A stretch of DNA of 64,000 nucleotides from a virus (IMGVR_UViG_3300025892_000008), one strand, 5' to 3'; shown: positions 1-64,000, counted from the stretch's first letter. Translations and numbers: made by a program. Notes: generated by a model from the letters alone, not told the origin.

Positions 1-207
1 TACACTAGAGTCTACTATACTAATATAGGCCCCGCTGCAAGGGTTGTGCGTGTGTGCGTGTATACATGTGTACTATACGTATGAGTCTAGGTTACTGTCA
101 ATATCAACACACAATCAACACAATACCAAGAGTATCAAGAGTGGGGATCAATGGTTCAATAAACGGTTATCAAGGGTGGGATCAATGCCATCAAAGAGTG
201 CATTTAA

Positions 208-240
208 TGGTTGACACAGGCTGTCAAAGGTGCTATTATA
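208..240 (+). promoter_or_regulatory. sigma70-type promoter for the tRNA pair
   Basis: TTGACA followed by TGCTATTAT just upstream of tRNA-Arg. Confidence 0.6.
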
Positions 241-256
241 CGTGTACATTAATTAA

Positions 257-333
257 CTGCCCTTAGCTCAGCAGGATAGAGCAACGGTCTTCTAAACCGT
301 AGGTCAGAGGTTCGAATCCTCTAGGGCAGGCCA
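257..333 (+). tRNA. tRNA-Arg(UCU)
   Basis: Cloverleaf: CTGCCCT/AGGGCAG acceptor, anticodon loop CTTCTAA, GGTTCGAATCC T-arm, encoded CCA. Confidence 0.97.
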
Positions 334-337
334 ATGA

Positions 338-422
338 GCCCGCGTGATGGAATTGGTAGACATAACGGACTTAAAATCCGTGGCCATACGGCGTGCCGGT
401 TCGAGTCCGGCCGTGGGTACCA
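338..422 (+). tRNA. tRNA-Leu(UAA)
   Basis: Anticodon loop CTTAAAA, long variable arm, GGTTCGAGTCC, encoded CCA. Confidence 0.97.
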
Positions 423-485
423 TAAACACTCACTGTGCGCAGCAATGCAGCACGGTGGGTGGGCATAAACAAGAGAGGAATACTG

Positions 486-665
486 ATGGCACGTAAAGCA
501 AAAGTCGTAGAAGAACCAAGAGAGACCCGCACCGAAACCATAGAACAATACCTAGCAAGAGGGGGCAAGGTTACTGTATGCCCACCAGGCCAGCGCAGTG
601 AAGATGTAGCGTACAAAACAGGTCCGAAAAGCAGAGGGCGCAAGAAGAAAACTGAAAAGGATTAA
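486..665 (+). CDS. SutA-like small protein (putative RNA polymerase-binding regulator)
   Basis: GAGGA RBS before ATG 486; TIEQYLARGGKVTVCPPG resembles the SutA-family FLxRGGK(I/V) motif. Confidence 0.5.
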   Translation: MARKAKVVEEPRETRTETIEQYLARGGKVTVCPPGQRSEDVAYKTGPKSRGRKKKTEKD

Positions 666-693
666 CTAACACGTGTAGCAGCAATTGCTGTGG

Positions 694-727
694 GCGCATG
701 CGGCTAGGGTTGCATGCGCTTTTTTTA
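694..727 (+). terminator. intrinsic terminator
   Basis: GCGCATGC/GCATGCGC stem followed by T8. Confidence 0.7.
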
Positions 728-842
728 TGGCACATTGCGTGCTGCGCATGCTGCTACAATTGTTAACAAGTTATGTAGATTTTGGTTGCATTTTGGACAA
801 AACTGTTGTATACTTAGTATAACAATTAAGGAGCGAAAACAC

Positions 843-995
843 ATGTACATAAACTTACAAGACTTATACGCAGCGTTTGCTGCTACTCCGCTACAGCAGC
901 GTTATGCATTCTGCATGCAGCACAGCACTTACAACTTAGCGTACAACATAAATTGGCACAACTGTGCTGCACATTGGAAACAGTACGCAGCATAA
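843..995 (+). CDS. early hypothetical protein
   Basis: Promoter and GGAGCG RBS (830-835) before ATG 843. Confidence 0.7.
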   Translation: MYINLQDLYAAFAATPLQQRYAFCMQHSTYNLAYNINWHNCAAHWKQYAA

Positions 996-1121
996 GCACA
1001 ACGTTGCGCAGCACTGTAGTACTGTGTGCTGCGCACAACTGTTAACATGTTATGTTTATTTTGCTTGCATTTTGGACAAACATGTGCTATATTAAGTATA
1101 CAATAACAACACGGAGCGAAC

Positions 1122-1514
1122 ATGAAGAACACGATAAACATTACTACACGTGAACTAAAACACTTGTGCAACTTTTTAACAAACACTATGAACTACAAAG
1201 TAAACTTAGTAAGTGATGAAGACTTTGCATACGATGAAGACGGCGGCTACAACTGTTACGATTGGGTAGCAGCAACGGACGAACTGTGCGCACAAACTGC
1301 TGCTGTACTAGATAGTTACTTTAATAAAAAGGACACAAGTGCTGCTACAGCACTAGCACATGCTATTGATTACAGATACGATGATGATTGTATTAATGAA
1401 GGTATAAGCGAACACTTTTACGATTACTGCAAGCAGCACAACTGTATGCAGTTGTACTACAAGCAGGCAGACGCACACGATTACGACGGAGAGGATGCTG
1501 CGCTGCGTATGTAA
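1122..1514 (+). CDS. early hypothetical acidic protein (proline-free)
   Basis: Own promoter and GGAGCG RBS; no TC/CC on the coding strand. Confidence 0.8.
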   Translation: MKNTINITTRELKHLCNFLTNTMNYKVNLVSDEDFAYDEDGGYNCYDWVAATDELCAQTAAVLDSYFNKKDTSAATALAHAIDYRYDDDCINEGISEHFYDYCKQHNCMQLYYKQADAHDYDGEDAALRM

Positions 1515-1578
1515 AAAACACTTGACAGTTTGGAAAAACTGTGCTACTATGCAAATATAATAACATTATGGAGCGTAC

Positions 1579-1863
1579 ATGTTAAACACAACACAAGTTA
1601 AAGATTTAGTTAAGCAACGTTTTGGCGGAAGTTTAAAACAAGTATACTTAAACAAATGCTATAGTAATAAACAAGAGATAGCAGACAAACGCAACATGGC
1701 TTTTGCTGTAGATGGAGACGTGTACACAAATGTGGACTTAACAGCACTAGCAAAAGAAATAGGATGCAAGCGTATAAAACTACACGCTGCATTTTTAAGA
1801 GGAATGCAAAGTGGAGCATGGTTACGTTTAATACATGTGCATTATGCATGTAAAAATAATTAA
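1579..1863 (+). CDS. early hypothetical protein (proline-free)
   Basis: TTGACA promoter and GGAGCG RBS. Confidence 0.75.
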   Translation: MLNTTQVKDLVKQRFGGSLKQVYLNKCYSNKQEIADKRNMAFAVDGDVYTNVDLTALAKEIGCKRIKLHAAFLRGMQSGAWLRLIHVHYACKNN

Positions 1864-1931
1864 AATAATGCTTGCATTTTGGATAAAATGAAAGTATAAT
1901 GTATATAACAATTAAGCATAAGGAGCGCAAC

Positions 1932-2069
1932 ATGCAAAAACTACTAAACAAAATTACATTTTATTTTTTAAACAGGGCGTTTACACAAATGGAGCAAAGC
2001 AACGATTTGCAAAATGATGATAAAGTTGCGGAGCACATTGAAGATTATTATACGTATTTTGTAAAATAA
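1932..2069 (+). CDS. early 45-aa hypothetical protein (not in ORF track)
   Basis: Promoter and AAGGAGCG RBS; MQKLLNKITFYFLNRAF...YFVK*. Confidence 0.7.
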   Translation: MQKLLNKITFYFLNRAFTQMEQSNDLQNDDKVAEHIEDYYTYFVK

Positions 2070-2136
2070 CGCTTTACATACTAGCACGCATGTGCTAGTA
2101 TGCATTATAAACTAAAACAACAGCGAGGAGCGCAAC

Positions 2137-2337
2137 ATGGGAATGTACAATTTAATTGAAGACAATGTAGAACAGTTTTACAAACTGGCAACAGCAGCAT
2201 GCGAACAGTGTGAGACACGTGAACAACTGTTAAACACTATGCGCAAGCACACTGGGCTGCTGTGCGGAAGCAGCGAAGCGGATGAGGATGCATGGCACGA
2301 AGGACTAAGCGAGCTGTGGCGTGAGCAGTACGTGTAA
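2137..2337 (+). CDS. early hypothetical protein (proline-free)
   Basis: GGAGCG RBS at 2127-2132. Confidence 0.75.
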   Translation: MGMYNLIEDNVEQFYKLATAACEQCETREQLLNTMRKHTGLLCGSSEADEDAWHEGLSELWREQYV

Positions 2338-2428
2338 ATTAATTTAAAAAAAGTGCATTTAGTACTTGACATTTTGGACAAACTGTAGTACTATGTATAT
2401 ATTAACTTAAACAAACGGAGCGTAACAC

Positions 2429-2893
2429 ATGTTAAACACACAAGCAAACAACACTAAAATTAAAACAGTAACTACACGTGATGGGGACATTGCTGTGCAA
2501 TTGGAAATTGATTTAGCACAGCACAACTTGCAAGTTAACGGACGTAAAGTGGAAAGCATTACTATGTATGCGGATGCGGAATGTAGTGGGGACTTAGCAG
2601 TTAACTGGGAAGAGGAAGACGACAGTAACTACGTACACAACAGCAGCATGCTAATGCGTGACACTAGTGACAGTAACAACAACACGGACACAATGGGACA
2701 GTTTTATTGGGACAGTTGTTTTGATGACACACTTGTGCAACTGTTACAAGAAAATGGATTTAGCAAAAGTGCTAGTGAGGACGTATGCGGAAGTGAATGG
2801 GGCATGCAGGATGTGGGACGTGCAAGTTACGACGCTTTTGCAATAGCAACGGAAATACTTGCAGCACACAACATTGCATATGAGGACGCATAA
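2429..2893 (+). CDS. early hypothetical acidic protein (proline-free)
   Basis: TTGACA promoter and GGAGCG RBS at 2417-2422. Confidence 0.8.
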   Translation: MLNTQANNTKIKTVTTRDGDIAVQLEIDLAQHNLQVNGRKVESITMYADAECSGDLAVNWEEEDDSNYVHNSSMLMRDTSDSNNNTDTMGQFYWDSCFDDTLVQLLQENGFSKSASEDVCGSEWGMQDVGRASYDAFAIATEILAAHNIAYEDA

Positions 2894-3106
2894 CAATATA
2901 CGCTGCGTGTGCAGCACATAGTACTACAACTGTGTGCTGCACAACATGCTGCTGCTGCGCAGCGTGTGCATGCAGACCCCGCTGCACGTATTTGTAAAAG
3001 TTGTTCTTTGTGTTCGCAGTAAGCACATTAGTTAAAAAGTACTTGACAAACACATTTAAATGTAGTATACTACAATCAACAATTAAGTATTAACGGAGCG
3101 TTCAAC

Positions 3107-3418
3107 ATGTATTACATATACGATAAGCAGTCAACACGTATTATCAATAAGCCGTCAAAGCCCTATCTACAATGCTGCTACAAGACGATGGCAGCAGCAC
3201 AGGCACAACTAACACGTATGCATAACAAGCACGTGAAGACTAAGGACAGTGCAACTAGCCCACTGTACACTGCTGCAATTGCAGAAGCAGCGTACTACGC
3301 TAGTAACATTGAGAAGCAGGTGACACGTAAGAACATGATGACGGGTAAACAGTATACAGAGAGTGTTAACACTCCAAGTTACATGTCGCCCAGCAGCGAG
3401 AGCTACTGGAGCATGTAG
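3107..3418 (+). CDS. early phage hypothetical protein
   Basis: Promoter and GGAGCG RBS; C-terminal NMMTGK...NTPSYMSPSSESYWSM recalled as a recurrent phage motif. Confidence 0.8.
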   Translation: MYYIYDKQSTRIINKPSKPYLQCCYKTMAAAQAQLTRMHNKHVKTKDSATSPLYTAAIAEAAYYASNIEKQVTRKNMMTGKQYTESVNTPSYMSPSSESYWSM

Positions 3419-3567
3419 ATAACCCAGACCCCGCTGCAGGGGTCAGGTAGGCAGGCTGCGCAGCATGTGCTGTGGCCGAGTTGAGGTAGAATAGGATTCA
3501 ATCAACAGCAGCGTAACATGAAAGGAGAACACTTTTAACGAAGGCAGACTAGTTAAAGGTGGGGAAG

Positions 3568-3600
3568 CAGCAGCATTGTTCAACAGTGCTGCTGTTTTTT
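3568..3600 (+). terminator. intrinsic terminator
   Basis: CAGCAGCATTGT/ACAGTGCTGCTG stem followed by a T-run. Confidence 0.75.
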
Positions 3601-3693
3601 TATCAACACCCCTTCAACAACTGCATGTGCTGCGTGCGGAGGTGGGGAAGCAGCACACAGTTGTAGTACTGCGTGCTGCTAGTGCTGCGTTAA

Positions 3694-4032
3694 TTAACTA
3701 ACGCAATTGTTATTTTCAATTGTTGCTAACAATGCATTATCTTTATGCACGTGTTGCAAGTAACTGTTAAACATATTTTCAACATATACGTTTTTAGTTT
3801 GTGCGCTTATGCGCAAATCATGCTGTAAACGCATTACGCTTTTTGCTAGTTGCTGCATTGTAGTTTGCTGTTGCTTATAATACGGCGGCTTTTTTGCTGC
3901 TTGCTTTGCTGCATTAATAGCACTGTTAACAGCATTGTACTGCTGCATTTGCTGCTGTGTTAATTTTACATTGCTGTTGCGGAATTGCAAGTAGTTAGCA
4001 TGTGTTACTGTAGTGTTTTTTGTTATTTGCAT
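3694..4032 (-). CDS. early hypothetical Gln/Ala/Asn-rich protein
   Basis: Minus-strand copy of the early promoter and GGAGCG RBS (4036-4041). Confidence 0.75.
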   Translation of the reverse strand: MQITKNTTVTHANYLQFRNSNVKLTQQQMQQYNAVNSAINAAKQAAKKPPYYKQQQTTMQQLAKSVMRLQHDLRISAQTKNVYVENMFNSYLQHVHKDNALLATIENNNCVS

Positions 4033-4280
4033 GTACGCTCCTTATGCTTAATTGTTATATGTATAGTAACATAAAAATTTCCAAAATGCAAGCAAATAAA
4101 ACATAACATGTTAACTAATTTTTCAATGCTGCGCTGCTAGTGCTGCACGCTGAGGCCGTCTCGGCCACATGCACGGGGAGGCGCCTTTTTGTTCTTTTGT
4201 TCTCTTTTTGGTAAATGAGGGGTTGACAAATAATTTTAGTGACTGTATACTGTATATAACAATTAGGAAAAGGAGCGAAA

Positions 4281-4568
4281 ATGATACAAGCACTAGAAGA
4301 GTACGTAGCCCAGCAGAACAGTTGGAACAAGATATTCGACAAGACCCACGTGGACATAGACGTGAATAACATGTCGAAACTACAAGCAGACGATCTAATA
4401 CGTAAACTAGATTCAGAAATGAGCCCAGAAAACTTACACTGTGATGGCGAGATAACCCACAGCCAGGCCCAAGACAAGTATGATTACTTCATGGCAGTGT
4501 GGCAGGACTTGCGAAGTGTATACTATAAAAAGCAATGGACTCTTCCACCAGTTTGGGAATTGGCCTAA
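4281..4568 (+). CDS. early hypothetical protein
   Basis: Promoter and GGAGCG RBS; LSPENLxCDGE-like motif. Confidence 0.8.
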   Translation: MIQALEEYVAQQNSWNKIFDKTHVDIDVNNMSKLQADDLIRKLDSEMSPENLHCDGEITHSQAQDKYDYFMAVWQDLRSVYYKKQWTLPPVWELA

Positions 4569-4646
4569 ATTAATTTGCAATTAGGGGTTGACATTGTTAA
4601 CCACTGACTGTATACTGTAAGAACAATGAAACATAAGGAGCGAAAT

Positions 4647-5675
4647 ATGTCAAAGAAACTAGTTAAGTTTAAAGAGAGCGGCTTTTATAATATACGTGGT
4701 AAGGCCACAGATGTAAAAGGTTTAGAGTTTCCGCTTATTGAAGATTGGAAGAAAGGCGCAGACATGGTCGGCTATGTAACAGTAGACGGATCATACCAAG
4801 CAGGCTTTCCTACAAGAAACATCCGAGTCAAATGTGATCAGAATGCTTTTTCGCTGATTGATCCATCCAAGGCGGCAGCCAAGGCAGAAGAAACAGATGA
4901 GCAGATCATCGAGCGTCTTCGTAAGAGATTTGACATCCTTGAAGACATGACACAGGCTACCAAAGAAGGTACAGTGCGAGCAATGATCGTTACAGGCCCT
5001 CCAGGTGTTGGTAAGTCCTTTGGCGTTGAGAAGACCTTGAACAAGGAAGACTTGTTTAATGTAATGGGTCAGCGAAAGCCAAAGTATGAAGTTGTCAAGG
5101 GTGCAATGTCCGCCATAGGCCTCTACTGTAAATTGTATGAGTTTGCCGACAAGGGTAACGTTGTCGTATTTGATGACTGTGACTCGGTACTACTAGATGA
5201 CCTGTCGCTGAACATTTTGAAAGCGGCATTGGACTCTAGCACAAAGAGAACTATCCATTGGAACACAGACAGCTCGAAGTTGAGAGCAGAAGGCGTACCA
5301 GGATCGTTCGAATTCAAAGCAGGTGCGATCTTTATTACGAACATCAAGTTCGAGAACGTACGAAGCAAGAAGTTGCAGGATCACTTAGCGGCACTAGAAA
5401 GCAGATGCCACTATATTGATCTGCAAATGGATACAGAGCGAGAGAAAGTGCTCCGTATCGAACAGATCGTCAAAGATGGAATGTTAGATACTTACGACTT
5501 CCAAAACGGCGAGGCTGAAGAGGTTGTTGGTTTTATCAATGATCAGAAGAAGAAGTTGAGAGAACTATCTCTCAGAACAGTGTTGAAGATTGCTGATCTT
5601 CGTAAGTCATTCCCAGGCAACTGGAAAGAGATGGCTGAAGTCACTGTAATGAAGACAGGACGATATGCCGCTTAG
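4647..5675 (+). CDS. AAA+ family P-loop ATPase
   Basis: Walker A GPPGVGKS, Walker B VVFDDCD, sensor ITN, SRC arginine finger; start after GGAGCG. Confidence 0.85.
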   Translation: MSKKLVKFKESGFYNIRGKATDVKGLEFPLIEDWKKGADMVGYVTVDGSYQAGFPTRNIRVKCDQNAFSLIDPSKAAAKAEETDEQIIERLRKRFDILEDMTQATKEGTVRAMIVTGPPGVGKSFGVEKTLNKEDLFNVMGQRKPKYEVVKGAMSAIGLYCKLYEFADKGNVVVFDDCDSVLLDDLSLNILKAALDSSTKRTIHWNTDSSKLRAEGVPGSFEFKAGAIFITNIKFENVRSKKLQDHLAALESRCHYIDLQMDTEREKVLRIEQIVKDGMLDTYDFQNGEAEEVVGFINDQKKKLRELSLRTVLKIADLRKSFPGNWKEMAEVTVMKTGRYAA

Positions 5676-5778
5676 GTATATTTTGGACATATTGGGGGTT
5701 GACTTTCGAGTCAACTCTCAGTATAATATAAAGACGCTGGGGACACAAATGGACTCCGGCAATATCAAAGGAGATAAT

Positions 5779-6066
5779 ATGAAACGTTTTAATCCAAAAA
5801 CAAAAACTTTTAAGGTGTTTTCTGCACTTTATAACGGCGATGCTCTAACTTCAGCGAAAGCGAAGAAAATGGGTGTTGGTAACCTTGGTGCGGAAGTATC
5901 AAGAATCAAGCAGAATGGTTATGCTGTATATACAAGTTCACGTAAGGCTGGCAACGGCGTAAGAGTGACTGAGTATGTAATGGGAAAACCATCACGTGAG
6001 ATCGTTGCATTAGGTTATGCGGCTAAATCAAAAGGTTTGACACTAGATACTATTACTAGCATCTAA
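5779..6066 (+). CDS. small basic protein, possibly winged-HTH DNA-binding
   Basis: AAGGAG RBS; LTSAKAKKMGVGNLGAEVSRIKQNGYAV pattern. Confidence 0.55.
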   Translation: MKRFNPKTKTFKVFSALYNGDALTSAKAKKMGVGNLGAEVSRIKQNGYAVYTSSRKAGNGVRVTEYVMGKPSREIVALGYAAKSKGLTLDTITSI

Positions 6067-6084
6067 GTAGTCACAAAAGATACA

Positions 6085-6126
6085 AAAACTGGCGTCATCC
6101 GATTCGCTCCCGGAGCCAGACTTTTT
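6085..6126 (+). ncRNA. 3'-UTR hairpin with anti-GGAGCG loop (copy 1)
   Basis: CTGGC..TCCG-ATTCGCTCC-CGGA-GCCAG; apical 18 nt identical to copy 2. Confidence 0.6.
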
Positions 6127-6129
6127 GGG

Positions 6130-6158
6130 TAGGCACTCTTTGTAGTGCCTATTTTTTT
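6130..6158 (+). terminator. intrinsic terminator
   Basis: TAGGCACT/AGTGCCTA stem followed by T7. Confidence 0.85.
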
Positions 6159-6251
6159 GACTAAAATAATCCAAAATAAATTGCATTTAGGGGTTGACTT
6201 CTTGAACAATAGAAGGTATAATGTATATAACAATTAGGAAAAGGAGCGAAT

Positions 6252-6413
6252 ATGTACCAAGATATAGATGTAAGAGACCAAGCAATTGAAATGGTAGAAG
6301 ACGGTCAAGTCGATGCTAAGGCAATGCTAATTATGGCTCTGAAGTATATGAGCACAGACGACGTGGCTGATATGCTAGATACGAACGAATTATCAGAAAG
6401 ATTTGGTAATTAG
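6252..6413 (+). CDS. early 53-aa hypothetical protein (not in ORF track)
   Basis: Promoter and AAGGAGCGAAT RBS; MYQDIDVRDQAIEMVEDG... Confidence 0.75.
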   Translation: MYQDIDVRDQAIEMVEDGQVDAKAMLIMALKYMSTDDVADMLDTNELSERFGN

Positions 6414-6485
6414 GGGTTGACATATGATGCAGATGATTGTATTATATAATAACAAACTTAGACAATTAACAGAAAGAGGTCAATT

Positions 6486-7565
6486 ATGAGCGACATGAGT
6501 ATAAGGCAGGTTGGGCCTAAATCAGCCAAGACATCGATTGCATTCGCAATTAAAATGAAACGCCCTACATTTTTATGGGGCCCTCCAGGCATTGGTAAAT
6601 CAGATCTAGTTCAGCAGATTGGTGCTGATACTGATCGTGAGGTTATTGATGTTAGGTTGGCACTATGGGAGCCGACAGACATTAAAGGTATTCCATACTT
6701 CGATTCCAATGCAGGAACGATGACATGGGCACCGCCGGCAGAACTTCCTACAGACCCTGATAGCAAGGCTATCTTGTTCTTAGACGAATTAAACTCTGCT
6801 CCACCAGCCGTGCAAGCCGCGGCCTATCAGTTAATCCTTAACCGTAAGGTAGGAACTTATGTATTGCCTAAAGGCGTTGACATTGTCGCCGCAGGTAATA
6901 GAGATGGTGATAAGGGTGTCACATACAGGATGCCGGCTCCTTTGGCGAACAGATTTGTTCACTTGGAGATGAAGGTAGACTTTGATGATTGGCAGGACTG
7001 GGCTACCTTGCACGGTATCAATCCTGAGGTAGTTGGTTATATTGGTTATGCCAAGCAGGACTTATATGACTATGATCCAAAGAGTCCTTCGAAGTCATTT
7101 GCAACTCCTCGTTCTTGGAGTTTCGTGAGTGACTTGGTTAGCGATACTGAGATTGATACAGAGTCGTTGACTAATTTGGTATCAGGCGCAATTGGCGATG
7201 GGTTGGCTGTGAAGTTTATGGCCCATAGAAAGATTGCTTCTAAACTTCCTAAGCCAGATGATATCCTTGACGGTAAGGTTAAGGATCTTGAAATTAAGGA
7301 AGTATCAGCGATGTATTCCTTAACCGTTGGACTCTGCTACGAGTTGAAAGACAGAGCAGACAAGAAGGTTAGCGATTGGGATAAGATGGCTGACAGGTTC
7401 TTTGAGTATATGATGAAGAACTTTCCTACAGAACTTGTCGTGATGGGAGCCAAGACAGCTCTTACAAATTACGACTTGCCCTTAGACGCTTCTAAAATGA
7501 AATCCTTTGATGAGTTTCATAAGAGGTTTGGCAAATATGTTATGAATGCTATGGAGACAGATTAA
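6486..7565 (+). CDS. MoxR-family AAA+ ATPase
   Basis: GPPGIGKS, LFLDELN, AAGN, LANRF motifs. Confidence 0.9.
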   Translation: MSDMSIRQVGPKSAKTSIAFAIKMKRPTFLWGPPGIGKSDLVQQIGADTDREVIDVRLALWEPTDIKGIPYFDSNAGTMTWAPPAELPTDPDSKAILFLDELNSAPPAVQAAAYQLILNRKVGTYVLPKGVDIVAAGNRDGDKGVTYRMPAPLANRFVHLEMKVDFDDWQDWATLHGINPEVVGYIGYAKQDLYDYDPKSPSKSFATPRSWSFVSDLVSDTEIDTESLTNLVSGAIGDGLAVKFMAHRKIASKLPKPDDILDGKVKDLEIKEVSAMYSLTVGLCYELKDRADKKVSDWDKMADRFFEYMMKNFPTELVVMGAKTALTNYDLPLDASKMKSFDEFHKRFGKYVMNAMETD

Positions 7566-7640
7566 TTGACCTACTCCATAGGTATCATAGGGTGCAAGGG
7601 GTCTAAGCCTTGCACCCACCCTAATTTAATTCAAAATAGT

Positions 7641-7698
7641 GGTTGACACTTTGGATAAAAGAAGGTATAATGTATATAACAATTAGGAAATGGAGCGA
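7641..7698 (+). repeat. representative early promoter-RBS repeat (near-identical at 10662-10719; related copies at about 20 sites from 785 to 13982)
   Basis: GGTTGACAnTTTGGATAAAAGAAGGTATAATGTATATAACAATTAGGAAAnGGAGCGA. Confidence 0.9.
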
Positions 7699-7703
7699 AA
7701 CAT

Positions 7704-8939
7704 ATGAATGCAATTGAAGAAAAACTTACAACCGCAAGGGTTGGATTACTTCTAAAAACTCCGTTCTTTGGCAATATGGCTACAAGAATGAAGATCATCA
7801 ATGCTGACGATTGGTGTCAGACTGCCGCAACTGACGGTAGAAACTTCTATTACAATACAGAATTCGTTAAGAAGTTATCCACAAAGAAATTAGAGTTCCT
7901 CTTTGCACACGAAATAGGTCATTGTGTATTTGATCATTTTGGTAGAGCAGGTAGCAGGAACAGACAACTCTGCAATATCTCACAGGACTATGCAATCAAC
8001 CAGATCCTCGCAGATGAGAAGATCGGTGAAGTGATTGACGAAGTTCCTATTTGCTTGGACTCACAATACAGAGGCTTGGCTTGGGAAGAGATCTACGACA
8101 AGTTATATGAGAAGGCAGACATCCAAGAGATTACATTAGATCAACTAATGGAGGGACTGGGTGAAACACTTGATGAGCATATTAACGGTGACGGTGCTCA
8201 AGGTCAGAAAGGACAAGACAAGGAGCAAGATAGCGATACAAGAGGTAAGGCTCCTGTTCTAACTAAAGAAGAAAAGCAGAAGATCAAAGATGAGATTAAA
8301 GAGGCTATGATCCAGAGTGCGGCGGCGGCTGGTGCAGGTAAGACTCCAGGTGCTATCCAGAGACTGATCAAAGACTTGACAGAAGCAAAGATGAACTGGA
8401 GAGAGATTCTTAGAATGAATATCCAGAGCATTATTAAGAATGATTATTCATTTACTATTCCAAGTCGTAAGGGTTGGCACACAGGAGCAATCCTCCCAGG
8501 TGTTAAGAACGATGAGACAATTGATATTGCTATTGCGGTAGACATGAGTGGTAGTATTGGGATGGACGATGCCAAAGTGTTCTTTTCAGAGATCAAAGGT
8601 ATTATGGACCAGTATGAAGACTTCAGCATTAAGGTATGGTGCTTTGATACAGAGGTCTACAATTATGCAGAGTTCAGTCAGGACAATGTAGAAGAATTGT
8701 TAGACTACGAGCCCAAAGGTGGCGGTGGTACAGAGTTCGTTGTGAACTGGGACTTTATGAAAGAGAATGCAATTGAGCCTAAGAAATTTGTGATGTTCAC
8801 TGATGGTTATCCTTGGGGTAGTTGGGGTGATGAGAACTATTGCGATACCCTGTTCATAGTGAAGGGTAATGAACGAGCAGAAGCGCCGTTCGGACAGACG
8901 GTAATCTATGAGAAAGACGCGGCCCTACATGGAGAATAA
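7704..8939 (+). CDS. metallopeptidase-like plus VWA domain protein (DUF2201 type), MoxR partner
   Basis: HEIGH zinc motif, DMSGS MIDAS motif, GGGT, FTDG. Confidence 0.88.
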   Translation: MNAIEEKLTTARVGLLLKTPFFGNMATRMKIINADDWCQTAATDGRNFYYNTEFVKKLSTKKLEFLFAHEIGHCVFDHFGRAGSRNRQLCNISQDYAINQILADEKIGEVIDEVPICLDSQYRGLAWEEIYDKLYEKADIQEITLDQLMEGLGETLDEHINGDGAQGQKGQDKEQDSDTRGKAPVLTKEEKQKIKDEIKEAMIQSAAAAGAGKTPGAIQRLIKDLTEAKMNWREILRMNIQSIIKNDYSFTIPSRKGWHTGAILPGVKNDETIDIAIAVDMSGSIGMDDAKVFFSEIKGIMDQYEDFSIKVWCFDTEVYNYAEFSQDNVEELLDYEPKGGGGTEFVVNWDFMKENAIEPKKFVMFTDGYPWGSWGDENYCDTLFIVKGNERAEAPFGQTVIYEKDAALHGE

Positions 8940-9177
8940 TGAACTGAGAGATATGATAGGATCCCCATTCAAGGTGGGGTCACCCTGTGTATGGACCACC
9001 CACAACTTCCAGTGGATAGGGACCGTGGTTAAGGTATGCAAGAGCAGGGTAAGGGTTAAGCCTCTACCGGGCTCAACGAGATACACCCGTTATGAAGGAT
9101 TGCCATTCCCGGAGAAGGTAATACAACTAGATTCGATGCCAAAATCAGCACTATTCATGGCAATAAAAAGTGGTTGA
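8929..9177 (+). CDS. hypothetical protein (SH3-like beta fold possible)
   Basis: ORF overlapping the stop of the VWA gene. Confidence 0.6.
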   Translation: MENNELRDMIGSPFKVGSPCVWTTHNFQWIGTVVKVCKSRVRVKPLPGSTRYTRYEGLPFPEKVIQLDSMPKSALFMAIKSG

Positions 9178-9230
9178 CATTTTGGATAAAAGAAGGTATA
9201 ATAATAACATAATAACAATAAGGAGCGAGT

Positions 9231-9923
9231 ATGACAATAGAATATAGCATAGCACACCGAGATCCTGTGACCCTTATAGGATACAATGGCGAAGGTGCAA
9301 TCAAATACAATGTGACAGGCTACAAGAGAGAGTTCTTGGAAGTCAAGGTAAGACGAAATAGATCTTACAATGATGACTCTTGGTCTTGGGAAATTGAATT
9401 AGATGTTCCTAGGTATGGTAGAGATAAAGATCAGGAGCCTTGCAATATCAAGGTAGCCAAGTATATGACATCAGCAATGGCTGAGGCTATCAAAGAGATG
9501 GAGAGCATCCAGGATCAGATCCCTACTATGGATAAAGAGTATGAGAGAGGCCAGAAGGAAAGGGAAGAGAAGCGAGTAAGAGAAGCGGCCGAGAGACAGG
9601 CTAAGATTGACGCTGACAAACCCGTAGGGCATAAACTAGCAAAGACTATCTGTGATGAGATGGTTAAGCAGGCTAGAGAGACTGAGCAGGATAGCAAGGA
9701 GATCGTGTTCCAGACTAGAGGCGATCATAGAGAAGAGAAGATGCGATGCGTCTACACTATGAGTGGGTTGACTCTGTTTAACATGGGTTGGAATAGAGTA
9801 AGTCGTAAGGATGCGGTAAGGAAACTTGCAGACGCTTGGTTGGCTAGTGTTGATACAGGCGATGTGAAGGATAGCATACCTGACGCTAGATTGGCAGGAT
9901 TTATGATGGGCGGTAAGAACTAG
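9231..9923 (+). CDS. early hypothetical protein
   Basis: Promoter and GGAGCG RBS at 9222-9227. Confidence 0.8.
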   Translation: MTIEYSIAHRDPVTLIGYNGEGAIKYNVTGYKREFLEVKVRRNRSYNDDSWSWEIELDVPRYGRDKDQEPCNIKVAKYMTSAMAEAIKEMESIQDQIPTMDKEYERGQKEREEKRVREAAERQAKIDADKPVGHKLAKTICDEMVKQARETEQDSKEIVFQTRGDHREEKMRCVYTMSGLTLFNMGWNRVSRKDAVRKLADAWLASVDTGDVKDSIPDARLAGFMMGGKN

Positions 9924-10030
9924 GGGCAAATACCCCGCTGCAAAGAGCCCCTAATTTGGATATTAGGGGTTGACAGATTGGATTTATGATAGTATTATAT
10001 ACATATAATGAAAATTAAGGAGCGAACAAT

Positions 10031-10309
10031 ATGAAAGCATTTGAACAGGCAATTGAAGCAATTAATAAGATCGACACCACAGAAGAGATAAGAGACCTCT
10101 TTGATGCGATCAGGCTTCGTCAAACATTCCTAGGTAACAAGACCATTAGGGCTCTTGCAACTGGTGACAATGTATCCTTTAATGGTAAGAATGGTTACAC
10201 CAAGGGAACAGTCAAAAAAATCAACAGAAAATATGTATTGGTAGACACTGCTCGAGGACAGTGGAGAGTGCCTGCTACAATGCTAACCAAGGAGGACTCA
10301 TATGCTTAA
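10031..10309 (+). CDS. early hypothetical protein (SH3-like C-terminus)
   Basis: Promoter and GGAGCG RBS; GTVKKINRKYVLV..WRVPATML. Confidence 0.8.
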   Translation: MKAFEQAIEAINKIDTTEEIRDLFDAIRLRQTFLGNKTIRALATGDNVSFNGKNGYTKGTVKKINRKYVLVDTARGQWRVPATMLTKEDSYA

Positions 10310-10445
10310 GGCTATCGTATTTGGTATCCTGGGTGCAGGTGCGATGTATCTGTATTTAGGACACGGCGACATCCCTGCATTCATTGACATGCTCAAAGGT
10401 ATTGTCAATCAAGGTGCAGGCATAGTAGAAGAAGCGACCCAGTAG
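10302..10445 (+). CDS. 47-aa membrane peptide
   Basis: GGAGG RBS; hydrophobic N-terminus. Confidence 0.6.
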   Translation: MLKAIVFGILGAGAMYLYLGHGDIPAFIDMLKGIVNQGAGIVEEATQ

Positions 10446-10667
10446 ATGATCTACAAGGGCTTCCGATACGAGCAGGATATCCAAGAGGAAGAGGATAACC
10501 GCAAGATATTCCACGAAGTAATTGACCCGCAAGGCAATAATGTAAGGTGGGGATTGCTTCCGGCAAGTTGGCACGATATAAGTCCGTATCGTTCCGCAAC
10601 TGTAGAGGAATTTGAGGCGGCTGTTAATGAGGTTATTTTTTATAATTTTGTTGCAGAAAATGGTTGA
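10446..10667 (+). CDS. hypothetical protein
   Basis: ORF abutting the upstream stop codon. Confidence 0.65.
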   Translation: MIYKGFRYEQDIQEEEDNRKIFHEVIDPQGNNVRWGLLPASWHDISPYRSATVEEFEAAVNEVIFYNFVAENG

Positions 10668-10721
10668 CAGTTTGGATAAAAGAAGGTATAATGTATATAA
10701 CAATTAGGAAAAGGAGCGATT

Positions 10722-11054
10722 ATGTATAAACTAGATAGCAATGATGCAATGATAAACGGCACTAGCCTGCAAGGACACATTGAGGCAAGTTATGATGACT
10801 TGGTTAAGGCGTTTGGTGCTCCGGCTTTTGACAGCGTGGTAGACGGCGACAGCGACAAGGTGCACACTGAGTGGGCACTTGAATTCCAAAATGAAGAAGG
10901 CGATTACATTACCGCTACAATTTATGACTGGAAAGAATATAACGCCTACACTAGCAGGACGGGCAAGTATAGGTGGCACATAGGTGGCAATAGTTATGAA
11001 GCGGTTGAGGCCGTGTATGACTATGCTAATCTAAAGGAGGTTGCTGATGCCTAA
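10722..11054 (+). CDS. early phage hypothetical protein
   Basis: Promoter and GGAGCG RBS; GTSLQG..DKV.TEW..ATIYDWK motif. Confidence 0.8.
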   Translation: MYKLDSNDAMINGTSLQGHIEASYDDLVKAFGAPAFDSVVDGDSDKVHTEWALEFQNEEGDYITATIYDWKEYNAYTSRTGKYRWHIGGNSYEAVEAVYDYANLKEVADA

Positions 11055-11643
11055 TTGGTGCGATAATACAATTTCAATTACGGGGCCAGCAGAGAAGTTG
11101 AGCCCCATGTATACCAAGTTGGTAGCAGAAGAGGAAGAAGGTTTGTTAAGCATCCTCTATCCTCAACCAGCAGACATCTTTAAGGGTGATCTGGGAGACA
11201 AGGAACGAAAGCAATGCGCCAAGGACGGTGTTCCTAACTGGTACGATTGGAACAGTTCTAACTGGGGTACCAAGTGGGATGTATCAGAAGGTAACTGGCA
11301 ATATGAAGATGCTGGTGACGGTCAAGCAATCCTAACAGGCAACTTTGAAAGTGCTTGGGCTCCGCCAACAGGTGTATATGAACACTGCCAGACAGCACAC
11401 GACGATCTATACATTGAAGCAATGTATTATGAACCCGGCTGTGCATTTGCAGGCATGTGGACAAGTGATGGTGGTGATGATCATTACAGCCTAGAAGGCG
11501 ACAAGGCCGCATTGGAGAACGAACTTCCAGAAGAACTGAATGATGCTTTTGGAATTACGGAAAACATTGAAGAGGAACCAGAAGAGTTGACTGAATGGTT
11601 GAAAGAAGGTTCCGAAGCAAAGAAGGAGTTGGTCGGTGGATAA
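11047..11643 (+). CDS. DUF1281/YubB-like ferredoxin-like domain protein
   Basis: MPNWCDN start, NWGTKWD, F.SAWAPP, YEPGCAFAG. Confidence 0.75.
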   Translation: MPNWCDNTISITGPAEKLSPMYTKLVAEEEEGLLSILYPQPADIFKGDLGDKERKQCAKDGVPNWYDWNSSNWGTKWDVSEGNWQYEDAGDGQAILTGNFESAWAPPTGVYEHCQTAHDDLYIEAMYYEPGCAFAGMWTSDGGDDHYSLEGDKAALENELPEELNDAFGITENIEEEPEELTEWLKEGSEAKKELVGG

Positions 11644-11842
11644 TACTGTTCCAGCAAAGAGAAGATTCACTTACACACTTTCAGTAGAGTGTGCGAGCGA
11701 AGGGAATGCTGATTTGGATGCAGTTGAAAACATCCTAGATCTACATTTTCAGGATTTGGTAATGGACGATACATTCGTGAACGAATTAGACGAAAGTCAA
11801 TCCGTTACCATTCAAGTAGTACCCAATTTTGGAAAGAAATAA
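11636..11842 (+). CDS. hypothetical protein
   Basis: ORF overlapping the upstream stop codon. Confidence 0.65.
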   Translation: MDNTVPAKRRFTYTLSVECASEGNADLDAVENILDLHFQDLVMDDTFVNELDESQSVTIQVVPNFGKK

Positions 11843-11937
11843 TGGTTGACATCCAATCCAAAATATGGTATAATAACATTGAGCCTGTAGGAACAGGTTC
11901 ATTAATTAACTAAGAAAGGCTAATAGAGGTAAACATT

Positions 11938-12255
11938 ATGGCAACAGAAAAAAAGTTCTCAGTAGTAGGTGTATCAACCCTGAACGGGAAAACAAAGATT
12001 AGATTCGCAAACGATAGTATGAGGATCAAGATCTTACTTAAGAATGGTCATGAAGACGTAGATATGATCAATCTTGATAGGGAGATGTATAAGTGGGAAA
12101 TCGCTGAACATCTAAAGGCAGTTAATTTTGCGAAAGACAATAGCGCCACAAAGAATGCTATTGACTATATCGCTAAAAAGAATCCAGCGCCGGAAGGCAT
12201 GGATGCTCCTGCAGAAACTAACAAAGAAGAAGCAGTTGAGCCAGTGGTAGCATAA
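11938..12255 (+). CDS. phage hypothetical protein
   Basis: Own sigma70-type promoter, AGAGG RBS (not GGAGCG). Confidence 0.8.
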   Translation: MATEKKFSVVGVSTLNGKTKIRFANDSMRIKILLKNGHEDVDMINLDREMYKWEIAEHLKAVNFAKDNSATKNAIDYIAKKNPAPEGMDAPAETNKEEAVEPVVA

Positions 12256-12284
12256 TCCGATTCGCTCCCGGAAGCGACCACTAG
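12242..12284 (+). ncRNA. 3'-UTR hairpin with anti-GGAGCG loop (copy 2)
   Basis: AGTGGTAGC..TCCG-ATTCGCTCC-CGGA..GCGACCACT. Confidence 0.6.
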
Positions 12285-12289
12285 TACCT

Positions 12290-12339
12290 GAGGAAGGCTA
12301 GCATGCCCTCAAATATTATGCTAGTCTTCCTCTTTTTTT
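12290..12339 (+). terminator. intrinsic terminator
   Basis: GAGGAAGGCTAGCAT/ATGCTAGTCTTCCTC stem followed by T7. Confidence 0.85.
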
Positions 12340-12402
12340 GGTTGACATTTGGATAAAAGGGTGCTATATTAAGAGTATAATAAGAAACAGAAAGAGAGCG
12401 TT

Positions 12403-12567
12403 ATGTTAGAATTAATTGGTTTTTGTGCAGTTGCTTACTTGGTGTTCAAGTTTGCGCCTGCGATATTAGAAGTTGGATTTAAGTTTGCGGTTATATGCTT
12501 AGGTCTAGTTGCATTTTTCTTCATACTGAGTTTTGTATGGGGTACAATTTTAATCGCGATTAACTAG
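12403..12567 (+). CDS. 54-aa two-helix membrane peptide
   Basis: Promoter and GAGAGCG RBS variant; hydrophobic throughout. Confidence 0.65.
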   Translation: MLELIGFCAVAYLVFKFAPAILEVGFKFAVICLGLVAFFFILSFVWGTILIAIN

Positions 12568-12576
12568 GAGGACTAT

Positions 12577-12756
12577 ATGGGAGAGCTATTAGAAATCATT
12601 GAAGACCTTAAGAGCCTGGATGCAAACGACGACCCAATCGAAAGAAAGATTGAATTGGGCGAGTTGATTACGAAATACCAGGATCGTTTTGACACAGCCG
12701 AGCGTGATATATCGCGTCAAATGGAGCTCGATTTAGTTCAAACAATCTGCAAATAA
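12577..12756 (+). CDS. 59-aa acidic hypothetical protein
   Basis: GGAGG RBS. Confidence 0.65.
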   Translation: MGELLEIIEDLKSLDANDDPIERKIELGELITKYQDRFDTAERDISRQMELDLVQTICK

Positions 12757-12817
12757 TGGTTGACAAATTGGATAAAATCCTGTATACTGTAAGTATAAAC
12801 AATAAAGGAGCGAGCAT

Positions 12818-13231
12818 ATGAAATTAGTAATCCACACACAGTTCAAAGAAAACTACGGCGCCCACACATGGGACGGCGAAGGCGAGTGTCCACAGTATTG
12901 GAAGTTCAAAGGCGGAGAGACCTTCGTGCTCCCAGGAGTAGACACGGAACTGTTGGTGCCCGCTCTGCGAGACCTAATCGAGTACAAGGACGACGGGTCC
13001 GAAGAATACATTCTCAACGCAGAGGTTGTAGAGGATGACGCTGTGATATGCGAAGAGTGGGAAACTCCGTGGACCATATATGCAGAGGACATGGGCTTCT
13101 ATGCCAGCCGTTATGTGAAGGCAGAAGACTATTGGCAACCTGGCTACAAGGGCAAGGCCCAGAGCTACAAGATGCTGCCTAAGGGTGAGCGTGAAGCGTG
13201 GAGCGAGGAATACATCAAGGAGGCAGCGTAA
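12818..13231 (+). CDS. early phage hypothetical protein
   Basis: Promoter and GGAGCG RBS; TQFKENYGAH..YWKFKGG motif. Confidence 0.8.
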   Translation: MKLVIHTQFKENYGAHTWDGEGECPQYWKFKGGETFVLPGVDTELLVPALRDLIEYKDDGSEEYILNAEVVEDDAVICEEWETPWTIYAEDMGFYASRYVKAEDYWQPGYKGKAQSYKMLPKGEREAWSEEYIKEAA

Positions 13232-13473
13232 TGAAGTTCCTGCTTCTGAGTGTTATGCTAGCCGGGCAACCCCTATACGACACAGAGGCCACCTGCACCA
13301 AGGCAGCAACGGTAATCAACGACAGTTATCCAGAGCAGAAGAGCATATGCATACCTGCGCCCACTGTGTATTTCGAGCAAAACCAGGAAGATAAAGCGTT
13401 CAATAACTTCTATGATTTGATCATAAAACTGAGAAATTTACCTCCTAAAGAGGTTGACATTTTGGAAGAATGA
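13231..13473 (+). CDS. secreted or lipoprotein-like hypothetical protein
   Basis: Signal-like MKFLLLSVMLAG start; TAATG overlap with upstream stop. Confidence 0.6.
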   Translation: MKFLLLSVMLAGQPLYDTEATCTKAATVINDSYPEQKSICIPAPTVYFEQNQEDKAFNNFYDLIIKLRNLPPKEVDILEE

Positions 13474-13513
13474 TAGTATTATATACTTACTAACTTAAAC
13501 AAAAGGAGCGAAT

Positions 13514-13903
13514 ATGTTTGTAGAAAAAACCGTAACAGCGACACCAACATTTGACACAGTAAAGGTCCAAATGATCCACACAGAAGCAACCAGTGCTGCT
13601 AAGGCTGCTGTTGCTAAGATGCTGGACGAATGGACAGAAAGCACAGGCGGCAACCAGTATGGTGAGCCTATGTATTGTGGATTTGCTTGGGTAGATGTTA
13701 AAGAGCGAAGCAATAGTAAACTGGGCAAGGCTCTACAGAGCATAGGTTTCCGTAAGAGCTACCAAAGTGGTGTTCTTCAGTTATGGGATCCTGCACAGCA
13801 TAGAGGGCAGAGCATGGATTGCAAAGAAGTGGGTGCCAGTGCTTATGCTGCTGTATGGCGTGAATATGGCGTAAAAATGCACATGGGTTCGCGTGCAGAC
13901 TAA
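13514..13903 (+). CDS. early hypothetical protein
   Basis: Promoter and GGAGCGAAT RBS; CGFAWV motif. Confidence 0.8.
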   Translation: MFVEKTVTATPTFDTVKVQMIHTEATSAAKAAVAKMLDEWTESTGGNQYGEPMYCGFAWVDVKERSNSKLGKALQSIGFRKSYQSGVLQLWDPAQHRGQSMDCKEVGASAYAAVWREYGVKMHMGSRAD

Positions 13904-13985
13904 GGCTACATTTTGGATATTAGGGGTTGACAAACAGCCCCTAATGTCATATATTAGTAGTATGAAACAAACAAAAGGAGCGATT

Positions 13986-14189
13986 ATGAAAACGATTATA
14001 AACACAATAGCAATGGTATTGATAGCAGTAGGCATTATGGCTATGGCTGGTAGTGCTAATGACTGTGATGGTGCATGTATGGAGACTGCTAACACATTTG
14101 GTGAGATGCTGTTAATAGCATTTGTAGGTTTAATTATGACACTGTTTGGTGGAATGATACTTGCAGTAAATGGAGAAGAGGATGCGTAA
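13986..14189 (+). CDS. early membrane protein (proline-free, TC/CC-free)
   Basis: Promoter and GGAGCG RBS; two hydrophobic segments. Confidence 0.75.
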   Translation: MKTIINTIAMVLIAVGIMAMAGSANDCDGACMETANTFGEMLLIAFVGLIMTLFGGMILAVNGEEDA

Positions 14190-14306
14190 GGCATTCTTGT
14201 TAGTGTGTGCTGTGATGTTGTGTAGTGCGTGTAGCCTACGTGATGTACAGCACTCTACTAATGCATACAACCTATATGGCAATGCAGACATTAAGGAAGA
14301 AGTAAT

Positions 14307-14534
14307 ATGGAAAATACGATCAGCCGTTGGGCAGTAATACTGTTAATAGGATGCACGCTAGGAGGCTGTGTGTATCCATACGACAAGGATCGTCCATATG
14401 ATCCTAACTTCACCAGCAACCAATTGATAGATCAGATCCCTAACTGGGAAGGTGAAGCACTGCGCAAGCGAGCATGCGGCATGCCCAAGGCAGAGCGTTA
14501 CAGTTGGATGCGCAATCAGGACTGTGGGGACTAG
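14307..14534 (+). CDS. putative lipoprotein
   Basis: LGGC lipobox-like motif after a hydrophobic segment. Confidence 0.55.
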   Translation: MENTISRWAVILLIGCTLGGCVYPYDKDRPYDPNFTSNQLIDQIPNWEGEALRKRACGMPKAERYSWMRNQDCGD

Positions 14535-14535
14535 C

Positions 14536-14718
14536 ATGTACAGAGTCTACTACACACAGGACACAGTAGAGCAATACGAGGGCTTCTACGAAACACAAGA
14601 AGAAGCCGAAGAGGTTGCCCTTCACTGCTCAGATGATTACGACGCTGAAAGAGTAGAAGTTCGTGACCGTTTCGATAATATTATTTTTGTCATCGATGAT
14701 GAGGTGGTGGTCACATAG
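14536..14718 (+). CDS. hypothetical protein
   Basis: Acidic ORF following GGGGA. Confidence 0.55.
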   Translation: MYRVYYTQDTVEQYEGFYETQEEAEEVALHCSDDYDAERVEVRDRFDNIIFVIDDEVVVT

Positions 14719-14870
14719 ACACCGACCGGTATAGTACGTATGCGCATATAGTGTATTTTGATTGGCTAGTGGTCTAGAATCACCACCCAGAAATGAAAAG
14801 TACTCCACCACAATTTTTTGCGCAGCAATTTTTTTATCCCTGTAGACCCATTTGGGCAATAAATATACAC

Positions 14871-14993
14871 ATGCGCAAGTTAGTAACACATCGACGCAAT
14901 CGCAAACCAGACCAGTATGTGGTATATGAAAATGGTTGGGTAGTTGTAGTAACTTGCAATCTCTTAATAGCAAGGAAATTCATGAATGATTAA
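14871..14993 (+). CDS. hypothetical protein, leaderless start
   Basis: TAAATA-N5-ATG. Confidence 0.55.
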   Translation: MRKLVTHRRNRKPDQYVVYENGWVVVVTCNLLIARKFMND

Positions 14994-15201
14994 ACAATAC
15001 TGTGTATACACCCGAGACTTTGTGAACACGCCACTGCTGTTCAACCGTATACAAGAACACAACGTAAAGTTTGAAGCACACATCAATAGAACACGTTTTT
15101 GGTTGGATACCAGTCTTAAACAGCATAGAACATTCTATCTACACTATAGAGACTACATGCACTGTGTAGATGCAGAAACGGATCACTCTAGCGGCACATA
15201 A
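14986..15201 (+). CDS. hypothetical protein
   Basis: Coupled ORF; FEAHINRTRFWL motif. Confidence 0.6.
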   Translation: MIKQYCVYTRDFVNTPLLFNRIQEHNVKFEAHINRTRFWLDTSLKQHRTFYLHYRDYMHCVDAETDHSSGT

Positions 15202-15416
15202 TGTACACACTGCACCTAGCCTACCCAGACAACAAACTGCACGACTACTGTGATAACATTACGCACAGTGCAGTAATAGAACTGTTTGTAAAGGGCATAG
15301 ACAGCAGTCAAAACAGTCATAATTCAATTATACTACACAGTGCTAAAGACTGTACACTAGCATGTGCTATACTAGGTTCAAGTGAGTTGTACACTGTTAA
15401 AATAGCGTCTAAATAG
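15201..15416 (+). CDS. hypothetical protein
   Basis: TAATG translational coupling. Confidence 0.55.
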   Translation: MYTLHLAYPDNKLHDYCDNITHSAVIELFVKGIDSSQNSHNSIILHSAKDCTLACAILGSSELYTVKIASK

Positions 15417-15585
15417 CCTATTACAAGCAGTATACTGTGTTACTAGTTAAATATTATTAAGAACTTGTTGTTATAATACACACTTCAAGTCAGATAGATA
15501 CGCACTGTTATGTGCTAGATACAAACAGCGTGTGTTAAATTAGACAAACAAGTTCTACTCTTTTGCGCAAAGGATAAATACAATC

Positions 15586-15795
15586 ATGCAAACAAGACTC
15601 ATAGCAAAAGCTCGCAACGAAACTACCAAACTAACTGTACAGAATCGCAATCAGTACAGCAACAACTTCACTATGTCACAAAAGAAACTGGCACAAGACT
15701 TTGCTGATCAATATGCAGCAAAACTAAGCAGACGCACTGGTGACACATGGACAGGATTTGTTGAAGAGTATACACCTGGCACTAACGTAGCCTAA
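15586..15795 (+). CDS. hypothetical protein, leaderless start
   Basis: TAAATA-N5-ATG. Confidence 0.65.
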   Translation: MQTRLIAKARNETTKLTVQNRNQYSNNFTMSQKKLAQDFADQYAAKLSRRTGDTWTGFVEEYTPGTNVA

Positions 15796-15986
15796 ACATT
15801 CCCACTAACACACTAGCAGCACCGTGACGACAGTCTCCGGGGCCACGAGAAAAACCGTTACAAATTTGCTGCGCTACCGCTTGCTGCTTCGCAGCTCTAA
15901 TCTCGCTTACCGCTACGCGGCAAAATCTGCGCTTACGGCTTCGCCGCTTTTATGCCTGCACCTGCACTTCATCGTTAAATATAGTC

Positions 15987-16601
15987 ATGCAGATGATACA
16001 GATATTTGGCACATGGATTGGGGTAGCCCCTATAGTTAATTTGGACACAGGTGCTGCACTAGAGTACTTGCAGAGCATACCAGAAACTGACAAGCAGTCT
16101 GGCACTAATGGTGCAGTCACACAGTCGCAACGCTTGCTGGATGCACCGGTATTTGCACAGACTAAATCAGAACTTGAACTGCTTGCATTGGAGTATGTAC
16201 ACACTCAAGGACATACAGTCACAGGTGTACAGATAGGCAACAGTTGGGGTAACACACTGAGAAAGTCGGAACCAATACACACGCATACACATCCAAACAG
16301 TTATGTAAGTGGTGTGTTTTATCTTACAGATGGTGCTCCATTAAACTTTCACAATCCACTGCTTACAGAAGATCTATTCATGGTTAGGCCTACAGTACTA
16401 TGGCAAGAAAACAATCCGCACACTTGGCAGGTACTCAAAGTGCCCATCAAGCAAGGATACGTAATACTGTTTCCCAGTAGACTGAAACACCATGTAGACC
16501 CTAGCGACACAGACTATAGATACAGCATAGCATTTAACACCATGCCCATTGGAGCAATAGGTGACGATACCAAAGAACTTGACATAACCGGAATACAATA
16601 A
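15987..16601 (+). CDS. 2OG-Fe(II) oxygenase (TIGR02466-like)
   Basis: HTHPNSYVSGVFYL, FPSRLKHHV, RYSIAFN. Confidence 0.85.
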   Translation: MQMIQIFGTWIGVAPIVNLDTGAALEYLQSIPETDKQSGTNGAVTQSQRLLDAPVFAQTKSELELLALEYVHTQGHTVTGVQIGNSWGNTLRKSEPIHTHTHPNSYVSGVFYLTDGAPLNFHNPLLTEDLFMVRPTVLWQENNPHTWQVLKVPIKQGYVILFPSRLKHHVDPSDTDYRYSIAFNTMPIGAIGDDTKELDITGIQ

Positions 16602-16602
16602 C

Positions 16603-17463
16603 ATGAGTACACTACACACATTTGGTTGCAGTATAACACAAGGCTTTGCACTACCTGATGTAGTTGCACCTCCACTAACAAGTGAACAACAACAAGAACT
16701 AGACAGAGACAATCATTGGTCGGACGAAATGTTAAGCACACCCAGCAAGCATGCTTGGCCTCAAGTGCTTGGAGATGCTCTTGACATGACTGTGGTAAAT
16801 CATGCTCGACGTGGCAGTTGCTTTCAGCAGATTGCTAGACAGTGTGCAGTTGCACAACAACAAGTACAACCTGATGATACAGTGGTTGTTATGTGGACCT
16901 ATCTAGGCAGAGTCAGCATGCAGTGGCCTGCTAGAACATCAGTGCCATTACATCATTATGTAGATGCTAAAAAAAGTCTAAGCACAGTGCTGTGGCCCGG
17001 ATTCAACAAACTGTTTGGATTGAGTGCAAGTACTGCTAGTGCTAGAGGCAGCAATATTGTAAGTGCAGTTGATGACGAACTATACAAGTTTATACACGAT
17101 AGCACAAACACCACGTTTAATCCACTAGGAGTATACGACAGATATCATAACAGTCTATTGCTACAAATTATGACTGATGGCTTTTTGCGTTCACGTACTA
17201 AAAATGTTATACATCTAAGTGTTGAAACAGATCCATATATAGAGCAACTTGAACGTGCAGCACTAGACCTTGATCCTACACTGCAAGAGCCATGGGAAAT
17301 ACCCGATCCTAGAACATGGTATACGATACCTGTGGATCATACCAGTTGTGAAGCAATACTAGATCCTAGTATACCAACAGCAGAAAATGACATGCATCCA
17401 AGTGTAACACATCACAAAAACTTCGCAAACTGCGTATATAAAAAGTATTTTAACAACCGCTAA
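16603..17463 (+). CDS. SGNH/GDSL hydrolase-like protein
   Basis: TFGCSITQG block I, N.ARRGS block II, C-terminal D.HPS..HH. Confidence 0.7.
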   Translation: MSTLHTFGCSITQGFALPDVVAPPLTSEQQQELDRDNHWSDEMLSTPSKHAWPQVLGDALDMTVVNHARRGSCFQQIARQCAVAQQQVQPDDTVVVMWTYLGRVSMQWPARTSVPLHHYVDAKKSLSTVLWPGFNKLFGLSASTASARGSNIVSAVDDELYKFIHDSTNTTFNPLGVYDRYHNSLLLQIMTDGFLRSRTKNVIHLSVETDPYIEQLERAALDLDPTLQEPWEIPDPRTWYTIPVDHTSCEAILDPSIPTAENDMHPSVTHHKNFANCVYKKYFNNR

Positions 17464-17472
17464 ATACCCTGT

Positions 17473-17697
17473 ATGAATTGGGAGATTAGATTAGCAATAG
17501 CATTGATGTTAGTTCTGGTCCTTCTCAGTGTACAAGCCTGTGGTCAACGACCCATACTAGATAAAATAGAAGAAGCTCATCAGCAAGAACACGCTGTTGA
17601 AGATAGCACACTACAAACAAGTCCTCCAAACTTCCAAGGTATAGCAAACGCATTAGGCTGCGTATTTGCACCAAATACCTGTAATAATCCCCAATAA
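17473..17697 (+). CDS. secreted or lipoprotein-like hypothetical protein
   Basis: Hydrophobic N-terminus ending in QAC. Confidence 0.6.
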   Translation: MNWEIRLAIALMLVLVLLSVQACGQRPILDKIEEAHQQEHAVEDSTLQTSPPNFQGIANALGCVFAPNTCNNPQ

Positions 17698-17744
17698 GAG
17701 ATAACTACTCACATAACTAAAATCAACCTAACCCAAGGATAGTT

Positions 17745-17888
17745 ATGAAAATACACAAGCACTTTGTGGCACATGAAAGCACGCCTAAAAAATCTAGCAC
17801 TGCTGGTACTAAAGGAAGATGCAAAATGAGCAGTATGAACAAACACAAAAAGCGAAGTCACAAATTTTATAAAGGACAAGGAAGATAA
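17745..17888 (+). CDS. 47-aa basic protein (not in ORF track)
   Basis: ...KMSSMNKHKKRSHKFYKGQGR*; TAATG coupling to the next gene. Confidence 0.6.
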   Translation: MKIHKHFVAHESTPKKSSTAGTKGRCKMSSMNKHKKRSHKFYKGQGR

Positions 17889-18139
17889 TGGCAAAAATGA
17901 GAAAGTTCCATTTTTGGAACGAAGCAGGTGATGAAAAAGATACAGAGCAATTAAGTTTAACGAGAGCAGTCAAAGCAGTACAAAGCGACTTTAAAGATAT
18001 GTTTATAGGCGTTGAGTATATCAATAAAAAAGGTAAAGAAATTGTAGATAGAATAAAATTACCTTGGGGTAGAAAAATAAGACAAGCAATCGAAACTGAA
18101 AAGAAAAGAGCTGCGTTAAAGGCCAAATTACAAAGATAG
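17888..18139 (+). CDS. hypothetical basic protein
   Basis: GGA RBS; coupled ORF. Confidence 0.7.
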   Translation: MAKMRKFHFWNEAGDEKDTEQLSLTRAVKAVQSDFKDMFIGVEYINKKGKEIVDRIKLPWGRKIRQAIETEKKRAALKAKLQR

Positions 18140-18158
18140 TATTTAAATAAATATATAC

Positions 18159-18380
18159 ATGATAAGAAAAATCAATGTATTTTTTAGCCTTGCTCCAGCA
18201 CCAGCATTCCTATTAGGGTTTATATACAGTGTGATGAGTCAAGGACACTTGCATCATGCAAATTGGGAAATGCCTGCTATGTGGCTGATAATGTGCTTTG
18301 CACACATTTCACCGTGGCTGATGTGGTATCAACAAAAGAAGTATCAAAAAGTAAAAGTCTTTCCAGACAAGCAACAGTGA
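18159..18380 (+). CDS. small membrane protein, leaderless start
   Basis: TAAATA-N5-ATG; two hydrophobic segments. Confidence 0.65.
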   Translation: MIRKINVFFSLAPAPAFLLGFIYSVMSQGHLHHANWEMPAMWLIMCFAHISPWLMWYQQKKYQKVKVFPDKQQ

Positions 18381-18589
18381 TAGTGTCCATCTAGTACTGC
18401 TATCATTTCCCAGTAGTAGGTGCTCAAAATATCTTCACGCCCTACACACCAAAGTATGTCATCGGCACAAACATTTCCAGCAGCACCTTTTATAAACACA
18501 CGCCAAAGTGGACGTGGAGGAGAAACTGAATCGTCCTCGCTACATACTTCTTGGCGCCATTCAAAATCGCCTATTGTTTCCCAATCCAT
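18344..18589 (-). CDS. hypothetical protein
   Basis: TAAATA 4 nt upstream of the ATG on the minus strand. Confidence 0.5.
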   Translation of the reverse strand: MDWETIGDFEWRQEVCSEDDSVSPPRPLWRVFIKGAAGNVCADDILWCVGREDILSTYYWEMIAVLDGHYHCCLSGKTFTF

Positions 18590-18746
18590 ACTGTATTTAA
18601 CTGTTTTGATATTCTATAAGCCTAACGTAAAACGTCTGTTTTAGTGCTTGTAGTGTTTGTGGTGCAGTGTATAGTAAACACCGCTGTATGACGCTTAAAA
18701 TGCGTCTTAGACGGTGTTTAGCATAGGTTATATAGTGCTATTAACT

Positions 18747-19049
18747 TTACTTTTTAAGTTTTTTAATTAGTAAAGGTAAGTAGACAAATACTGCAACTAT
18801 TCCCCAAAAGATTGCTAACACAGTTGCGTAAAACTTCCAGTTAGTATAGTCTACTGCTATACCTATTGTTACACCACCTATCCATACGTAGTCTAGTGTA
18901 GCATGAAACTTCTTCCACGCTGCGCCGTGTTTAGCAATCAGTGCATCACGTTTGTTTGCAAACCAAGGATGTACATGACGCATTATAACGAACCCTTCGT
19001 TTAACGTCATTACAGTAAATCCTATAAAAAATATAATTGATCCGATCAT
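18747..19049 (-). CDS. membrane protein, leaderless start
   Basis: TAAATA-N5-ATG at 19049; three hydrophobic segments. Confidence 0.7.
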   Translation of the reverse strand: MIGSIIFFIGFTVMTLNEGFVIMRHVHPWFANKRDALIAKHGAAWKKFHATLDYVWIGGVTIGIAVDYTNWKFYATVLAIFWGIVAVFVYLPLLIKKLKK

Positions 19050-19057
19050 ATGCTTAT

Positions 19058-19321
19058 TTATTGAGCAGTAGTATAGAGTCTTACTAATCTCCATGCCTTT
19101 ATCCAAAAATCAGAAATTTGTTTTTTATTTTGTGCAATTTGTTCTTTACCCTTTTGCCAATTTTCTTTTTGGTACTCAACTATTTCGTTCTTTTCTTCTA
19201 CGATAAATTGATTTACTTTGTTGTTGATTGTTTTTGTTTCATTTGCACTAGTTGAAGTTACTAATATTACAAATGCAATTGTTATTGTTGCTACTATTGT
19301 CCACATTGTTTTTGATGTCAT
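19058..19321 (-). CDS. membrane-anchored hypothetical protein
   Basis: AAAGGA RBS; N-terminal transmembrane helix. Confidence 0.65.
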   Translation of the reverse strand: MTSKTMWTIVATITIAFVILVTSTSANETKTINNKVNQFIVEEKNEIVEYQKENWQKGKEQIAQNKKQISDFWIKAWRLVRLYTTAQ

Positions 19322-19341
19322 ACATTCCTTTTGTTAGTTTT

Positions 19342-19418
19342 TGGCCTGCTCGGGTGGATTCGAACCACCGGCCTCTAGTTCCGCAAACTAGTGCTCTATC
19401 CGGCTGAGCTACGAGCAG
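19342..19418 (-). tRNA. tRNA-Arg(GCG)
   Basis: CTGCTCG/CGAGCAG acceptor, D-loop with A20, CTAGT-TTGCGGA-ACTAG anticodon arm, TTCGAAT T-loop, CCA. Confidence 0.93.
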
Positions 19419-19455
19419 ATAGTTATACTATATAATATAAGTTATTGAAAGTCAA

Positions 19456-19662
19456 CTAAAAAGTACAGGCGACTTCACCTTTTGGCGATACTTGTACAGG
19501 TAAGTTTTTGGATAAAGATTCATCGTCTTTATTTTCGGAAGGCGTTTTGGATTCTATTTTTACGCCAGGATTAAAGTCACAGTTCTTAATTCCATTAGAA
19601 CAACTAACGACAAGGCTTAACAATAATATTGCTACTACCTTAAAGGGTATGTATTCTTTCAT
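19456..19662 (-). CDS. putative lipoprotein
   Basis: LVVSC lipobox-like motif. Confidence 0.6.
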   Translation of the reverse strand: MKEYIPFKVVAILLLSLVVSCSNGIKNCDFNPGVKIESKTPSENKDDESLSKNLPVQVSPKGEVACTF

Positions 19663-20101
19663 CTAGTTTGTATGCGTAATTTATTGTGTCGGAGTTTTCT
19701 CTAAAATACCATGCACCGTTTCTAATATGAAACTTTTCAGCCATTTCTGTTTTGGGACTAAGTGTTACAATATTTTTAATTGTAGGATGTTCTTTTAGAA
19801 TATGTTTTGATGCATTGATAATTAATTCACGTCCAGAGCCTTTTGTGTAACTCCAAATTGTATAGAATACAACCGTATCCATAAAAGGACTTGATAGACT
19901 GTACATTTCTTCTACACTTCCAGGTATGCCTTCAGTATATGATACACAGGTTATAGCACCTAGTTCTGTATCATTCCATAATGCGTAAATTTCAGCGTCT
20001 TCATTGATTCGATGATCGATAGGTATCTCAGCCCTTACCGGATCGTCTTTTATAATCTCTTGTATCCAAGGATCTATAACATTAATCTTTTGCAATCTCA
20101 T
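19640..20101 (-). CDS. GNAT-fold-like hypothetical protein
   Basis: DDPVR.., FYTIWSYTKGSGRELI, TLSPKTEMA.KFH.RNGA. Confidence 0.5.
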   Translation of the reverse strand: MRLQKINVIDPWIQEIIKDDPVRAEIPIDHRINEDAEIYALWNDTELGAITCVSYTEGIPGSVEEMYSLSSPFMDTVVFYTIWSYTKGSGRELIINASKHILKEHPTIKNIVTLSPKTEMAEKFHIRNGAWYFRENSDTINYAYKLDERIHTL

Positions 20102-20152
20102 GCGTTCGAATATTCCTTCTATTATATTATATTTAATAGTTTTTTGGAAAAA

Positions 20153-20866
20153 TTATTGTAAGATTGGTGCAGTTTCTAGGCTTAATTCTTGGTCTTCAAG
20201 ATCTCTAATTTCTTGTGTAAGTTTGTCTATCATTCCTAAATTTCTAAGAATTTTAAACACAAGATTCTCAACAGACCATTCACCTGCTTTTGCAAGCCCT
20301 GCTTTACGCATCTGTGTAATCTTTGTTTTAACTTGTCTAAGTTTAGTAATATCTTTACTTAGAAGTGCAGTTTCTATATCATGATGAATACTGTTCTTCT
20401 TAGCCTTTACTGCCGCGTCATCAACTTCTGGTTTTACTTTTTTAGGTTTTTCTAACCACTGATCAGTAACTATACTATAAACACCTGTTGAATGGTGTTC
20501 TTCTTTTGATCCTTGTACATAACATTCTACAGGTAAACCTTTGATAGTGATGTTGTGTTCTTCTGCCCATAATGCTTTTTTAGCATTGAACAATTCACGT
20601 TCTTTTTCATCAGGCAGTCCTTTTACAATAATATGTAAATCTAAATCACTGTATTCAGTCCACATATAGTTTGCATTTGATCCTGTAATTGTATAGTTGA
20701 TTACTTCTATGTCAATACCAATAAACTCTTCAAATACTTTTGCAATTTTAATTAATTGCTCTTTTATCTCAGGTTTAAGAGTGTCATTTTTCCATAGTTT
20801 AGGATTCAGTCTTCTATTGACTGTAACGAAATCTGCTTGCTCGAATAGTAGGTCCTGTATGCGCAT
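20153..20866 (-). CDS. Pol-beta superfamily nucleotidyltransferase
   Basis: ITGSNANY.WTEYSDLDLH (GS..DxD) plus VECYVQ third acidic residue. Confidence 0.75.
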   Translation of the reverse strand: MRIQDLLFEQADFVTVNRRLNPKLWKNDTLKPEIKEQLIKIAKVFEEFIGIDIEVINYTITGSNANYMWTEYSDLDLHIIVKGLPDEKERELFNAKKALWAEEHNITIKGLPVECYVQGSKEEHHSTGVYSIVTDQWLEKPKKVKPEVDDAAVKAKKNSIHHDIETALLSKDITKLRQVKTKITQMRKAGLAKAGEWSVENLVFKILRNLGMIDKLTQEIRDLEDQELSLETAPILQ

Positions 20867-20870
20867 ACTA

Positions 20871-21122
20871 CTATTTAGCCCACATTAAGTAATATCTATT
20901 TGCTGTCTCTTTGTTGAAAAATTCTACTATTAATCTTTTGCCGCCACGGAAAAATTCTAAACTTAATTGACATTTATCATGGGGTTGTCTGTTTAGCCAG
21001 TTTATATGATCTACACCACATTCTTTGTGTACAGCCGGCCAATCTATATCAAAGTATTCGTCTGGATGATTATTTCCGGTCCATTGGTACAATGTAACTT
21101 TAGTGTTCCTCATCATCATCAC
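20871..21122 (-). CDS. hypothetical protein
   Basis: ORF coupled to the helicase stop. Confidence 0.6.
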   Translation of the reverse strand: MMMMRNTKVTLYQWTGNNHPDEYFDIDWPAVHKECGVDHINWLNRQPHDKCQLSLEFFRGGKRLIVEFFNKETANRYYLMWAK

Positions 21123-22542
21123 CCATATTATTCAAAATCTCACGCAATTTTGTTGACTCTACTTTGCCTCTGATTTTACCTACTGATACTCCTTGTGTTG
21201 GATCATCATTTGTAGGATCTTGGGTGTTTTGTACTTCTGTTTTTCTTTTAATGCTATCTATTATACTACTGCTGCCTCTATTGTTACCGTTCGTTGCTTC
21301 TTGTTCATCCTCATCAAGATCAGTAATCCTTAGTGTCTCAATGTTAAATTCTAAATCTACTTTTTGTCCCACACCACTACTAGAACGTGTTTTCATAAGT
21401 TGTAATTGATAACGTCCACGTTCACGCATTGCTCTACTTGTAAAGATACCTATTACATTATCTGCTGTTTGAATCTTACTAAGTCCGCCACTTATGTGCG
21501 AGTGATCAAACTCTACTTCTTCTACTGCACCTCTATTCAACTGTGCCGCAGTTACAAACACACACTGTAATTCCATTGCTAGGTTACGAAGTTCTTCTGA
21601 TACATACTTGTCTTTAACAAACAAGTTCTCTGCACTAATTTTTTTACCTACAGGCATCAACAAGTCTAAGTAGTCTACTAATAATACATCTACTTTCTTG
21701 CCTACTTTAATTTCATACTCTTTTAAATACGCTCTAATATCGTTTGTAGTTTTACCACTAGGCATATACTTAACTTGTAATGCACCCGACTTCTTACCAA
21801 TCATCTTAACTTTCATTTCAACATCGTCAATGTTCTTGAAAATGTCTCTTGTAGTAATACCTGTTACCATACTATCCACACGCATACTTACAAGTTGCTC
21901 ACTAAGTTCAAGTGTTAAGTAAACAACATTCAATCCTTGTAGTGCCCAGTTAACACCTAAGTTTGCTAAGAATAAACTTTTACCTGCACCCGATCCACCT
22001 GCAAAAATATTCAGTTCGCCTCTGTTAAAACCACCAAACAGTTTTCTGTCCATGGTATCCCAACCAGTACTAACCTGTCCGTTCTTATCTTTAAGTCCCA
22101 TAAGTCTTGCTCTTGGATCTAAAAAGTAATCTGTACCCATGTCACGTGCCAGTCCAATTTGAACTGCATCTTTAACCATGGCTTCTACTGATCCATAGTC
22201 ATTCTTTTCTAATAAATCTGCTGAATTAATAATTGCACGTTCTAGTGCTTTGTGCCTTGTAAAACTTTCAAAGTCATCCATTAACCATTCTAGATGTCCT
22301 TCTTTAAGTTCTCTTGGTGCTTTCAAATCAGTTCTGCAACTTGCATTAACTGTTTCAAAGTCAGGCATTACACTATACTGCTTTGTGTATTCATTTACAA
22401 ACTCTGCAGCATCTTGCAATTTTCTGTCAAATAGTGTATGATCAAAGATACCTTGACAACGCACAAATGTTTCTGCGTCAGCCAGCATCATTTCCAAATA
22501 AACTTTTTGGACTTCGTAATCGTAATTTTTAGTATCAGCCAT
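21100..22542 (-). CDS. replicative DnaB-like helicase (T4 gp41-like)
   Basis: GGSGAGKS, LLVDYLDL, TAAQLNR, QLMKTR motifs. Confidence 0.92.
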   Translation of the reverse strand: MADTKNYDYEVQKVYLEMMLADAETFVRCQGIFDHTLFDRKLQDAAEFVNEYTKQYSVMPDFETVNASCRTDLKAPRELKEGHLEWLMDDFESFTRHKALERAIINSADLLEKNDYGSVEAMVKDAVQIGLARDMGTDYFLDPRARLMGLKDKNGQVSTGWDTMDRKLFGGFNRGELNIFAGGSGAGKSLFLANLGVNWALQGLNVVYLTLELSEQLVSMRVDSMVTGITTRDIFKNIDDVEMKVKMIGKKSGALQVKYMPSGKTTNDIRAYLKEYEIKVGKKVDVLLVDYLDLLMPVGKKISAENLFVKDKYVSEELRNLAMELQCVFVTAAQLNRGAVEEVEFDHSHISGGLSKIQTADNVIGIFTSRAMRERGRYQLQLMKTRSSSGVGQKVDLEFNIETLRITDLDEDEQEATNGNNRGSSSIIDSIKRKTEVQNTQDPTNDDPTQGVSVGKIRGKVESTKLREILNNMGDDDEEH

Positions 22543-22575
22543 TAATTTTCTTTACCTTCATACATAATTATTCTA

Positions 22576-24048
22576 TTAGTATACACTCACACCGTACTTA
22601 TGAGCAAACTTTTTTGCATCCTTTTCGTTATTAACCATCGGCTTTCCTTTGATATTTAGACTAGTGTTAAGTAACATTGGGCATCCAGTCTTGCCATACC
22701 ATCTTTCCAAAAGTTCTCGTAAACCTGTATTATCATCTTTACCAACAGTTTGCACTCTACTTGTTCCGTCTACATGTACAATTGCAGGAAAGTCTTTTGC
22801 TTTTCTACATTTAGATGTAAATTGCATGTATGGTCCTACATCACCATAAAAATATTGTTCAGCATGTTCTGCCAAAATTACCGGAGCAAATGGTCTATAT
22901 TTTTGTCTTTTCTTTATTGAGTTTACTTTGTCCTTCATGTCCTGCCCTCTCGGATCTGCAAGTAAACTTCTATTGCCTAATGCTCTAGGCCCAAACTCTG
23001 CTTTTCCATTTGCAACACCTACCATACCTGTACTTTTAAGTTTTTTAAATAGATTATCTACAGGATATTCACCTTTTATGTCGTATCCTAAATAAGGACT
23101 TTGCCATTTAATATGTTTGCCTTTGTGTGCTAATACAGCACCAACACTACTACCTGCATCGCCTGGATTAGGCATTATCCATACATTTTTATAATATGCA
23201 GATGCTTTGCTATTTGCCTTACAGTTTAATGCACACCCGCCCATTACAACTAAATTTTTACTTTTATATTTGTTAAAGCAATGTTCAACTATCCCTATGA
23301 ATATATCTTCGTATATGCTTTGCGTTGCTGCTGCAATATTAAGTTTGTCAGTCCATTTATTGTATCCTTCTCTATACCATTTACATCCTCTATGTAAATT
23401 GTGTTTAAATTTTACATCAGGAAAGGTCCAGTGATCGTGCGGCCCAAGTTCAAAGAATGTTTCTCGCATATGATGATAGTGTTCTCTTTGATCTCCGTAT
23501 GCAGCCATTCCCATTAGAATATATTCATCTTCATTAGGCTTTAATCCTACTCGCTGTGTCATTGCACTATACCACAATCCTACACTGTGTGGATATTCTT
23601 GTGAGTATACTTTCTTAAGTTTGTCTCCGTTACCTTCCCAGATAGTATAAGTTTCCCATTCACCTATACTGTCAAGAACTATAACAGTTGCATCTTTAAA
23701 TCCGCTAGTGTAATATCCTGCGGCTGCATGACTTTCATGGTGGTTACTGTAACCTAAGGGTGCATTAATGTTAAATTGTTTTAGATAACTTTTAACATTG
23801 TTTTCGTTCCAGTTCCAGCCTTGCCCAGCATACAGTTGTCTTACAGTTTTCTTAAATGGCTTCTCATACCATATCACTTCGTTAGGTTCTCCCCACTGTC
23901 TTGCATAATCAAGCAATGGTTTATTAAGGTGCGGATCATTTTTTAACCCGCTAAATCTTTCTGTATGGCTAGCAAATACTAATTCGTTATTATCAAATAC
24001 TGCTAATGAACCATCGTGACTATTGGCACTTATGCCCCAACTTATCAT
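22576..24048 (-). CDS. carbamoyltransferase (NodU/CmcH/TobZ family)
   Basis: HDGS, HHESHAA, DSIGE, EYILMGMAAYG, GGCALN, EFGPRALGNRS, LNTSLN. Confidence 0.92.
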   Translation of the reverse strand: MISWGISANSHDGSLAVFDNNELVFASHTERFSGLKNDPHLNKPLLDYARQWGEPNEVIWYEKPFKKTVRQLYAGQGWNWNENNVKSYLKQFNINAPLGYSNHHESHAAAGYYTSGFKDATVIVLDSIGEWETYTIWEGNGDKLKKVYSQEYPHSVGLWYSAMTQRVGLKPNEDEYILMGMAAYGDQREHYHHMRETFFELGPHDHWTFPDVKFKHNLHRGCKWYREGYNKWTDKLNIAAATQSIYEDIFIGIVEHCFNKYKSKNLVVMGGCALNCKANSKASAYYKNVWIMPNPGDAGSSVGAVLAHKGKHIKWQSPYLGYDIKGEYPVDNLFKKLKSTGMVGVANGKAEFGPRALGNRSLLADPRGQDMKDKVNSIKKRQKYRPFAPVILAEHAEQYFYGDVGPYMQFTSKCRKAKDFPAIVHVDGTSRVQTVGKDDNTGLRELLERWYGKTGCPMLLNTSLNIKGKPMVNNEKDAKKFAHKYGVSVY

Positions 24049-24299
24049 GTGTTATATTTTTTCCATAGTTTATGTAAAATGTAAAACCAAACGCCGTTGA
24101 TACTTGGCTCAACCAAAGCAACTAATCCTGCTTCGAAAAGACTTGCGCCTGTCATCCAATACACAACATTCATTGCTATTATAACATGTCCTGCTGTATA
24201 TATTAGTGCTAAGGTTATACTATTTCCTTTTAGTAAATTCTTGAATACTTCAAATATTCCTACTTGAAACTCATTCTTCATTCGATGTATCCTTTCCAT
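24045..24299 (-). CDS. small membrane protein (DUF2061-like)
   Basis: ALIYTAGH..ALVEP.INGVWFYILHKLW. Confidence 0.6.
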   Translation of the reverse strand: MERIHRMKNEFQVGIFEVFKNLLKGNSITLALIYTAGHVIIAMNVVYWMTGASLFEAGLVALVEPSINGVWFYILHKLWKKYNT

Positions 24300-24410
24300 T
24301 CTTGTTATTTGTAGATAAACGGATCTTTCCTTTTCATTTCCTTTATCTTTTTTCTCATCTTAAATTTAAAATATATATCTGTAAAGTATTTTTTTACTTT
24401 ATTCCATATA

Positions 24411-25442
24411 TTACATAGTTGCTTTTTCATTTATTTTCTCCAACTTATTCTTAAACTTCTGCTTTGCCATGTTAAGTTTTATTGATCCTGCTTGTGCAGT
24501 TTTAATAGCATCCATCATAACAAATAGTTTACCATACTTTATTACAGCGTCTGCTATATCTTTAACATCATCTTCCCAATTAGGAAAAGCAACACTCCAA
24601 CCATATTCAATTGACTTATTAATTAAGTTTATTCCTGCTTCATCTTGATCTGGAATAACAATTACTTCATGTCCTAGTCCTTGGATAATTCTATATTGTT
24701 GCTCGCTTACATTGTTTGTAAGTAATGCTACACCATCGACAGATAATGCATCGAAAGGACCTTCTGTAACAAATATATATTTCTGATCTTCTTCTTGTGC
24801 ATCAATGTTATATACAAAACTATTGTGATGATCACTTAGATATTTAGGCCTTCCGCTTCTTACCTTTCTTGCTGTGTTACCAACTGTTTTACCTTTGTAA
24901 TAGAAAGGAACTATTACTCTGTCTTGGTATCCTTCTTGAGGGCTCCAATAAAAGTCTTTACTTGTTGGATCAAATCCTCTGTCATAGATATATGCAACAA
25001 CTTTTGCAAACATTTCTTCAAGTTTTTTATTGCCAGCAAAGTCGGAGTCGAGCCATTCAGCAATTGGCAAACTGTTATCAGGAAGTTTCTTTTCTGCAAA
25101 TGATATCCTGACTTGTGATTCTCTTGGCGTGTATTCAGGAGATTCTGTTTTCAATGCTTCGAATATCATAACATTGATAGTATCTTCTGATGCGCCTAGC
25201 CATCTACATAAAGATTTAAACTTTTCAGATAACGGTCTGCCAGGTTGCCAACTAGCAGTATACTTACAATTGAAACAGTTAAAAACTACACCTGAATCAA
25301 ATCTAAGTCCACCACGCTTACGCTTGTCAGTACTATGTCCGCGATGATGGCAACACGGAGCATTAAAACTAGTCCAACCGCTTGGATTACTTTTTGCCCG
25401 AGGCGGAATAAGTGTCTGAAATGTATCTAGAACCAAAGTCAT
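24411..25442 (-). CDS. DNA primase (Zn-finger plus TOPRIM)
   Basis: CCHH..CFNC zinc finger, EGPFDALS, PDQDEAG. Confidence 0.9.
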   Translation of the reverse strand: MTLVLDTFQTLIPPRAKSNPSGWTSFNAPCCHHRGHSTDKRKRGGLRFDSGVVFNCFNCKYTASWQPGRPLSEKFKSLCRWLGASEDTINVMIFEALKTESPEYTPRESQVRISFAEKKLPDNSLPIAEWLDSDFAGNKKLEEMFAKVVAYIYDRGFDPTSKDFYWSPQEGYQDRVIVPFYYKGKTVGNTARKVRSGRPKYLSDHHNSFVYNIDAQEEDQKYIFVTEGPFDALSVDGVALLTNNVSEQQYRIIQGLGHEVIVIPDQDEAGINLINKSIEYGWSVAFPNWEDDVKDIADAVIKYGKLFVMMDAIKTAQAGSIKLNMAKQKFKNKLEKINEKATM

Positions 25443-25454
25443 ACATGTATTATA

Positions 25455-26351
25455 CTATCTATATAATACTTTGTCAACTGTTCCTGTGTTATTTTCGTCC
25501 GGAGTATGCTTAATTCTAAACCAATTATACTTTCCTGTAACATTATGGAATTCATTTAAATTGGCTGCTGTGATTGTAAATGTATTAATATTTGTCCATG
25601 ATCCTTCAATTGGATTACCACCTTCTCCCAAACTTCCTTGAAGTATTACATCTCCAATATAGTTGTTGTAGTAAAATTGGAATGTGTGTAAACTTTGTGG
25701 TGTAGACATTCTTGGATTTGCTTCTATTGTGCTACTAATAAAATATTCTTCGTATCCTGATGTATTATAATTTTGTGCAAAGTTTGGACGTGGACTATCT
25801 AATGGATCTCCAGATGATTTCTCTGATGGTACATCAAAATTAGTAATTTTTCTGAATGTGTCAACAGTTTTAGTATCATAAGGTTTACCTTCCATACCAC
25901 CTATTATTTCTATAGTGCCAATAGCACCGTATTGACTATCCATGTATAGCGGTGTCTTTGACTCAACTTTGTAATCAGTACTATCTACGTTAGTTCTAGT
26001 TTCTTTGTGGAAACTATATGAGTAATATCCTGCTTCTATGTCTAATAATTCTTCTTCTGTAATAGTAGCGTATACTCTGCCTACACTGATGTCATCTACA
26101 CTACAATCTTTTCTTACAACTAAATCTTGCGTCTCGTTGTTCACTAGATTAAAAATAATAGTGCTGCCTGTAGCATTATACGCTTTTTGATCGCCGTTTC
26201 GTAGTTGCAGATCAATGCGATTGTCTGATCCTCTATAGACCTTTAGATTACGATTGTATACCATTCTGTTTCTCTCCGCAGTCCAAGTTGCTGTGTCACT
26301 TGTGTAAACATCCAACTTGTTTGGATATAAATATATTGAGTTAATTTGCAT
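25455..26351 (-). CDS. putative virion structural protein (beta-rich)
   Basis: Long beta-rich ORF with late TAAATA upstream; no catalytic motif seen. Confidence 0.5.
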   Translation of the reverse strand: MQINSIYLYPNKLDVYTSDTATWTAERNRMVYNRNLKVYRGSDNRIDLQLRNGDQKAYNATGSTIIFNLVNNETQDLVVRKDCSVDDISVGRVYATITEEELLDIEAGYYSYSFHKETRTNVDSTDYKVESKTPLYMDSQYGAIGTIEIIGGMEGKPYDTKTVDTFRKITNFDVPSEKSSGDPLDSPRPNFAQNYNTSGYEEYFISSTIEANPRMSTPQSLHTFQFYYNNYIGDVILQGSLGEGGNPIEGSWTNINTFTITAANLNEFHNVTGKYNWFRIKHTPDENNTGTVDKVLYR

Positions 26352-26405
26352 ATGTTTAACATGAACCTTTATACTATTTATCGATGAGAGCTATCTAAAA
26401 AAAGA

Positions 26406-26777
26406 ATGAGAATAACAAAAAATTTACAAGAGAACTTCCCGTTTATTAGCGTATTAACACACTCTGACAAGGAATATGTGGGAATAATAATAAACCAAGA
26501 CAGCAATGTTACGAGCTTCTATGACTATGAATTGTGTAGTACTGATGAAGAGAAAAGTAAGATGCTTGAGCTAGGAGAAGCATGGTGGTGGGAGTCAAAC
26601 AGGCAAGTTCCTATCAATATATTTTTACGCAATGAAATACAACAGTTTGCATACACAATACGCAATTTTACTTCAAAAGATGTAAGAGTTTTGCATGGTC
26701 CGGTTACAAGTTTAAACAATATTATTATTAAAAGAATAAAACGTAAGTCAATTACTCTAGTCCGAAAGCCGTCTTAA
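26406..26777 (+). CDS. hypothetical protein
   Basis: Divergent plus-strand ORF; YVGIIINQD, WWWESNR motifs. Confidence 0.7.
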   Translation: MRITKNLQENFPFISVLTHSDKEYVGIIINQDSNVTSFYDYELCSTDEEKSKMLELGEAWWWESNRQVPINIFLRNEIQQFAYTIRNFTSKDVRVLHGPVTSLNNIIIKRIKRKSITLVRKPS

Positions 26778-26991
26778 GTGAGCGGTAAGTCACATAATCA
26801 TACACTATAAACATTAAGAATATACCACCGGGTGTTAGTGCCATGCCGAACAAGAATGGCAGGACAAACAATACCAATGCAAGTCTTGTTACGTATTGTA
26901 ATGCCCAGAATTCAGGAACAACCCAAAAAGGCCATTTACCTAACTTAGGTTTTTTAGGGGGTTTTCTATAATCGTTCATTTCATAGTTCAT
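26752..26991 (-). CDS. small membrane protein
   Basis: Hydrophobic ORF coupled to the DnaE-like gene. Confidence 0.55.
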   Translation of the reverse strand: MNYEMNDYRKPPKKPKLGKWPFWVVPEFWALQYVTRLALVLFVLPFLFGMALTPGGIFLMFIVYDYVTYRSLKTAFGLE

Positions 26992-27553
26992 ATAATTGCT
27001 CGCAGATTAAGTTCATTTGTACAACAACTGCTACCGCATATGCTGTTGCATGAGATTTTTTAAAGAAGTATTCATTACCTTTAGGCTTCGTCCACACCTC
27101 GTTCATAATGTCCGTCCACGTCTTTTCTATCAGATGTCTCTTCGCCGGACGTATCATCGCTAGTACCGCTGCCAACTGTGGTATGTTTGTTGGTTTCAGT
27201 TTTCTTAATATGATACCATGTCCGTTGACGTGAAAGAGCAAGTTTGAGAAATCGTCCTGTTCTAGTAGTTCCCATAGTGGTTCCTTATCCATTAATTTTG
27301 TTAGGTGCTCTTCGTTCTTGATCCCTTTGTATAACGATACATTTAAGAAATCAAGTTTAAACAAACCGTTATCTTCGGCTTTGTCATACTCTATACTACA
27401 CAAGTTATTTTTAGGATCAAAAGGAACCTCGTGCATGTAAACTCCTGTGTTGTGTTTAAGTACCTTACCATCATCTTCACGTCTTGCACGAACATGTTTA
27501 AAATGAGATAATGCTTTTTCTCTATCTAAAAAATCTATATCTATATCAGGCAT
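26981..27553 (-). CDS. minimal DNA polymerase III alpha-like (family C) catalytic core
   Basis: PDIDIDF, HNTGVY, KLDFL, MIRP, FKKSHATAYA within 190 aa. Confidence 0.85.
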   Translation of the reverse strand: MPDIDIDFLDREKALSHFKHVRARREDDGKVLKHNTGVYMHEVPFDPKNNLCSIEYDKAEDNGLFKLDFLNVSLYKGIKNEEHLTKLMDKEPLWELLEQDDFSNLLFHVNGHGIILRKLKPTNIPQLAAVLAMIRPAKRHLIEKTWTDIMNEVWTKPKGNEYFFKKSHATAYAVAVVVQMNLICEQLYEL

Positions 27554-28145
27554 CTTGATACTCCCTTGTACTAGAAAAATTAAATGAAATACTTACTCTT
27601 TCTTCATCTATCTGATTCTGTTCTACATGGTGACGTAACCAACTTGGAAATATAAGTAATTTTCCAGTCTCACTTGGATAATGCCAATTTCCTACATTAA
27701 ATGGAGTAGGTTCTGGAACTGTTGGTAGATAGTGTTCTGCTCCGTCTGTTCTTTCAAATGCAAATGCACCCATACCTGGAATAGCATATGGATAATACAC
27801 TCCGCTTAGAATTGATCCAGGATGTGTATGTGGAATATTGTAGGCTCCTTTGCCATTAATCATGAACCATATGTTTGCCAATTTTACATCACCTAATCGC
27901 ACACTTTTTGCACATTCATTTACACAACTGTTTATTCTTTCTAGTAGTTTAATATAAGCATTGTTGTTACTGTTTTCTATGTAAGTACTATGATATCCTG
28001 TTCTGTTACTATGATGTTGCCCTTCACTATCTTGGCTTCTTAATTGATTGGCATACTCAACTAGTGCTTTATTATCTATGTCTTCAAGCATTGTACTCCA
28101 CAAGATACTAGGAAACCACATGTCTGCATGTAATTTATTATCCAT
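27546..28145 (-). CDS. 2OG-Fe(II) oxygenase (TIGR02466-like)
   Basis: HTHPGSILSGVYY, FPSWLRHHV, RVSISFN. Confidence 0.85.
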   Translation of the reverse strand: MDNKLHADMWFPSILWSTMLEDIDNKALVEYANQLRSQDSEGQHHSNRTGYHSTYIENSNNNAYIKLLERINSCVNECAKSVRLGDVKLANIWFMINGKGAYNIPHTHPGSILSGVYYPYAIPGMGAFAFERTDGAEHYLPTVPEPTPFNVGNWHYPSETGKLLIFPSWLRHHVEQNQIDEERVSISFNFSSTREYQDA

Positions 28146-28821
28146 CTATTTTTGCCTCCGCTATTACTTCTTTGACTAGTTCAACGTCAGCAGGAAGTTT
28201 TTTAAATCTGCCTATCCAGTGTTGGGGACTAATAATATCTCCTATTATTGATAGTTGTTCATCATTCATAGTTTTCAACATCTTTTTTCCTGTCTTACTT
28301 TGTAAAAGTAACCATGGAGATATTTTGCCTTCTTTAATATCGTGTGTTGCTCTGTTTAGATTGCAGTAACTAAAATAATGATTCCATGTTGCTTCATTAT
28401 CGTCTGCCCAATCCATCATAGTTTTTATTGTTCTTTGTATTGCACCATCAGCAGGTTCAATTTTTAATAATTCTTTTAGATATGTATCATATAATTCATC
28501 ACGGCACCAATGATCTAGTTTCACTCCGCTCTTTATAACAAAGTCTATAAATTTTTCTGGGTATATAGGGTTAGCGTTAGACATAAAACTTCCAAACTTT
28601 ACAAACGCATTATAGTATGGACTCTTCACAAACTCGTCAAATGTCTTACCTTGCTGTTGTTGACTAATTTCATAAAATCGTTGGTATGTCAAAAGCGCCA
28701 GTTGAACATGCTTTTCGTTTTTAGATAAATGACGTCTTTTCGGTTCACACACATGTACTGCCAGAGTCTTCTCTTTTGAAAATGACTTACCACAGTATGG
28801 ACATTTATAATTTGATTGCAT
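28138..28821 (-). CDS. C2H2 zinc-finger-containing protein
   Basis: YKCPYCGKSFSKEKTLAVHVC. Confidence 0.75.
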   Translation of the reverse strand: MQSNYKCPYCGKSFSKEKTLAVHVCEPKRRHLSKNEKHVQLALLTYQRFYEISQQQQGKTFDEFVKSPYYNAFVKFGSFMSNANPIYPEKFIDFVIKSGVKLDHWCRDELYDTYLKELLKIEPADGAIQRTIKTMMDWADDNEATWNHYFSYCNLNRATHDIKEGKISPWLLLQSKTGKKMLKTMNDEQLSIIGDIISPQHWIGRFKKLPADVELVKEVIAEAKIDG

Positions 28822-29278
28822 TGATTTCTTTCTTATCCCAGCCTAATTCTTTGCAGTATTCTTTGATCTCTTTATCTGTTGTAATTTCACTCATTGCATC
28901 CAAATCTACCTGTTTCATATTAGGATACAGTTTGCCTAAAAACTCTGCCTTTTTGTTTTTGCTTTTTGTTAGTTTCATCCATTTATGGAAAAACACCTTT
29001 TTTGACTCATGACCACAACTACATGCTAGTTGCCATAGTAATTTATTATGCTTGTTTAACAGCAGGAAAAGGTTCTTATTAAAGCGTTCGTTGCCTAGCA
29101 GTACAAAGTGCTCCTTATCTTCTCTAGACCCTTGTACGTTGCTTATATAGCGGTTAAGCGTGAAGAAAACAATACTTTTACGTTGCTCTTCTGACAAATC
29201 ATCCCATACTTCTTTTGCGTTGAGATCAATAGCACCAAGTATTTCATTTAGTTTTAATTTTGCGTCTTTACTCATCAC
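28805..29278 (-). CDS. putative clamp-loader small subunit (gp62-like)
   Basis: LNRYIS and KKVFFHKWMK resemble T4-like gp62 motifs. Confidence 0.45.
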   Translation of the reverse strand: MMSKDAKLKLNEILGAIDLNAKEVWDDLSEEQRKSIVFFTLNRYISNVQGSREDKEHFVLLGNERFNKNLFLLLNKHNKLLWQLACSCGHESKKVFFHKWMKLTKSKNKKAEFLGKLYPNMKQVDLDAMSEITTDKEIKEYCKELGWDKKEINAIKL

Positions 29279-29534
29279 TATCCTTCGACAATTTGTATAT
29301 TAGTTTAAGTTCTTTTAGCATTTTTTGCAAGGCCTTATTTCCCCTATTTGCAAGATGCTGTATTTCAGAAAAATCATGATCGTCCAAATACCAATCAGGA
29401 TATTTTTTCTTTTCAATACAGATTCTAACTCCAGTTTCTGTATCACGTTCAAATATTGTTTCTCCGTTATCTGGAGATTCGTATATCTTAGTCATCCAAC
29501 TTTGTATATGGCGACTGGTCATTTGCAATATCAC
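29268..29534 (-). CDS. hypothetical protein
   Basis: KIYESPD.GETIFER motif. Confidence 0.65.
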   Translation of the reverse strand: MILQMTSRHIQSWMTKIYESPDNGETIFERDTETGVRICIEKKKYPDWYLDDHDFSEIQHLANRGNKALQKMLKELKLIYKLSKDSDE

Positions 29535-29685
29535 GTGCTAGTGCTTGTATGTCTTGAACCAACATATCTATTTGATCGTTGTCTCTTTGATCTTTTGGAG
29601 TGTCGTATTTCAGACGTCTAAGTACCATGGACTTATCGTACATAACATTAACTTTATCACACATTTGACTAATTTTATGAAGCAT
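29488..29685 (-). CDS. hypothetical protein
   Basis: AGGAG RBS. Confidence 0.55.
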   Translation of the reverse strand: MLHKISQMCDKVNVMYDKSMVLRRLKYDTPKDQRDNDQIDMLVQDIQALARDIANDQSPYTKLDD

Positions 29686-29746
29686 TACCTTCTCCTTTTA
29701 GTTAAATTTACTCTTTTATTTTAACATGACAAAGAGTGTTTGTCAA

Positions 29747-30568
29747 TTAAATTTTTAGATAATCTTCCAATGTGTAAAGTTCTTCCATATAAATTGAAAC
29801 TGAGTCCAAAACGTTTTTTGGAGGATCTCCTTCACGTCTATCTTCAATAATTACGTCAAATTCCACTTTGTTTACTTCTTTGAAAGTGTCTACTATCTCT
29901 TTTACTGTATAACCTTTACCATGTCCTAAATTTTCTATAGAATTGGAAGGTGCAGTAATTGCTTTTTCTAATGCATTGCAAATTTCGTTGACATGTACAT
30001 AATCACGTATTGCTGTACCGTCTCTAGTTTCATAATCTCCACCATAAATTGAAAATTCACCAGTTTCAATGGCTTCATTTAGTTTGAAGAACAAACCATC
30101 TGGATTGGTTGCAGCAAATCCATCGGTACCAGTTACATTATAAAATCTAAACATAGTGTACGGCTTGTTATTATTGGTACACACTTCTTCTATTTCGCCT
30201 TCTGCCATTAATTTTGTTAGAGCATAAGGAGATGTAGGTGTTGCAGCAGCACCAGTTGATCCAAATACAAAATTTTTGTAATTTGCTCCGTTTAAAACGT
30301 TGCGTGTTCCAACTATATTTGTTTTTTCGTATCTTGACCTGTGGCTAACACTTTCTCCAACTCTTACTAAGGCTGCTAGGTGTATTACACAGTCGTATTC
30401 ATCTGTCAATTGAAATTTTTCATCAATATTAATTGGAAAATACTTAGTAAGATACGCTGTATGGCTTTCATCGTCTAGATCAATTCCATGTAATTCATAC
30501 TTTCCATGTAACATTTTACATAAATGTTTTCCTATGTATCCGTTACTACCTGTTACTAATATTTTCAT
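29747..30568 (-). CDS. NAD-dependent epimerase (GalE-like)
   Basis: VTGSNGYIG, HLAA, YALTK, RDYVHV. Confidence 0.9.
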   Translation of the reverse strand: MKILVTGSNGYIGKHLCKMLHGKYELHGIDLDDESHTAYLTKYFPINIDEKFQLTDEYDCVIHLAALVRVGESVSHRSRYEKTNIVGTRNVLNGANYKNFVFGSTGAAATPTSPYALTKLMAEGEIEEVCTNNNKPYTMFRFYNVTGTDGFAATNPDGLFFKLNEAIETGEFSIYGGDYETRDGTAIRDYVHVNEICNALEKAITAPSNSIENLGHGKGYTVKEIVDTFKEVNKVEFDVIIEDRREGDPPKNVLDSVSIYMEELYTLEDYLKI

Positions 30569-30570
30569 GT

Positions 30571-31200
30571 TTACTCCGGCCAAAGATGTCTTAGTTTACT
30601 TTTATAATGTTTTATTTTTGCATGCGGTACTTTCTTTTTTGCAAAATAAAAATTATTATAGATTTTACAAGGAAACACACGTATTCTTACGTATCCTCTA
30701 ATTACTGTGGTGTCTGTATGTTCAGTTGTTACTTTGCACAACTTGTTTAGTTCTTGTTGGTCGCTTATACCTGTCTCACACAGTGTCATCCATCGTTCTA
30801 CGAAGTCTAAAGCAGCCTTTGTTTTTCTTACAAACACTATTCCTGCATTTATAGGCAAACTATTTTCAATTTGTTTAGGTTGTCTTACTGTAACACCTAT
30901 ATCATAGTCAAACATTATTTCATCTATAGGTTGTTCTATAAGTGCGTCAGCATCTAGCCACACAACGTAATCGCCGTCGTTGACAGTCTTCAAAGTTTCC
31001 ATAATTAGGCCTGGTTTCGACGGTATTTTTGCTCCGACTTTAGGACTTACCCTTGCATTGAAAGGAGTTCCGTAACCTAGTCCGCCTAAATCATAAACTA
31101 CAGGATCATATCCAACATTTTTAGAATATGCAACTGCTTTGTCTACATATTTTTTAAAATTTGCATCGCCTGCTATAACTGTGGTAATTTTATTAATCAT
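30571..31200 (-). CDS. GT-A fold nucleotide-diphospho-sugar transferase
   Basis: WLDADA DxD motif, INAG, DQQELN. Confidence 0.75.
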   Translation of the reverse strand: MINKITTVIAGDANFKKYVDKAVAYSKNVGYDPVVYDLGGLGYGTPFNARVSPKVGAKIPSKPGLIMETLKTVNDGDYVVWLDADALIEQPIDEIMFDYDIGVTVRQPKQIENSLPINAGIVFVRKTKAALDFVERWMTLCETGISDQQELNKLCKVTTEHTDTTVIRGYVRIRVFPCKIYNNFYFAKKKVPHAKIKHYKSKLRHLWPE

Positions 31201-31206
31201 TTCTGA

Positions 31207-31968
31207 TTAATCTTTGCCGAGCAAAAACTGATTGTATTCTAGTAAAGATTTTGTTGCTTTAGGATCAACACCAACGCTTTCTGCCCATGCACACCATCCG
31301 TAAATGTCTTTAGGAATGCATTTACTGTTGGCTCCTCTATTTTTAGGAAACACAAAACTGAACCATAAGTTTTGTCTTGGGTCGTCACCGTAAACTGCAT
31401 CACGTATTGTGTAGTAATCTACTCCTGCTGCTTCACATGCATCATACAGTTCTTGACACTGCATAACCTTGTAAAATATTGCACGATTTTCTGTAAATTT
31501 AATAATTTCTGCTTCGTATCTTGTTACTTGTCTAATAGTGACGTTTGCATTGTAGGCTTGTTGATAGCATTCAATAACTTTTCTTCTATCTTCTGCTTCA
31601 CCGCCTATAATCATAAACTGTCTTGAATCCATCTGTAAGAAAGGATGATTAGGTGTTTCGCCTAGGTATTCTGGTTGTACAACTATTTTCTTTTTGTATT
31701 TCTTAACCATTTCGTCTGCAAATCCTGGCTGTGTTGCACTTCTAATTACAATAAAGTCAGCACCACATGTTGCTATTGCATCTTCTACAGCAGAACAATC
31801 TAGTCCGTCTCCTTGATTCCATGGAGTAGGTACAGCAAGAAATGCAATGTCACAATTTTCTAAAGGTTTCGTATACCCTTCTATATATTTGTCATATACT
31901 TGTGCATCTGGAAAGAGTTTTTGTGTTGCCTTTCCTATCCAACCGTAACCTATTATTCCTACTTTCAT
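31207..31968 (-). CDS. UDP-glucose/GDP-mannose dehydrogenase-like (short form)
   Basis: GYGWIG, AVPTP, PEYL, EAEIIK, KCIPKD. Confidence 0.8.
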   Translation of the reverse strand: MKVGIIGYGWIGKATQKLFPDAQVYDKYIEGYTKPLENCDIAFLAVPTPWNQGDGLDCSAVEDAIATCGADFIVIRSATQPGFADEMVKKYKKKIVVQPEYLGETPNHPFLQMDSRQFMIIGGEAEDRRKVIECYQQAYNANVTIRQVTRYEAEIIKFTENRAIFYKVMQCQELYDACEAAGVDYYTIRDAVYGDDPRQNLWFSFVFPKNRGANSKCIPKDIYGWCAWAESVGVDPKATKSLLEYNQFLLGKD

Positions 31969-32333
31969 TTGTTACCTTTAATTTTAGTTCCGACAGTGCG
32001 TCTAACAATATCGTCATGATTAAATTCAGCCCAGTACAATTCAAAAGCAACTCCATCTTCTAGTCCTTCAAACTGATGTATCTTTCCTGGCTTTACCTGT
32101 GTGAATTCACCTGCTTCGAGAATAGTTTCATCTACTAGTCCTTCTTGATCAGCATCTTGCCAAACACGTACAATCATCTTGCCCGATTCAACAAAGAATC
32201 CGTTCCATTTATATTGATGTTCGTGTTCTGAACATTTATAACCTGCTTTATATTCAATACGATGAAACTCTAGTACACCGTTCGCATGAATGAGTTCTGT
32301 TTGTCCCCATATTTTACCTGCTTTCATAGTCAT
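31965..32333 (-). CDS. cupin-domain protein (sugar isomerase-like)
   Basis: KIWG, CSEHEH, VKPGKIHQF. Confidence 0.75.
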   Translation of the reverse strand: MTMKAGKIWGQTELIHANGVLEFHRIEYKAGYKCSEHEHQYKWNGFFVESGKMIVRVWQDADQEGLVDETILEAGEFTQVKPGKIHQFEGLEDGVAFELYWAEFNHDDIVRRTVGTKIKGNK

Positions 32334-32369
32334 ATACCTTCCTTTTCTTTTCGGCGTTATCAATACTTA

Positions 32370-32876
32370 TCACATCAAATCTCCCACAGAAACTATTTCT
32401 GATTGTCTGCTTATTTCTTTTACAAAAAATGCACATGGTGGGTTGTACTCGTTGTGTAGTGGTACTGATAGTAATTGTCCGTTTTTCATTTTAGGAAAAT
32501 ACCATCTAACATCTTGATAGATGTTAATTATTTCTATATCAGTATAATCTAATTTATATCCTTTAATTGGATTAAAAACAAATGCTTCAAATCCTCTTTC
32601 GTTGATAGATGTAAGCGGCAATATTTCTGGGTCAGACCCGCTTTCACTATCTCCAACTAGTATTGACCAATCTAAAGGCATCTTAACTTCATGCCCACCA
32701 ATTTTCATCAGTATGGCTGGGCTGTTAAATGATTCTAAAAATATAAGTGGTTGGAAAAAGAAGTCCGGATTCTTAGGATCCGAATTATCCAACACACTAA
32801 ATCTAGCATCTGCTTCAACTTCTTCTGGCAATTCATTCAAGTCAAATGCTTTGTTCTCTAAGGTTAATATTCTCAT
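32370..32876 (-). CDS. hypothetical protein
   Basis: GGAG RBS before MRILTLEN. Confidence 0.65.
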   Translation of the reverse strand: MRILTLENKAFDLNELPEEVEADARFSVLDNSDPKNPDFFFQPLIFLESFNSPAILMKIGGHEVKMPLDWSILVGDSESGSDPEILPLTSINERGFEAFVFNPIKGYKLDYTDIEIINIYQDVRWYFPKMKNGQLLSVPLHNEYNPPCAFFVKEISRQSEIVSVGDLM

Positions 32877-33412
32877 TAGTTCTCCTGTATTCCTGTGTAT
32901 ACCTTGTCTTGTTTGGCAAACCAAACATTATCAGGACCAACTTCGTAGTATCCTATAACATCTTTTACTGCTGCTTCTACAGATGGATAATCGATATCAT
33001 GACCCATCATCCAACCTGTAGGTTTAAGTTTAGGTAACCAGGCTTGTAAATCTTTTTTAACGTTTTTGTATGTGTGCGAAGCATCGATAAAGAAAAAGTC
33101 TAAAGAATAATCTTCGACAAAATCTGGAGATACTCTGCTATCTGTTTCGTATGTTTTTAAACGGTAACCGTATTTTTCTTTTACATTATTATTAAAGAAT
33201 TGGTTTATATCTTTGTCTATTGCATACATTTCACACTGTACATTATTATTTAAAATGTGAAAAGTTGTTTTGCCTGTTCGTACGCCTATTTCTGCACCTA
33301 ATTTTAAGTTATTATTCTTTACAATATCTGAAACAAAGTGCTCTCTTGTTCCGCTAGTAACTGATGTAAATTTTACATCATGTTTTATCTTTATGTCGTT
33401 GCTTACTTTCAT
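32876..33412 (-). CDS. class I SAM-dependent methyltransferase (Methyltransf_24-like)
   Basis: AEIGVRTG, FIDASH.Y, GHD. Confidence 0.85.
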   Translation of the reverse strand: MKVSNDIKIKHDVKFTSVTSGTREHFVSDIVKNNNLKLGAEIGVRTGKTTFHILNNNVQCEMYAIDKDINQFFNNNVKEKYGYRLKTYETDSRVSPDFVEDYSLDFFFIDASHTYKNVKKDLQAWLPKLKPTGWMMGHDIDYPSVEAAVKDVIGYYEVGPDNVWFAKQDKVYTGIQEN

Positions 33413-34860
33413 GTATCTACCTTTGTTACTGAGTGTGGATATTTTGCTTCTCTGTAAAATCTTTTTCTTTCTGTAAGATGTCTTTTTGCATATTTACAAG
33501 TAGAAGTTATATCCCAAATCTGGACAAAATCTTTGTCCTCTGCTTTCCGTATACCGCGGCCAATTGACTGAATAACACGAACAAAAGACTTACCAGGCTC
33601 AATAAGAACAAGGTTAAAAATCCTAGGAATGTTAATACCCACAGCGGCAACTCCGTAAGTAGCAACAATGATTTTGCCATCACTTGTTTTAATTTCGTCA
33701 TATTGTTCTTTACGGTCATCAAGTTTTACATCCCCTTTGATAAATGTAGCATCTGGTATATTTTTTATTAACTTATTACCTGTGTCTATTCTGTTTACAA
33801 GTACAAGTGTATTACCGTTGTTTGCAACTTTCTTAATATGATTGCTAATATATGTTAATCGCTTTTCATCTGTAACTAACCATGTATATTCTTCTTGATA
33901 ATTTCTAAATTCTTCAATGTCTTTTGTTTGTACAATTTGTATATCAAGTTTTGCCAACACACCTCGTTCCTGCAAGTCGTGTGCCGATACGTTATTAATT
34001 ACAGGACCAATTCCTGCAAGTATGCCTTGAAACTCCCACTTTTCCTTAGGCACTGTACCAGTTAGTCCCCAACGTATAGGAGCATTACGAAAGTTTACGG
34101 TAAGTAGTTTTTTCAGTACGTCTGCTTTTGCTTGATGCACTTCATCTATGATTACTGCACTTACTCCTTCAGTAAATTCAGCAAGTGTTAGGCTATCAGT
34201 ATCATGTTTTTTCTTATCTAACACATTAAGACTTTGCCATGTACAAATAGTATGTGTATGATTTAATTCTTTTCTATCACCAAAATATACACCTACATCT
34301 AATCCACAGTTTTTATAATCTTCTTCAGTTTGCACAACAAGACTTTTATTTGGCACAATAACCATTGTACGACCATAAGGCTCGCATAGATGCGAAAGGG
34401 TAGCAGTTGTAATTGTTTTACCTGCGCCAGTTGCTACTTCTTGTAAACTTTGTGGATTTTCTAAAAACTTGTTAACTACATCATATTGATAATCACGAAG
34501 AATAACAGGCTTGCCTGCTTCAGCATGTCCTTCTGGCCAACATATACCTTGGTCGGCCCAATAATTTTCTGTAATTTTCTCAAAGTCTAATTTAGTAGGA
34601 TTGCGCTGATCTATTACTTCTATATCATATCCTGACTCTTCAACTATAGGCAATGCAATGTCAAGATGTGCTACAAATCCATTACCACCAATACCAAAGA
34701 AACTGACAGTGCCGTCCCATCTGCCTAGTTTAAAGGCAGGCATATGACGTGCATAAGGTAAATCAAATTTAAGTTTGTTTACAATCTTTCTGCGTGTTTC
34801 AACAGCAAGTCCTTCAAACTTTACGTTTACTTCGTCTTTTATAATTAACTTACAGTTCAA
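33409..34860 (-). CDS. uvsW: UvsW-like SF2 DNA helicase
   Basis: ATGAGKT, DEVH, TGT, QSIGRGIR. Confidence 0.88.
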   Translation of the reverse strand: MNCKLIIKDEVNVKFEGLAVETRRKIVNKLKFDLPYARHMPAFKLGRWDGTVSFFGIGGNGFVAHLDIALPIVEESGYDIEVIDQRNPTKLDFEKITENYWADQGICWPEGHAEAGKPVILRDYQYDVVNKFLENPQSLQEVATGAGKTITTATLSHLCEPYGRTMVIVPNKSLVVQTEEDYKNCGLDVGVYFGDRKELNHTHTICTWQSLNVLDKKKHDTDSLTLAEFTEGVSAVIIDEVHQAKADVLKKLLTVNFRNAPIRWGLTGTVPKEKWEFQGILAGIGPVINNVSAHDLQERGVLAKLDIQIVQTKDIEEFRNYQEEYTWLVTDEKRLTYISNHIKKVANNGNTLVLVNRIDTGNKLIKNIPDATFIKGDVKLDDRKEQYDEIKTSDGKIIVATYGVAAVGINIPRIFNLVLIEPGKSFVRVIQSIGRGIRKAEDKDFVQIWDITSTCKYAKRHLTERKRFYREAKYPHSVTKVDT

Positions 34861-36052
34861 CTATTGTTTCTCCATATTGTTTAACAGGCTTATAATCACC
34901 GATGTATATTACACAAGGATGTGATTTAAGCATTGCTTTACCACTTGAATTTAGTCCAGGTAGAAGTTCGTTACTTGCAACTATTATAACATCTTTTTCG
35001 TCTTTGAACAACCACTTTGCAGGCTTTTCTCTGAATATTAAAAATTTAGCAGTATCAATCTTGCCGCCGAAGCCATTTTCGCTTACCCAATTGTTAAAAT
35101 CTTTATCCGTTTTGTTACTAGGTCTGAAGCAAACTCTAAAATCTATTTTATTATAACCGCCTGCATCAATGTTATCTGCTAATTGTTTAATCCATTCAAT
35201 TGCATGATCAGGAGCATTTTGTAAAGGTTTGTCTAGCAAAATAACAATTTTTCCTGTAACTCCATAACATATTTTTAGAAATTTTTGTATATCACTACAA
35301 TGAAATATATTTGTTTTATTACTTGCTATTTTTTTCCAAACTGTACTTTTCTTTCCGTAATAAAGATGTCCTAAATTTTTAGCAAGCATCAAATCATTAT
35401 TTGTCCTATTATTTTTATGCTTATTAAAGTACCTTTGTGTTTCATCAACAGCATTATGCAATCTAATTTCGCCATTTATATCTGACATTGTTTTTAAATA
35501 TTGATCTTGATTGTTCCAAATTTCTTCAACTTGTGATAGTGCTTCAATTGCACTGTCCATTATTTCAAAGTCTTTATTTTTTAAAAACTCAATTAGATTT
35601 ACTAGATTAAAATCATACAACGATAATTTTCTAACCTTTCTTTCTTGATCCCAAAGACTCTTAGCAATCATGTATTCATCAGATTTTCCAATGCTTTCAT
35701 CAAACTCTGCCTTAAACGCAAAAGGAAACTTTAAGCAAATCCAATGCGTTTTATCTTCGTCTTGTTCAACCCATACTAGTTTTCTGTTATCAACTGTTCT
35801 AAAAGGTTTAGCCCATACAGGATTTTCTAATAAGTCTCTATAATCGTAAAACTGAGCGCAAGTATTTCTATACTTTGTAAGTATTTTTAAAATGTATGCA
35901 CCTTGCTTTTCTGTAATATCTTTACCTTCTGCTAATGTTAAATTAAAACTAGATGCTGCTCTTAAATCATGAGGTTGCATACCAAGACGGTTTGCTTGCA
36001 TAGTGGAATAAAATTCCAAGAATATTTCTTCAATAAAAAACTTGTTTAACAT
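34850..36052 (-). CDS. hypothetical protein
   Basis: 400-aa ORF coupled to the helicase, with its own sigma70-type promoter. Confidence 0.75.
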   Translation of the reverse strand: MLNKFFIEEIFLEFYSTMQANRLGMQPHDLRAASSFNLTLAEGKDITEKQGAYILKILTKYRNTCAQFYDYRDLLENPVWAKPFRTVDNRKLVWVEQDEDKTHWICLKFPFAFKAEFDESIGKSDEYMIAKSLWDQERKVRKLSLYDFNLVNLIEFLKNKDFEIMDSAIEALSQVEEIWNNQDQYLKTMSDINGEIRLHNAVDETQRYFNKHKNNRTNNDLMLAKNLGHLYYGKKSTVWKKIASNKTNIFHCSDIQKFLKICYGVTGKIVILLDKPLQNAPDHAIEWIKQLADNIDAGGYNKIDFRVCFRPSNKTDKDFNNWVSENGFGGKIDTAKFLIFREKPAKWLFKDEKDVIIVASNELLPGLNSSGKAMLKSHPCVIYIGDYKPVKQYGETIVEL

Positions 36053-36083
36053 ATTGTTATTATAACGTAGTTGAGCTAAGAAG

Positions 36084-36944
36084 TCAATGACTTACTTGCG
36101 TTTTAATAAACTTTTCTAATCGTTTGATAGGAATACCTTGTTGAATTTCTTCAACTGTCCACTCACAATGTGTAAGTTTAGTAAACCATAAAAGTCTATC
36201 ATCAGGCAGTTTAGGGTCTTCAATATTATCTATAGTATCACTTACAGGATATGCTAGGCTGCTCTTGTCTGTAATTACCGGCGTGCCTGCAATTGCAGCA
36301 AGTATCGGAGGTCCACTGTTATGATTTATAACTACATGATAATTATATACAATATCAAAGTTATCATATGTGCCACTTACTTGTATAGGTTGCTGTCTTG
36401 TTACATTTGTAAATTCATGTTCAATACCAGGCATCGGCGACCTTGGATGCGGCCTAATAACAATAGGGCGATTTGTAATTTTTCTAATCTTATCTATTGT
36501 TTGCATAGTCCAATCAGTCATAGAAGTCATACCTTTCCACTGCAAACTTTTTTCGTGCTGTGTAGCAATTAATATCTTGTTGCTTCTATTGACGTTAGGT
36601 AAAGACATTTGTAATCCTAACTTCTTAGGTCTGTCTACATCGATATCCTCGTTAGCACCAAATTCTCCTAAGCCATTGATATGGTTAAGACATATACGCC
36701 AAGTTTCATTTCTTTTTAAATTACCTACTTCTATAATTATAATAGGTTTATTTTGTGCAATACATGCTTCGTAAATTTGTTGATTAGGACTCATTCTTCC
36801 ATGCCACAACACACTCCAAATAACAGTAACATCTTCGTTATTATCTACTATTTGGTGTCCTTGTGCTTTAAGTCCTTGTTCAAATGCATCAAATATGCTA
36901 GGACTGTTTAGTGCTCCGTGCTGTCGGAAAAGTTTGAAACGCAT
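36084..36944 (-). CDS. KpsS/KpsC-like (Capsule_synth) GT-B protein, paralogue 1
   Basis: RPHP, NHNSGPPILAAIAGTP, C-terminal W..EEI..G. Confidence 0.65.
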   Translation of the reverse strand: MRFKLFRQHGALNSPSIFDAFEQGLKAQGHQIVDNNEDVTVIWSVLWHGRMSPNQQIYEACIAQNKPIIIIEVGNLKRNETWRICLNHINGLGEFGANEDIDVDRPKKLGLQMSLPNVNRSNKILIATQHEKSLQWKGMTSMTDWTMQTIDKIRKITNRPIVIRPHPRSPMPGIEHEFTNVTRQQPIQVSGTYDNFDIVYNYHVVINHNSGPPILAAIAGTPVITDKSSLAYPVSDTIDNIEDPKLPDDRLLWFTKLTHCEWTVEEIQQGIPIKRLEKFIKTQVSH

Positions 36945-36983
36945 GATGTCTCCAATAAATATAGTAGTATTTAATGGTTTAGA

Positions 36984-37382
36984 ATGAATAAATTTCAAAA
37001 AAGATTATCAAAAAACATAAGAAATCATCCAAACGACTGCCTTGTGATCGGAGACGGCTTTGGACATATTCAAGACTTTTTAGGTATGTTTAATACAGTG
37101 TTTGTACTAGAAAGTACATTAGAACTTAAAGTAAAAAATCTTATACAACGAAAAGATTTTCAAAGTGTATTTCAGTTAGCCAACGTAAGTGGAGTTTTTA
37201 TTGATTTGGATAAAGTAGAATTTATAGATAATATATCTCCTTTACTAACTAAAGGCCCTGATGTGTTTGTTGAAGGTAACGATGTACTTGAAAGGAAATA
37301 TACTAAAGTCTTATATCAATTAGGATATGTAGCAGTTGCACAGTTAGGATATATGCATCAGTGGAGTTCAAGAGGAGTTTAA
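36984..37382 (+). CDS. hypothetical protein
   Basis: Divergent plus-strand ORF. Confidence 0.65.
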   Translation: MNKFQKRLSKNIRNHPNDCLVIGDGFGHIQDFLGMFNTVFVLESTLELKVKNLIQRKDFQSVFQLANVSGVFIDLDKVEFIDNISPLLTKGPDVFVEGNDVLERKYTKVLYQLGYVAVAQLGYMHQWSSRGV

Positions 37383-37383
37383 A

Positions 37384-38232
37384 ATGAATGTAACAGTTAT
37401 TACTACTTTTCATAAGCAGGGTTACGATACCTATGGAAAACGTATGATAGAATCGTTCTTAAAAAATTGGCCTAGTAGTATTAAGTTGTACGTGTACGCA
37501 GAAGATTGCACAGTAACTGAATCTGCACCAAACTTAATTGTTAAAGACTTACATCAATCTAGTCCTGAGCTTGTAGCATTTAAAAATAAATGGAAAGGCG
37601 TACCTAAAGCAAATGGTGATGTTAGTGCTGATCCAATTAGAAGTAAAAGAAAAGACAGCGGCAAGGGATTTAAATGGCATGCTGTTCGTTTTGCACACAA
37701 GGTTTATAGTATTTTTTCTTGTGCAAAAGAATGCAATACGGAATGGTTAATGTGGATGGATGCAGATACTATTTGTCACAGTCCTATATCAGAAAAACAA
37801 ATATCAAGGTTACTACCAGATAAGCAAGAACTTTGTTACTTAGGAAGAAAAGGAAAATATAGTGAATGCGGATTATACGCTATGCGTTTAACTTCTGAAA
37901 ACACTATAAACTTTTTAAAAGAATTTCAACGTGTATATGATGATGCAGAAGGTAATGGCGGCATCTTTTCAATGGCAGAATGGCATGATAGTTTTGTATT
38001 TGACGGTGTAAGAACACGCTTCTCTAATTTTAAACAAACTGATTGGGCAGCATCATTAAATGATATTAGACCACGACCGGGTATGAGTACAGGTGAAGGT
38101 CATCCACTAATAAACTGCGAGTGGGGTGCATATCTAGATCATCTTAAAGGTGGTAGAAAACAACTTGGACAAAGTAAAAGAGACGATTTAAAAGTTCCAA
38201 GAACAGAACCTTATTGGCAACAGTTTAAATAA
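37384..38232 (+). CDS. GT-A fold glycosyltransferase-like protein
   Basis: WMDAD DxD motif, ECG, WHDS, DHLKG. Confidence 0.7.
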   Translation: MNVTVITTFHKQGYDTYGKRMIESFLKNWPSSIKLYVYAEDCTVTESAPNLIVKDLHQSSPELVAFKNKWKGVPKANGDVSADPIRSKRKDSGKGFKWHAVRFAHKVYSIFSCAKECNTEWLMWMDADTICHSPISEKQISRLLPDKQELCYLGRKGKYSECGLYAMRLTSENTINFLKEFQRVYDDAEGNGGIFSMAEWHDSFVFDGVRTRFSNFKQTDWAASLNDIRPRPGMSTGEGHPLINCEWGAYLDHLKGGRKQLGQSKRDDLKVPRTEPYWQQFK

Positions 38233-39154
38233 ATTTTCTAAAAAACTGCCAGGCTTCACCGGATCTTAATTCATCAAAATTCCAATGACACATAGAAAGT
38301 TTTTCAATCCATGCTTGTCTATCAAACATTTTTGGATCTTCTAAACTTTTTAGATTAGTATTACAAACATCTGCTGCTTGGCTTTCTTGAGCATTAGTTA
38401 AAAATACAGGTACACCTTCAATTGAACTTGCAACTGCTGGACTACTATTGTGCAATACTGTTGCCCAAGCATTTTGTAAATCCTGTAGTACATGTTGTGT
38501 GCTTAATGTAACATTTTTATACTTGTTAAGTAAAAGATAGTTACGCCATTTCTTATCACCAGGATGAGGCCTTACAACAATAGGTCTATCAGTGAACGTT
38601 TGTATTTGTTTGATAGTTTGATCTAACCAGTTTTGTACAGGAATACCTTTCATGCTCCACCCACCGTTGCGTTGACAACATACTAGTATATGATTACCAG
38701 TTTTTCTATATGGTTTTAAACTAAGTCCGAGATTAGCACTAATCTTTTGCCAACGTGTCGGATCAACTTCTTCAGTAAAATAATAACCCGTAGTAGGAAA
38801 TACTCCGTCAAAACTATATCTTAGGTAGTGTTTAGTATTGCCAGGATCAGCATAAAGAAATAAATTACTATCAACTATCAAACTTCTTTTACCTGTTTGT
38901 TTCTGTTGTTCTACTGCACGCTGTCGCAACTGCAAGTGCGGTGCTGTCTTACCGTGTTCATGAACAAATCCTTGTATAAGTGCAACATCACAATCAATAG
39001 TATTGAAACCCTGATGTGCAATTGCACGATCACCAGTTACTTGTACTCCTTGTAGGAAGTTATTAAGTATTAACGGTTTTTCTGGATTATTGTTATTAGG
39101 AGGAATACCTCCAAAATATGCCACTGCTGTAAAATTAGCCATGATACTTATCAA
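38225..39154 (-). CDS. KpsS/KpsC-like GT-B protein, paralogue 2
   Basis: RPHPGD, HNSSPAVASSIEGVP, W..DEL.SG.AW. Confidence 0.65.
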   Translation of the reverse strand: MISIMANFTAVAYFGGIPPNNNNPEKPLILNNFLQGVQVTGDRAIAHQGFNTIDCDVALIQGFVHEHGKTAPHLQLRQRAVEQQKQTGKRSLIVDSNLFLYADPGNTKHYLRYSFDGVFPTTGYYFTEEVDPTRWQKISANLGLSLKPYRKTGNHILVCCQRNGGWSMKGIPVQNWLDQTIKQIQTFTDRPIVVRPHPGDKKWRNYLLLNKYKNVTLSTQHVLQDLQNAWATVLHNSSPAVASSIEGVPVFLTNAQESQAADVCNTNLKSLEDPKMFDRQAWIEKLSMCHWNFDELRSGEAWQFFRKFI

Positions 39155-40277
39155 CTATCCTTTTTGCTGTTCCATTTATTAGTTCTTCTTTGGTAAACTG
39201 GCTATAACTTAGCATGCACAACCATTTAGATATATCTCCATAATATAGGTCGTTTATATCACTAAGTTTGTTTCTAGTTACAGGATTAGTTATATGTGTT
39301 CCTAATGTTATTGCAGGTATACCAGCCCATATTGCTTCTGTAGCAGCATTACTATTAATACTTACTACACAACAATAATCCTCGTCTAATAACTGCTTAA
39401 TCAACTTAGGACGCTGTCTAAGAGGTGCTTTCTTTCTAAATACAATACGTTTGTCTGTGTATTTTCTTAATTCTTTAGCAACATCATACTTCCATGTTTT
39501 TAAATTTATATGAAAAACATTTGCTGCAAATGGTCCAGGTTCTATCACATAAATTATCTCACCATTCTTGCGCCACGGCACAGGAAAAATAGGAAAGTTC
39601 TTCAATCTACTTGTAGGTGCATCAAATGATTTACCAAAGTGCATATGATTACGAACTAGTCTATGCCATTTTTTATTTGGTTCTAGAAAATTTGTATAAC
39701 CACTATCTATAAACCACATAGGATATTGTTTATCAATTTTCGTTACTAATAGTTCTTCATTACCTACAGTATTCCTAATTAAGCAATCTTCTTTGTAGTT
39801 TTTAAACTCTTTTCTTCTTATTAGTTGAGGGTTCTTTGTTAACGTATTACCTGTACCTTTTACAAAATCTTTATAAGGGCTTTTTTGATACTTTTGTAAA
39901 ATATATTCTTTACCTAATCTTTCTATAAATGTTTCTATATTGCTGTGAACTCCGTGAAATATATCTTGTTTAGTTTTTCCTCTTTCTTCTTTTATAGTTC
40001 TAACATATAACTCTAGATCTCTACTTACACCTTTAAATATTTTTTCGTAGAGTTTGTTCTTGCCAGCATCATCTATATGATCTTTTGGTGGAATAAAATC
40101 TTGTCCTTTTAACATAGCACGACGTTTACGTTCTGACTCTCTTTCTGCAAATGCGTTAGTAACTTCGTTCAAATTAAAATCTGTTACTTCATCAATTCTT
40201 TTTGCTACTTGCTTTTCCAAATTTATTAAACTTATTAAAAAATTTGCAATTTCTTTATTGTTTAATAAAAGTTTCAT
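39135..40277 (-). CDS. KpsS/KpsC-like GT-B protein, paralogue 3
   Basis: SINSNAATEAIWAGIP, LSYSQFT.EEL.NG.A. Confidence 0.65.
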   Translation of the reverse strand: MKLLLNNKEIANFLISLINLEKQVAKRIDEVTDFNLNEVTNAFAERESERKRRAMLKGQDFIPPKDHIDDAGKNKLYEKIFKGVSRDLELYVRTIKEERGKTKQDIFHGVHSNIETFIERLGKEYILQKYQKSPYKDFVKGTGNTLTKNPQLIRRKEFKNYKEDCLIRNTVGNEELLVTKIDKQYPMWFIDSGYTNFLEPNKKWHRLVRNHMHFGKSFDAPTSRLKNFPIFPVPWRKNGEIIYVIEPGPFAANVFHINLKTWKYDVAKELRKYTDKRIVFRKKAPLRQRPKLIKQLLDEDYCCVVSINSNAATEAIWAGIPAITLGTHITNPVTRNKLSDINDLYYGDISKWLCMLSYSQFTKEELINGTAKRIVDKYHG

Positions 40278-41053
40278 GAATATTCTTCCGTTAGTTCGTA
40301 TGCTGTACCGTTTTCTATTTCTTCAATAGTAAACTGCCCGTAGGCTAGACTTGCACATTGTTGTTCAATTATTTGTTGGGTTGGCTTAAATGGGTTTGAT
40401 AAATCTTCAATGTTATGCGATGCTAAAGGACTTGCGGCACACGGAACACTTACAAATGCAGGAACACCATGTACTACAGATTCCATTGCAGCCATACTAT
40501 TCATAGTTACTGTTGCATATGTTCCGCTGTCTAAAGCATCGTATATTGTGTATTCTTTTACTCTTGCGGATCTTGATCCTTTTACTCTTACTTCAATTGG
40601 TAAGTTGCTATACTTTTCAATATTTGAAGTAGTTTCTTTTACCCACGTATCATAATCTATTCCATAATATCTACATGCTTTGGGGTTAGGTAAAACTAAT
40701 AAAATTTTCTTGTTATTATTTTTCCATCCAGACCAACTAAGACTAGGATCTTGTTCTAGTAGTTTCTGCCATCTGTCAGTTGGAACATTTCTTATTTTAG
40801 AATGCTGGTTTTCGTTTTTAACTACTCTGTGCCAAAGTTTTTTACCGCTTGGATTTCCTTTACTAACAAAGTTACCAAGATAGCCTGTATCAATATAGTA
40901 AAAATCTCTGCCTGCTTTGATGCATGCATTTACATGATCTTTTTTTATTACGCCTCTAACAACAAGAGGTTTAGAAGTATCTTTAGGGTCTGTAGTTAAC
41001 TTACCGCCAGAACCTATAACTAGTGATTCTTCTAAACTAAGTTTGTTTGCCAT
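40274..41053 (-). CDS. KpsS/KpsC-like GT-B protein, paralogue 4
   Basis: DTGY, TMNSMAAMESVVHGVP, LAYGQFT.EEI.NG.A. Confidence 0.65.
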   Translation of the reverse strand: MANKLSLEESLVIGSGGKLTTDPKDTSKPLVVRGVIKKDHVNACIKAGRDFYYIDTGYLGNFVSKGNPSGKKLWHRVVKNENQHSKIRNVPTDRWQKLLEQDPSLSWSGWKNNNKKILLVLPNPKACRYYGIDYDTWVKETTSNIEKYSNLPIEVRVKGSRSARVKEYTIYDALDSGTYATVTMNSMAAMESVVHGVPAFVSVPCAASPLASHNIEDLSNPFKPTQQIIEQQCASLAYGQFTIEEIENGTAYELTEEYS

Positions 41054-41733
41054 TAAACCTCGTCTTCCATCATATTAAATAATTCATTTTTCCATTCAGC
41101 ATGAAATTCACAGTCTCTATAATTTTCAAACCACGGTCCACCTTCTGTGTAATGAATTAGTTTTGGTTTTTTAATATCATCATATACACCTACTAGATAG
41201 TTCCATGTGTGATCAATGCTACCAATTTCTTCATCTTTTAACCAACTAAAGCGATGCATATATGCTCCGTTGAGTTCAGTTTCGTTTACAAAGTCTTGAT
41301 TAACAACTTTGTTACTAGGGTGTCCACAGTTCCATAATACCATCGAGCTCCAATTCTTACGTGGATAGATTGTTTGTTTTTGACCATCCATCTTTGTAGT
41401 TTCAGTTACTTTATAATCATGTTGTACACACATAACAGCATACTTGTCATCTGCTTGTTCAAACAGTTCTGCAATATCTGTTGTTAATATCATGTCACTG
41501 TCCATGAACACTGCCCAACCTTTAAAGTTAGTTAGTTCTGGTATCAAAAATCTTGTAAACGTAAATTCTGTTGATGCTAATTTATCAATGGGTCTTTTGT
41601 ACCATCCTGCATCTCTTAGTTCTTGTTGTTTAAGAGGAATTACTTCAGCCTCTTTACTTCTTGCAATAATGCTGTGCTTACATACTTGATATGCAATATC
41701 TTCTCTTGTATCGTATCCTACAAATACTTTCAT
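41053..41733 (-). CDS. GT8-like glycosyltransferase
   Basis: VFVGYD.RE, TEFTFTRF, FMDSDM, RKNWSS, HYTEGGPW. Confidence 0.8.
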   Translation of the reverse strand: MKVFVGYDTREDIAYQVCKHSIIARSKEAEVIPLKQQELRDAGWYKRPIDKLASTEFTFTRFLIPELTNFKGWAVFMDSDMILTTDIAELFEQADDKYAVMCVQHDYKVTETTKMDGQKQTIYPRKNWSSMVLWNCGHPSNKVVNQDFVNETELNGAYMHRFSWLKDEEIGSIDHTWNYLVGVYDDIKKPKLIHYTEGGPWFENYRDCEFHAEWKNELFNMMEDEV

Positions 41734-42533
41734 TGTTCTAATATCCTTCTAGCCTTACCTGTTTTTAACTCACTCATATGAAATTGTCCGTAAGCCAAAT
41801 GACAACCCCATTCGTATAATTTATCTTTGTCCGGGTAGTACGGATTTTCTATTTGAGATAAATCTTTTGAACCGACAGGAGAAGCAGCACTTGTAGGTGC
41901 TAACGGAAATACTGGTATTCCATGAAATACTGATTCTACAGCAGCATTACTATTAAATGTAACTAGTGCGTATACATCATCATCTAGTGCTTGTTGTAGA
42001 GTATCGGTTACAACTCTATCTATCCTATTTTTACTTCTTGATCTTATTTCTATAGGTCTATCGGTATGCTTTTTTAATTCAGCAGTTGTATCTTCTATCC
42101 ACTGTTCTAAATCTTTTTCATAAAACTTCATTGGTTTTTCGTCGGGTGCTGCAATTAAAATTTTTCTTCCGTCTTTCTTCCACGGGTTAAACTTTTTTTT
42201 AAACGAATCAAATCTGTTAGAAGGGCGTTTTATTATATCGTTGTGTTGTAAATCGTTTTTAACAATTCTGTGCCAATACTTCCAACCATTAGGATTACTT
42301 ATTGTTTGTTCATTACCAAAGTATCCTGTATCCATATAATAAAAATCTCTACCATCTTTCCAGCATTTACGTATCCATTTCTTTTTTAGAATACCTCGTA
42401 ATACAATTGGATCTTCAGAAGCGTCATAATCAAAGTTGTTAGAGTCTACAGTCATTACACCACAACCTCTTGCAAAGTCATTTATATAAGGGTCTTGATT
42501 ACCTTTGCTTATAAAAATCCAATTACGTTTCAC
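41730..42533 (-). CDS. KpsS/KpsC-like GT-B protein, paralogue 5
   Basis: DTGY, TFNSNAAVESVFHGIP, LAYGQF..EL..G.A. Confidence 0.65.
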   Translation of the reverse strand: MKRNWIFISKGNQDPYINDFARGCGVMTVDSNNFDYDASEDPIVLRGILKKKWIRKCWKDGRDFYYMDTGYFGNEQTISNPNGWKYWHRIVKNDLQHNDIIKRPSNRFDSFKKKFNPWKKDGRKILIAAPDEKPMKFYEKDLEQWIEDTTAELKKHTDRPIEIRSRSKNRIDRVVTDTLQQALDDDVYALVTFNSNAAVESVFHGIPVFPLAPTSAASPVGSKDLSQIENPYYPDKDKLYEWGCHLAYGQFHMSELKTGKARRILEQ

Positions 42534-43299
42534 GTCTTTCTATATCCTCTTCTATACATTCGCTGCCCCATTGTATCTCTAACACATGTGCATTCACACC
42601 GCCAGGGTTACTTGCTTGATGCCAAACTTCTTTATCTATTTCATATGATCTTGTATGTGGTAATAAATGCACATCATCTACTCTATTATCCCATTCTGTT
42701 TTAATTTTTACAACACCTTGAAGTATTGACCAAACTTCTGATCTCTTAAAATGTTTTTGGTCGCTTAAACTTTTACCTGGATATATTACAAGCTCTTTTA
42801 CTTTGTATCCTGCTTCTGGATTGTGATCTAACACTCTCCAATATCCCCAATCTCTTTCTGTCTTTTGTGTCTTCCATTCGTCTAGAATCCAACTACTTGA
42901 ATTCATTTTGTTTGTACCACCAACACCAAATGCAAATTCTATATTAGGATGATCGCCGTAAATTTTGCTCTCAGGTGTCGTTAAATCTGTCCTGTCACCA
43001 CCATTAGCAAAAACATAATTACAATCTGCTGTTGTCGCCATTAGTTTATATATTGCACCACATGCACTATCGTCATCGTCATTAAATGACAATACTCTAT
43101 CAACAACTTCTAAACTGTTGATAATAGCACACCTGTCTTTGAATGTCATAAATGGTCTGCCTTTTTTACGAGTCAGCCATTCATCAGAATTTAATCCAAT
43201 AACTAGTTCGTCTCCTAGTTCTTTTGCTGCTTTGAAATATTCAATGTGTCCACTATGCAGTGGGTCGAACCCACCTGTTACTAATACTATGGTTTTCAT
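42523..43299 (-). CDS. cytidylyltransferase-like (HIGH) plus cupin fusion
   Basis: TGGFDPLHSGH, NGGDR; C-terminal ERDWGYW..SDQKH cupin. Confidence 0.85.
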   Translation of the reverse strand: MKTIVLVTGGFDPLHSGHIEYFKAAKELGDELVIGLNSDEWLTRKKGRPFMTFKDRCAIINSLEVVDRVLSFNDDDDSACGAIYKLMATTADCNYVFANGGDRTDLTTPESKIYGDHPNIEFAFGVGGTNKMNSSSWILDEWKTQKTERDWGYWRVLDHNPEAGYKVKELVIYPGKSLSDQKHFKRSEVWSILQGVVKIKTEWDNRVDDVHLLPHTRSYEIDKEVWHQASNPGGVNAHVLEIQWGSECIEEDIERRET

Positions 43300-43335
43300 A
43301 GTAGTATTTATGTGCGTAGTTAATGGGAGATAAAA

Positions 43336-44664
43336 TTAAAGAGTTTTGTGCTTTTTCTTTTTTTGTCCAACATTAAACCCTTTCTTTTCAGAAGGTTTAA
43401 AAGGAAAATTGTTTCTAGTAAGGTATTCGTGTAAACAACTTTTATATACACTATTTTTTAATGCAGGAGATAACCAAAGGAATTCTTGTACTAAGTCATT
43501 ATCAAGGAATGGATATCTAGTTTCAACTCCAAAATGTCCTGCTACATATTCTTCTTTATTAAGATATTTTATTTGTGTTCCGTCATAAAAACTTTGCCAA
43601 GGAAAGAATCCATCTAAACTTTCAGGGAAAAGTCCACCGAAGCCGCTGTGTTTATATTTCTTAACCCCACCAAATCCGTAATCACTTATAATTTCATCTG
43701 CACCCTGTCCTGAGAAATAAATTTTTCTTTTCTCTTTATTAGCCCTATGACAAATTGCTGCTAGGCCTTTTGATGCTTGATCTTCTTTTATGTTATATTT
43801 CTTTTTGCCAGTGCCGTAAATAAAATCTTCGCAGTTATTATCTAGCTCTTGTTGCCAATGATTGTATTCGTCTGTAGTAAGATTAAATGCTTCTGCATTA
43901 GTAACTAGTTTTAATCTTCTTTCCATAATTTTAGGATTTTCTGTATTAAGTATGGAATATGTTTTAAAGGAAACATTTTGTTTTTCTAGCTCACAGGTTA
44001 TAGCACCACTGTCATAACCTGAACTTAAACCTACAAACATACCTTGTTTTGTATTTGCAGTTCGTTTACGAATACTATTACTAAATGCTGTTAACCAATC
44101 GTCAAATGTTGTTTTGTGCTGTTTTATATCAAATGTTCTGTTTTCATAACTAGTAAGTTGTGTTAGTGTAGATAAATTAAAAACAAGTGTTGTATTTGAT
44201 TTAAGTTTTTTGCCATTCTTAAATCCTAATCCATCTAGTTGACTATTGTATGATGCAATACAAAATTTATCGTCTCTCATTTCATACCAAAGTGGTTTGC
44301 AACTAAAAGTATCTACAGAAATAATTAGTTTTTGTTTCTTGTAATCAATTAAACATAATGCAAATTCTCCGTCTAAATCTTTTACAAAATGTTCGCCTTT
44401 AGTATTATATAGATCTATAATACATTCACTGTCACTATTATAATTTCCAAATGATGTATAATTATAAATTTCTCCGTTAAAGACACATACTACATCATCT
44501 TTTATTAACGGTTGAGGAGTCAACTCACCTGTAATATGTAACAAATTATGTAGATAATATACTCCACGGATTTTTTCAGCAGTAGTCATGTCAGGACCTC
44601 GGTTCTGACAATGTTTATTTGAGGTTATCGGATCACTATAATTTGTGGCTGCAAATCCGCACAT
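43336..44664 (-). CDS. asparagine synthetase-like glutamine amidotransferase
   Basis: N-terminal MCG, RGPD, NGEIYN, LSSGYDS, SGQGADE, RYPFLD. Confidence 0.85.
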   Translation of the reverse strand: MCGFAATNYSDPITSNKHCQNRGPDMTTAEKIRGVYYLHNLLHITGELTPQPLIKDDVVCVFNGEIYNYTSFGNYNSDSECIIDLYNTKGEHFVKDLDGEFALCLIDYKKQKLIISVDTFSCKPLWYEMRDDKFCIASYNSQLDGLGFKNGKKLKSNTTLVFNLSTLTQLTSYENRTFDIKQHKTTFDDWLTAFSNSIRKRTANTKQGMFVGLSSGYDSGAITCELEKQNVSFKTYSILNTENPKIMERRLKLVTNAEAFNLTTDEYNHWQQELDNNCEDFIYGTGKKKYNIKEDQASKGLAAICHRANKEKRKIYFSGQGADEIISDYGFGGVKKYKHSGFGGLFPESLDGFFPWQSFYDGTQIKYLNKEEYVAGHFGVETRYPFLDNDLVQEFLWLSPALKNSVYKSCLHEYLTRNNFPFKPSEKKGFNVGQKKKKHKTL

Positions 44665-44665
44665 A

Positions 44666-45304
44666 TTAAGTCTTTAATTTACTTCTTGCTTTTTTATCTT
44701 TGCCGTCTATATACATGCCGCCTTTTGGGCCTTCCATTCTATGAATCTTAGAATGTAATTGATCAGCATCGATAAATTTATCGCCTGTTTTTCTTACAGC
44801 GTATAAGCGCCAGCGAGATAGTAAAGCAGTTCCTAAAAAAGTATAATCAGAATAATTAGTTATATTATCCCAAAAAGGAATATCGTAATAATATTGACAA
44901 TGTCCAGGCTTTGTTACTCCAAGTTCAGGACCAATGTGTATTGCTATGCCGCCAATTTTTAAACTATTATGAACGTTTAAAAATGCAGTATGTTGAGACT
45001 CGTATGGTTCAACATGTTCTATTGTTCCGGCATTTGTAATTACATCAAAATAATTTTTGAATTCAGTAAAGTCTTCAAGTTTAGACAAATCTTTTACTAG
45101 CGCACCGTCTAATCCATTAAGATCAACTGACGTATGCTCGTAACCTAGTCTTGTAAAATATGCCTTGCCCGTAGTTTCGTGTATTTGTTTGTCTGGACGA
45201 ATAACTTGATTACCAAGTTCTAGCATCTTTAATCCGTATGTGTTTGGATAAATTGGAGTAATATGATCATTCATCCAATTAAGATAAGAGGGTTTGTATC
45301 CCAT
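44666..45304 (-). CDS. SAM-dependent methyltransferase-like protein
   Basis: LELGNQ, SVDLNG, FDVITNAGTIEHV. Confidence 0.75.
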   Translation of the reverse strand: MGYKPSYLNWMNDHITPIYPNTYGLKMLELGNQVIRPDKQIHETTGKAYFTRLGYEHTSVDLNGLDGALVKDLSKLEDFTEFKNYFDVITNAGTIEHVEPYESQHTAFLNVHNSLKIGGIAIHIGPELGVTKPGHCQYYYDIPFWDNITNYSDYTFLGTALLSRWRLYAVRKTGDKFIDADQLHSKIHRMEGPKGGMYIDGKDKKARSKLKT

Positions 45305-45892
45305 CTATTTTTCCTTTCTTATGAAAAACAGTCCGCTTTCATTAATATGCTTACCGTTTTCATTATTTTGTTTTGTGCCGGTACATAGTTTTCTTATTTC
45401 TTTTGAATCTGCCTCTGCATAGTTAAACCCTCGGGCTTCCATATGTTCTATCCAATATTCTTGCCATTGACAGTTTACATGATGATGTCCACGTTGTCCG
45501 GGAATACCGTGAGTCATAAAGATATATTTGCCACACGTTAATGTTGTTAATAAGTTATCAATATATTTCTCTTCGACATGCTCTACTACTTCAATACAAT
45601 TTACCATTTCAACTTCCGTAGTGTAACTACCTTCTGTTAAGTCAACTCTTCTTGTCGGGTATACTGCATTGTCTACATTTTGTTGTAAACCTTCAATAGC
45701 ATAAGACCTTAATCCTTGTTGTGCAAACCATTTTGAATGATGGCCGTATCCGCTTCCTACATCAAGTACTGATCTAATATTATATTTTTCTATAATATAT
45801 GTCCATGCTTCTGGAGCAAATGTATGTCTGTTTAATGAAACGTTATTACCACCTAAGTGTGGTTGTGTATTATCTATTATTACTTCTGCCAT
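45305..45892 (-). CDS. class I SAM-dependent methyltransferase
   Basis: VLDVGSGYG, CIEVVEHV, HHVNCQ. Confidence 0.85.
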   Translation of the reverse strand: MAEVIIDNTQPHLGGNNVSLNRHTFAPEAWTYIIEKYNIRSVLDVGSGYGHHSKWFAQQGLRSYAIEGLQQNVDNAVYPTRRVDLTEGSYTTEVEMVNCIEVVEHVEEKYIDNLLTTLTCGKYIFMTHGIPGQRGHHHVNCQWQEYWIEHMEARGFNYAEADSKEIRKLCTGTKQNNENGKHINESGLFFIRKEK

Positions 45893-45939
45893 TTAGTCTC
45901 CTTATACAGTTACTTATCTGTATGCCATTTATTATATAC

Positions 45940-46398
45940 TTATAGTGATGCATCATCTAGTCCAGCAGTTCTAAGTTTAACAATATTAGATAACTGCCAT
46001 TGTTTAATGTCTAGTCCTTTAATTATTCCTAGCCATTTGTTACGTAGTAGTGCGAATTCATTTATAATTTTTTCGAAGTCAACAACATCGGCTTCGCCAT
46101 CTACAAATTTTTCAGCGTCTCTTGAGCTTAATTGACGTTGATAATTTTCAACATATTTTCTAAAATGTGTTGCACGTAAACGGCGAAGTTCGATGTTTAA
46201 GTATTCGAGTATTGCTTCAATTTCTTGAAGTTGCCCAAATCGAGTTTCAACAAGTGCTGGCATAACCGACGATGCTTTTTCAATACGACCTGTAATATTT
46301 GTTTCCTTTTTTGCTTGCAATAATTCTGCTTCGTAATATTGTACTGCCGCAGGGATATTGTTTACATCTTTAGAAACTTTATCATACCAATTTGTCAT
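45940..46398 (-). CDS. uvsY: UvsY-like recombination mediator
   Basis: Y.RQLSSRDAEKFVDGE, IKGLDIKQWQLSN; lies next to recA/uvsX. Confidence 0.7.
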   Translation of the reverse strand: MTNWYDKVSKDVNNIPAAVQYYEAELLQAKKETNITGRIEKASSVMPALVETRFGQLQEIEAILEYLNIELRRLRATHFRKYVENYQRQLSSRDAEKFVDGEADVVDFEKIINEFALLRNKWLGIIKGLDIKQWQLSNIVKLRTAGLDDASL

Positions 46399-46399
46399 A

Positions 46400-46621
46400 T
46401 TAATTCCAATCTTCTTCTTCGTCAGTTGGTTCGTCTTCGAGAACATATTCAAGTGCAGCATCAAGATATGTATCTATACCCATCATACCTTCTAATGTTG
46501 ACTCAGGAATATCGTAATCAAGTAATGTATTAACGTATTCTTGAGCAGCCTCTGCTTTATCTTTCTCTGCAATCTTCTCGCTTAAGACACCCCATATGTC
46601 TGCTATCATGTTTGCTTCCAT
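46400..46621 (-). CDS. acidic hypothetical protein
   Basis: ORF between recA and uvsY. Confidence 0.7.
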   Translation of the reverse strand: MEANMIADIWGVLSEKIAEKDKAEAAQEYVNTLLDYDIPESTLEGMMGIDTYLDAALEYVLEDEPTDEEEDWN

Positions 46622-46624
46622 ATC

Positions 46625-47695
46625 TTACTCCGCTACAGGTTCAGTTATCTCCTCTAACTCGACTTCGACTGGTTCTACAGTCTCAGGCTCCTTACCAAGT
46701 TCTTCCATAATTATGTTTAGTTTGTCGCCAGTCCAGTTTTTACGATACTCTAAATGGACTTCTCCATTCAAGTCTGTATATTTAAGTCTATTACCATCTT
46801 TCTTAAGCAAACCTTTTGCTTCAAACAAGTCAACACATCCACTGTATGGATCCATTCCTGTTTCATATGGAATCTGTACTTGTACTGCTTCAAACGGCTT
46901 TGCATAACGTGTTTTCATTACCTTACACGCAGCACGAATACCTTGTACTGTAGTAGTCTTATTACCATCTGCGTCTACTTTTAGTTTAAGTTTACGCATA
47001 GCAACAACAATACTTGATGCATATATAAAGCCTTGTCCACCACTAATCTTGTCATCTGGATCAAACATATCTTGTGATGCATATGTGTGGTTAGTACATA
47101 CCATACCTACGTTATAACTACCAATCATATTAACAGTATTACGTACAAGTGATGTTAGTGCTTTAGGCTTACGACCCATATCACCTTTCATATCACCTTT
47201 GTTAAACTGATCAACATCTGTAGGTGTTAGTAACATACCAAGTGAGTCAATTACAAACAATACTTTAGGGCGTTCTTCTTCTGCCATATCTCTGTATTCT
47301 TTCATAAACTCTGATATTGTTTTAGCAACATCATCAATCATGCTCATGTTAAGTTTAAGAATCTTTTCTGGAGATGTGTCTACATCTAATGCGTGTAGCC
47401 ATTTCTCATCTAAGGCATTCTCTGTGTCAATTAGTACTACAAAGATACCTTGTTCTTGTGCCGATTTTACAATATTACCGGCAGCAATATATGATTTACC
47501 TGCACCCGATTCTCCTGCTAATACAGTTACCTTGCCTAGTGGAACACCTTTGTGGAAGTCGCCACTTACAAGATAGTTAAGTGCATAGTTGCCTGTGCTG
47601 ATCCAATCTGTAGGATCATTAAAGCCAATACCAAGTCCGTCAATAGACTTTGTAAGACTTTTTCTAAATTTAGTTACGTCAAACGCTTTTGCCAT
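46625..47695 (-). CDS. uvsX: RecA/UvsX recombinase
   Basis: GESGAGKS, IDTENAL, VIDSLG, SGGQG..YAS. Confidence 0.93.
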   Translation of the reverse strand: MAKAFDVTKFRKSLTKSIDGLGIGFNDPTDWISTGNYALNYLVSGDFHKGVPLGKVTVLAGESGAGKSYIAAGNIVKSAQEQGIFVVLIDTENALDEKWLHALDVDTSPEKILKLNMSMIDDVAKTISEFMKEYRDMAEEERPKVLFVIDSLGMLLTPTDVDQFNKGDMKGDMGRKPKALTSLVRNTVNMIGSYNVGMVCTNHTYASQDMFDPDDKISGGQGFIYASSIVVAMRKLKLKVDADGNKTTTVQGIRAACKVMKTRYAKPFEAVQVQIPYETGMDPYSGCVDLFEAKGLLKKDGNRLKYTDLNGEVHLEYRKNWTGDKLNIIMEELGKEPETVEPVEVELEEITEPVAE

Positions 47696-47775
47696 AATTA
47701 CCTTTCCTTTGTTAAAGTATGAGAGACCTCGCTGGTTACCGTAAGGAGGTTTTTGCCGGAACTCTCATAAACTCT

Positions 47776-48774
47776 TTATTGTTGTCTATTACGGATCATT
47801 GCTAAAATGTCCTGTGCTCTGTTAGCACTGTCGCCACCTTCTGCTGGAGCCGCTTCAGCCACTGGTGCTGTAGTTGCTGCAGGAGCCGGAGCAGTTTCTG
47901 CTACTGGAGCAGGTGCCGCCGCTGGCGCTGGTGTTGCCGCTGGAGTACTTTGAGCTTTGTTTGGATCACCTGTACGTTGTGACACACCCGCTGGACGGAA
48001 GTATTGTCCCCATCTGTCCATATCGTATGCTTCACCATCTACTGATGCTTCGAACATTTCTTTCATTACTTTAAGTTCAACTTCGCCTGGCTTCTTAGGA
48101 AGGAAGTCTGACAAGTTAAACACACCGTTTGAGTCAACTGCTGCTTTTTCTTCATCGCTCAATGCACGCTCTCTACGTGACCACTGTGATGTTGAATAAT
48201 CAGCATAACCACCTTTAGAAGTTTTCTTGATTCTAAAGTCTACACCCTTCATAAAATCAGTTGGCAATTCTTCCAATTCAGGATCCATTAATGCACCCTT
48301 AATAATTTGGAAAATTTGTGGACCAATAATAAAACGTCTAATTGGATTTTCTGGAGTTGAATCCTCACCAATCGGATCTTCGTTTACAAAGCCTTGGAAA
48401 ATGTAAGAACGCTTTTTCCAATACTTACGACCCATATCTTCAAGACTCTTATCTTTAAACCATGGACGTACTTCTGTTAGAATCGGACAAGTAGTACCAT
48501 CGTTGTACATTTCCACACATGGAACCTGCACAATTAAGTTACGGTTATCTGATTCGCCTTTAATACCTGCGAAAGGTAATTTAATCATCGCACGTTCTAC
48601 CCAAAAGAATGTGTTGTCAGTGTTACCGTCTGGTAAGAATCTTACCACGGCTTCCTTGCCTTCTTGCATATTCCAATGTGGGTAAATTGCGTTGTCTCCG
48701 CCTCCAGTAGAATTACCAGATGAGCGATTTTGTTGTTCCGCTAGTTTTGCGCGGATCTCTGCTAATGATGCCAT
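47776..48774 (-). CDS. ssDNA-binding protein (T4 gp32-like)
   Basis: VRFLPD, CPIL, GPQIF..I, G.DF.IKK..KGGYADYSTS.W; Ala/Pro-rich tail. Confidence 0.88.
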   Translation of the reverse strand: MASLAEIRAKLAEQQNRSSGNSTGGGDNAIYPHWNMQEGKEAVVRFLPDGNTDNTFFWVERAMIKLPFAGIKGESDNRNLIVQVPCVEMYNDGTTCPILTEVRPWFKDKSLEDMGRKYWKKRSYIFQGFVNEDPIGEDSTPENPIRRFIIGPQIFQIIKGALMDPELEELPTDFMKGVDFRIKKTSKGGYADYSTSQWSRRERALSDEEKAAVDSNGVFNLSDFLPKKPGEVELKVMKEMFEASVDGEAYDMDRWGQYFRPAGVSQRTGDPNKAQSTPAATPAPAAAPAPVAETAPAPAATTAPVAEAAPAEGGDSANRAQDILAMIRNRQQ

Positions 48775-48896
48775 TTTGTAGCCTCCTTTGTTTGCCTAAT
48801 TTAAATGTCATTTATGCCTTATGCATACGTACTATTATATGCAACTTTATTTATCTTGTCAAGTGTATTTTTAACTAAATGTGATTTTGTTTAGCC

Positions 48897-48923
48897 AAAA
48901 GGAAAGGATCCGAAGATCCTTTC
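48897..48923 (-). terminator. intrinsic terminator with UUCG loop downstream of pqqA
   Basis: GAAAGGATC-TTCG-GATCCTTTC-CTTTT on the minus strand. Confidence 0.8.
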
Positions 48924-48963
48924 TTTATTCGCAGTCTAATGTTTCTATTAGTCTGCTCATATC

Positions 48964-48988
48964 TACTTCTACTTCTACTTCTACTTCT
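48964..48988. repeat. (TACTTC)x4 short tandem repeat
   Basis: Direct read of the sequence. Confidence 0.8.
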
Positions 48989-48992
48989 TTGT

Positions 48993-49064
48993 CTATCGGT
49001 TGGCTATGTACATCGTTACTTCGAAGCCGAATCTCATCTCTATTGCTTGAGGTTTTGTCCACAT
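48993..49064 (-). CDS. pqqA: PQQ precursor peptide PqqA (23 aa, not in ORF track)
   Basis: [23 protein letters not shown] with the ExxxY motif and GFEV context; AAAGGA RBS. Confidence 0.92.
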
Positions 49065-49157
49065 ATTGATTTCCTTTATATAAAAAAAATAGTGTAGCAG
49101 TTTCCTACTACACTATTATTTAAACATCTTTACGTATAAAATCAATACGTAAAATCA

Positions 49158-52106
49158 TTAAAATTTAATAAGATCTTTAATTCTACCTAGTTCTTCTAGT
49201 TCGTCTGCGCCTTGTTCTTGTGCAGGAGCCATTCTCTCTACCATCTTACGTGCAACCTGCTCAGCCTGTTCACCAAACTTCTTGCCTACCATTGTTGCTA
49301 CACCTTCTGGGCCTTTTGGAAAAGTGCCTGTAGTACTATCATAAAAAGATTTAATAAATTCTGCTAAACCTTCTAATGTGTGTTCTTCACCATCTGATGT
49401 TTTAAACTTAGTGCCTTTCTTAGCACCTTGTGCTTTAAGAGACGAAACTTTATCGCCGTATTCGTTTCCTTCAGTTTCTTGTCCTTCTAAATCAACAGGC
49501 TCACCCATTACATCTTCAGCGTCTACATCACGTTTTACTTTTTCAAGTCCGTGCTTTTTAATTTTTTCGATATAGTCTTTGGTAATCATATCAGCATATG
49601 CATCATCAGCATCTTTGCCGCCTGTTATTTCTGCTTCTAGTTGCTTAATGCATTCTTCTTCACTATCACAGTTTGAAATAATTTCCATTCCACCTGTAAG
49701 TGCCATATCCCAAGCATTACCACCTTCTGAAACTGATCCTTCTTGTGGTGCTTGATTGTCCATATAATCTTGCATAACCCACATATGAAATTCTTCCATT
49801 CCTTCTAATTCTTCCATATCTCCGGAGTCAACTTCTGTACCGTCTGTGTAATACACAGGAGCATTTACATTAAACATCTCATCACTAACATCTTGCATGT
49901 CGTAATCTAGTTTGTCCATATCAACTTCTTTGCCTTTAAACATTATTGGATCATTCATTTGTCCATAATATCCACCGGCTTCTTGTGTTTTGCTATAAGA
50001 TTCGCCTGACAGTTTCATAATATCATTTAGTTCATCTGCTTCAGGATCTTTGCCTTTGAAACCTTTGAATGCACTACCGCCACCTTTTAACTCTGGTTGC
50101 GTATCTTTGTAGTCATCATCGGAGTCTTTGTTCATTAATTCTTCTTGATGCTTTTTAAGTTCATCAATAGTGTCAAATGGTCCGCCTGTAATTTTCTTAT
50201 CTTTAATACTAAAGAACATACCGTCCTTTTGAATAGCAGCAAGTCCATACTTGTTCATACCCATTGATGGATCTTTCATAAACTTACTTGTCACACCTTC
50301 TTCTTGTTGTGGTTCAACTTCGGCTGCGCCTGCTGTTGGCTCATCAATCATATCACCAAAATCTAATTCGGATAATACGTCTGGTGCATTTTCTTCAACC
50401 CAAGCCTTAACCATAGGACGAACATCTGCTTCTGGCTCTGCCTTTTTAATATCTTGCTCTAGTTTAGGATCTTCAATAATGCCTTCTAAACTTTGAATAG
50501 CATTAATACCTTCTACGCCTGCTTGGAATTCTGTCTTAAGCATTCCATTTAGTTTTTTAACCATGTCTGACTTTTGTTCTTCGTCTGCCGTTGTTAGTGG
50601 AGATTCTTCGCCTAGTTGATTAACCCAATTTTCAAACTTTGCAAAGCCTTCCATACCACCAGCATAAGCATCTGCGGCTGGACGGCCTTTTGGTCCTTTG
50701 TTACCTTGCTCCTGATCTTGATGTTCTTGAGCACCTAATATTTTAAGACATTTCTTACCTGTCTCATAAACGTCTGCTGGATCTGCATCAATCATATCTC
50801 TCATCGCTGAATAACAACTTAATGTTTTATCGTCGGCTTTAAGATGCATGTTGGCAAAGTGGTCTCCCATTTCATCTGCAATATGATCATTGTCAGTAAA
50901 GTCGTCACTGGCTTTATTCATTAAATGATAGATGTCGCCTTCTAGCTCGTCTTTAAGTTCTTCTGCATTTAGTTGACTATTATTTTCTATGTCTTCTGGA
51001 CCAAATAAATTAAGTTCTTCTGGATCTGTAATTCTATCTGCCTTATCAAATGCATCTTCCATGCCTGTCATTGCGACTATGTCGTCATAGCCTACAGTTT
51101 CTTCTTCCTTCATTAATTTATAAATGATAGGAAATGCGTTAGCAATATCTTCTTTAAAGTTTTTAACTGTAAATTTTTCTGTGTATTCTTTCATTACATC
51201 ATCTGGTATTTCCATTGCCTCTGGCTCTTGGAATTCTGCTACATAGTTTTCGTAATGTGCCTGTTTAGATAATTTTGCAATTCTTTCTCTTAACCCGTTG
51301 AGCTGTGCTTTGCTGCGTTCAACAATTGAATTAGTGTCGGAGTTCATTAAATCGTTACGTACACAGTAATTTGTAAAACTTTTTAGTTGAGCAATTTCTT
51401 CGCTTGTTTTAATAATGCTTTCGCCGATAGCATCATATGGTAACCCGCCGTTAGCCACATGTCGCTGCATAGCTCTTGCACCTGCTAAGTGAACAAAAGG
51501 ATATTTAAATCTTTCACCGTCTTGGTTCTCAACAAATAGTGCAGAAATATTTCTACTTCTATCACCTGGTTTTTGTTCAAAGTCATCAGCAAGTTTCTTG
51601 CTGTGCTTAATAATTAATCTCGTGTCTTCCAACTTTTGGAAACTTTGTGTTTTCGTTCCATAAAGATTACTCTCATTCATTACTGCTTCTCCGACGGGTT
51701 TAGTTATTGTATCGTTATCCGATTGTGGCGTTGAGTGTTGACTAAGGAAAGCATAATCACGTTTGTCTAAATTATCCTTTGCAATGTCTCTAGTATCAAA
51801 TGCCAATAGTCTGCGTTTTGCAAACATTCTAAGTTCTTTTAGGAAAGCGTACCAATTACCTTTTTGATCTTGGTCCATACCTTCGGTAATACCACTCGAA
51901 AAGTATACCTTCATTGAATTAGGTTCTGCTAAACTAATGCTTACATGCCCTATGTTTTTATCGTTTTCCATGTAGTCAAAATCAAAGAAACGAGCATTTT
52001 CAGGGTTAATTGTAATTTGCCCTGTTGATTCGCCTAGTTTTAAACCTGTAAATCTACTTCTAATTTTATAGAACAGATCGGTTGAAATGTTGTTGGTTGC
52101 ATCCAT
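49158..52106 (-). CDS. large acidic head-associated protein (internal or core-like, modular)
   Basis: Coupled to the terminase gene; TAAATA-N5-ATG at 52106; very acidic modular C-terminal two-thirds. Confidence 0.55.
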   Translation of the reverse strand: MDATNNISTDLFYKIRSRFTGLKLGESTGQITINPENARFFDFDYMENDKNIGHVSISLAEPNSMKVYFSSGITEGMDQDQKGNWYAFLKELRMFAKRRLLAFDTRDIAKDNLDKRDYAFLSQHSTPQSDNDTITKPVGEAVMNESNLYGTKTQSFQKLEDTRLIIKHSKKLADDFEQKPGDRSRNISALFVENQDGERFKYPFVHLAGARAMQRHVANGGLPYDAIGESIIKTSEEIAQLKSFTNYCVRNDLMNSDTNSIVERSKAQLNGLRERIAKLSKQAHYENYVAEFQEPEAMEIPDDVMKEYTEKFTVKNFKEDIANAFPIIYKLMKEEETVGYDDIVAMTGMEDAFDKADRITDPEELNLFGPEDIENNSQLNAEELKDELEGDIYHLMNKASDDFTDNDHIADEMGDHFANMHLKADDKTLSCYSAMRDMIDADPADVYETGKKCLKILGAQEHQDQEQGNKGPKGRPAADAYAGGMEGFAKFENWVNQLGEESPLTTADEEQKSDMVKKLNGMLKTEFQAGVEGINAIQSLEGIIEDPKLEQDIKKAEPEADVRPMVKAWVEENAPDVLSELDFGDMIDEPTAGAAEVEPQQEEGVTSKFMKDPSMGMNKYGLAAIQKDGMFFSIKDKKITGGPFDTIDELKKHQEELMNKDSDDDYKDTQPELKGGGSAFKGFKGKDPEADELNDIMKLSGESYSKTQEAGGYYGQMNDPIMFKGKEVDMDKLDYDMQDVSDEMFNVNAPVYYTDGTEVDSGDMEELEGMEEFHMWVMQDYMDNQAPQEGSVSEGGNAWDMALTGGMEIISNCDSEEECIKQLEAEITGGKDADDAYADMITKDYIEKIKKHGLEKVKRDVDAEDVMGEPVDLEGQETEGNEYGDKVSSLKAQGAKKGTKFKTSDGEEHTLEGLAEFIKSFYDSTTGTFPKGPEGVATMVGKKFGEQAEQVARKMVERMAPAQEQGADELEELGRIKDLIKF

Positions 52107-52117
52107 ATTATTATTTA

Positions 52118-53707
52118 TCAAAAACCGCCGCTTATGAATATAGGCATTGGGTACTGGTCTTCGGTCATTCTCTCCGTCATTTTTTCATATATTTTAGGAT
52201 CCCAATCAGCCAATTGACTTGCCATGCGTATGATTAGTAAGCAAGCACTGACTAAATCGTCATGTTCGCCTGTTTTAGCACCGTATCCTACACCGTGTGC
52301 TACAAATGTCTTTAACTCTGATATTAACGGTTTACTATTAATCTTCAACTTGTTTCTTTCTAGTGCATTTTTAAAAGTGCTACAGGCAGTAATCTTTGTT
52401 TTGTGTGTGGTGTTAAATCCTTTTCTAAATTTTCTTACATGTCCTTTTCTCATAGGTTCACTTAGGAATAGCCCGTGGAAGTTTTCTTCACCTATATCTT
52501 TAATAACAACTAATGCTGCTTCGCCTATGGTGTTATTCTCACAACTGTAATATATTGTAGGATTTGCATTGCCGCCGGCAGTTTGTTCATCATAAATGTA
52601 TTTTAAGATGCTCTTTAAATGTCTTATCTGTTGCTGTATAGGTGTAAGATTGTGTCTCCATTCTCCAACCTGTTCCATTGCAGGCATTTCAAATATCTGT
52701 ATGGCTGAGTAGTCGCCACCAGTTCCTAGTGATGGATCAAGTGATAACAAATAAGTTGCTTTAGGATTAATTTTTTTATACCAACGTGTTTGCCCCATAT
52801 TTTGAATTGGTTCTTTGCCTTCAAGTTCAGCAAGTTTCACACTATTAATTAATGTTTCATCAAAGATTAAAAATTCGCAATCAAACTCACGACGGAATCG
52901 TTCGTCTCCAATTTTGGAACGTTCTTCTGCTGCCCATGCATCATCTCTATCTGGATGCTCTGTCCATGGAGCAAAATAAGGATAGAAGCCGTTGGTTCCT
53001 ACAACGTTGTCATTACCAAATTCGTCAAACTTTTTATTTGCTTCTGTCCAAATCATAGCAAACTGATCTTCATCTGAGTTTGGTGTGCTTGTAACAATCG
53101 CTTTACCACCTGTTGACAGTGTAGGAGAAAGTGCAGTCCAAAACTCTTTGGCTTTTTCTGGTGGTTGCACAAACGCAAACTCATCACAGTATATTAATGA
53201 AAGTGATTTACCACGTCCAGTATCTTCTGTTGTGGTTGTTGCTTGTATTCTACTGCCGTTATCAAATTCAATTGTGTTTCTGTTGTATGTATAGATACCA
53301 GCACGAACAAAGTCAGGCAATGTTTCATACCCGTATCTAAATCTGTTCATGATGTCCTGCGCACCTGTATATTTGTGTGCAGCAATTAGCACCTGCGATT
53401 CAGGAGTAAACATTGTATACCATAATAAATATCCAGCAGCACAGGTTGTCTTGCCCATCTGTCTTGGTAGCATAGCAACACAGTATCTGTTTTCTGCATA
53501 TGCTTGAATTAGTTCTCGTTGAAATCCATAAGGTACAAACTTCATTGAACCTTTTACAGGGTGTTGAATGGTTAGAAAGTTTTCACAAAAGTATAATGGA
53601 CCCGTGATAGGATCCATACAAGCCTCTAAGTGCTTGACTTCCTCTAGTGTATATTTTTGCTTTTCATGGGCTTTCTTAATCTGAACGCCATCTAAACTCT
53701 TTGCCAT
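52118..53707 (-). CDS. terminase large subunit (gp17-like)
   Basis: PRQMGKTT, YCDEFAF, STPN, FRREF.CEF, LDPSLG.GGDYS, HDDLV. Confidence 0.95.
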   Translation of the reverse strand: MAKSLDGVQIKKAHEKQKYTLEEVKHLEACMDPITGPLYFCENFLTIQHPVKGSMKFVPYGFQRELIQAYAENRYCVAMLPRQMGKTTCAAGYLLWYTMFTPESQVLIAAHKYTGAQDIMNRFRYGYETLPDFVRAGIYTYNRNTIEFDNGSRIQATTTTEDTGRGKSLSLIYCDEFAFVQPPEKAKEFWTALSPTLSTGGKAIVTSTPNSDEDQFAMIWTEANKKFDEFGNDNVVGTNGFYPYFAPWTEHPDRDDAWAAEERSKIGDERFRREFDCEFLIFDETLINSVKLAELEGKEPIQNMGQTRWYKKINPKATYLLSLDPSLGTGGDYSAIQIFEMPAMEQVGEWRHNLTPIQQQIRHLKSILKYIYDEQTAGGNANPTIYYSCENNTIGEAALVVIKDIGEENFHGLFLSEPMRKGHVRKFRKGFNTTHKTKITACSTFKNALERNKLKINSKPLISELKTFVAHGVGYGAKTGEHDDLVSACLLIIRMASQLADWDPKIYEKMTERMTEDQYPMPIFISGGF

Positions 53708-53721
53708 ACTAGTATTTATAG

Positions 53722-53748
53722 AAGGAAATAGGCTCCGAAGAGCCTATT
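53722..53748 (-). terminator. intrinsic terminator with UUCG loop
   Basis: AATAGGCTC-TTCG-GAGCCTATT-TCC. Confidence 0.7.
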
Positions 53749-53771
53749 TGGATAGTATAAAACGTACTAAC

Positions 53772-54206
53772 TTATGCTAGTTCTAGTGTAGTTTTTACTG
53801 TGCAAGTTACGCCAGTAAAATCAATTTGTGCTGGTGTAGCACCTGATAAATCAGTTAGTGCAATAATCTCATCTTCGATTTGCTCAACAAGTGTTTCAGC
53901 ACCTGCACCATCATAATCTAATGAATCATTTGGTTGCTCAACTACAAGTGCAAACTTTTGGTTTGTACCATATAGTGCGCCACGAATAACAACAGTACAA
54001 TATTTTTCGACAATACGCATAATGCTTTCAATTGCTAAACCGCTTCCTGTTTGAGCATTTACTGCTGCGCCACATGCAACTTCAAAAACTGTTAAAGTTT
54101 TGTTACCGTTGTAATGTATTGCTGTCATATCAGCGTATGGTTTTCTGTTTGCAGCCACTAATACTGCACTACCGCCGCCGATTGTTGCTTGTGTTAAATC
54201 TGCCAT
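53772..54206 (-). CDS. putative virion structural protein
   Basis: AAGGAG RBS; small-residue-rich; in the structural cluster. Confidence 0.6.
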   Translation of the reverse strand: MADLTQATIGGGSAVLVAANRKPYADMTAIHYNGNKTLTVFEVACGAAVNAQTGSGLAIESIMRIVEKYCTVVIRGALYGTNQKFALVVEQPNDSLDYDGAGAETLVEQIEDEIIALTDLSGATPAQIDFTGVTCTVKTTLELA

Positions 54207-54208
54207 CT

Positions 54209-54961
54209 TTATGCTCCTTTATGTTCTTCTAATGCTTTTAGCAATTGGTCTTTGATAGAAGCACGTAAGTCTGATTCCCCAACTTTCTGCATAGGATTAT
54301 CTCCGCCTGCAACTTTTGGATGTGTTCCTTTACGTCTATGCATACCACCTGCTGTTTTTTGAGTAATGTAATCAATATCTTTATACTCTTCGTCAGGCTC
54401 ATTTGCGTATGCTTCTTCTTTATCTTTATCATCTTCCTTATCATCTTTTTCCATATCATGATCGTCCATATCATGATCGCTGTCACCGTCTTTATCAAGT
54501 GACTTAATCATAACGTGATCTTTGTCATGGTCTTTTGGAAGATCCATTGAATCTTTTTCTCCGCCTGGCATATCGTCATTGTCGTCATCAAAGTCCGGAA
54601 TTAATTTATTAATTGGCTTTGGCATTGGCGGCATATCTGGACCTTCTGGTCCGTCCATTGGTCCGTCCATTCCTGGTGACATAATAGACAATGTAGGCAT
54701 TTCAGGTTTTTCTGGTTGGTTGATCATATCAGGATTAACTTTAGTCATTAATCTTAAAATATCATCAATTGCATCGCCTTGTGCATTTATATTAATACTC
54801 ATTGACGCTTTGTCTTTCTGCTCTGCGGGTGGCATATTAGGTGCCATCATTGGCGGCATTTCGTTCATTCCGCATTCATCTGTGCTTTGATCTAAAGGTG
54901 CTGCTTCAGTTTTTGCTGTATCAATTTCCTGCATCTTTGATAGTAGTTCATGAAAGTTCAT
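54209..54961 (-). CDS. acidic low-complexity head-associated protein
   Basis: Asp/Met/Pro-rich; N-terminus MNFHELL. Confidence 0.6.
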   Translation of the reverse strand: MNFHELLSKMQEIDTAKTEAAPLDQSTDECGMNEMPPMMAPNMPPAEQKDKASMSININAQGDAIDDILRLMTKVNPDMINQPEKPEMPTLSIMSPGMDGPMDGPEGPDMPPMPKPINKLIPDFDDDNDDMPGGEKDSMDLPKDHDKDHVMIKSLDKDGDSDHDMDDHDMEKDDKEDDKDKEEAYANEPDEEYKDIDYITQKTAGGMHRRKGTHPKVAGGDNPMQKVGESDLRASIKDQLLKALEEHKGA

Positions 54962-54962
54962 G

Positions 54963-55553
54963 TTAATTACTCCCTACAGGACTCTTGACCCCTGCTTTGT
55001 CTTGTTTTAATTTTGGTGTGTCTTGATAAACATCTGCTTTTAGTTTATCATGCCCTAGTTCTTTTTTTCTTGCTTTTGCTTCTTTAGAAAGTTCTTTTAA
55101 GAAACCTTTATTGAAGTCATCTCCAAAGTAATCCTTTTGCTTTACGTTCATGCCATCTTTATATTCGTTGTCATGTAGTAATGCACCTTCGTAATCTGCT
55201 TTGCTTCCCATAGTAATTTGATCAATTTCTGTTGGGCTTGCACTATTTCTAACTTTGTAATAACCTGCTTCACAACATTCCATTTCAAAAATTTCTTTTT
55301 CAATTTCTGAAGTAGTAATTGGATACTCAGTCATTACATCAAATGTGTGTACCTCCATGTTTTTCAACGTTGGAAAATCATGTGGTACTTCTGTAACCGG
55401 AGTAGTTTTCATTTGTTCAAATTGCATAATACCGCGATTATCAAGTCTTGCTTTTAAATCGTCTGCAAAACTTTCTGGTAAATCACCTGCAACTTTTACC
55501 TTAAAACTATAGGTTTTTTTGGCTTCTGATAGATATTGTGTGTACGTCTTCAT
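54963..55553 (-). CDS. putative internal head protein with capsid-targeting-like N-terminus
   Basis: MKTYTQYLSEA resembles T4 IPIII MKTYQEFIAE. Confidence 0.6.
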   Translation of the reverse strand: MKTYTQYLSEAKKTYSFKVKVAGDLPESFADDLKARLDNRGIMQFEQMKTTPVTEVPHDFPTLKNMEVHTFDVMTEYPITTSEIEKEIFEMECCEAGYYKVRNSASPTEIDQITMGSKADYEGALLHDNEYKDGMNVKQKDYFGDDFNKGFLKELSKEAKARKKELGHDKLKADVYQDTPKLKQDKAGVKSPVGSN

Positions 55554-55561
55554 GTAAGTAT

Positions 55562-56050
55562 TTATTCCTTTTCGCTTAATTTCTTAATTAATTCATTGCG
55601 ATCAAGCATTACATAGCCCTTTCCATCGAGAACATCATTAGAATCTTCGGGTGAATCTTGGTCCAATTTAAATTTTTTCAACTGTAAATCTACTGCTTTT
55701 AGTTTTTTATCTACTTTTGCAGTTTTAGCATCTATAGCATTTTTAAGCATACTACTAGCAACTTCAAATATTCGTCCACTATAACGTACTTCTACGTTCA
55801 TGCCTAAATCCATTAGATCATCATATGCTTTTTCTGCTTTATCTGCAAGACTATCTAAATCTTTTTCTTCTAAAGCATCTAGTTCGTTTATCTTAGGCAA
55901 ATCGCCTGTTATTTTAGTTACTTCTTTGTAACTTTCTTCAATGCTTTTAATTTGTTGAGGTGTTACTTCAACAGGAACTGACTCTTCTGCTTGCTTTTGG
56001 GCAGTTTTTTTATCTTCCATATTAAACAGTTCTTCTAATTTCTTTGTCAT
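55562..56050 (-). CDS. putative terminase small subunit (gp16-like)
   Basis: R..EVASSMLKNAIDA..coiled coil..DRNELIKKL. Confidence 0.55.
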   Translation of the reverse strand: MTKKLEELFNMEDKKTAQKQAEESVPVEVTPQQIKSIEESYKEVTKITGDLPKINELDALEEKDLDSLADKAEKAYDDLMDLGMNVEVRYSGRIFEVASSMLKNAIDAKTAKVDKKLKAVDLQLKKFKLDQDSPEDSNDVLDGKGYVMLDRNELIKKLSEKE

Positions 56051-56058
56051 ACTATTAC

Positions 56059-56499
56059 TTATCGTCTCTTGTTGCCAGTGTGAAAAATATCTTCTTCATT
56101 TACAATACGGAATCTAACACGTTTTTGTTTACACCATGCTCCTGCTGCTTCCCATTTTGCCATATTTTTAATATACTGTTCTTGATTGAATCTGCTTTTT
56201 CCAACATGTTCTCTCATAGTTTGGTTTTTAGGTTTTACTTCTATAACTTCCGCTCTCTTCTTTCCACCTTTTTGCAAATATACAACAAAAAAGTCTGGAA
56301 CATATATTGAATACTTTCCTGTTAATGGATCTCTATATGGTATCTTGATACTTTCACTTGCCCATGTTTCTACACCTGGATGTTCATCCAGCATTCTCAT
56401 AAAAACAAACTCCCAACTACTTCTAGCAAGGGGTTTTTTTGTACCTACATATTTTGCAGGATTCTTCATTTCGAATCTTCCTTGTGCAAACTTAGGCAT
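56059..56499 (-). CDS. head completion nuclease (T4 gp4-like)
   Basis: RSSWE, WASESIKIPY, YVPDF, IEVKP. Confidence 0.88.
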   Translation of the reverse strand: MPKFAQGRFEMKNPAKYVGTKKPLARSSWEFVFMRMLDEHPGVETWASESIKIPYRDPLTGKYSIYVPDFFVVYLQKGGKKRAEVIEVKPKNQTMREHVGKSRFNQEQYIKNMAKWEAAGAWCKQKRVRFRIVNEEDIFHTGNKRR

Positions 56500-56906
56500 T
56501 ATGGTACCACGTTACGTTGTTTTGATATATCTTGAGATGGGTTTCTATAGCCTAGCGTAGATGTAGGCGGTCGGTTGTTGTTAAGTATTTCAGATACTAA
56601 ACCACTTATTTCTAATCCTTCTAATTTTTTCAAATCATCTAGTATAGAAAAAATTGGTGTATTTTCAAGTTTTGCTTGTTTTAGAACACTCATTGAAATA
56701 CTTGATGCTGCTTCTTTTGAAAATCCTCTGCTTTCAAAAAAACCTATAGTCGCATCAACTTCAGTTGCGTTAAATTCTAACGGTGCAGTACCGTATGTGT
56801 CAAAAAACAATTTTGTTTTTGCAGCACTGTCAGTAAGTTTTTTTGCTGGTAAATTTGTTGTAGCCATATTATTGTCCGATGTCCTGTCTTCCTGTGCCGG
56901 ATCCAC
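56499..56906 (-). CDS. hypothetical structural-cluster protein
   Basis: Coupled ORF; start may be MATTN. Confidence 0.6.
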   Translation of the reverse strand: MDPAQEDRTSDNNMATTNLPAKKLTDSAAKTKLFFDTYGTAPLEFNATEVDATIGFFESRGFSKEAASSISMSVLKQAKLENTPIFSILDDLKKLEGLEISGLVSEILNNNRPPTSTLGYRNPSQDISKQRNVVP

Positions 56907-57981
56907 CTAATTTTTTCGGTGTGCCTTTAGTAGTTGAGTTGCTAGGATCATTTTTATTAAACACTGAGCCTGCAATTCCGCTTATTGTATTTGCAACTGC
57001 TTGTGTACCAACTGGGCTAGTAAGTATATTTGTTGCTTCTGATAATAATCCTGCTTTGCTTAATCCTTTAGCACCCTTATAAGTATTTACTGCTTTAATT
57101 GCAGTGCTTAAAAAATTTCCTCCAGAACTAAATGCTGTACCATCTCCAACTGCACCAAACACAGATTCTAATCCATCTAGTACTCCACCTGCTCCTAATA
57201 AATTTCCTGTGCCGCCGCCTCCGACAGTTAAAGGTCCAGGTGTATTATCATAATGTAATGTAGCAAACCCTTTAGGTTCGCCTTCGCTAACTGTTCCTGC
57301 AGAGTAAACAACTGCTTCATACTGTAAAGTCATTGTGCTTTCAGCAGGCTCAGATGTTGCTGCATAATCTCTATTGCCGTGTTGCCAAGTTTTAATTTTA
57401 GGATTGACAAGTGTATATCCTATAAATCTTCGTCTGCCCATTGTATACAAAGTTACACTTTTAAATAGTGGACTACTAACATCGTTATCTAATCCATATC
57501 TAAACTTATCAAATTCTGTACCTGTTGCTCTATAAGGATCTGTTTTATCACTATACGCTGAACTAGGTAAGTTTCTATCTTTAACATAATAACCATAGTA
57601 AATTGCCCATAATGCATTTATAACACCTTGGTTATCATCGTGGAATGTAAAACTTACATCTTCATAATTAATATTTTTGTAAACAATTCTTTTTCGATTA
57701 TACTGATTAAAAGTTTCTGTGTCAAAATTAAACTTTGGTAAGTCAGCAGTCTTTACTAGTAATCCTGTTTCGTCAGCATGCTTTGCTGTAAAATTAGCAG
57801 CCTTGTGTGCAGATGGATCTAATTCAATTTTTAAATAATAATTAAATTTCGTCTTTGGTGCAAGACGCATATTATCATCAATAAACAATCTAGTAGCATG
57901 TGTATAGTTCGCTACTCTACCTTTAGGATTTGTAATACCTGTGAATACGTCTGTCAGAAATCTAGTAAACTTATTTGCCAT
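56869..57981 (-). CDS. tail-tube-fold baseplate/tail tube initiator (gp54/gp48-like)
   Basis: ADLPKFNF..NQYNRKR..Y..VSFTFHDD; adjacent to the tail tube gene. Confidence 0.7.
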   Translation of the reverse strand: MANKFTRFLTDVFTGITNPKGRVANYTHATRLFIDDNMRLAPKTKFNYYLKIELDPSAHKAANFTAKHADETGLLVKTADLPKFNFDTETFNQYNRKRIVYKNINYEDVSFTFHDDNQGVINALWAIYYGYYVKDRNLPSSAYSDKTDPYRATGTEFDKFRYGLDNDVSSPLFKSVTLYTMGRRRFIGYTLVNPKIKTWQHGNRDYAATSEPAESTMTLQYEAVVYSAGTVSEGEPKGFATLHYDNTPGPLTVGGGGTGNLLGAGGVLDGLESVFGAVGDGTAFSSGGNFLSTAIKAVNTYKGAKGLSKAGLLSEATNILTSPVGTQAVANTISGIAGSVFNKNDPSNSTTKGTPKKLGGSGTGRQDIGQ

Positions 57982-57997
57982 ACTAGTATTTAGCCAT

Positions 57998-58029
57998 AAA
58001 AAAAGCCCGGGGTTTTAAGCCCGAGCTTT
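57998..58029 (-). terminator. intrinsic terminator after tail tube gene
   Basis: AAAGCTCGGGC/GGGCTTTTTTT on the minus strand. Confidence 0.7.
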
Positions 58030-58053
58030 CTAATATCAATACTAAAATTAGTA

Positions 58054-58695
58054 TTAGCCTTGTGCTGTACCAGAACCAGTAGTAGATGCGCCAAGCGTTC
58101 TTTCCACTGCTGCACCAATTCCAACGCCAACGCCTTGTTCGCCTGCACCCCATTGTACCATGTTGTCAAAACGTATAGTTAATGCTACACGCATGTCTTC
58201 GTTAGTACCGTAGTTTGCATCGCCATAATCAGCGGACGTTAAGAAACAACCATACATATTTGCTGTTTCTAACACGTTAACTCCGGAAGCATTGTTTCCA
58301 TTGCCACCGTCTAATACTTCAATCTTAGTAGTAAATTTGTAATCAATACCTGATCTAGCAGATGCTTGTTCAACAAAATCGAACTGCTTCTGAACCTGTT
58401 GACCAACAAGTTTTTGAACTTCGCCACTAGCGTCATCACGCAAATTAAGCGTGATAGTCTCAAATGTATACTTACCTGCTAAGAATACTTTTGAGTTGTA
58501 AACGTCTAGCGTCATTTCTTCAAAACCAACTTTTGGTCTTGTAACGTCAACTACTTGTTTTGTTAATTCAGTTGCAGAACTTACTCCAAATCCTAAAAGT
58601 GTCACCCTAAAGCGATACTTTAGTTTAGGCATCAAGAGCACTTGGTTGCCTGCGTCTGTTGGTACTGAAAAGTTATTTAATGATGTAATAGGCAT
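58054..58695 (-). CDS. tail tube protein (gp19-like)
   Basis: PKLKYRFRV, RP..FEE, AGKYTFE.ITL..RDD, GCF. Confidence 0.88.
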   Translation of the reverse strand: MPITSLNNFSVPTDAGNQVLLMPKLKYRFRVTLLGFGVSSATELTKQVVDVTRPKVGFEEMTLDVYNSKVFLAGKYTFETITLNLRDDASGEVQKLVGQQVQKQFDFVEQASARSGIDYKFTTKIEVLDGGNGNNASGVNVLETANMYGCFLTSADYGDANYGTNEDMRVALTIRFDNMVQWGAGEQGVGVGIGAAVERTLGASTTGSGTAQG

Positions 58696-58698
58696 GTC

Positions 58699-61600
58699 TT
58701 ATATCTCCCCTGTGTTCTTGACACGCAACGGAATGTATATAAACTCAATAGCCTTGACTGGTTCAATCGCAATATCAACATATAGTTCGTTGCGGTCGAC
58801 TCTAGCCGGAGTATTGTTTGTTTCATCACATACTACTGCGAAATCGTAAATTGCTCTAAGACCAACTAGTTCAAGAAGTAGACTTTCAACTGCCTGTTTT
58901 ACTTCATCTCTAGTAATCTTGTCATTTGGTTCAAAGATATACGGACGAGCCAATTTGTTAAGTTGACTACGCATGTATACAACTAAACGTGCTACGTTTA
59001 TTCTATCTAGTGCAGAAGCGTTTCTTGCTCTAGTTTTTTGTCCGTAGTTTACTAACCCTACACCATTAAAGAATGTAATTGGATTAACTTTTAGATCATA
59101 CAATGTATCTCTTTGTCCTTCGTTAAGTGCAACTGTTTGGAACTCGCCTGTTGCTGCATCAATAAATCCTACTGCTGTAGCATTTGAAATGCCGCCTCGT
59201 CTTGTTCCTGCAGGTGCAAACCATGGAAACGATACTTGATCACTTAGTGCAATAGTTCTCATCATCATGTGTGATGCTGGAACAACTGCGTTTGAACCAC
59301 CTAAGTCTGTTGTAAATCCATTTGGATAAAACGCACCTAAGTATTCATCGTATGTTACTAAGCCGTCATCGCCATTGTCTGTTACTAAGGAAGCATTTGT
59401 TCCCCAGTTAGTCAATGTAGTTGCATCTGCTGCTAATCTAAGTGGTGTATCACCAATAACAAACGCTGTTAAGCCTCTGTCAATGTTTAGATTAACTAGG
59501 TTGCTCATTAGCTCAGGATAACCAGGAGCAGCAATTATGTTAAAGTTGCGTCTCTCTTCGTCACGTACCTGGCTGCTTGTATCAACTGCACTCTTCATTC
59601 TTTGTACAACAACTTTACGTTGTGCTTTTCTACCGAATGAACCTGATCCGTCTTCGTTGTTACCTGATTCAGTAACCCAACGGTCAGTTGCATATGCACC
59701 CATCGCTTCGTCGTTATTGAAACGTTGGTTATCTGCTGTGATATCAATGTAGTTGTTAGCATAACGTTTAACGTTACCGCCACTTCTACGTAGATTCCAT
59801 AAAAGCATACCTTGTGGGTATAATGCAGGATCTGGAGCATCTGGATCTAAGAAGTCTACTTTTTGTAAATCCTTAATTGTTGCTGCTGTGTTACCAGTAG
59901 CACCAGTTGAACCATAACGTGCATCACCAAACAATACACCATCTTCAGATGTTTGATCAGTTTTATCAACTAAAACCCATCTTTCTGAAACTGGTCCTGA
60001 TTGGTTACCGTCATACTTGTAAATTGTTGGATAGTTTTCAATATCTGCTGTTGAAATCCAAAGGTCGCCTGTAACAGTTGTTCCTGCTACATACGGATTA
60101 GAAGCACTTACAGTTGGAACATAACCAACTCTATCGCTTGCTGCTTCAGTGTATGGACTTGTTGCACTTCTGTAACCTACCCAAGTAGTACCATCGTGTA
60201 TCATCATGTCTACATCTGAAAACTCTGGGTTGTACCAAAGTTGTCCGTCTGCTGGCTCTGCTTCTGGATTGTCTGAACTAGCATAAAAATCACTTGATGA
60301 AAGTGGCTGCCAGTTTGAAGCAAGATATCTATTTTCAGCAGTTGAATCATCAGCACCTGGTGCTAATTGACTTGAACCTGCTGTTAATGATGCGTCTGAC
60401 AAGTTGTAGAAGTTAGCAGTACCTGCTGCTGTATCAATGTTATATGGTGTAAACAATGCACCAAGAGCATCTCTTCCTACATCACGAAGTCTAATTTCAC
60501 CGCCTGTTTTGTGTGAAATTGTAATTTCGTTATTTGCTGTAACAGCCGCTTCAACATTTGTAAAGCCTGCTGCGTTAATAGCCGCTGCCATTGTGTTAGC
60601 ATCTGAACTTGAACCTGAACTTGAAAATGTAACATTTATTGCTGCATTTAATGCTTCTTGTCCTTGAATTGATTCTTGGATTTCAAATGTGTAATCATCT
60701 GCTATCAATTGTGTTGCAACAACTGCTGATGTAACTGTTGTTACTCCAGTGTTAGCTCTACGCCATGTACGGAACACTGCTGTTGCTGGAGATGAATCAT
60801 ACATGCTATGCTCAAATGCATTAGTTTGTACAAACAAACTGTCTGCTGCTAAATTAATGCCTGCTCCGCTTCTGTCTAATGAATAAATTGCTGAATGTCC
60901 GCTTGCATATAATGGAGCATCATATGATACCCAAGTTGCAGTTGCTGAATTCCACTTTGCTGCTCTCCATCTTGAACCGTTGTTTGGTTCTGTAGTTTTG
61001 ATCCAAACTGATCCTGTTGGTCTAGCGCCTGCATCTGTTCCAGGAGTACCTTTCCACTGTGGCACAAGTGTGTGTGGCGCCTGGTAAAGTTCTGGACCTT
61101 TGTATGTTACTGGTGAAATTTCTAATTCAGTTAAGTCAGCATTGTTTGCTCCAATAACAACTGTGTTTGCATTTGTATTAGAAGTTCCATCAGTGTAAAT
61201 GTAAATTCTATCACTTACATTCTTTGCTGTAGTACCTGCAATACTTAGACCGTTAATTGTTGCTACAATATCATCTACTGAATCACTGCCGCCTATTGCA
61301 ACTGTTGTACTATTAATAGTAAAGTTACCTGCTGCTGCTGTAATTTTAGATCCTGTTAATTGTGCTGTAATTACTGTTGGAATACTTGCTCTCCACTCCT
61401 GAGAACCTACTAGTACCCAATTACCTGCTGCAACACCTGCTTGTGTGTTACCTGGTGATTTGTAATACATTCTTGCTGGGTCTTTAGAAAAACTAAATGA
61501 CCCTGTTGCTGCTGTTCCTACAGTTTCAAATACAACTGCATAGTCACCAATTGATCCTACTGATCCTAGTGGAGCGTTATTTGAAATCTTCGCTGCATCT

Positions 61601-62118
61601 GCATCAGTTAAAACAATAGGAGTCTTAGCAGCAAATTTTTGTCCGCCTGTAGTGCTTAATGCTGCACTATTCCATTGTTGGATACCCCATGCTGTAGATC
61701 CAGTGTTAATCCACCAAGTTCCATCAGGTGGGTTCGCTCCCGGAGCCTCTGCTGTTCCTGTTAGTTGCCCTAAATCAACATTTGCTCTCGTTACGAACGC
61801 TGCGTTAGATACACCTAGTAAACTGTATGCTGCCAATAGGCCATATTCATTAAGTTCGCTACCATGAATAGGTGTATTGCTCGCTGTCTTTTCGAAGTTA
61901 GGAACTCCAAAAAGATCTACTAATTCTTTTTGACTTGTCACTTTAAATGCATTCCCTGCATTCGCCGCCGAAGTTGCTGAAGCAACGCCAGTGCCTGCGG
62001 CATTAGTTTTGTCTTGGGCCGTTGCTACTATAATAAGTGGAGTTGTTCCGGGTTCAGCCGGAGTATAAAAACTCTCATCTATTACACTAACTTCTACGCC
62101 GGGTGATGTAAGTGCCAT
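58699..62118 (-). CDS. tail sheath protein (gp18-like, enlarged)
   Basis: LTSPGVEVSVIDES N-terminus; WFAPAGTRRG, VNPI, RINVARL, PVKAIEFI C-terminus. Confidence 0.95.
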   Translation of the reverse strand: MALTSPGVEVSVIDESFYTPAEPGTTPLIIVATAQDKTNAAGTGVASATSAANAGNAFKVTSQKELVDLFGVPNFEKTASNTPIHGSELNEYGLLAAYSLLGVSNAAFVTRANVDLGQLTGTAEAPGANPPDGTWWINTGSTAWGIQQWNSAALSTTGGQKFAAKTPIVLTDADAAKISNNAPLGSVGSIGDYAVVFETVGTAATGSFSFSKDPARMYYKSPGNTQAGVAAGNWVLVGSQEWRASIPTVITAQLTGSKITAAAGNFTINSTTVAIGGSDSVDDIVATINGLSIAGTTAKNVSDRIYIYTDGTSNTNANTVVIGANNADLTELEISPVTYKGPELYQAPHTLVPQWKGTPGTDAGARPTGSVWIKTTEPNNGSRWRAAKWNSATATWVSYDAPLYASGHSAIYSLDRSGAGINLAADSLFVQTNAFEHSMYDSSPATAVFRTWRRANTGVTTVTSAVVATQLIADDYTFEIQESIQGQEALNAAINVTFSSSGSSSDANTMAAAINAAGFTNVEAAVTANNEITISHKTGGEIRLRDVGRDALGALFTPYNIDTAAGTANFYNLSDASLTAGSSQLAPGADDSTAENRYLASNWQPLSSSDFYASSDNPEAEPADGQLWYNPEFSDVDMMIHDGTTWVGYRSATSPYTEAASDRVGYVPTVSASNPYVAGTTVTGDLWISTADIENYPTIYKYDGNQSGPVSERWVLVDKTDQTSEDGVLFGDARYGSTGATGNTAATIKDLQKVDFLDPDAPDPALYPQGMLLWNLRRSGGNVKRYANNYIDITADNQRFNNDEAMGAYATDRWVTESGNNEDGSGSFGRKAQRKVVVQRMKSAVDTSSQVRDEERRNFNIIAAPGYPELMSNLVNLNIDRGLTAFVIGDTPLRLAADATTLTNWGTNASLVTDNGDDGLVTYDEYLGAFYPNGFTTDLGGSNAVVPASHMMMRTIALSDQVSFPWFAPAGTRRGGISNATAVGFIDAATGEFQTVALNEGQRDTLYDLKVNPITFFNGVGLVNYGQKTRARNASALDRINVARLVVYMRSQLNKLARPYIFEPNDKITRDEVKQAVESLLLELVGLRAIYDFAVVCDETNNTPARVDRNELYVDIAIEPVKAIEFIYIPLRVKNTGEI

Positions 62119-62246
62119 TTACTTTTCTCCTGGTAATAATTCAATTCATTACGTAATGTATTGTTATATTGTATTTAGCGGAATGATTAAAAAATGGTGC
62201 GTTAAGGCGCTTTAGACAAAGGGATAGAAAAGGTGTAAATACATGT

Positions 62247-62582
62247 ATGAGACCTTTATGCAAGTGCGGTTTAAGACCCAAAGCAGTAAACTATAAGAAA
62301 TACGGTAAAACGTATTATAGAAGTCTATGTGAAGCATGTTCTAAACATGGATTATATCATGGTATACCTAGATGGTATAGAGCAGGTTACAGAATCAAGA
62401 AACAGTGTGATAAATGCGGCCACAAATCGCCGCACAAAGAAGTATTTAGAGTATATCATGTTGATGAGAATCTAGATAACTGTAAACACAGCAATTTAAA
62501 AAGTGTATGTGCTAATTGCCGTACTGTACTATCTAAAGAAGGTGTTAAATGGAAACAGGGCGATTTAGTTGCTGATTATTGA
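62247..62582 (+). CDS. HNH-like zinc-binding protein
   Basis: CxC, CxxC, CDKCG..YHVDENLDN..NL..VCANC. Confidence 0.7.
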   Translation: MRPLCKCGLRPKAVNYKKYGKTYYRSLCEACSKHGLYHGIPRWYRAGYRIKKQCDKCGHKSPHKEVFRVYHVDENLDNCKHSNLKSVCANCRTVLSKEGVKWKQGDLVADY

Positions 62583-63182
62583 TTTTATATCTGTATACAA
62601 GTCATCAATACTATTATCATTAGCAATTATATGATCAAACTTTGTTCCTACCCATGCCCATTCAGACGAGTGTATTTTACGAATCTTCATTTCATTTATA
62701 TTTAAGTTTGAACCGTTGACTGCTTTTACAGCATGCTCATACCATTCAGGTAAATCACCGCGTGTTACCCAAAGTATTTCACCACCTAAATTCTTAATTG
62801 CTTTGATTTCGTTAGGAAAACGTACATCACTAATAACAATATTATCTTTGCTTTGACGTAATTTGTTTTCAATACTAGCAATCCATATATCATCATGAAA
62901 AGTTTTACGACATACTTCAGTACCCCAATATTGTAATACCCAACGAGGAGTAAGTGTAGGCATATCTAATCTTTCAGCCCACCATTTATCTACCTGCTCA
63001 CGCCATTCTCGAGACTCTTTTGTTCTTCCTTCAAGCATGATTCTATCCCAGCCAAATACTGCTGCTACTGAATCTTTTAGTGAATCTGCGAAACTTTCTC
63101 TACGGTACTCATGGAAATTAACCAGATAGTCTGCTACTGTATCTTTACCACAACCGATAAACCCGCAAACGCCTATAATCAT
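62565..63182 (-). CDS. deoxynucleoside monophosphate kinase (T4 gp1-like)
   Basis: GFIGCGKDT, FADSLKD, LQYWGTEV.R, SDVRFPNE, HSSE. Confidence 0.92.
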   Translation of the reverse strand: MIIGVCGFIGCGKDTVADYLVNFHEYRRESFADSLKDSVAAVFGWDRIMLEGRTKESREWREQVDKWWAERLDMPTLTPRWVLQYWGTEVCRKTFHDDIWIASIENKLRQSKDNIVISDVRFPNEIKAIKNLGGEILWVTRGDLPEWYEHAVKAVNGSNLNINEMKIRKIHSSEWAWVGTKFDHIIANDNSIDDLYTDIKSIISN

Positions 63183-63237
63183 ATAACTCTCTCCTTTAAA
63201 GTTATATTATAGCATCTATTGCGTGTATGTCAAGTGT

Positions 63238-63579
63238 TTAATAAAAAGGTTTTGGTTGTCCTGGCTTACCTGTGTTAAGTTTTCTTGCCAAAACACTTGC
63301 TGTGTTAATTGATTTACTTCTCTTCTGTCTACGTGCTTGTGTTGGTGAAGTTCTAGCACGAGTAGTTTTCATTTTTTGTGCTCTAGCAACATTGTACTGT
63401 TGTACACATTTAGAAGGATGACTAACTTGTCTGCCTTTTCTTGGACCTACTGAGCATCTAAAACGCAGTTTAGTTTTGCCGCCTTTAGCAGTAGGAGCAG
63501 CTCTACCCCACACCATTTTAGCAACCTCATTAAAGATTTCCTGATGCTCTTCTTCTGTTACTAATTCGTGTATTTTCAT
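63238..63579 (-). CDS. basic hypothetical protein with MKIHEL..E N-terminus
   Basis: TAATG coupling to the neck gene. Confidence 0.65.
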   Translation of the reverse strand: MKIHELVTEEEHQEIFNEVAKMVWGRAAPTAKGGKTKLRFRCSVGPRKGRQVSHPSKCVQQYNVARAQKMKTTRARTSPTQARRQKRSKSINTASVLARKLNTGKPGQPKPFY

Positions 63580-63992
63580 TAACCTATAATCCAACTGTAG
63601 CCGTGTCCGCCTGCAACTTGTGTTCCAAGTTCCATGGTCAGTCTTTCAATATCATTAAAGCCTTCTGCTTTAATACTTGCACCGTTAAGTGCTGTACCAC
63701 CTTGTGGACCTGCAATACTTGCAAATTTTTCTCTTGCTTGTCCTACTATTACTTTACAGTTTGCAAGAGTATAATCTTTAACCCATTGTCCTGAATAAAC
63801 ATCTTCGAGTATTACATGATCAGGCTTATCATTGTATGCCCATAATAAAACTTCTTCAGTTCCTCTTGGACGTTGCATAATAATTAGTTTTTTGCTCTGT
63901 GGATTCCAAGTAAAGTTGATAAATGATCCAAACATTTTTCCAACTAGTTCTTGATATTGAGCAAATAATTCGTATGTTGCTAGTCCGCCCAT
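63579..63992 (-). CDS. neck protein (gp13-like), 3' part; gene runs off the window
   Basis: WVKDYTLA..K..GQAREKF..GPQGG..LNG. Confidence 0.85.
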   Translation of the reverse strand: MGGLATYELFAQYQELVGKMFGSFINFTWNPQSKKLIIMQRPRGTEEVLLWAYNDKPDHVILEDVYSGQWVKDYTLANCKVIVGQAREKFASIAGPQGGTALNGASIKAEGFNDIERLTMELGTQVAGGHGYSWIIG

Positions 63993-64000
63993 ATTGGTTG

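Follow-up and report, generated by a model that had tools for sequence, protein, structure and literature searches.

The lambda cI message transcribed from PRM is a classical leaderless mRNA, in which 6-7 nt separate the −10 hexamer from the AUG, there is no Shine-Dalgarno (SD) sequence, and an AUG is required. Leaderless transcripts have reportedly been found in the Thermus phages phiYS40 and P23-45 as well, and the late mRNAs of T4 carry leaders with SD sequences. T4 late promoters are read by gp55 together with gp33 and the gp45 clamp (Geiduschek and Kassavetis 2010, PMC2988020); the promoter, TATAAATA, spans −13 to −6 and tolerates change at −13 (PMC2988020). An earlier study of the Rak2-like jumbo phages CBB and GAP32 put forward ATAAATA as their late promoter and paired it with a gp55-like sigma, which CBB possesses (PMC5259590). 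In the Thermus phages YS40 and Lalka27a, 5' ends of leaderless transcripts have been mapped (bioRxiv 10.64898/2026.04.20.719267), and most promoter-proximal genes, including late genes under a phage-specific promoter class, have transcripts that begin at the initiator codon.

We analyzed a 64,000-nucleotide stretch of viral DNA (IMGVR_UViG_3300025892_000008; here called the window), in which late genes had been predicted to be leaderless because TAAATA lies exactly 5 nt before their ATGs. A re-scan of the sequence recovered TAAATA-N5-ATG at every predicted coordinate, as well as the three variants (TAAGTA, or a gap of 6 or 4 nt), all located at ORF starts (Table 1). The 12 exact matches compare with 1.92 +/- 1.44 expected from 100 dinucleotide shuffles, which gave a maximum of 6. 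When all 49 copies of TAAATA on both strands were considered, 12 lay exactly 5 nt before an ATG, and within the range of 0-15 nt every other spacing occurred at most twice; ATG was also the commonest triplet at that distance, followed by TAA with 4. All 12 ATGs open ORFs, of 40 to 982 aa, the weakest being that at 14860, where the coding assignment is ambiguous. Altogether about 15 genes in the window have the box abutting their start codon, with a gap of 5 nt and rarely 4 or 6. As with leaderless mRNAs, every abutting start is an ATG, and no GTG or TTG ORF of useful length was found 4-6 nt after TAAATA in the window. Among the genes are that for the terminase large subunit (TerL), as claimed, a tail-tube-like protein and two virion structural proteins. 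None of the spacers between hexamer and ATG in the window contains an SD sequence, also as claimed, and AAGGA or AAGGT occurs just 5' of the hexamer at three sites, 12-13 nt from the ATG. The SD-led starts of the window often have a pyrimidine at −1 too, so this base does not discriminate between the two.

Could this pattern be an artefact of base composition? The region has a G+C content of 34-38%, and in the closest cultured relatives, the A/T-rich phages CBB, GAP32, PA5oct, Atu_ph07 and Phosso (TerL 42-53% identical), TAAATA-N5-ATG is unenriched, each genome having 3-15 matches, compared with 2-12 when the pattern is reversed as a control. However, chance has practically nothing left to explain in the window and is refuted by the enrichment over shuffles (0 of 100 reached 12), the spike at a single spacing, the location of all copies at ORF starts, and the conservation of orthologous sites described below.

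Table 1. Promoter-like boxes, start codons and terminator hairpins in the window
Feature	Coordinates	Strand	Hexamer	Gene or ORF	Remark
TTGACA-N17-TATATT-N6-ATG	13927..13964	+		75-aa ORF	
TAAATA-N5-ATG	14860..14873	+	14860	40-aa ORF	
TAAATA-N5-ATG	15575..15588	+	15575	69-aa gene (15586-15795)	
TAAATA-N5-ATG	15976..15989	+	15976	2OG-Fe(II) oxygenase gene (15987-16601)	
TAAATA-N6-ATG	17461..17475	+	17461	74-aa gene (17473-17697)	
TAAATA-N5-ATG	18148..18161	+	18148	73-aa gene (18159-18380)	
TAAATA-N4-ATG	18587..18599	-	18594	81-aa gene (18344-18589)	
TAAATA-N5-ATG	19047..19060	-	19055	100-aa gene (18747-19049)	phrog_31495
TAAATA-N5-ATG	20864..20877	-	20872	nucleotidyltransferase-like gene (20153-20866)	
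TTGACA-N17-TATAAT-N6-ATG	25440..25477	-		DNA primase gene (24411-25442)	no SD
TTGACT-N17-TATAAT-N6-ATG	36050..36087	-		400-aa gene (34850-36052)	no SD
Leadered TAAATA, 23 nt with SD GGAGAC, ATG	36942..36973	-	36968	ORF 36084-36998	ATG is the probable true start of this ORF
TAAATA-N5-ATG	43297..43310	-	43305	cytidylyltransferase / mannose-6-P-isomerase-like gene (42523-43299)	
TAAATA-N5-ATG	52104..52117	-	52112	982-aa structural gene (49158-52106)	directly after TerL stop
TAAATA-N5-ATG	53705..53718	-	53713	TerL gene (52118-53707)	
Terminator-like hairpin, cUUCGg loop	53726..53749	-			ends 7 nt 5' of TerL TAAATA
TAAATA-N5-ATG	55551..55564	-	55559	196-aa virion protein gene (54963-55553)	TAA is upstream gene's stop
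TAAGTA-N5-ATG	56048..56061	-	56056	162-aa gene (55562-56050)	TAA is head-closure gene's stop
TAAATA-N5-ATG	57979..57992	-	57987	370-aa tail-tube-like gene (56869-57981)	
Terminator hairpin with U-run	58000..58031	-			ends 7 nt 5' of tube-gene TAAATA
Leadered TAAATA, 53 nt with SD CAGGAG, ATG	62116..62177	-	62172-62177	tail sheath gene (58699-62118)	
TAAATA-N5-ATG	62236..62249	+	62236	111-aa HNH-like gene (62247-62582)	divergent from sheath promoter

Comparison of distinct upstream sequences from relatives showed that both the hexamer and its distance from the ATG are conserved. At the TerL start the hexamer was present in 37/37 sequences (36 TAAATA, 1 TAAGTA), with a gap of 5 nt in 28 and 4 nt in 9, and without an SD; at the tube gene TAAATA was found in 37/37 (N5 in 32, N4 in 5), at the 196-aa virion gene in 37/37, including relatives of only 40% protein identity (N5 in 34), and at the 982-aa gene in 40/40 (N5 in 30, N7 in 10). 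Pooling these four sites gave TAAATA in 150 of 151 sequences, with spacers of 5 nt in 124, 4 nt in 14, 7 nt in 11 and 8 nt in 2, so that 91% have 4-5 nt; the bases of the spacer drift, and GGAG, GAGG and AGGA occur in 0/151. Note that the N7 and N8 forms would imply a leader of 2-3 nt or more. The 162-aa gene has TAAGTA in 36 of 41 relatives (N4 in 21, N5 in 15), and in the remaining 5 TAAATA stands at the junction instead, with a leader of 18-21 nt and a weak SD. Related contigs of 210-364 kb show the N5/N4 peak too.

Two of the conserved sites lie directly behind terminators. The hairpin upstream of TerL (−15 kcal/mol, z −4.0) is followed by a T-run and shows compensatory stem changes among relatives, and that upstream of the tube gene (−18.4 kcal/mol, z −2.95) is likewise kept in relatives with stem changes. 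For these two genes we checked whether the ATGs are the true starts. Codons 2-4 of TerL vary synonymously among relatives (AGT/TCA for Ser), showing that its ATG is the true start, and the annotated Phosso TerL begins with the same residues, MAKS; codons 2-4 of the tube gene also vary synonymously, and the sequence upstream of it is the terminator, which supports that start codon as well. Because TerL and the tube gene follow terminators with compensatory stems, each needs a promoter of its own within about 20 nt of its ATG.

The box at these sites is very probably the −10-type element of a T4-type late promoter, as had been proposed. Like T4 late promoters (PMC2988020), the sites have just one A/T-rich box, located in the −10 region; its core TAAATA is identical to T4 positions −11 to −6, and structural genes have it in front of them whichever strand they are on. 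No −35 motif common to the sites was found 5' of the box, that region being occupied by terminator stems, T-runs or the end of the preceding gene. In a search for the late sigma, all five large related contigs examined (TerL 77-90% identical) encoded a gp55-like sigma, matching phrog_12791 with E values of 1e-79 to 1e-86 and the T4 gp55 family, phrog_234, with E about 1e-25; the gene, which is in the relatives and outside the window, adjoins a gp47-like gene, as in T4. There are also differences from T4. Only a 6-7-bp core, (A)TAAATA, is conserved here, A preceding the hexamer at 8 of the 12 window sites and the full 8-mer being present solely at TerL; the sigma of the relatives has 280-315 aa, whereas that of T4 has 185; and neither gp33 nor a T4-type gp45 was convincingly found in the related contigs. 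For gp33 there was one marginal match (phrog_254, E 0.03), to a 144-aa ORF that lies 3.3 kb away from the sigma gene of contig G001, and none in the other four fragmentary contigs, and the gp45 model phrog_223 matched nothing in the related contigs, which are 38-76% complete, nor in any control genome. Given the weak gp33 match and the missing gp45 match, the mechanism of activation may differ from that of T4, and a different mechanism could shift the start relative to the box.

A constant distance to the AUG without an SD might also be expected if TAAATA-N5-AUG were not a promoter at all and acted in the RNA as a non-SD ribosome-binding motif; A/U-rich leaders can enhance translation initiation. 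We consider this very improbable, since the known A/U-rich enhancers do not require an invariant hexamer, this hexamer matches the late box of T4 and CBB, and there is a gp55-like sigma. No other of the 15 A4T2 hexamers is as rare in the window as TAAATA (49 copies against 81-127 for the others and a Markov expectation of 85-92), and its avoidance within genes on both strands fits a signal in DNA. Divergent back-to-back copies occur in intergenic regions, for example upstream of the 73-aa gene, where a second TAAATA lies on the opposite strand at 18140. Finally, SD-led ATGs can also have TAAATA 20-53 nt upstream, both in the window and among its relatives, the cultured ones included: PA5oct, GAP32, Atu_ph07 and Phosso have (A)TAAATA before structural genes, followed, unlike here, by a 20-30-nt leader with an SD.

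If the box is numbered as in T4, the gap of 5 nt places +1 on the A of the ATG. The same geometry was found with a second class of promoter, of the sigma70 type and with consensus boxes at the primase and 400-aa genes, in which a gap of 6 nt is the distance expected for a hexamer at −12 to −7 (Table 1). In a comparison of about 60 distinct sequences, from relatives with as little as 41% protein identity, the primase promoter retained its −35 box, 17-nt spacer, TAnnnT −10 box and 6-nt gap in nearly all. The RNA 5' end is thus predicted from geometry, for both classes, to fall on or near the start codon.

Several of the abutting sites lie inside strings of co-oriented genes, and read-through transcripts would carry these ATGs too. 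TAAATA might therefore be a late promoter while the abutting ATGs are translated mainly from longer transcripts arising by read-through or from upstream promoters, with SD-independent initiation at A/U-rich unstructured sequence (S1-type) or by reinitiation once the preceding gene's stop codon has been reached, and with a spacing set by genome compaction. Five hexamers, including those at 52112, 55559, 56056 and 20872, overlap the upstream gene's stop codon or lie immediately behind it; an RNA-library contig, which may be DNA, crosses two such junctions (54139-56250); and on read-through transcripts the AAGGA or AAGGT at three sites might act as a weak SD at a distance. As the predominant route this seems unlikely. 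TerL and the tube gene lie directly behind conserved terminators, and compaction leaves unexplained both the 4-5-nt spacer kept by 91% of sequences despite drift of its bases and the class-specific rule of N5 for one promoter type and N6 for the other.

Leadered promoters also exist in this phage. For the tail sheath gene, a leader of about 48 nt with a CAGGAG site is predicted behind the TAAATA promoter, and at two junctions in relatives a leadered TAAATA with an SD replaces the abutting form. SD sites precede inner late cistrons as well (GGAGCA for 53772-54206, GGGAG for 54209-54961 and GGGGAG for 58054-58695). These findings bear on the further part of the original prediction, a programmed switch, tied to anti-RBS hairpins, from SD-led early messages with GGAGCG sites to SD-independent late ones. 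The early block from 1 to 14.7 kb does have many GGAGCG sites and no abutting TAAATA, and structural operons open with the abutting form. Nevertheless, the inner late cistrons keep SD sites, GGAGC(G/A) among them, the sheath gene is leadered, and a crude heuristic applied to about 68 ORFs past 14.7 kb scored 39 as SD-led and found the motif at 14. Moreover, because sigma70-type promoters abut the ATGs of the primase gene, where the arrangement is clade-conserved, and of two other genes, the leaderless geometry is not confined to late genes. SD-independence as a late-only property was not supported, and a temporal switch appears quite doubtful.

The reading we favor, to which we assign a probability of roughly 0.65, is that late promoters abut the ATG and that the first cistrons are leaderless, clade-wide and not only among late genes. 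We propose that TAAATA (about −11 to −6, with no −35 element) would be read by host core RNA polymerase carrying the phage gp55-like sigma, and that initiation about 6 nt 3' of the box would put the first nucleotide of the RNA at the A of the AUG or at most 1-3 nt away. Ribosomes would then start at this 5'-terminal AUG and translate the promoter-proximal cistron as a leaderless mRNA, with ordinary SD sites serving the cistrons behind it, and sigma70-type promoters with TATAAT-N6-ATG would follow the same design. In this scheme the hexamer with its fixed spacing and its conservation, its avoidance elsewhere, the layout of terminator, promoter and ATG, and the sigma gene of relatives were read directly from the sequences; we infer which holoenzyme acts, that the timing is late, where exactly +1 lies and how translation proceeds. 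The box abuts the start codon here, unlike in T4, where TAAATA-N5-ATG stays near its control count; and the classical cases such as lambda cI are single genes, whereas here the pattern is genome-wide and conserved in the clade. A similar design is seen in YS40 and Lalka27a, which are unrelated phages with a different late motif, TAGGGT, a Thermus host known for leaderless mRNAs, and 5' ends that were mapped, those of the window phage being predicted. Leaderless starts thus look like a habit of promoter-proximal genes across a clade of uncultured marine and aquatic jumbo phages.

The window comes from the genome of an uncultured marine jumbo myovirus. Its terminase large subunit (TerL) shares 53% identity with that of Pseudomonas phage PA5oct, 52% with that of Sinorhizobium phage Phosso, 48% with that of Atu_ph07, and about 42% with those of Rak2-like phages such as GAP32; IMG/VR holds 350 relatives by TerL and 446 by primase. 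Positions 1-14,700 are a block of plus-strand genes, small in size and preceded by GGAGCG Shine-Dalgarno (SD) sites, and the remainder lies mostly on the minus strand. Replication and recombination genes of T4 type are present in the window (DnaB-like helicase, primase, UvsX, UvsY, and a gp32-like SSB), as is a block of morphogenesis genes (sheath, two tube-like proteins, head closure, TerL, and virion proteins).

The original prediction drew attention to TAAATA placed exactly 5 nt before ATG (TAAATA-N5-ATG), and the counts bore this out. The arrangement occurred 12 times in the window as compared with 1.92 ± 1.44 in shuffled sequences, none of which attained 12, and an ORF opened at every one of the 12 ATGs. 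These accounted for 12 of the 49 TAAATA copies on the two strands; across the range of 0 to 15 nt, no spacing but this one was seen more than twice. The variants TAAGTA-N5, TAAATA-N6, and TAAATA-N4, also named there, were likewise present at ORF starts. Within the window no SD was found in the spacers between TAAATA and ATG, and no GTG or TTG gene start lay at the hexamer's ATG distance. Among the 15 hexamers composed of four A and two T, TAAATA was the least frequent (it occurred 49 times, relative to 81 to 127 for the others and a Markov expectation of 85 to 92), and at least 17 of the 49 were the putative promoter sites described here. Its scarcity within genes, on sense and antisense strands alike, is consistent with a signal that acts on DNA and is harmful when misplaced.

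For five genes, we compared upstream regions across orthologues in up to 80 related contigs, whose proteins were 40% to 100% identical. For TerL and the 982-aa, 196-aa, and tube-like genes, TAAATA was kept in 150 of 151 distinct upstream sequences, and the remaining one had TAAGTA. The gap to the ATG was 5 nt in 124 sequences, 4 nt in 14, 7 nt in 11, and 8 nt in 2, and its bases varied among relatives except for the T immediately 5' of the ATG. Among these orthologous sequences there was neither an SD in the spacers nor a conserved −35 sequence upstream of TAAATA. Codons following the ATG varied synonymously (for example, Ser AGT/TCA), indicating that this ATG is the true start. A terminator hairpin preceded TerL and the tube-like gene, 7 nt upstream of TAAATA, with the box within or just after the T/C-rich tail; both hairpins were missed by a simple terminator scan and were shown by folding, and their stems carried compensatory substitutions among relatives. 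Judged from these comparisons, TAAATA is conserved and locked in position. A peak at N5 (and N4) recurred in related contigs of 210 to 364 kb, with 16 N5 sites in G001, 14 N5 and 11 N4 in G007, 20 and 10 in G008, and 8 and 7 in G009, and no more than five at any other spacing. In PA5oct, GAP32, Phosso, Atu_ph07, and T4 the N5 count was near that of the reversed-pattern control; thus, the abutting layout is a trait of the uncultured marine/aquatic clade and not of the wider T4-related group. The boxes often formed divergent back-to-back pairs, 10 to 60 nt apart, serving genes on both strands (table).

TAAATA is very probably a promoter element rather than an RNA signal, a prediction that rests on the rarity of the hexamer, the lack of a conserved −35 sequence, leadered copies, precedent, and a cognate sigma gene. 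The sheath gene has TAAATA 53 nt before its ATG, with a leader containing the SD CAGGAG, and the copy at window position 36968 lies 23 nt from an ATG with the SD GGAGAC. Some relatives have a leadered TAAATA at junctions where others show only an SD or an abutting TAAGTA; in PA5oct, GAP32, Phosso, and Atu_ph07, (A)TAAATA followed by 20 to 30 nt with an SD precedes structural genes. For CBB and GAP32, ATAAATA had already been put forward as the late promoter, together with a gp55-like sigma (PMC5259590). The claim that these are T4-type late promoters, for which a late sigma gene was to be sought, gained further support, as a gp55-like sigma was encoded in all five large related contigs searched (phrog_12791, E ~1e-80; T4 gp55 family, E ~1e-25). 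Its gene is SD-led and adjoins a gp47-like phosphoesterase gene, much as gene 55 lies near gene 47 in T4. The clade's protein, at 280 to 315 aa, exceeds T4 gp55 (185 aa) by about 100 aa; the T4 gp55 alignment was confined to positions 141-248 of the 286-position sigma family model, and the N-terminal ~140 aa, which could stand in for gp33-type functions, had no Pfam match. No convincing match to gp33 or to a T4-type clamp was found in the related contigs, which are 38% to 76% complete; from this and the longer sigma, the start-site distance of the holoenzyme may differ from that of T4.

The 8-bp box of T4 late promoters extends from −13 to −6, and a review mentions "A(-13) in place of T" (PMC2988020). 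By this numbering TAAATA occupies −11 to −6, and a 5-nt gap places +1 on the A of the ATG. Promoters of sigma70-type consensus also abut start codons in the window, but with a 6-nt gap (table), which is the expectation for a hexamer at −12 to −7 and therefore serves as an internal control supporting the leaderless geometry. The primase promoter, with its −35 box, 17-nt spacer, TAnnnT −10 box, and 6-nt gap, was present in nearly all of about 60 distinct sequences from relatives, down to 41% protein identity, and the bases of the gap varied. Two promoter classes at class-specific distances from SD-less ATGs are hard to explain, we infer, unless transcription begins at the AUG; the N7 (n = 11) and N8 (n = 2) variants would give a short leader. 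A pyrimidine occupied −1 at all 12 window sites, with about 95% T in relatives; it was rejected as a start-site signature, since SD-led starts in the window mostly share it. Marine metatranscriptome runs contained 72% to 100% of sampled words of window positions 52001-62000, and one metatranscriptome contig spanned 54139-56250; from such assembled contigs neither transcript starts nor strand can be read, and some may derive from DNA.

The proposal that SD-led early mRNA gives way to SD-independent late mRNA was not supported. Inner cistrons of the morphogenesis operons had good SDs, some with the GGAGC(G/A) tag of early genes, and the late promoter of the sheath gene was of the leadered form. 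Genes with abutting sigma70-type promoters appeared leaderless too, so that this geometry extends beyond the late class. When about 68 ORFs past 14.7 kb were roughly classified, 39 had an SD and 14 the abutting motif. A better description of the predicted leaderless starts would be that they belong to promoter-proximal cistrons, whichever the promoter. We consider it improbable that translation runs in two channels, with leaderless promoter-proximal genes escaping an action on the GGAGCG tag by loop-antisense hairpin RNAs or a RegB-like nuclease; if it did, tagged messages could be shut down at will with structural and packaging first cistrons still made, and a phage-induced shift of the ribosome pool to 5'-AUG initiation might assist.

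Other promoter-like sequences were seen in the window (table). The sigma70 consensus inside the tail-tube-like gene had no ATG at leaderless distance, and the one upstream of the gp32-like SSB gene would yield a transcript whose leader carries a AAAGGAGG SD. With ATGGAGCG at N6 of the promoter at 1568, the predicted RNA would open with AUG, and the SD tag for the next ATG would come immediately after it. From the TAAATA downstream of the 982-aa gene, a transcript would start within the 5' arm of the hairpin.

Locations of features in the window and in related records
Feature	Location	Description
Primase gene	24411-25442	TTGACA-N17-TATAAT-N6-ATG, sigma70-type
400-aa gene	34850-36052	TTGACT-N17-TATAAT-N6-ATG, sigma70-type
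75-aa ORF		TTGACA-N17-TATATT-N6-ATG, sigma70-type
Divergent TAAATA pairs, window	18140-18161, 36956-36973, 62172-62249	both strands
Divergent TAAATA pairs, related contig G001	25850-25894, 223384-223422, 264675-264711	both strands
Inner cistrons with good SD	53772-54206, 54209-54961, 58054-58695	morphogenesis operons
Sigma70 consensus	57697-57725 (-)	perfect 12/12 TTGACA-N17-TATAAT inside tail-tube-like gene, sense strand
Sigma70 consensus	48834-48862 (-)	perfect TTGACA-N17-TATAAT upstream of gp32-like SSB gene; TAAATA within the 17-nt spacer
Early-gene word	1100-12850 (+)	TATATAACAATTA-like, common to early genes, 10-15 nt 5' of GGAGCG ribosome site
Early promoter-like site	1568	TTGACA/TATAAT, then ATGGAGCG at N6
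TAAATA at terminator	49088-49122 (-)	directly before and overlapping 13-bp hairpin, downstream of 982-aa gene
gp55-like sigma gene, related contig	L085:1438-2280 (-)	
Annotated PA5oct TerL start	L081:5953-5982 (PA5oct record 128846-128875)	inside terminator-hairpin stem

In PA5oct, the ATGs of TerL and of two neighbouring structural genes lack an SD; immediately 5' of each lie a terminator or T-run and an ATTTA(G/T)AT-like word. ATTTAKAT was rejected as a second abutting motif in this phage, as ATTTAKAT-N0-8-ATG gave 26 matches relative to 29 in the reversed control. An ATG 27 nt downstream of the annotated TerL start (MAAEDY...) directly follows the T-run, without an SD; it aligns with the TerL start of the clade and is probably the true start.

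Transcripts of Thermus phages YS40 and Lalka27a are mostly leaderless (bioRxiv 10.64898/2026.04.20.719267), and early transcripts of phiKZ and transcripts of AR9 are leadered. Our literature search on leaderless transcripts and T4-like or late promoters gave no earlier description for T4-type phages, its matches being gene-finder citations or work on Thermus phages, phiKZ, and AR9; the literature searched likewise contained neither a report of late promoters of T4 type joined directly to start codons nor a precedent for clade-wide placement of both promoter classes at AUG starts. T4-type late promoters and leaderless phage mRNAs are known separately; what appears to be new is an abundant marine jumbo-phage clade with both promoter classes so placed. 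If the 5' ends are confirmed, the layout would give a simple rule by which to call gene starts and the heads of operons across hundreds of uncultured jumbo-phage contigs, in which gene finders that expect an SD would misplace such starts, PA5oct TerL seemingly being one case. The natural N4, N5, and N7 variants would bear on start-site choice by gp55-type holoenzymes. The host would be predicted to translate leaderless mRNA well, which would leave fewer host candidates, and a subset of the phage's genes would be set apart from regulation acting through the GGAGCG ribosome-site tag.
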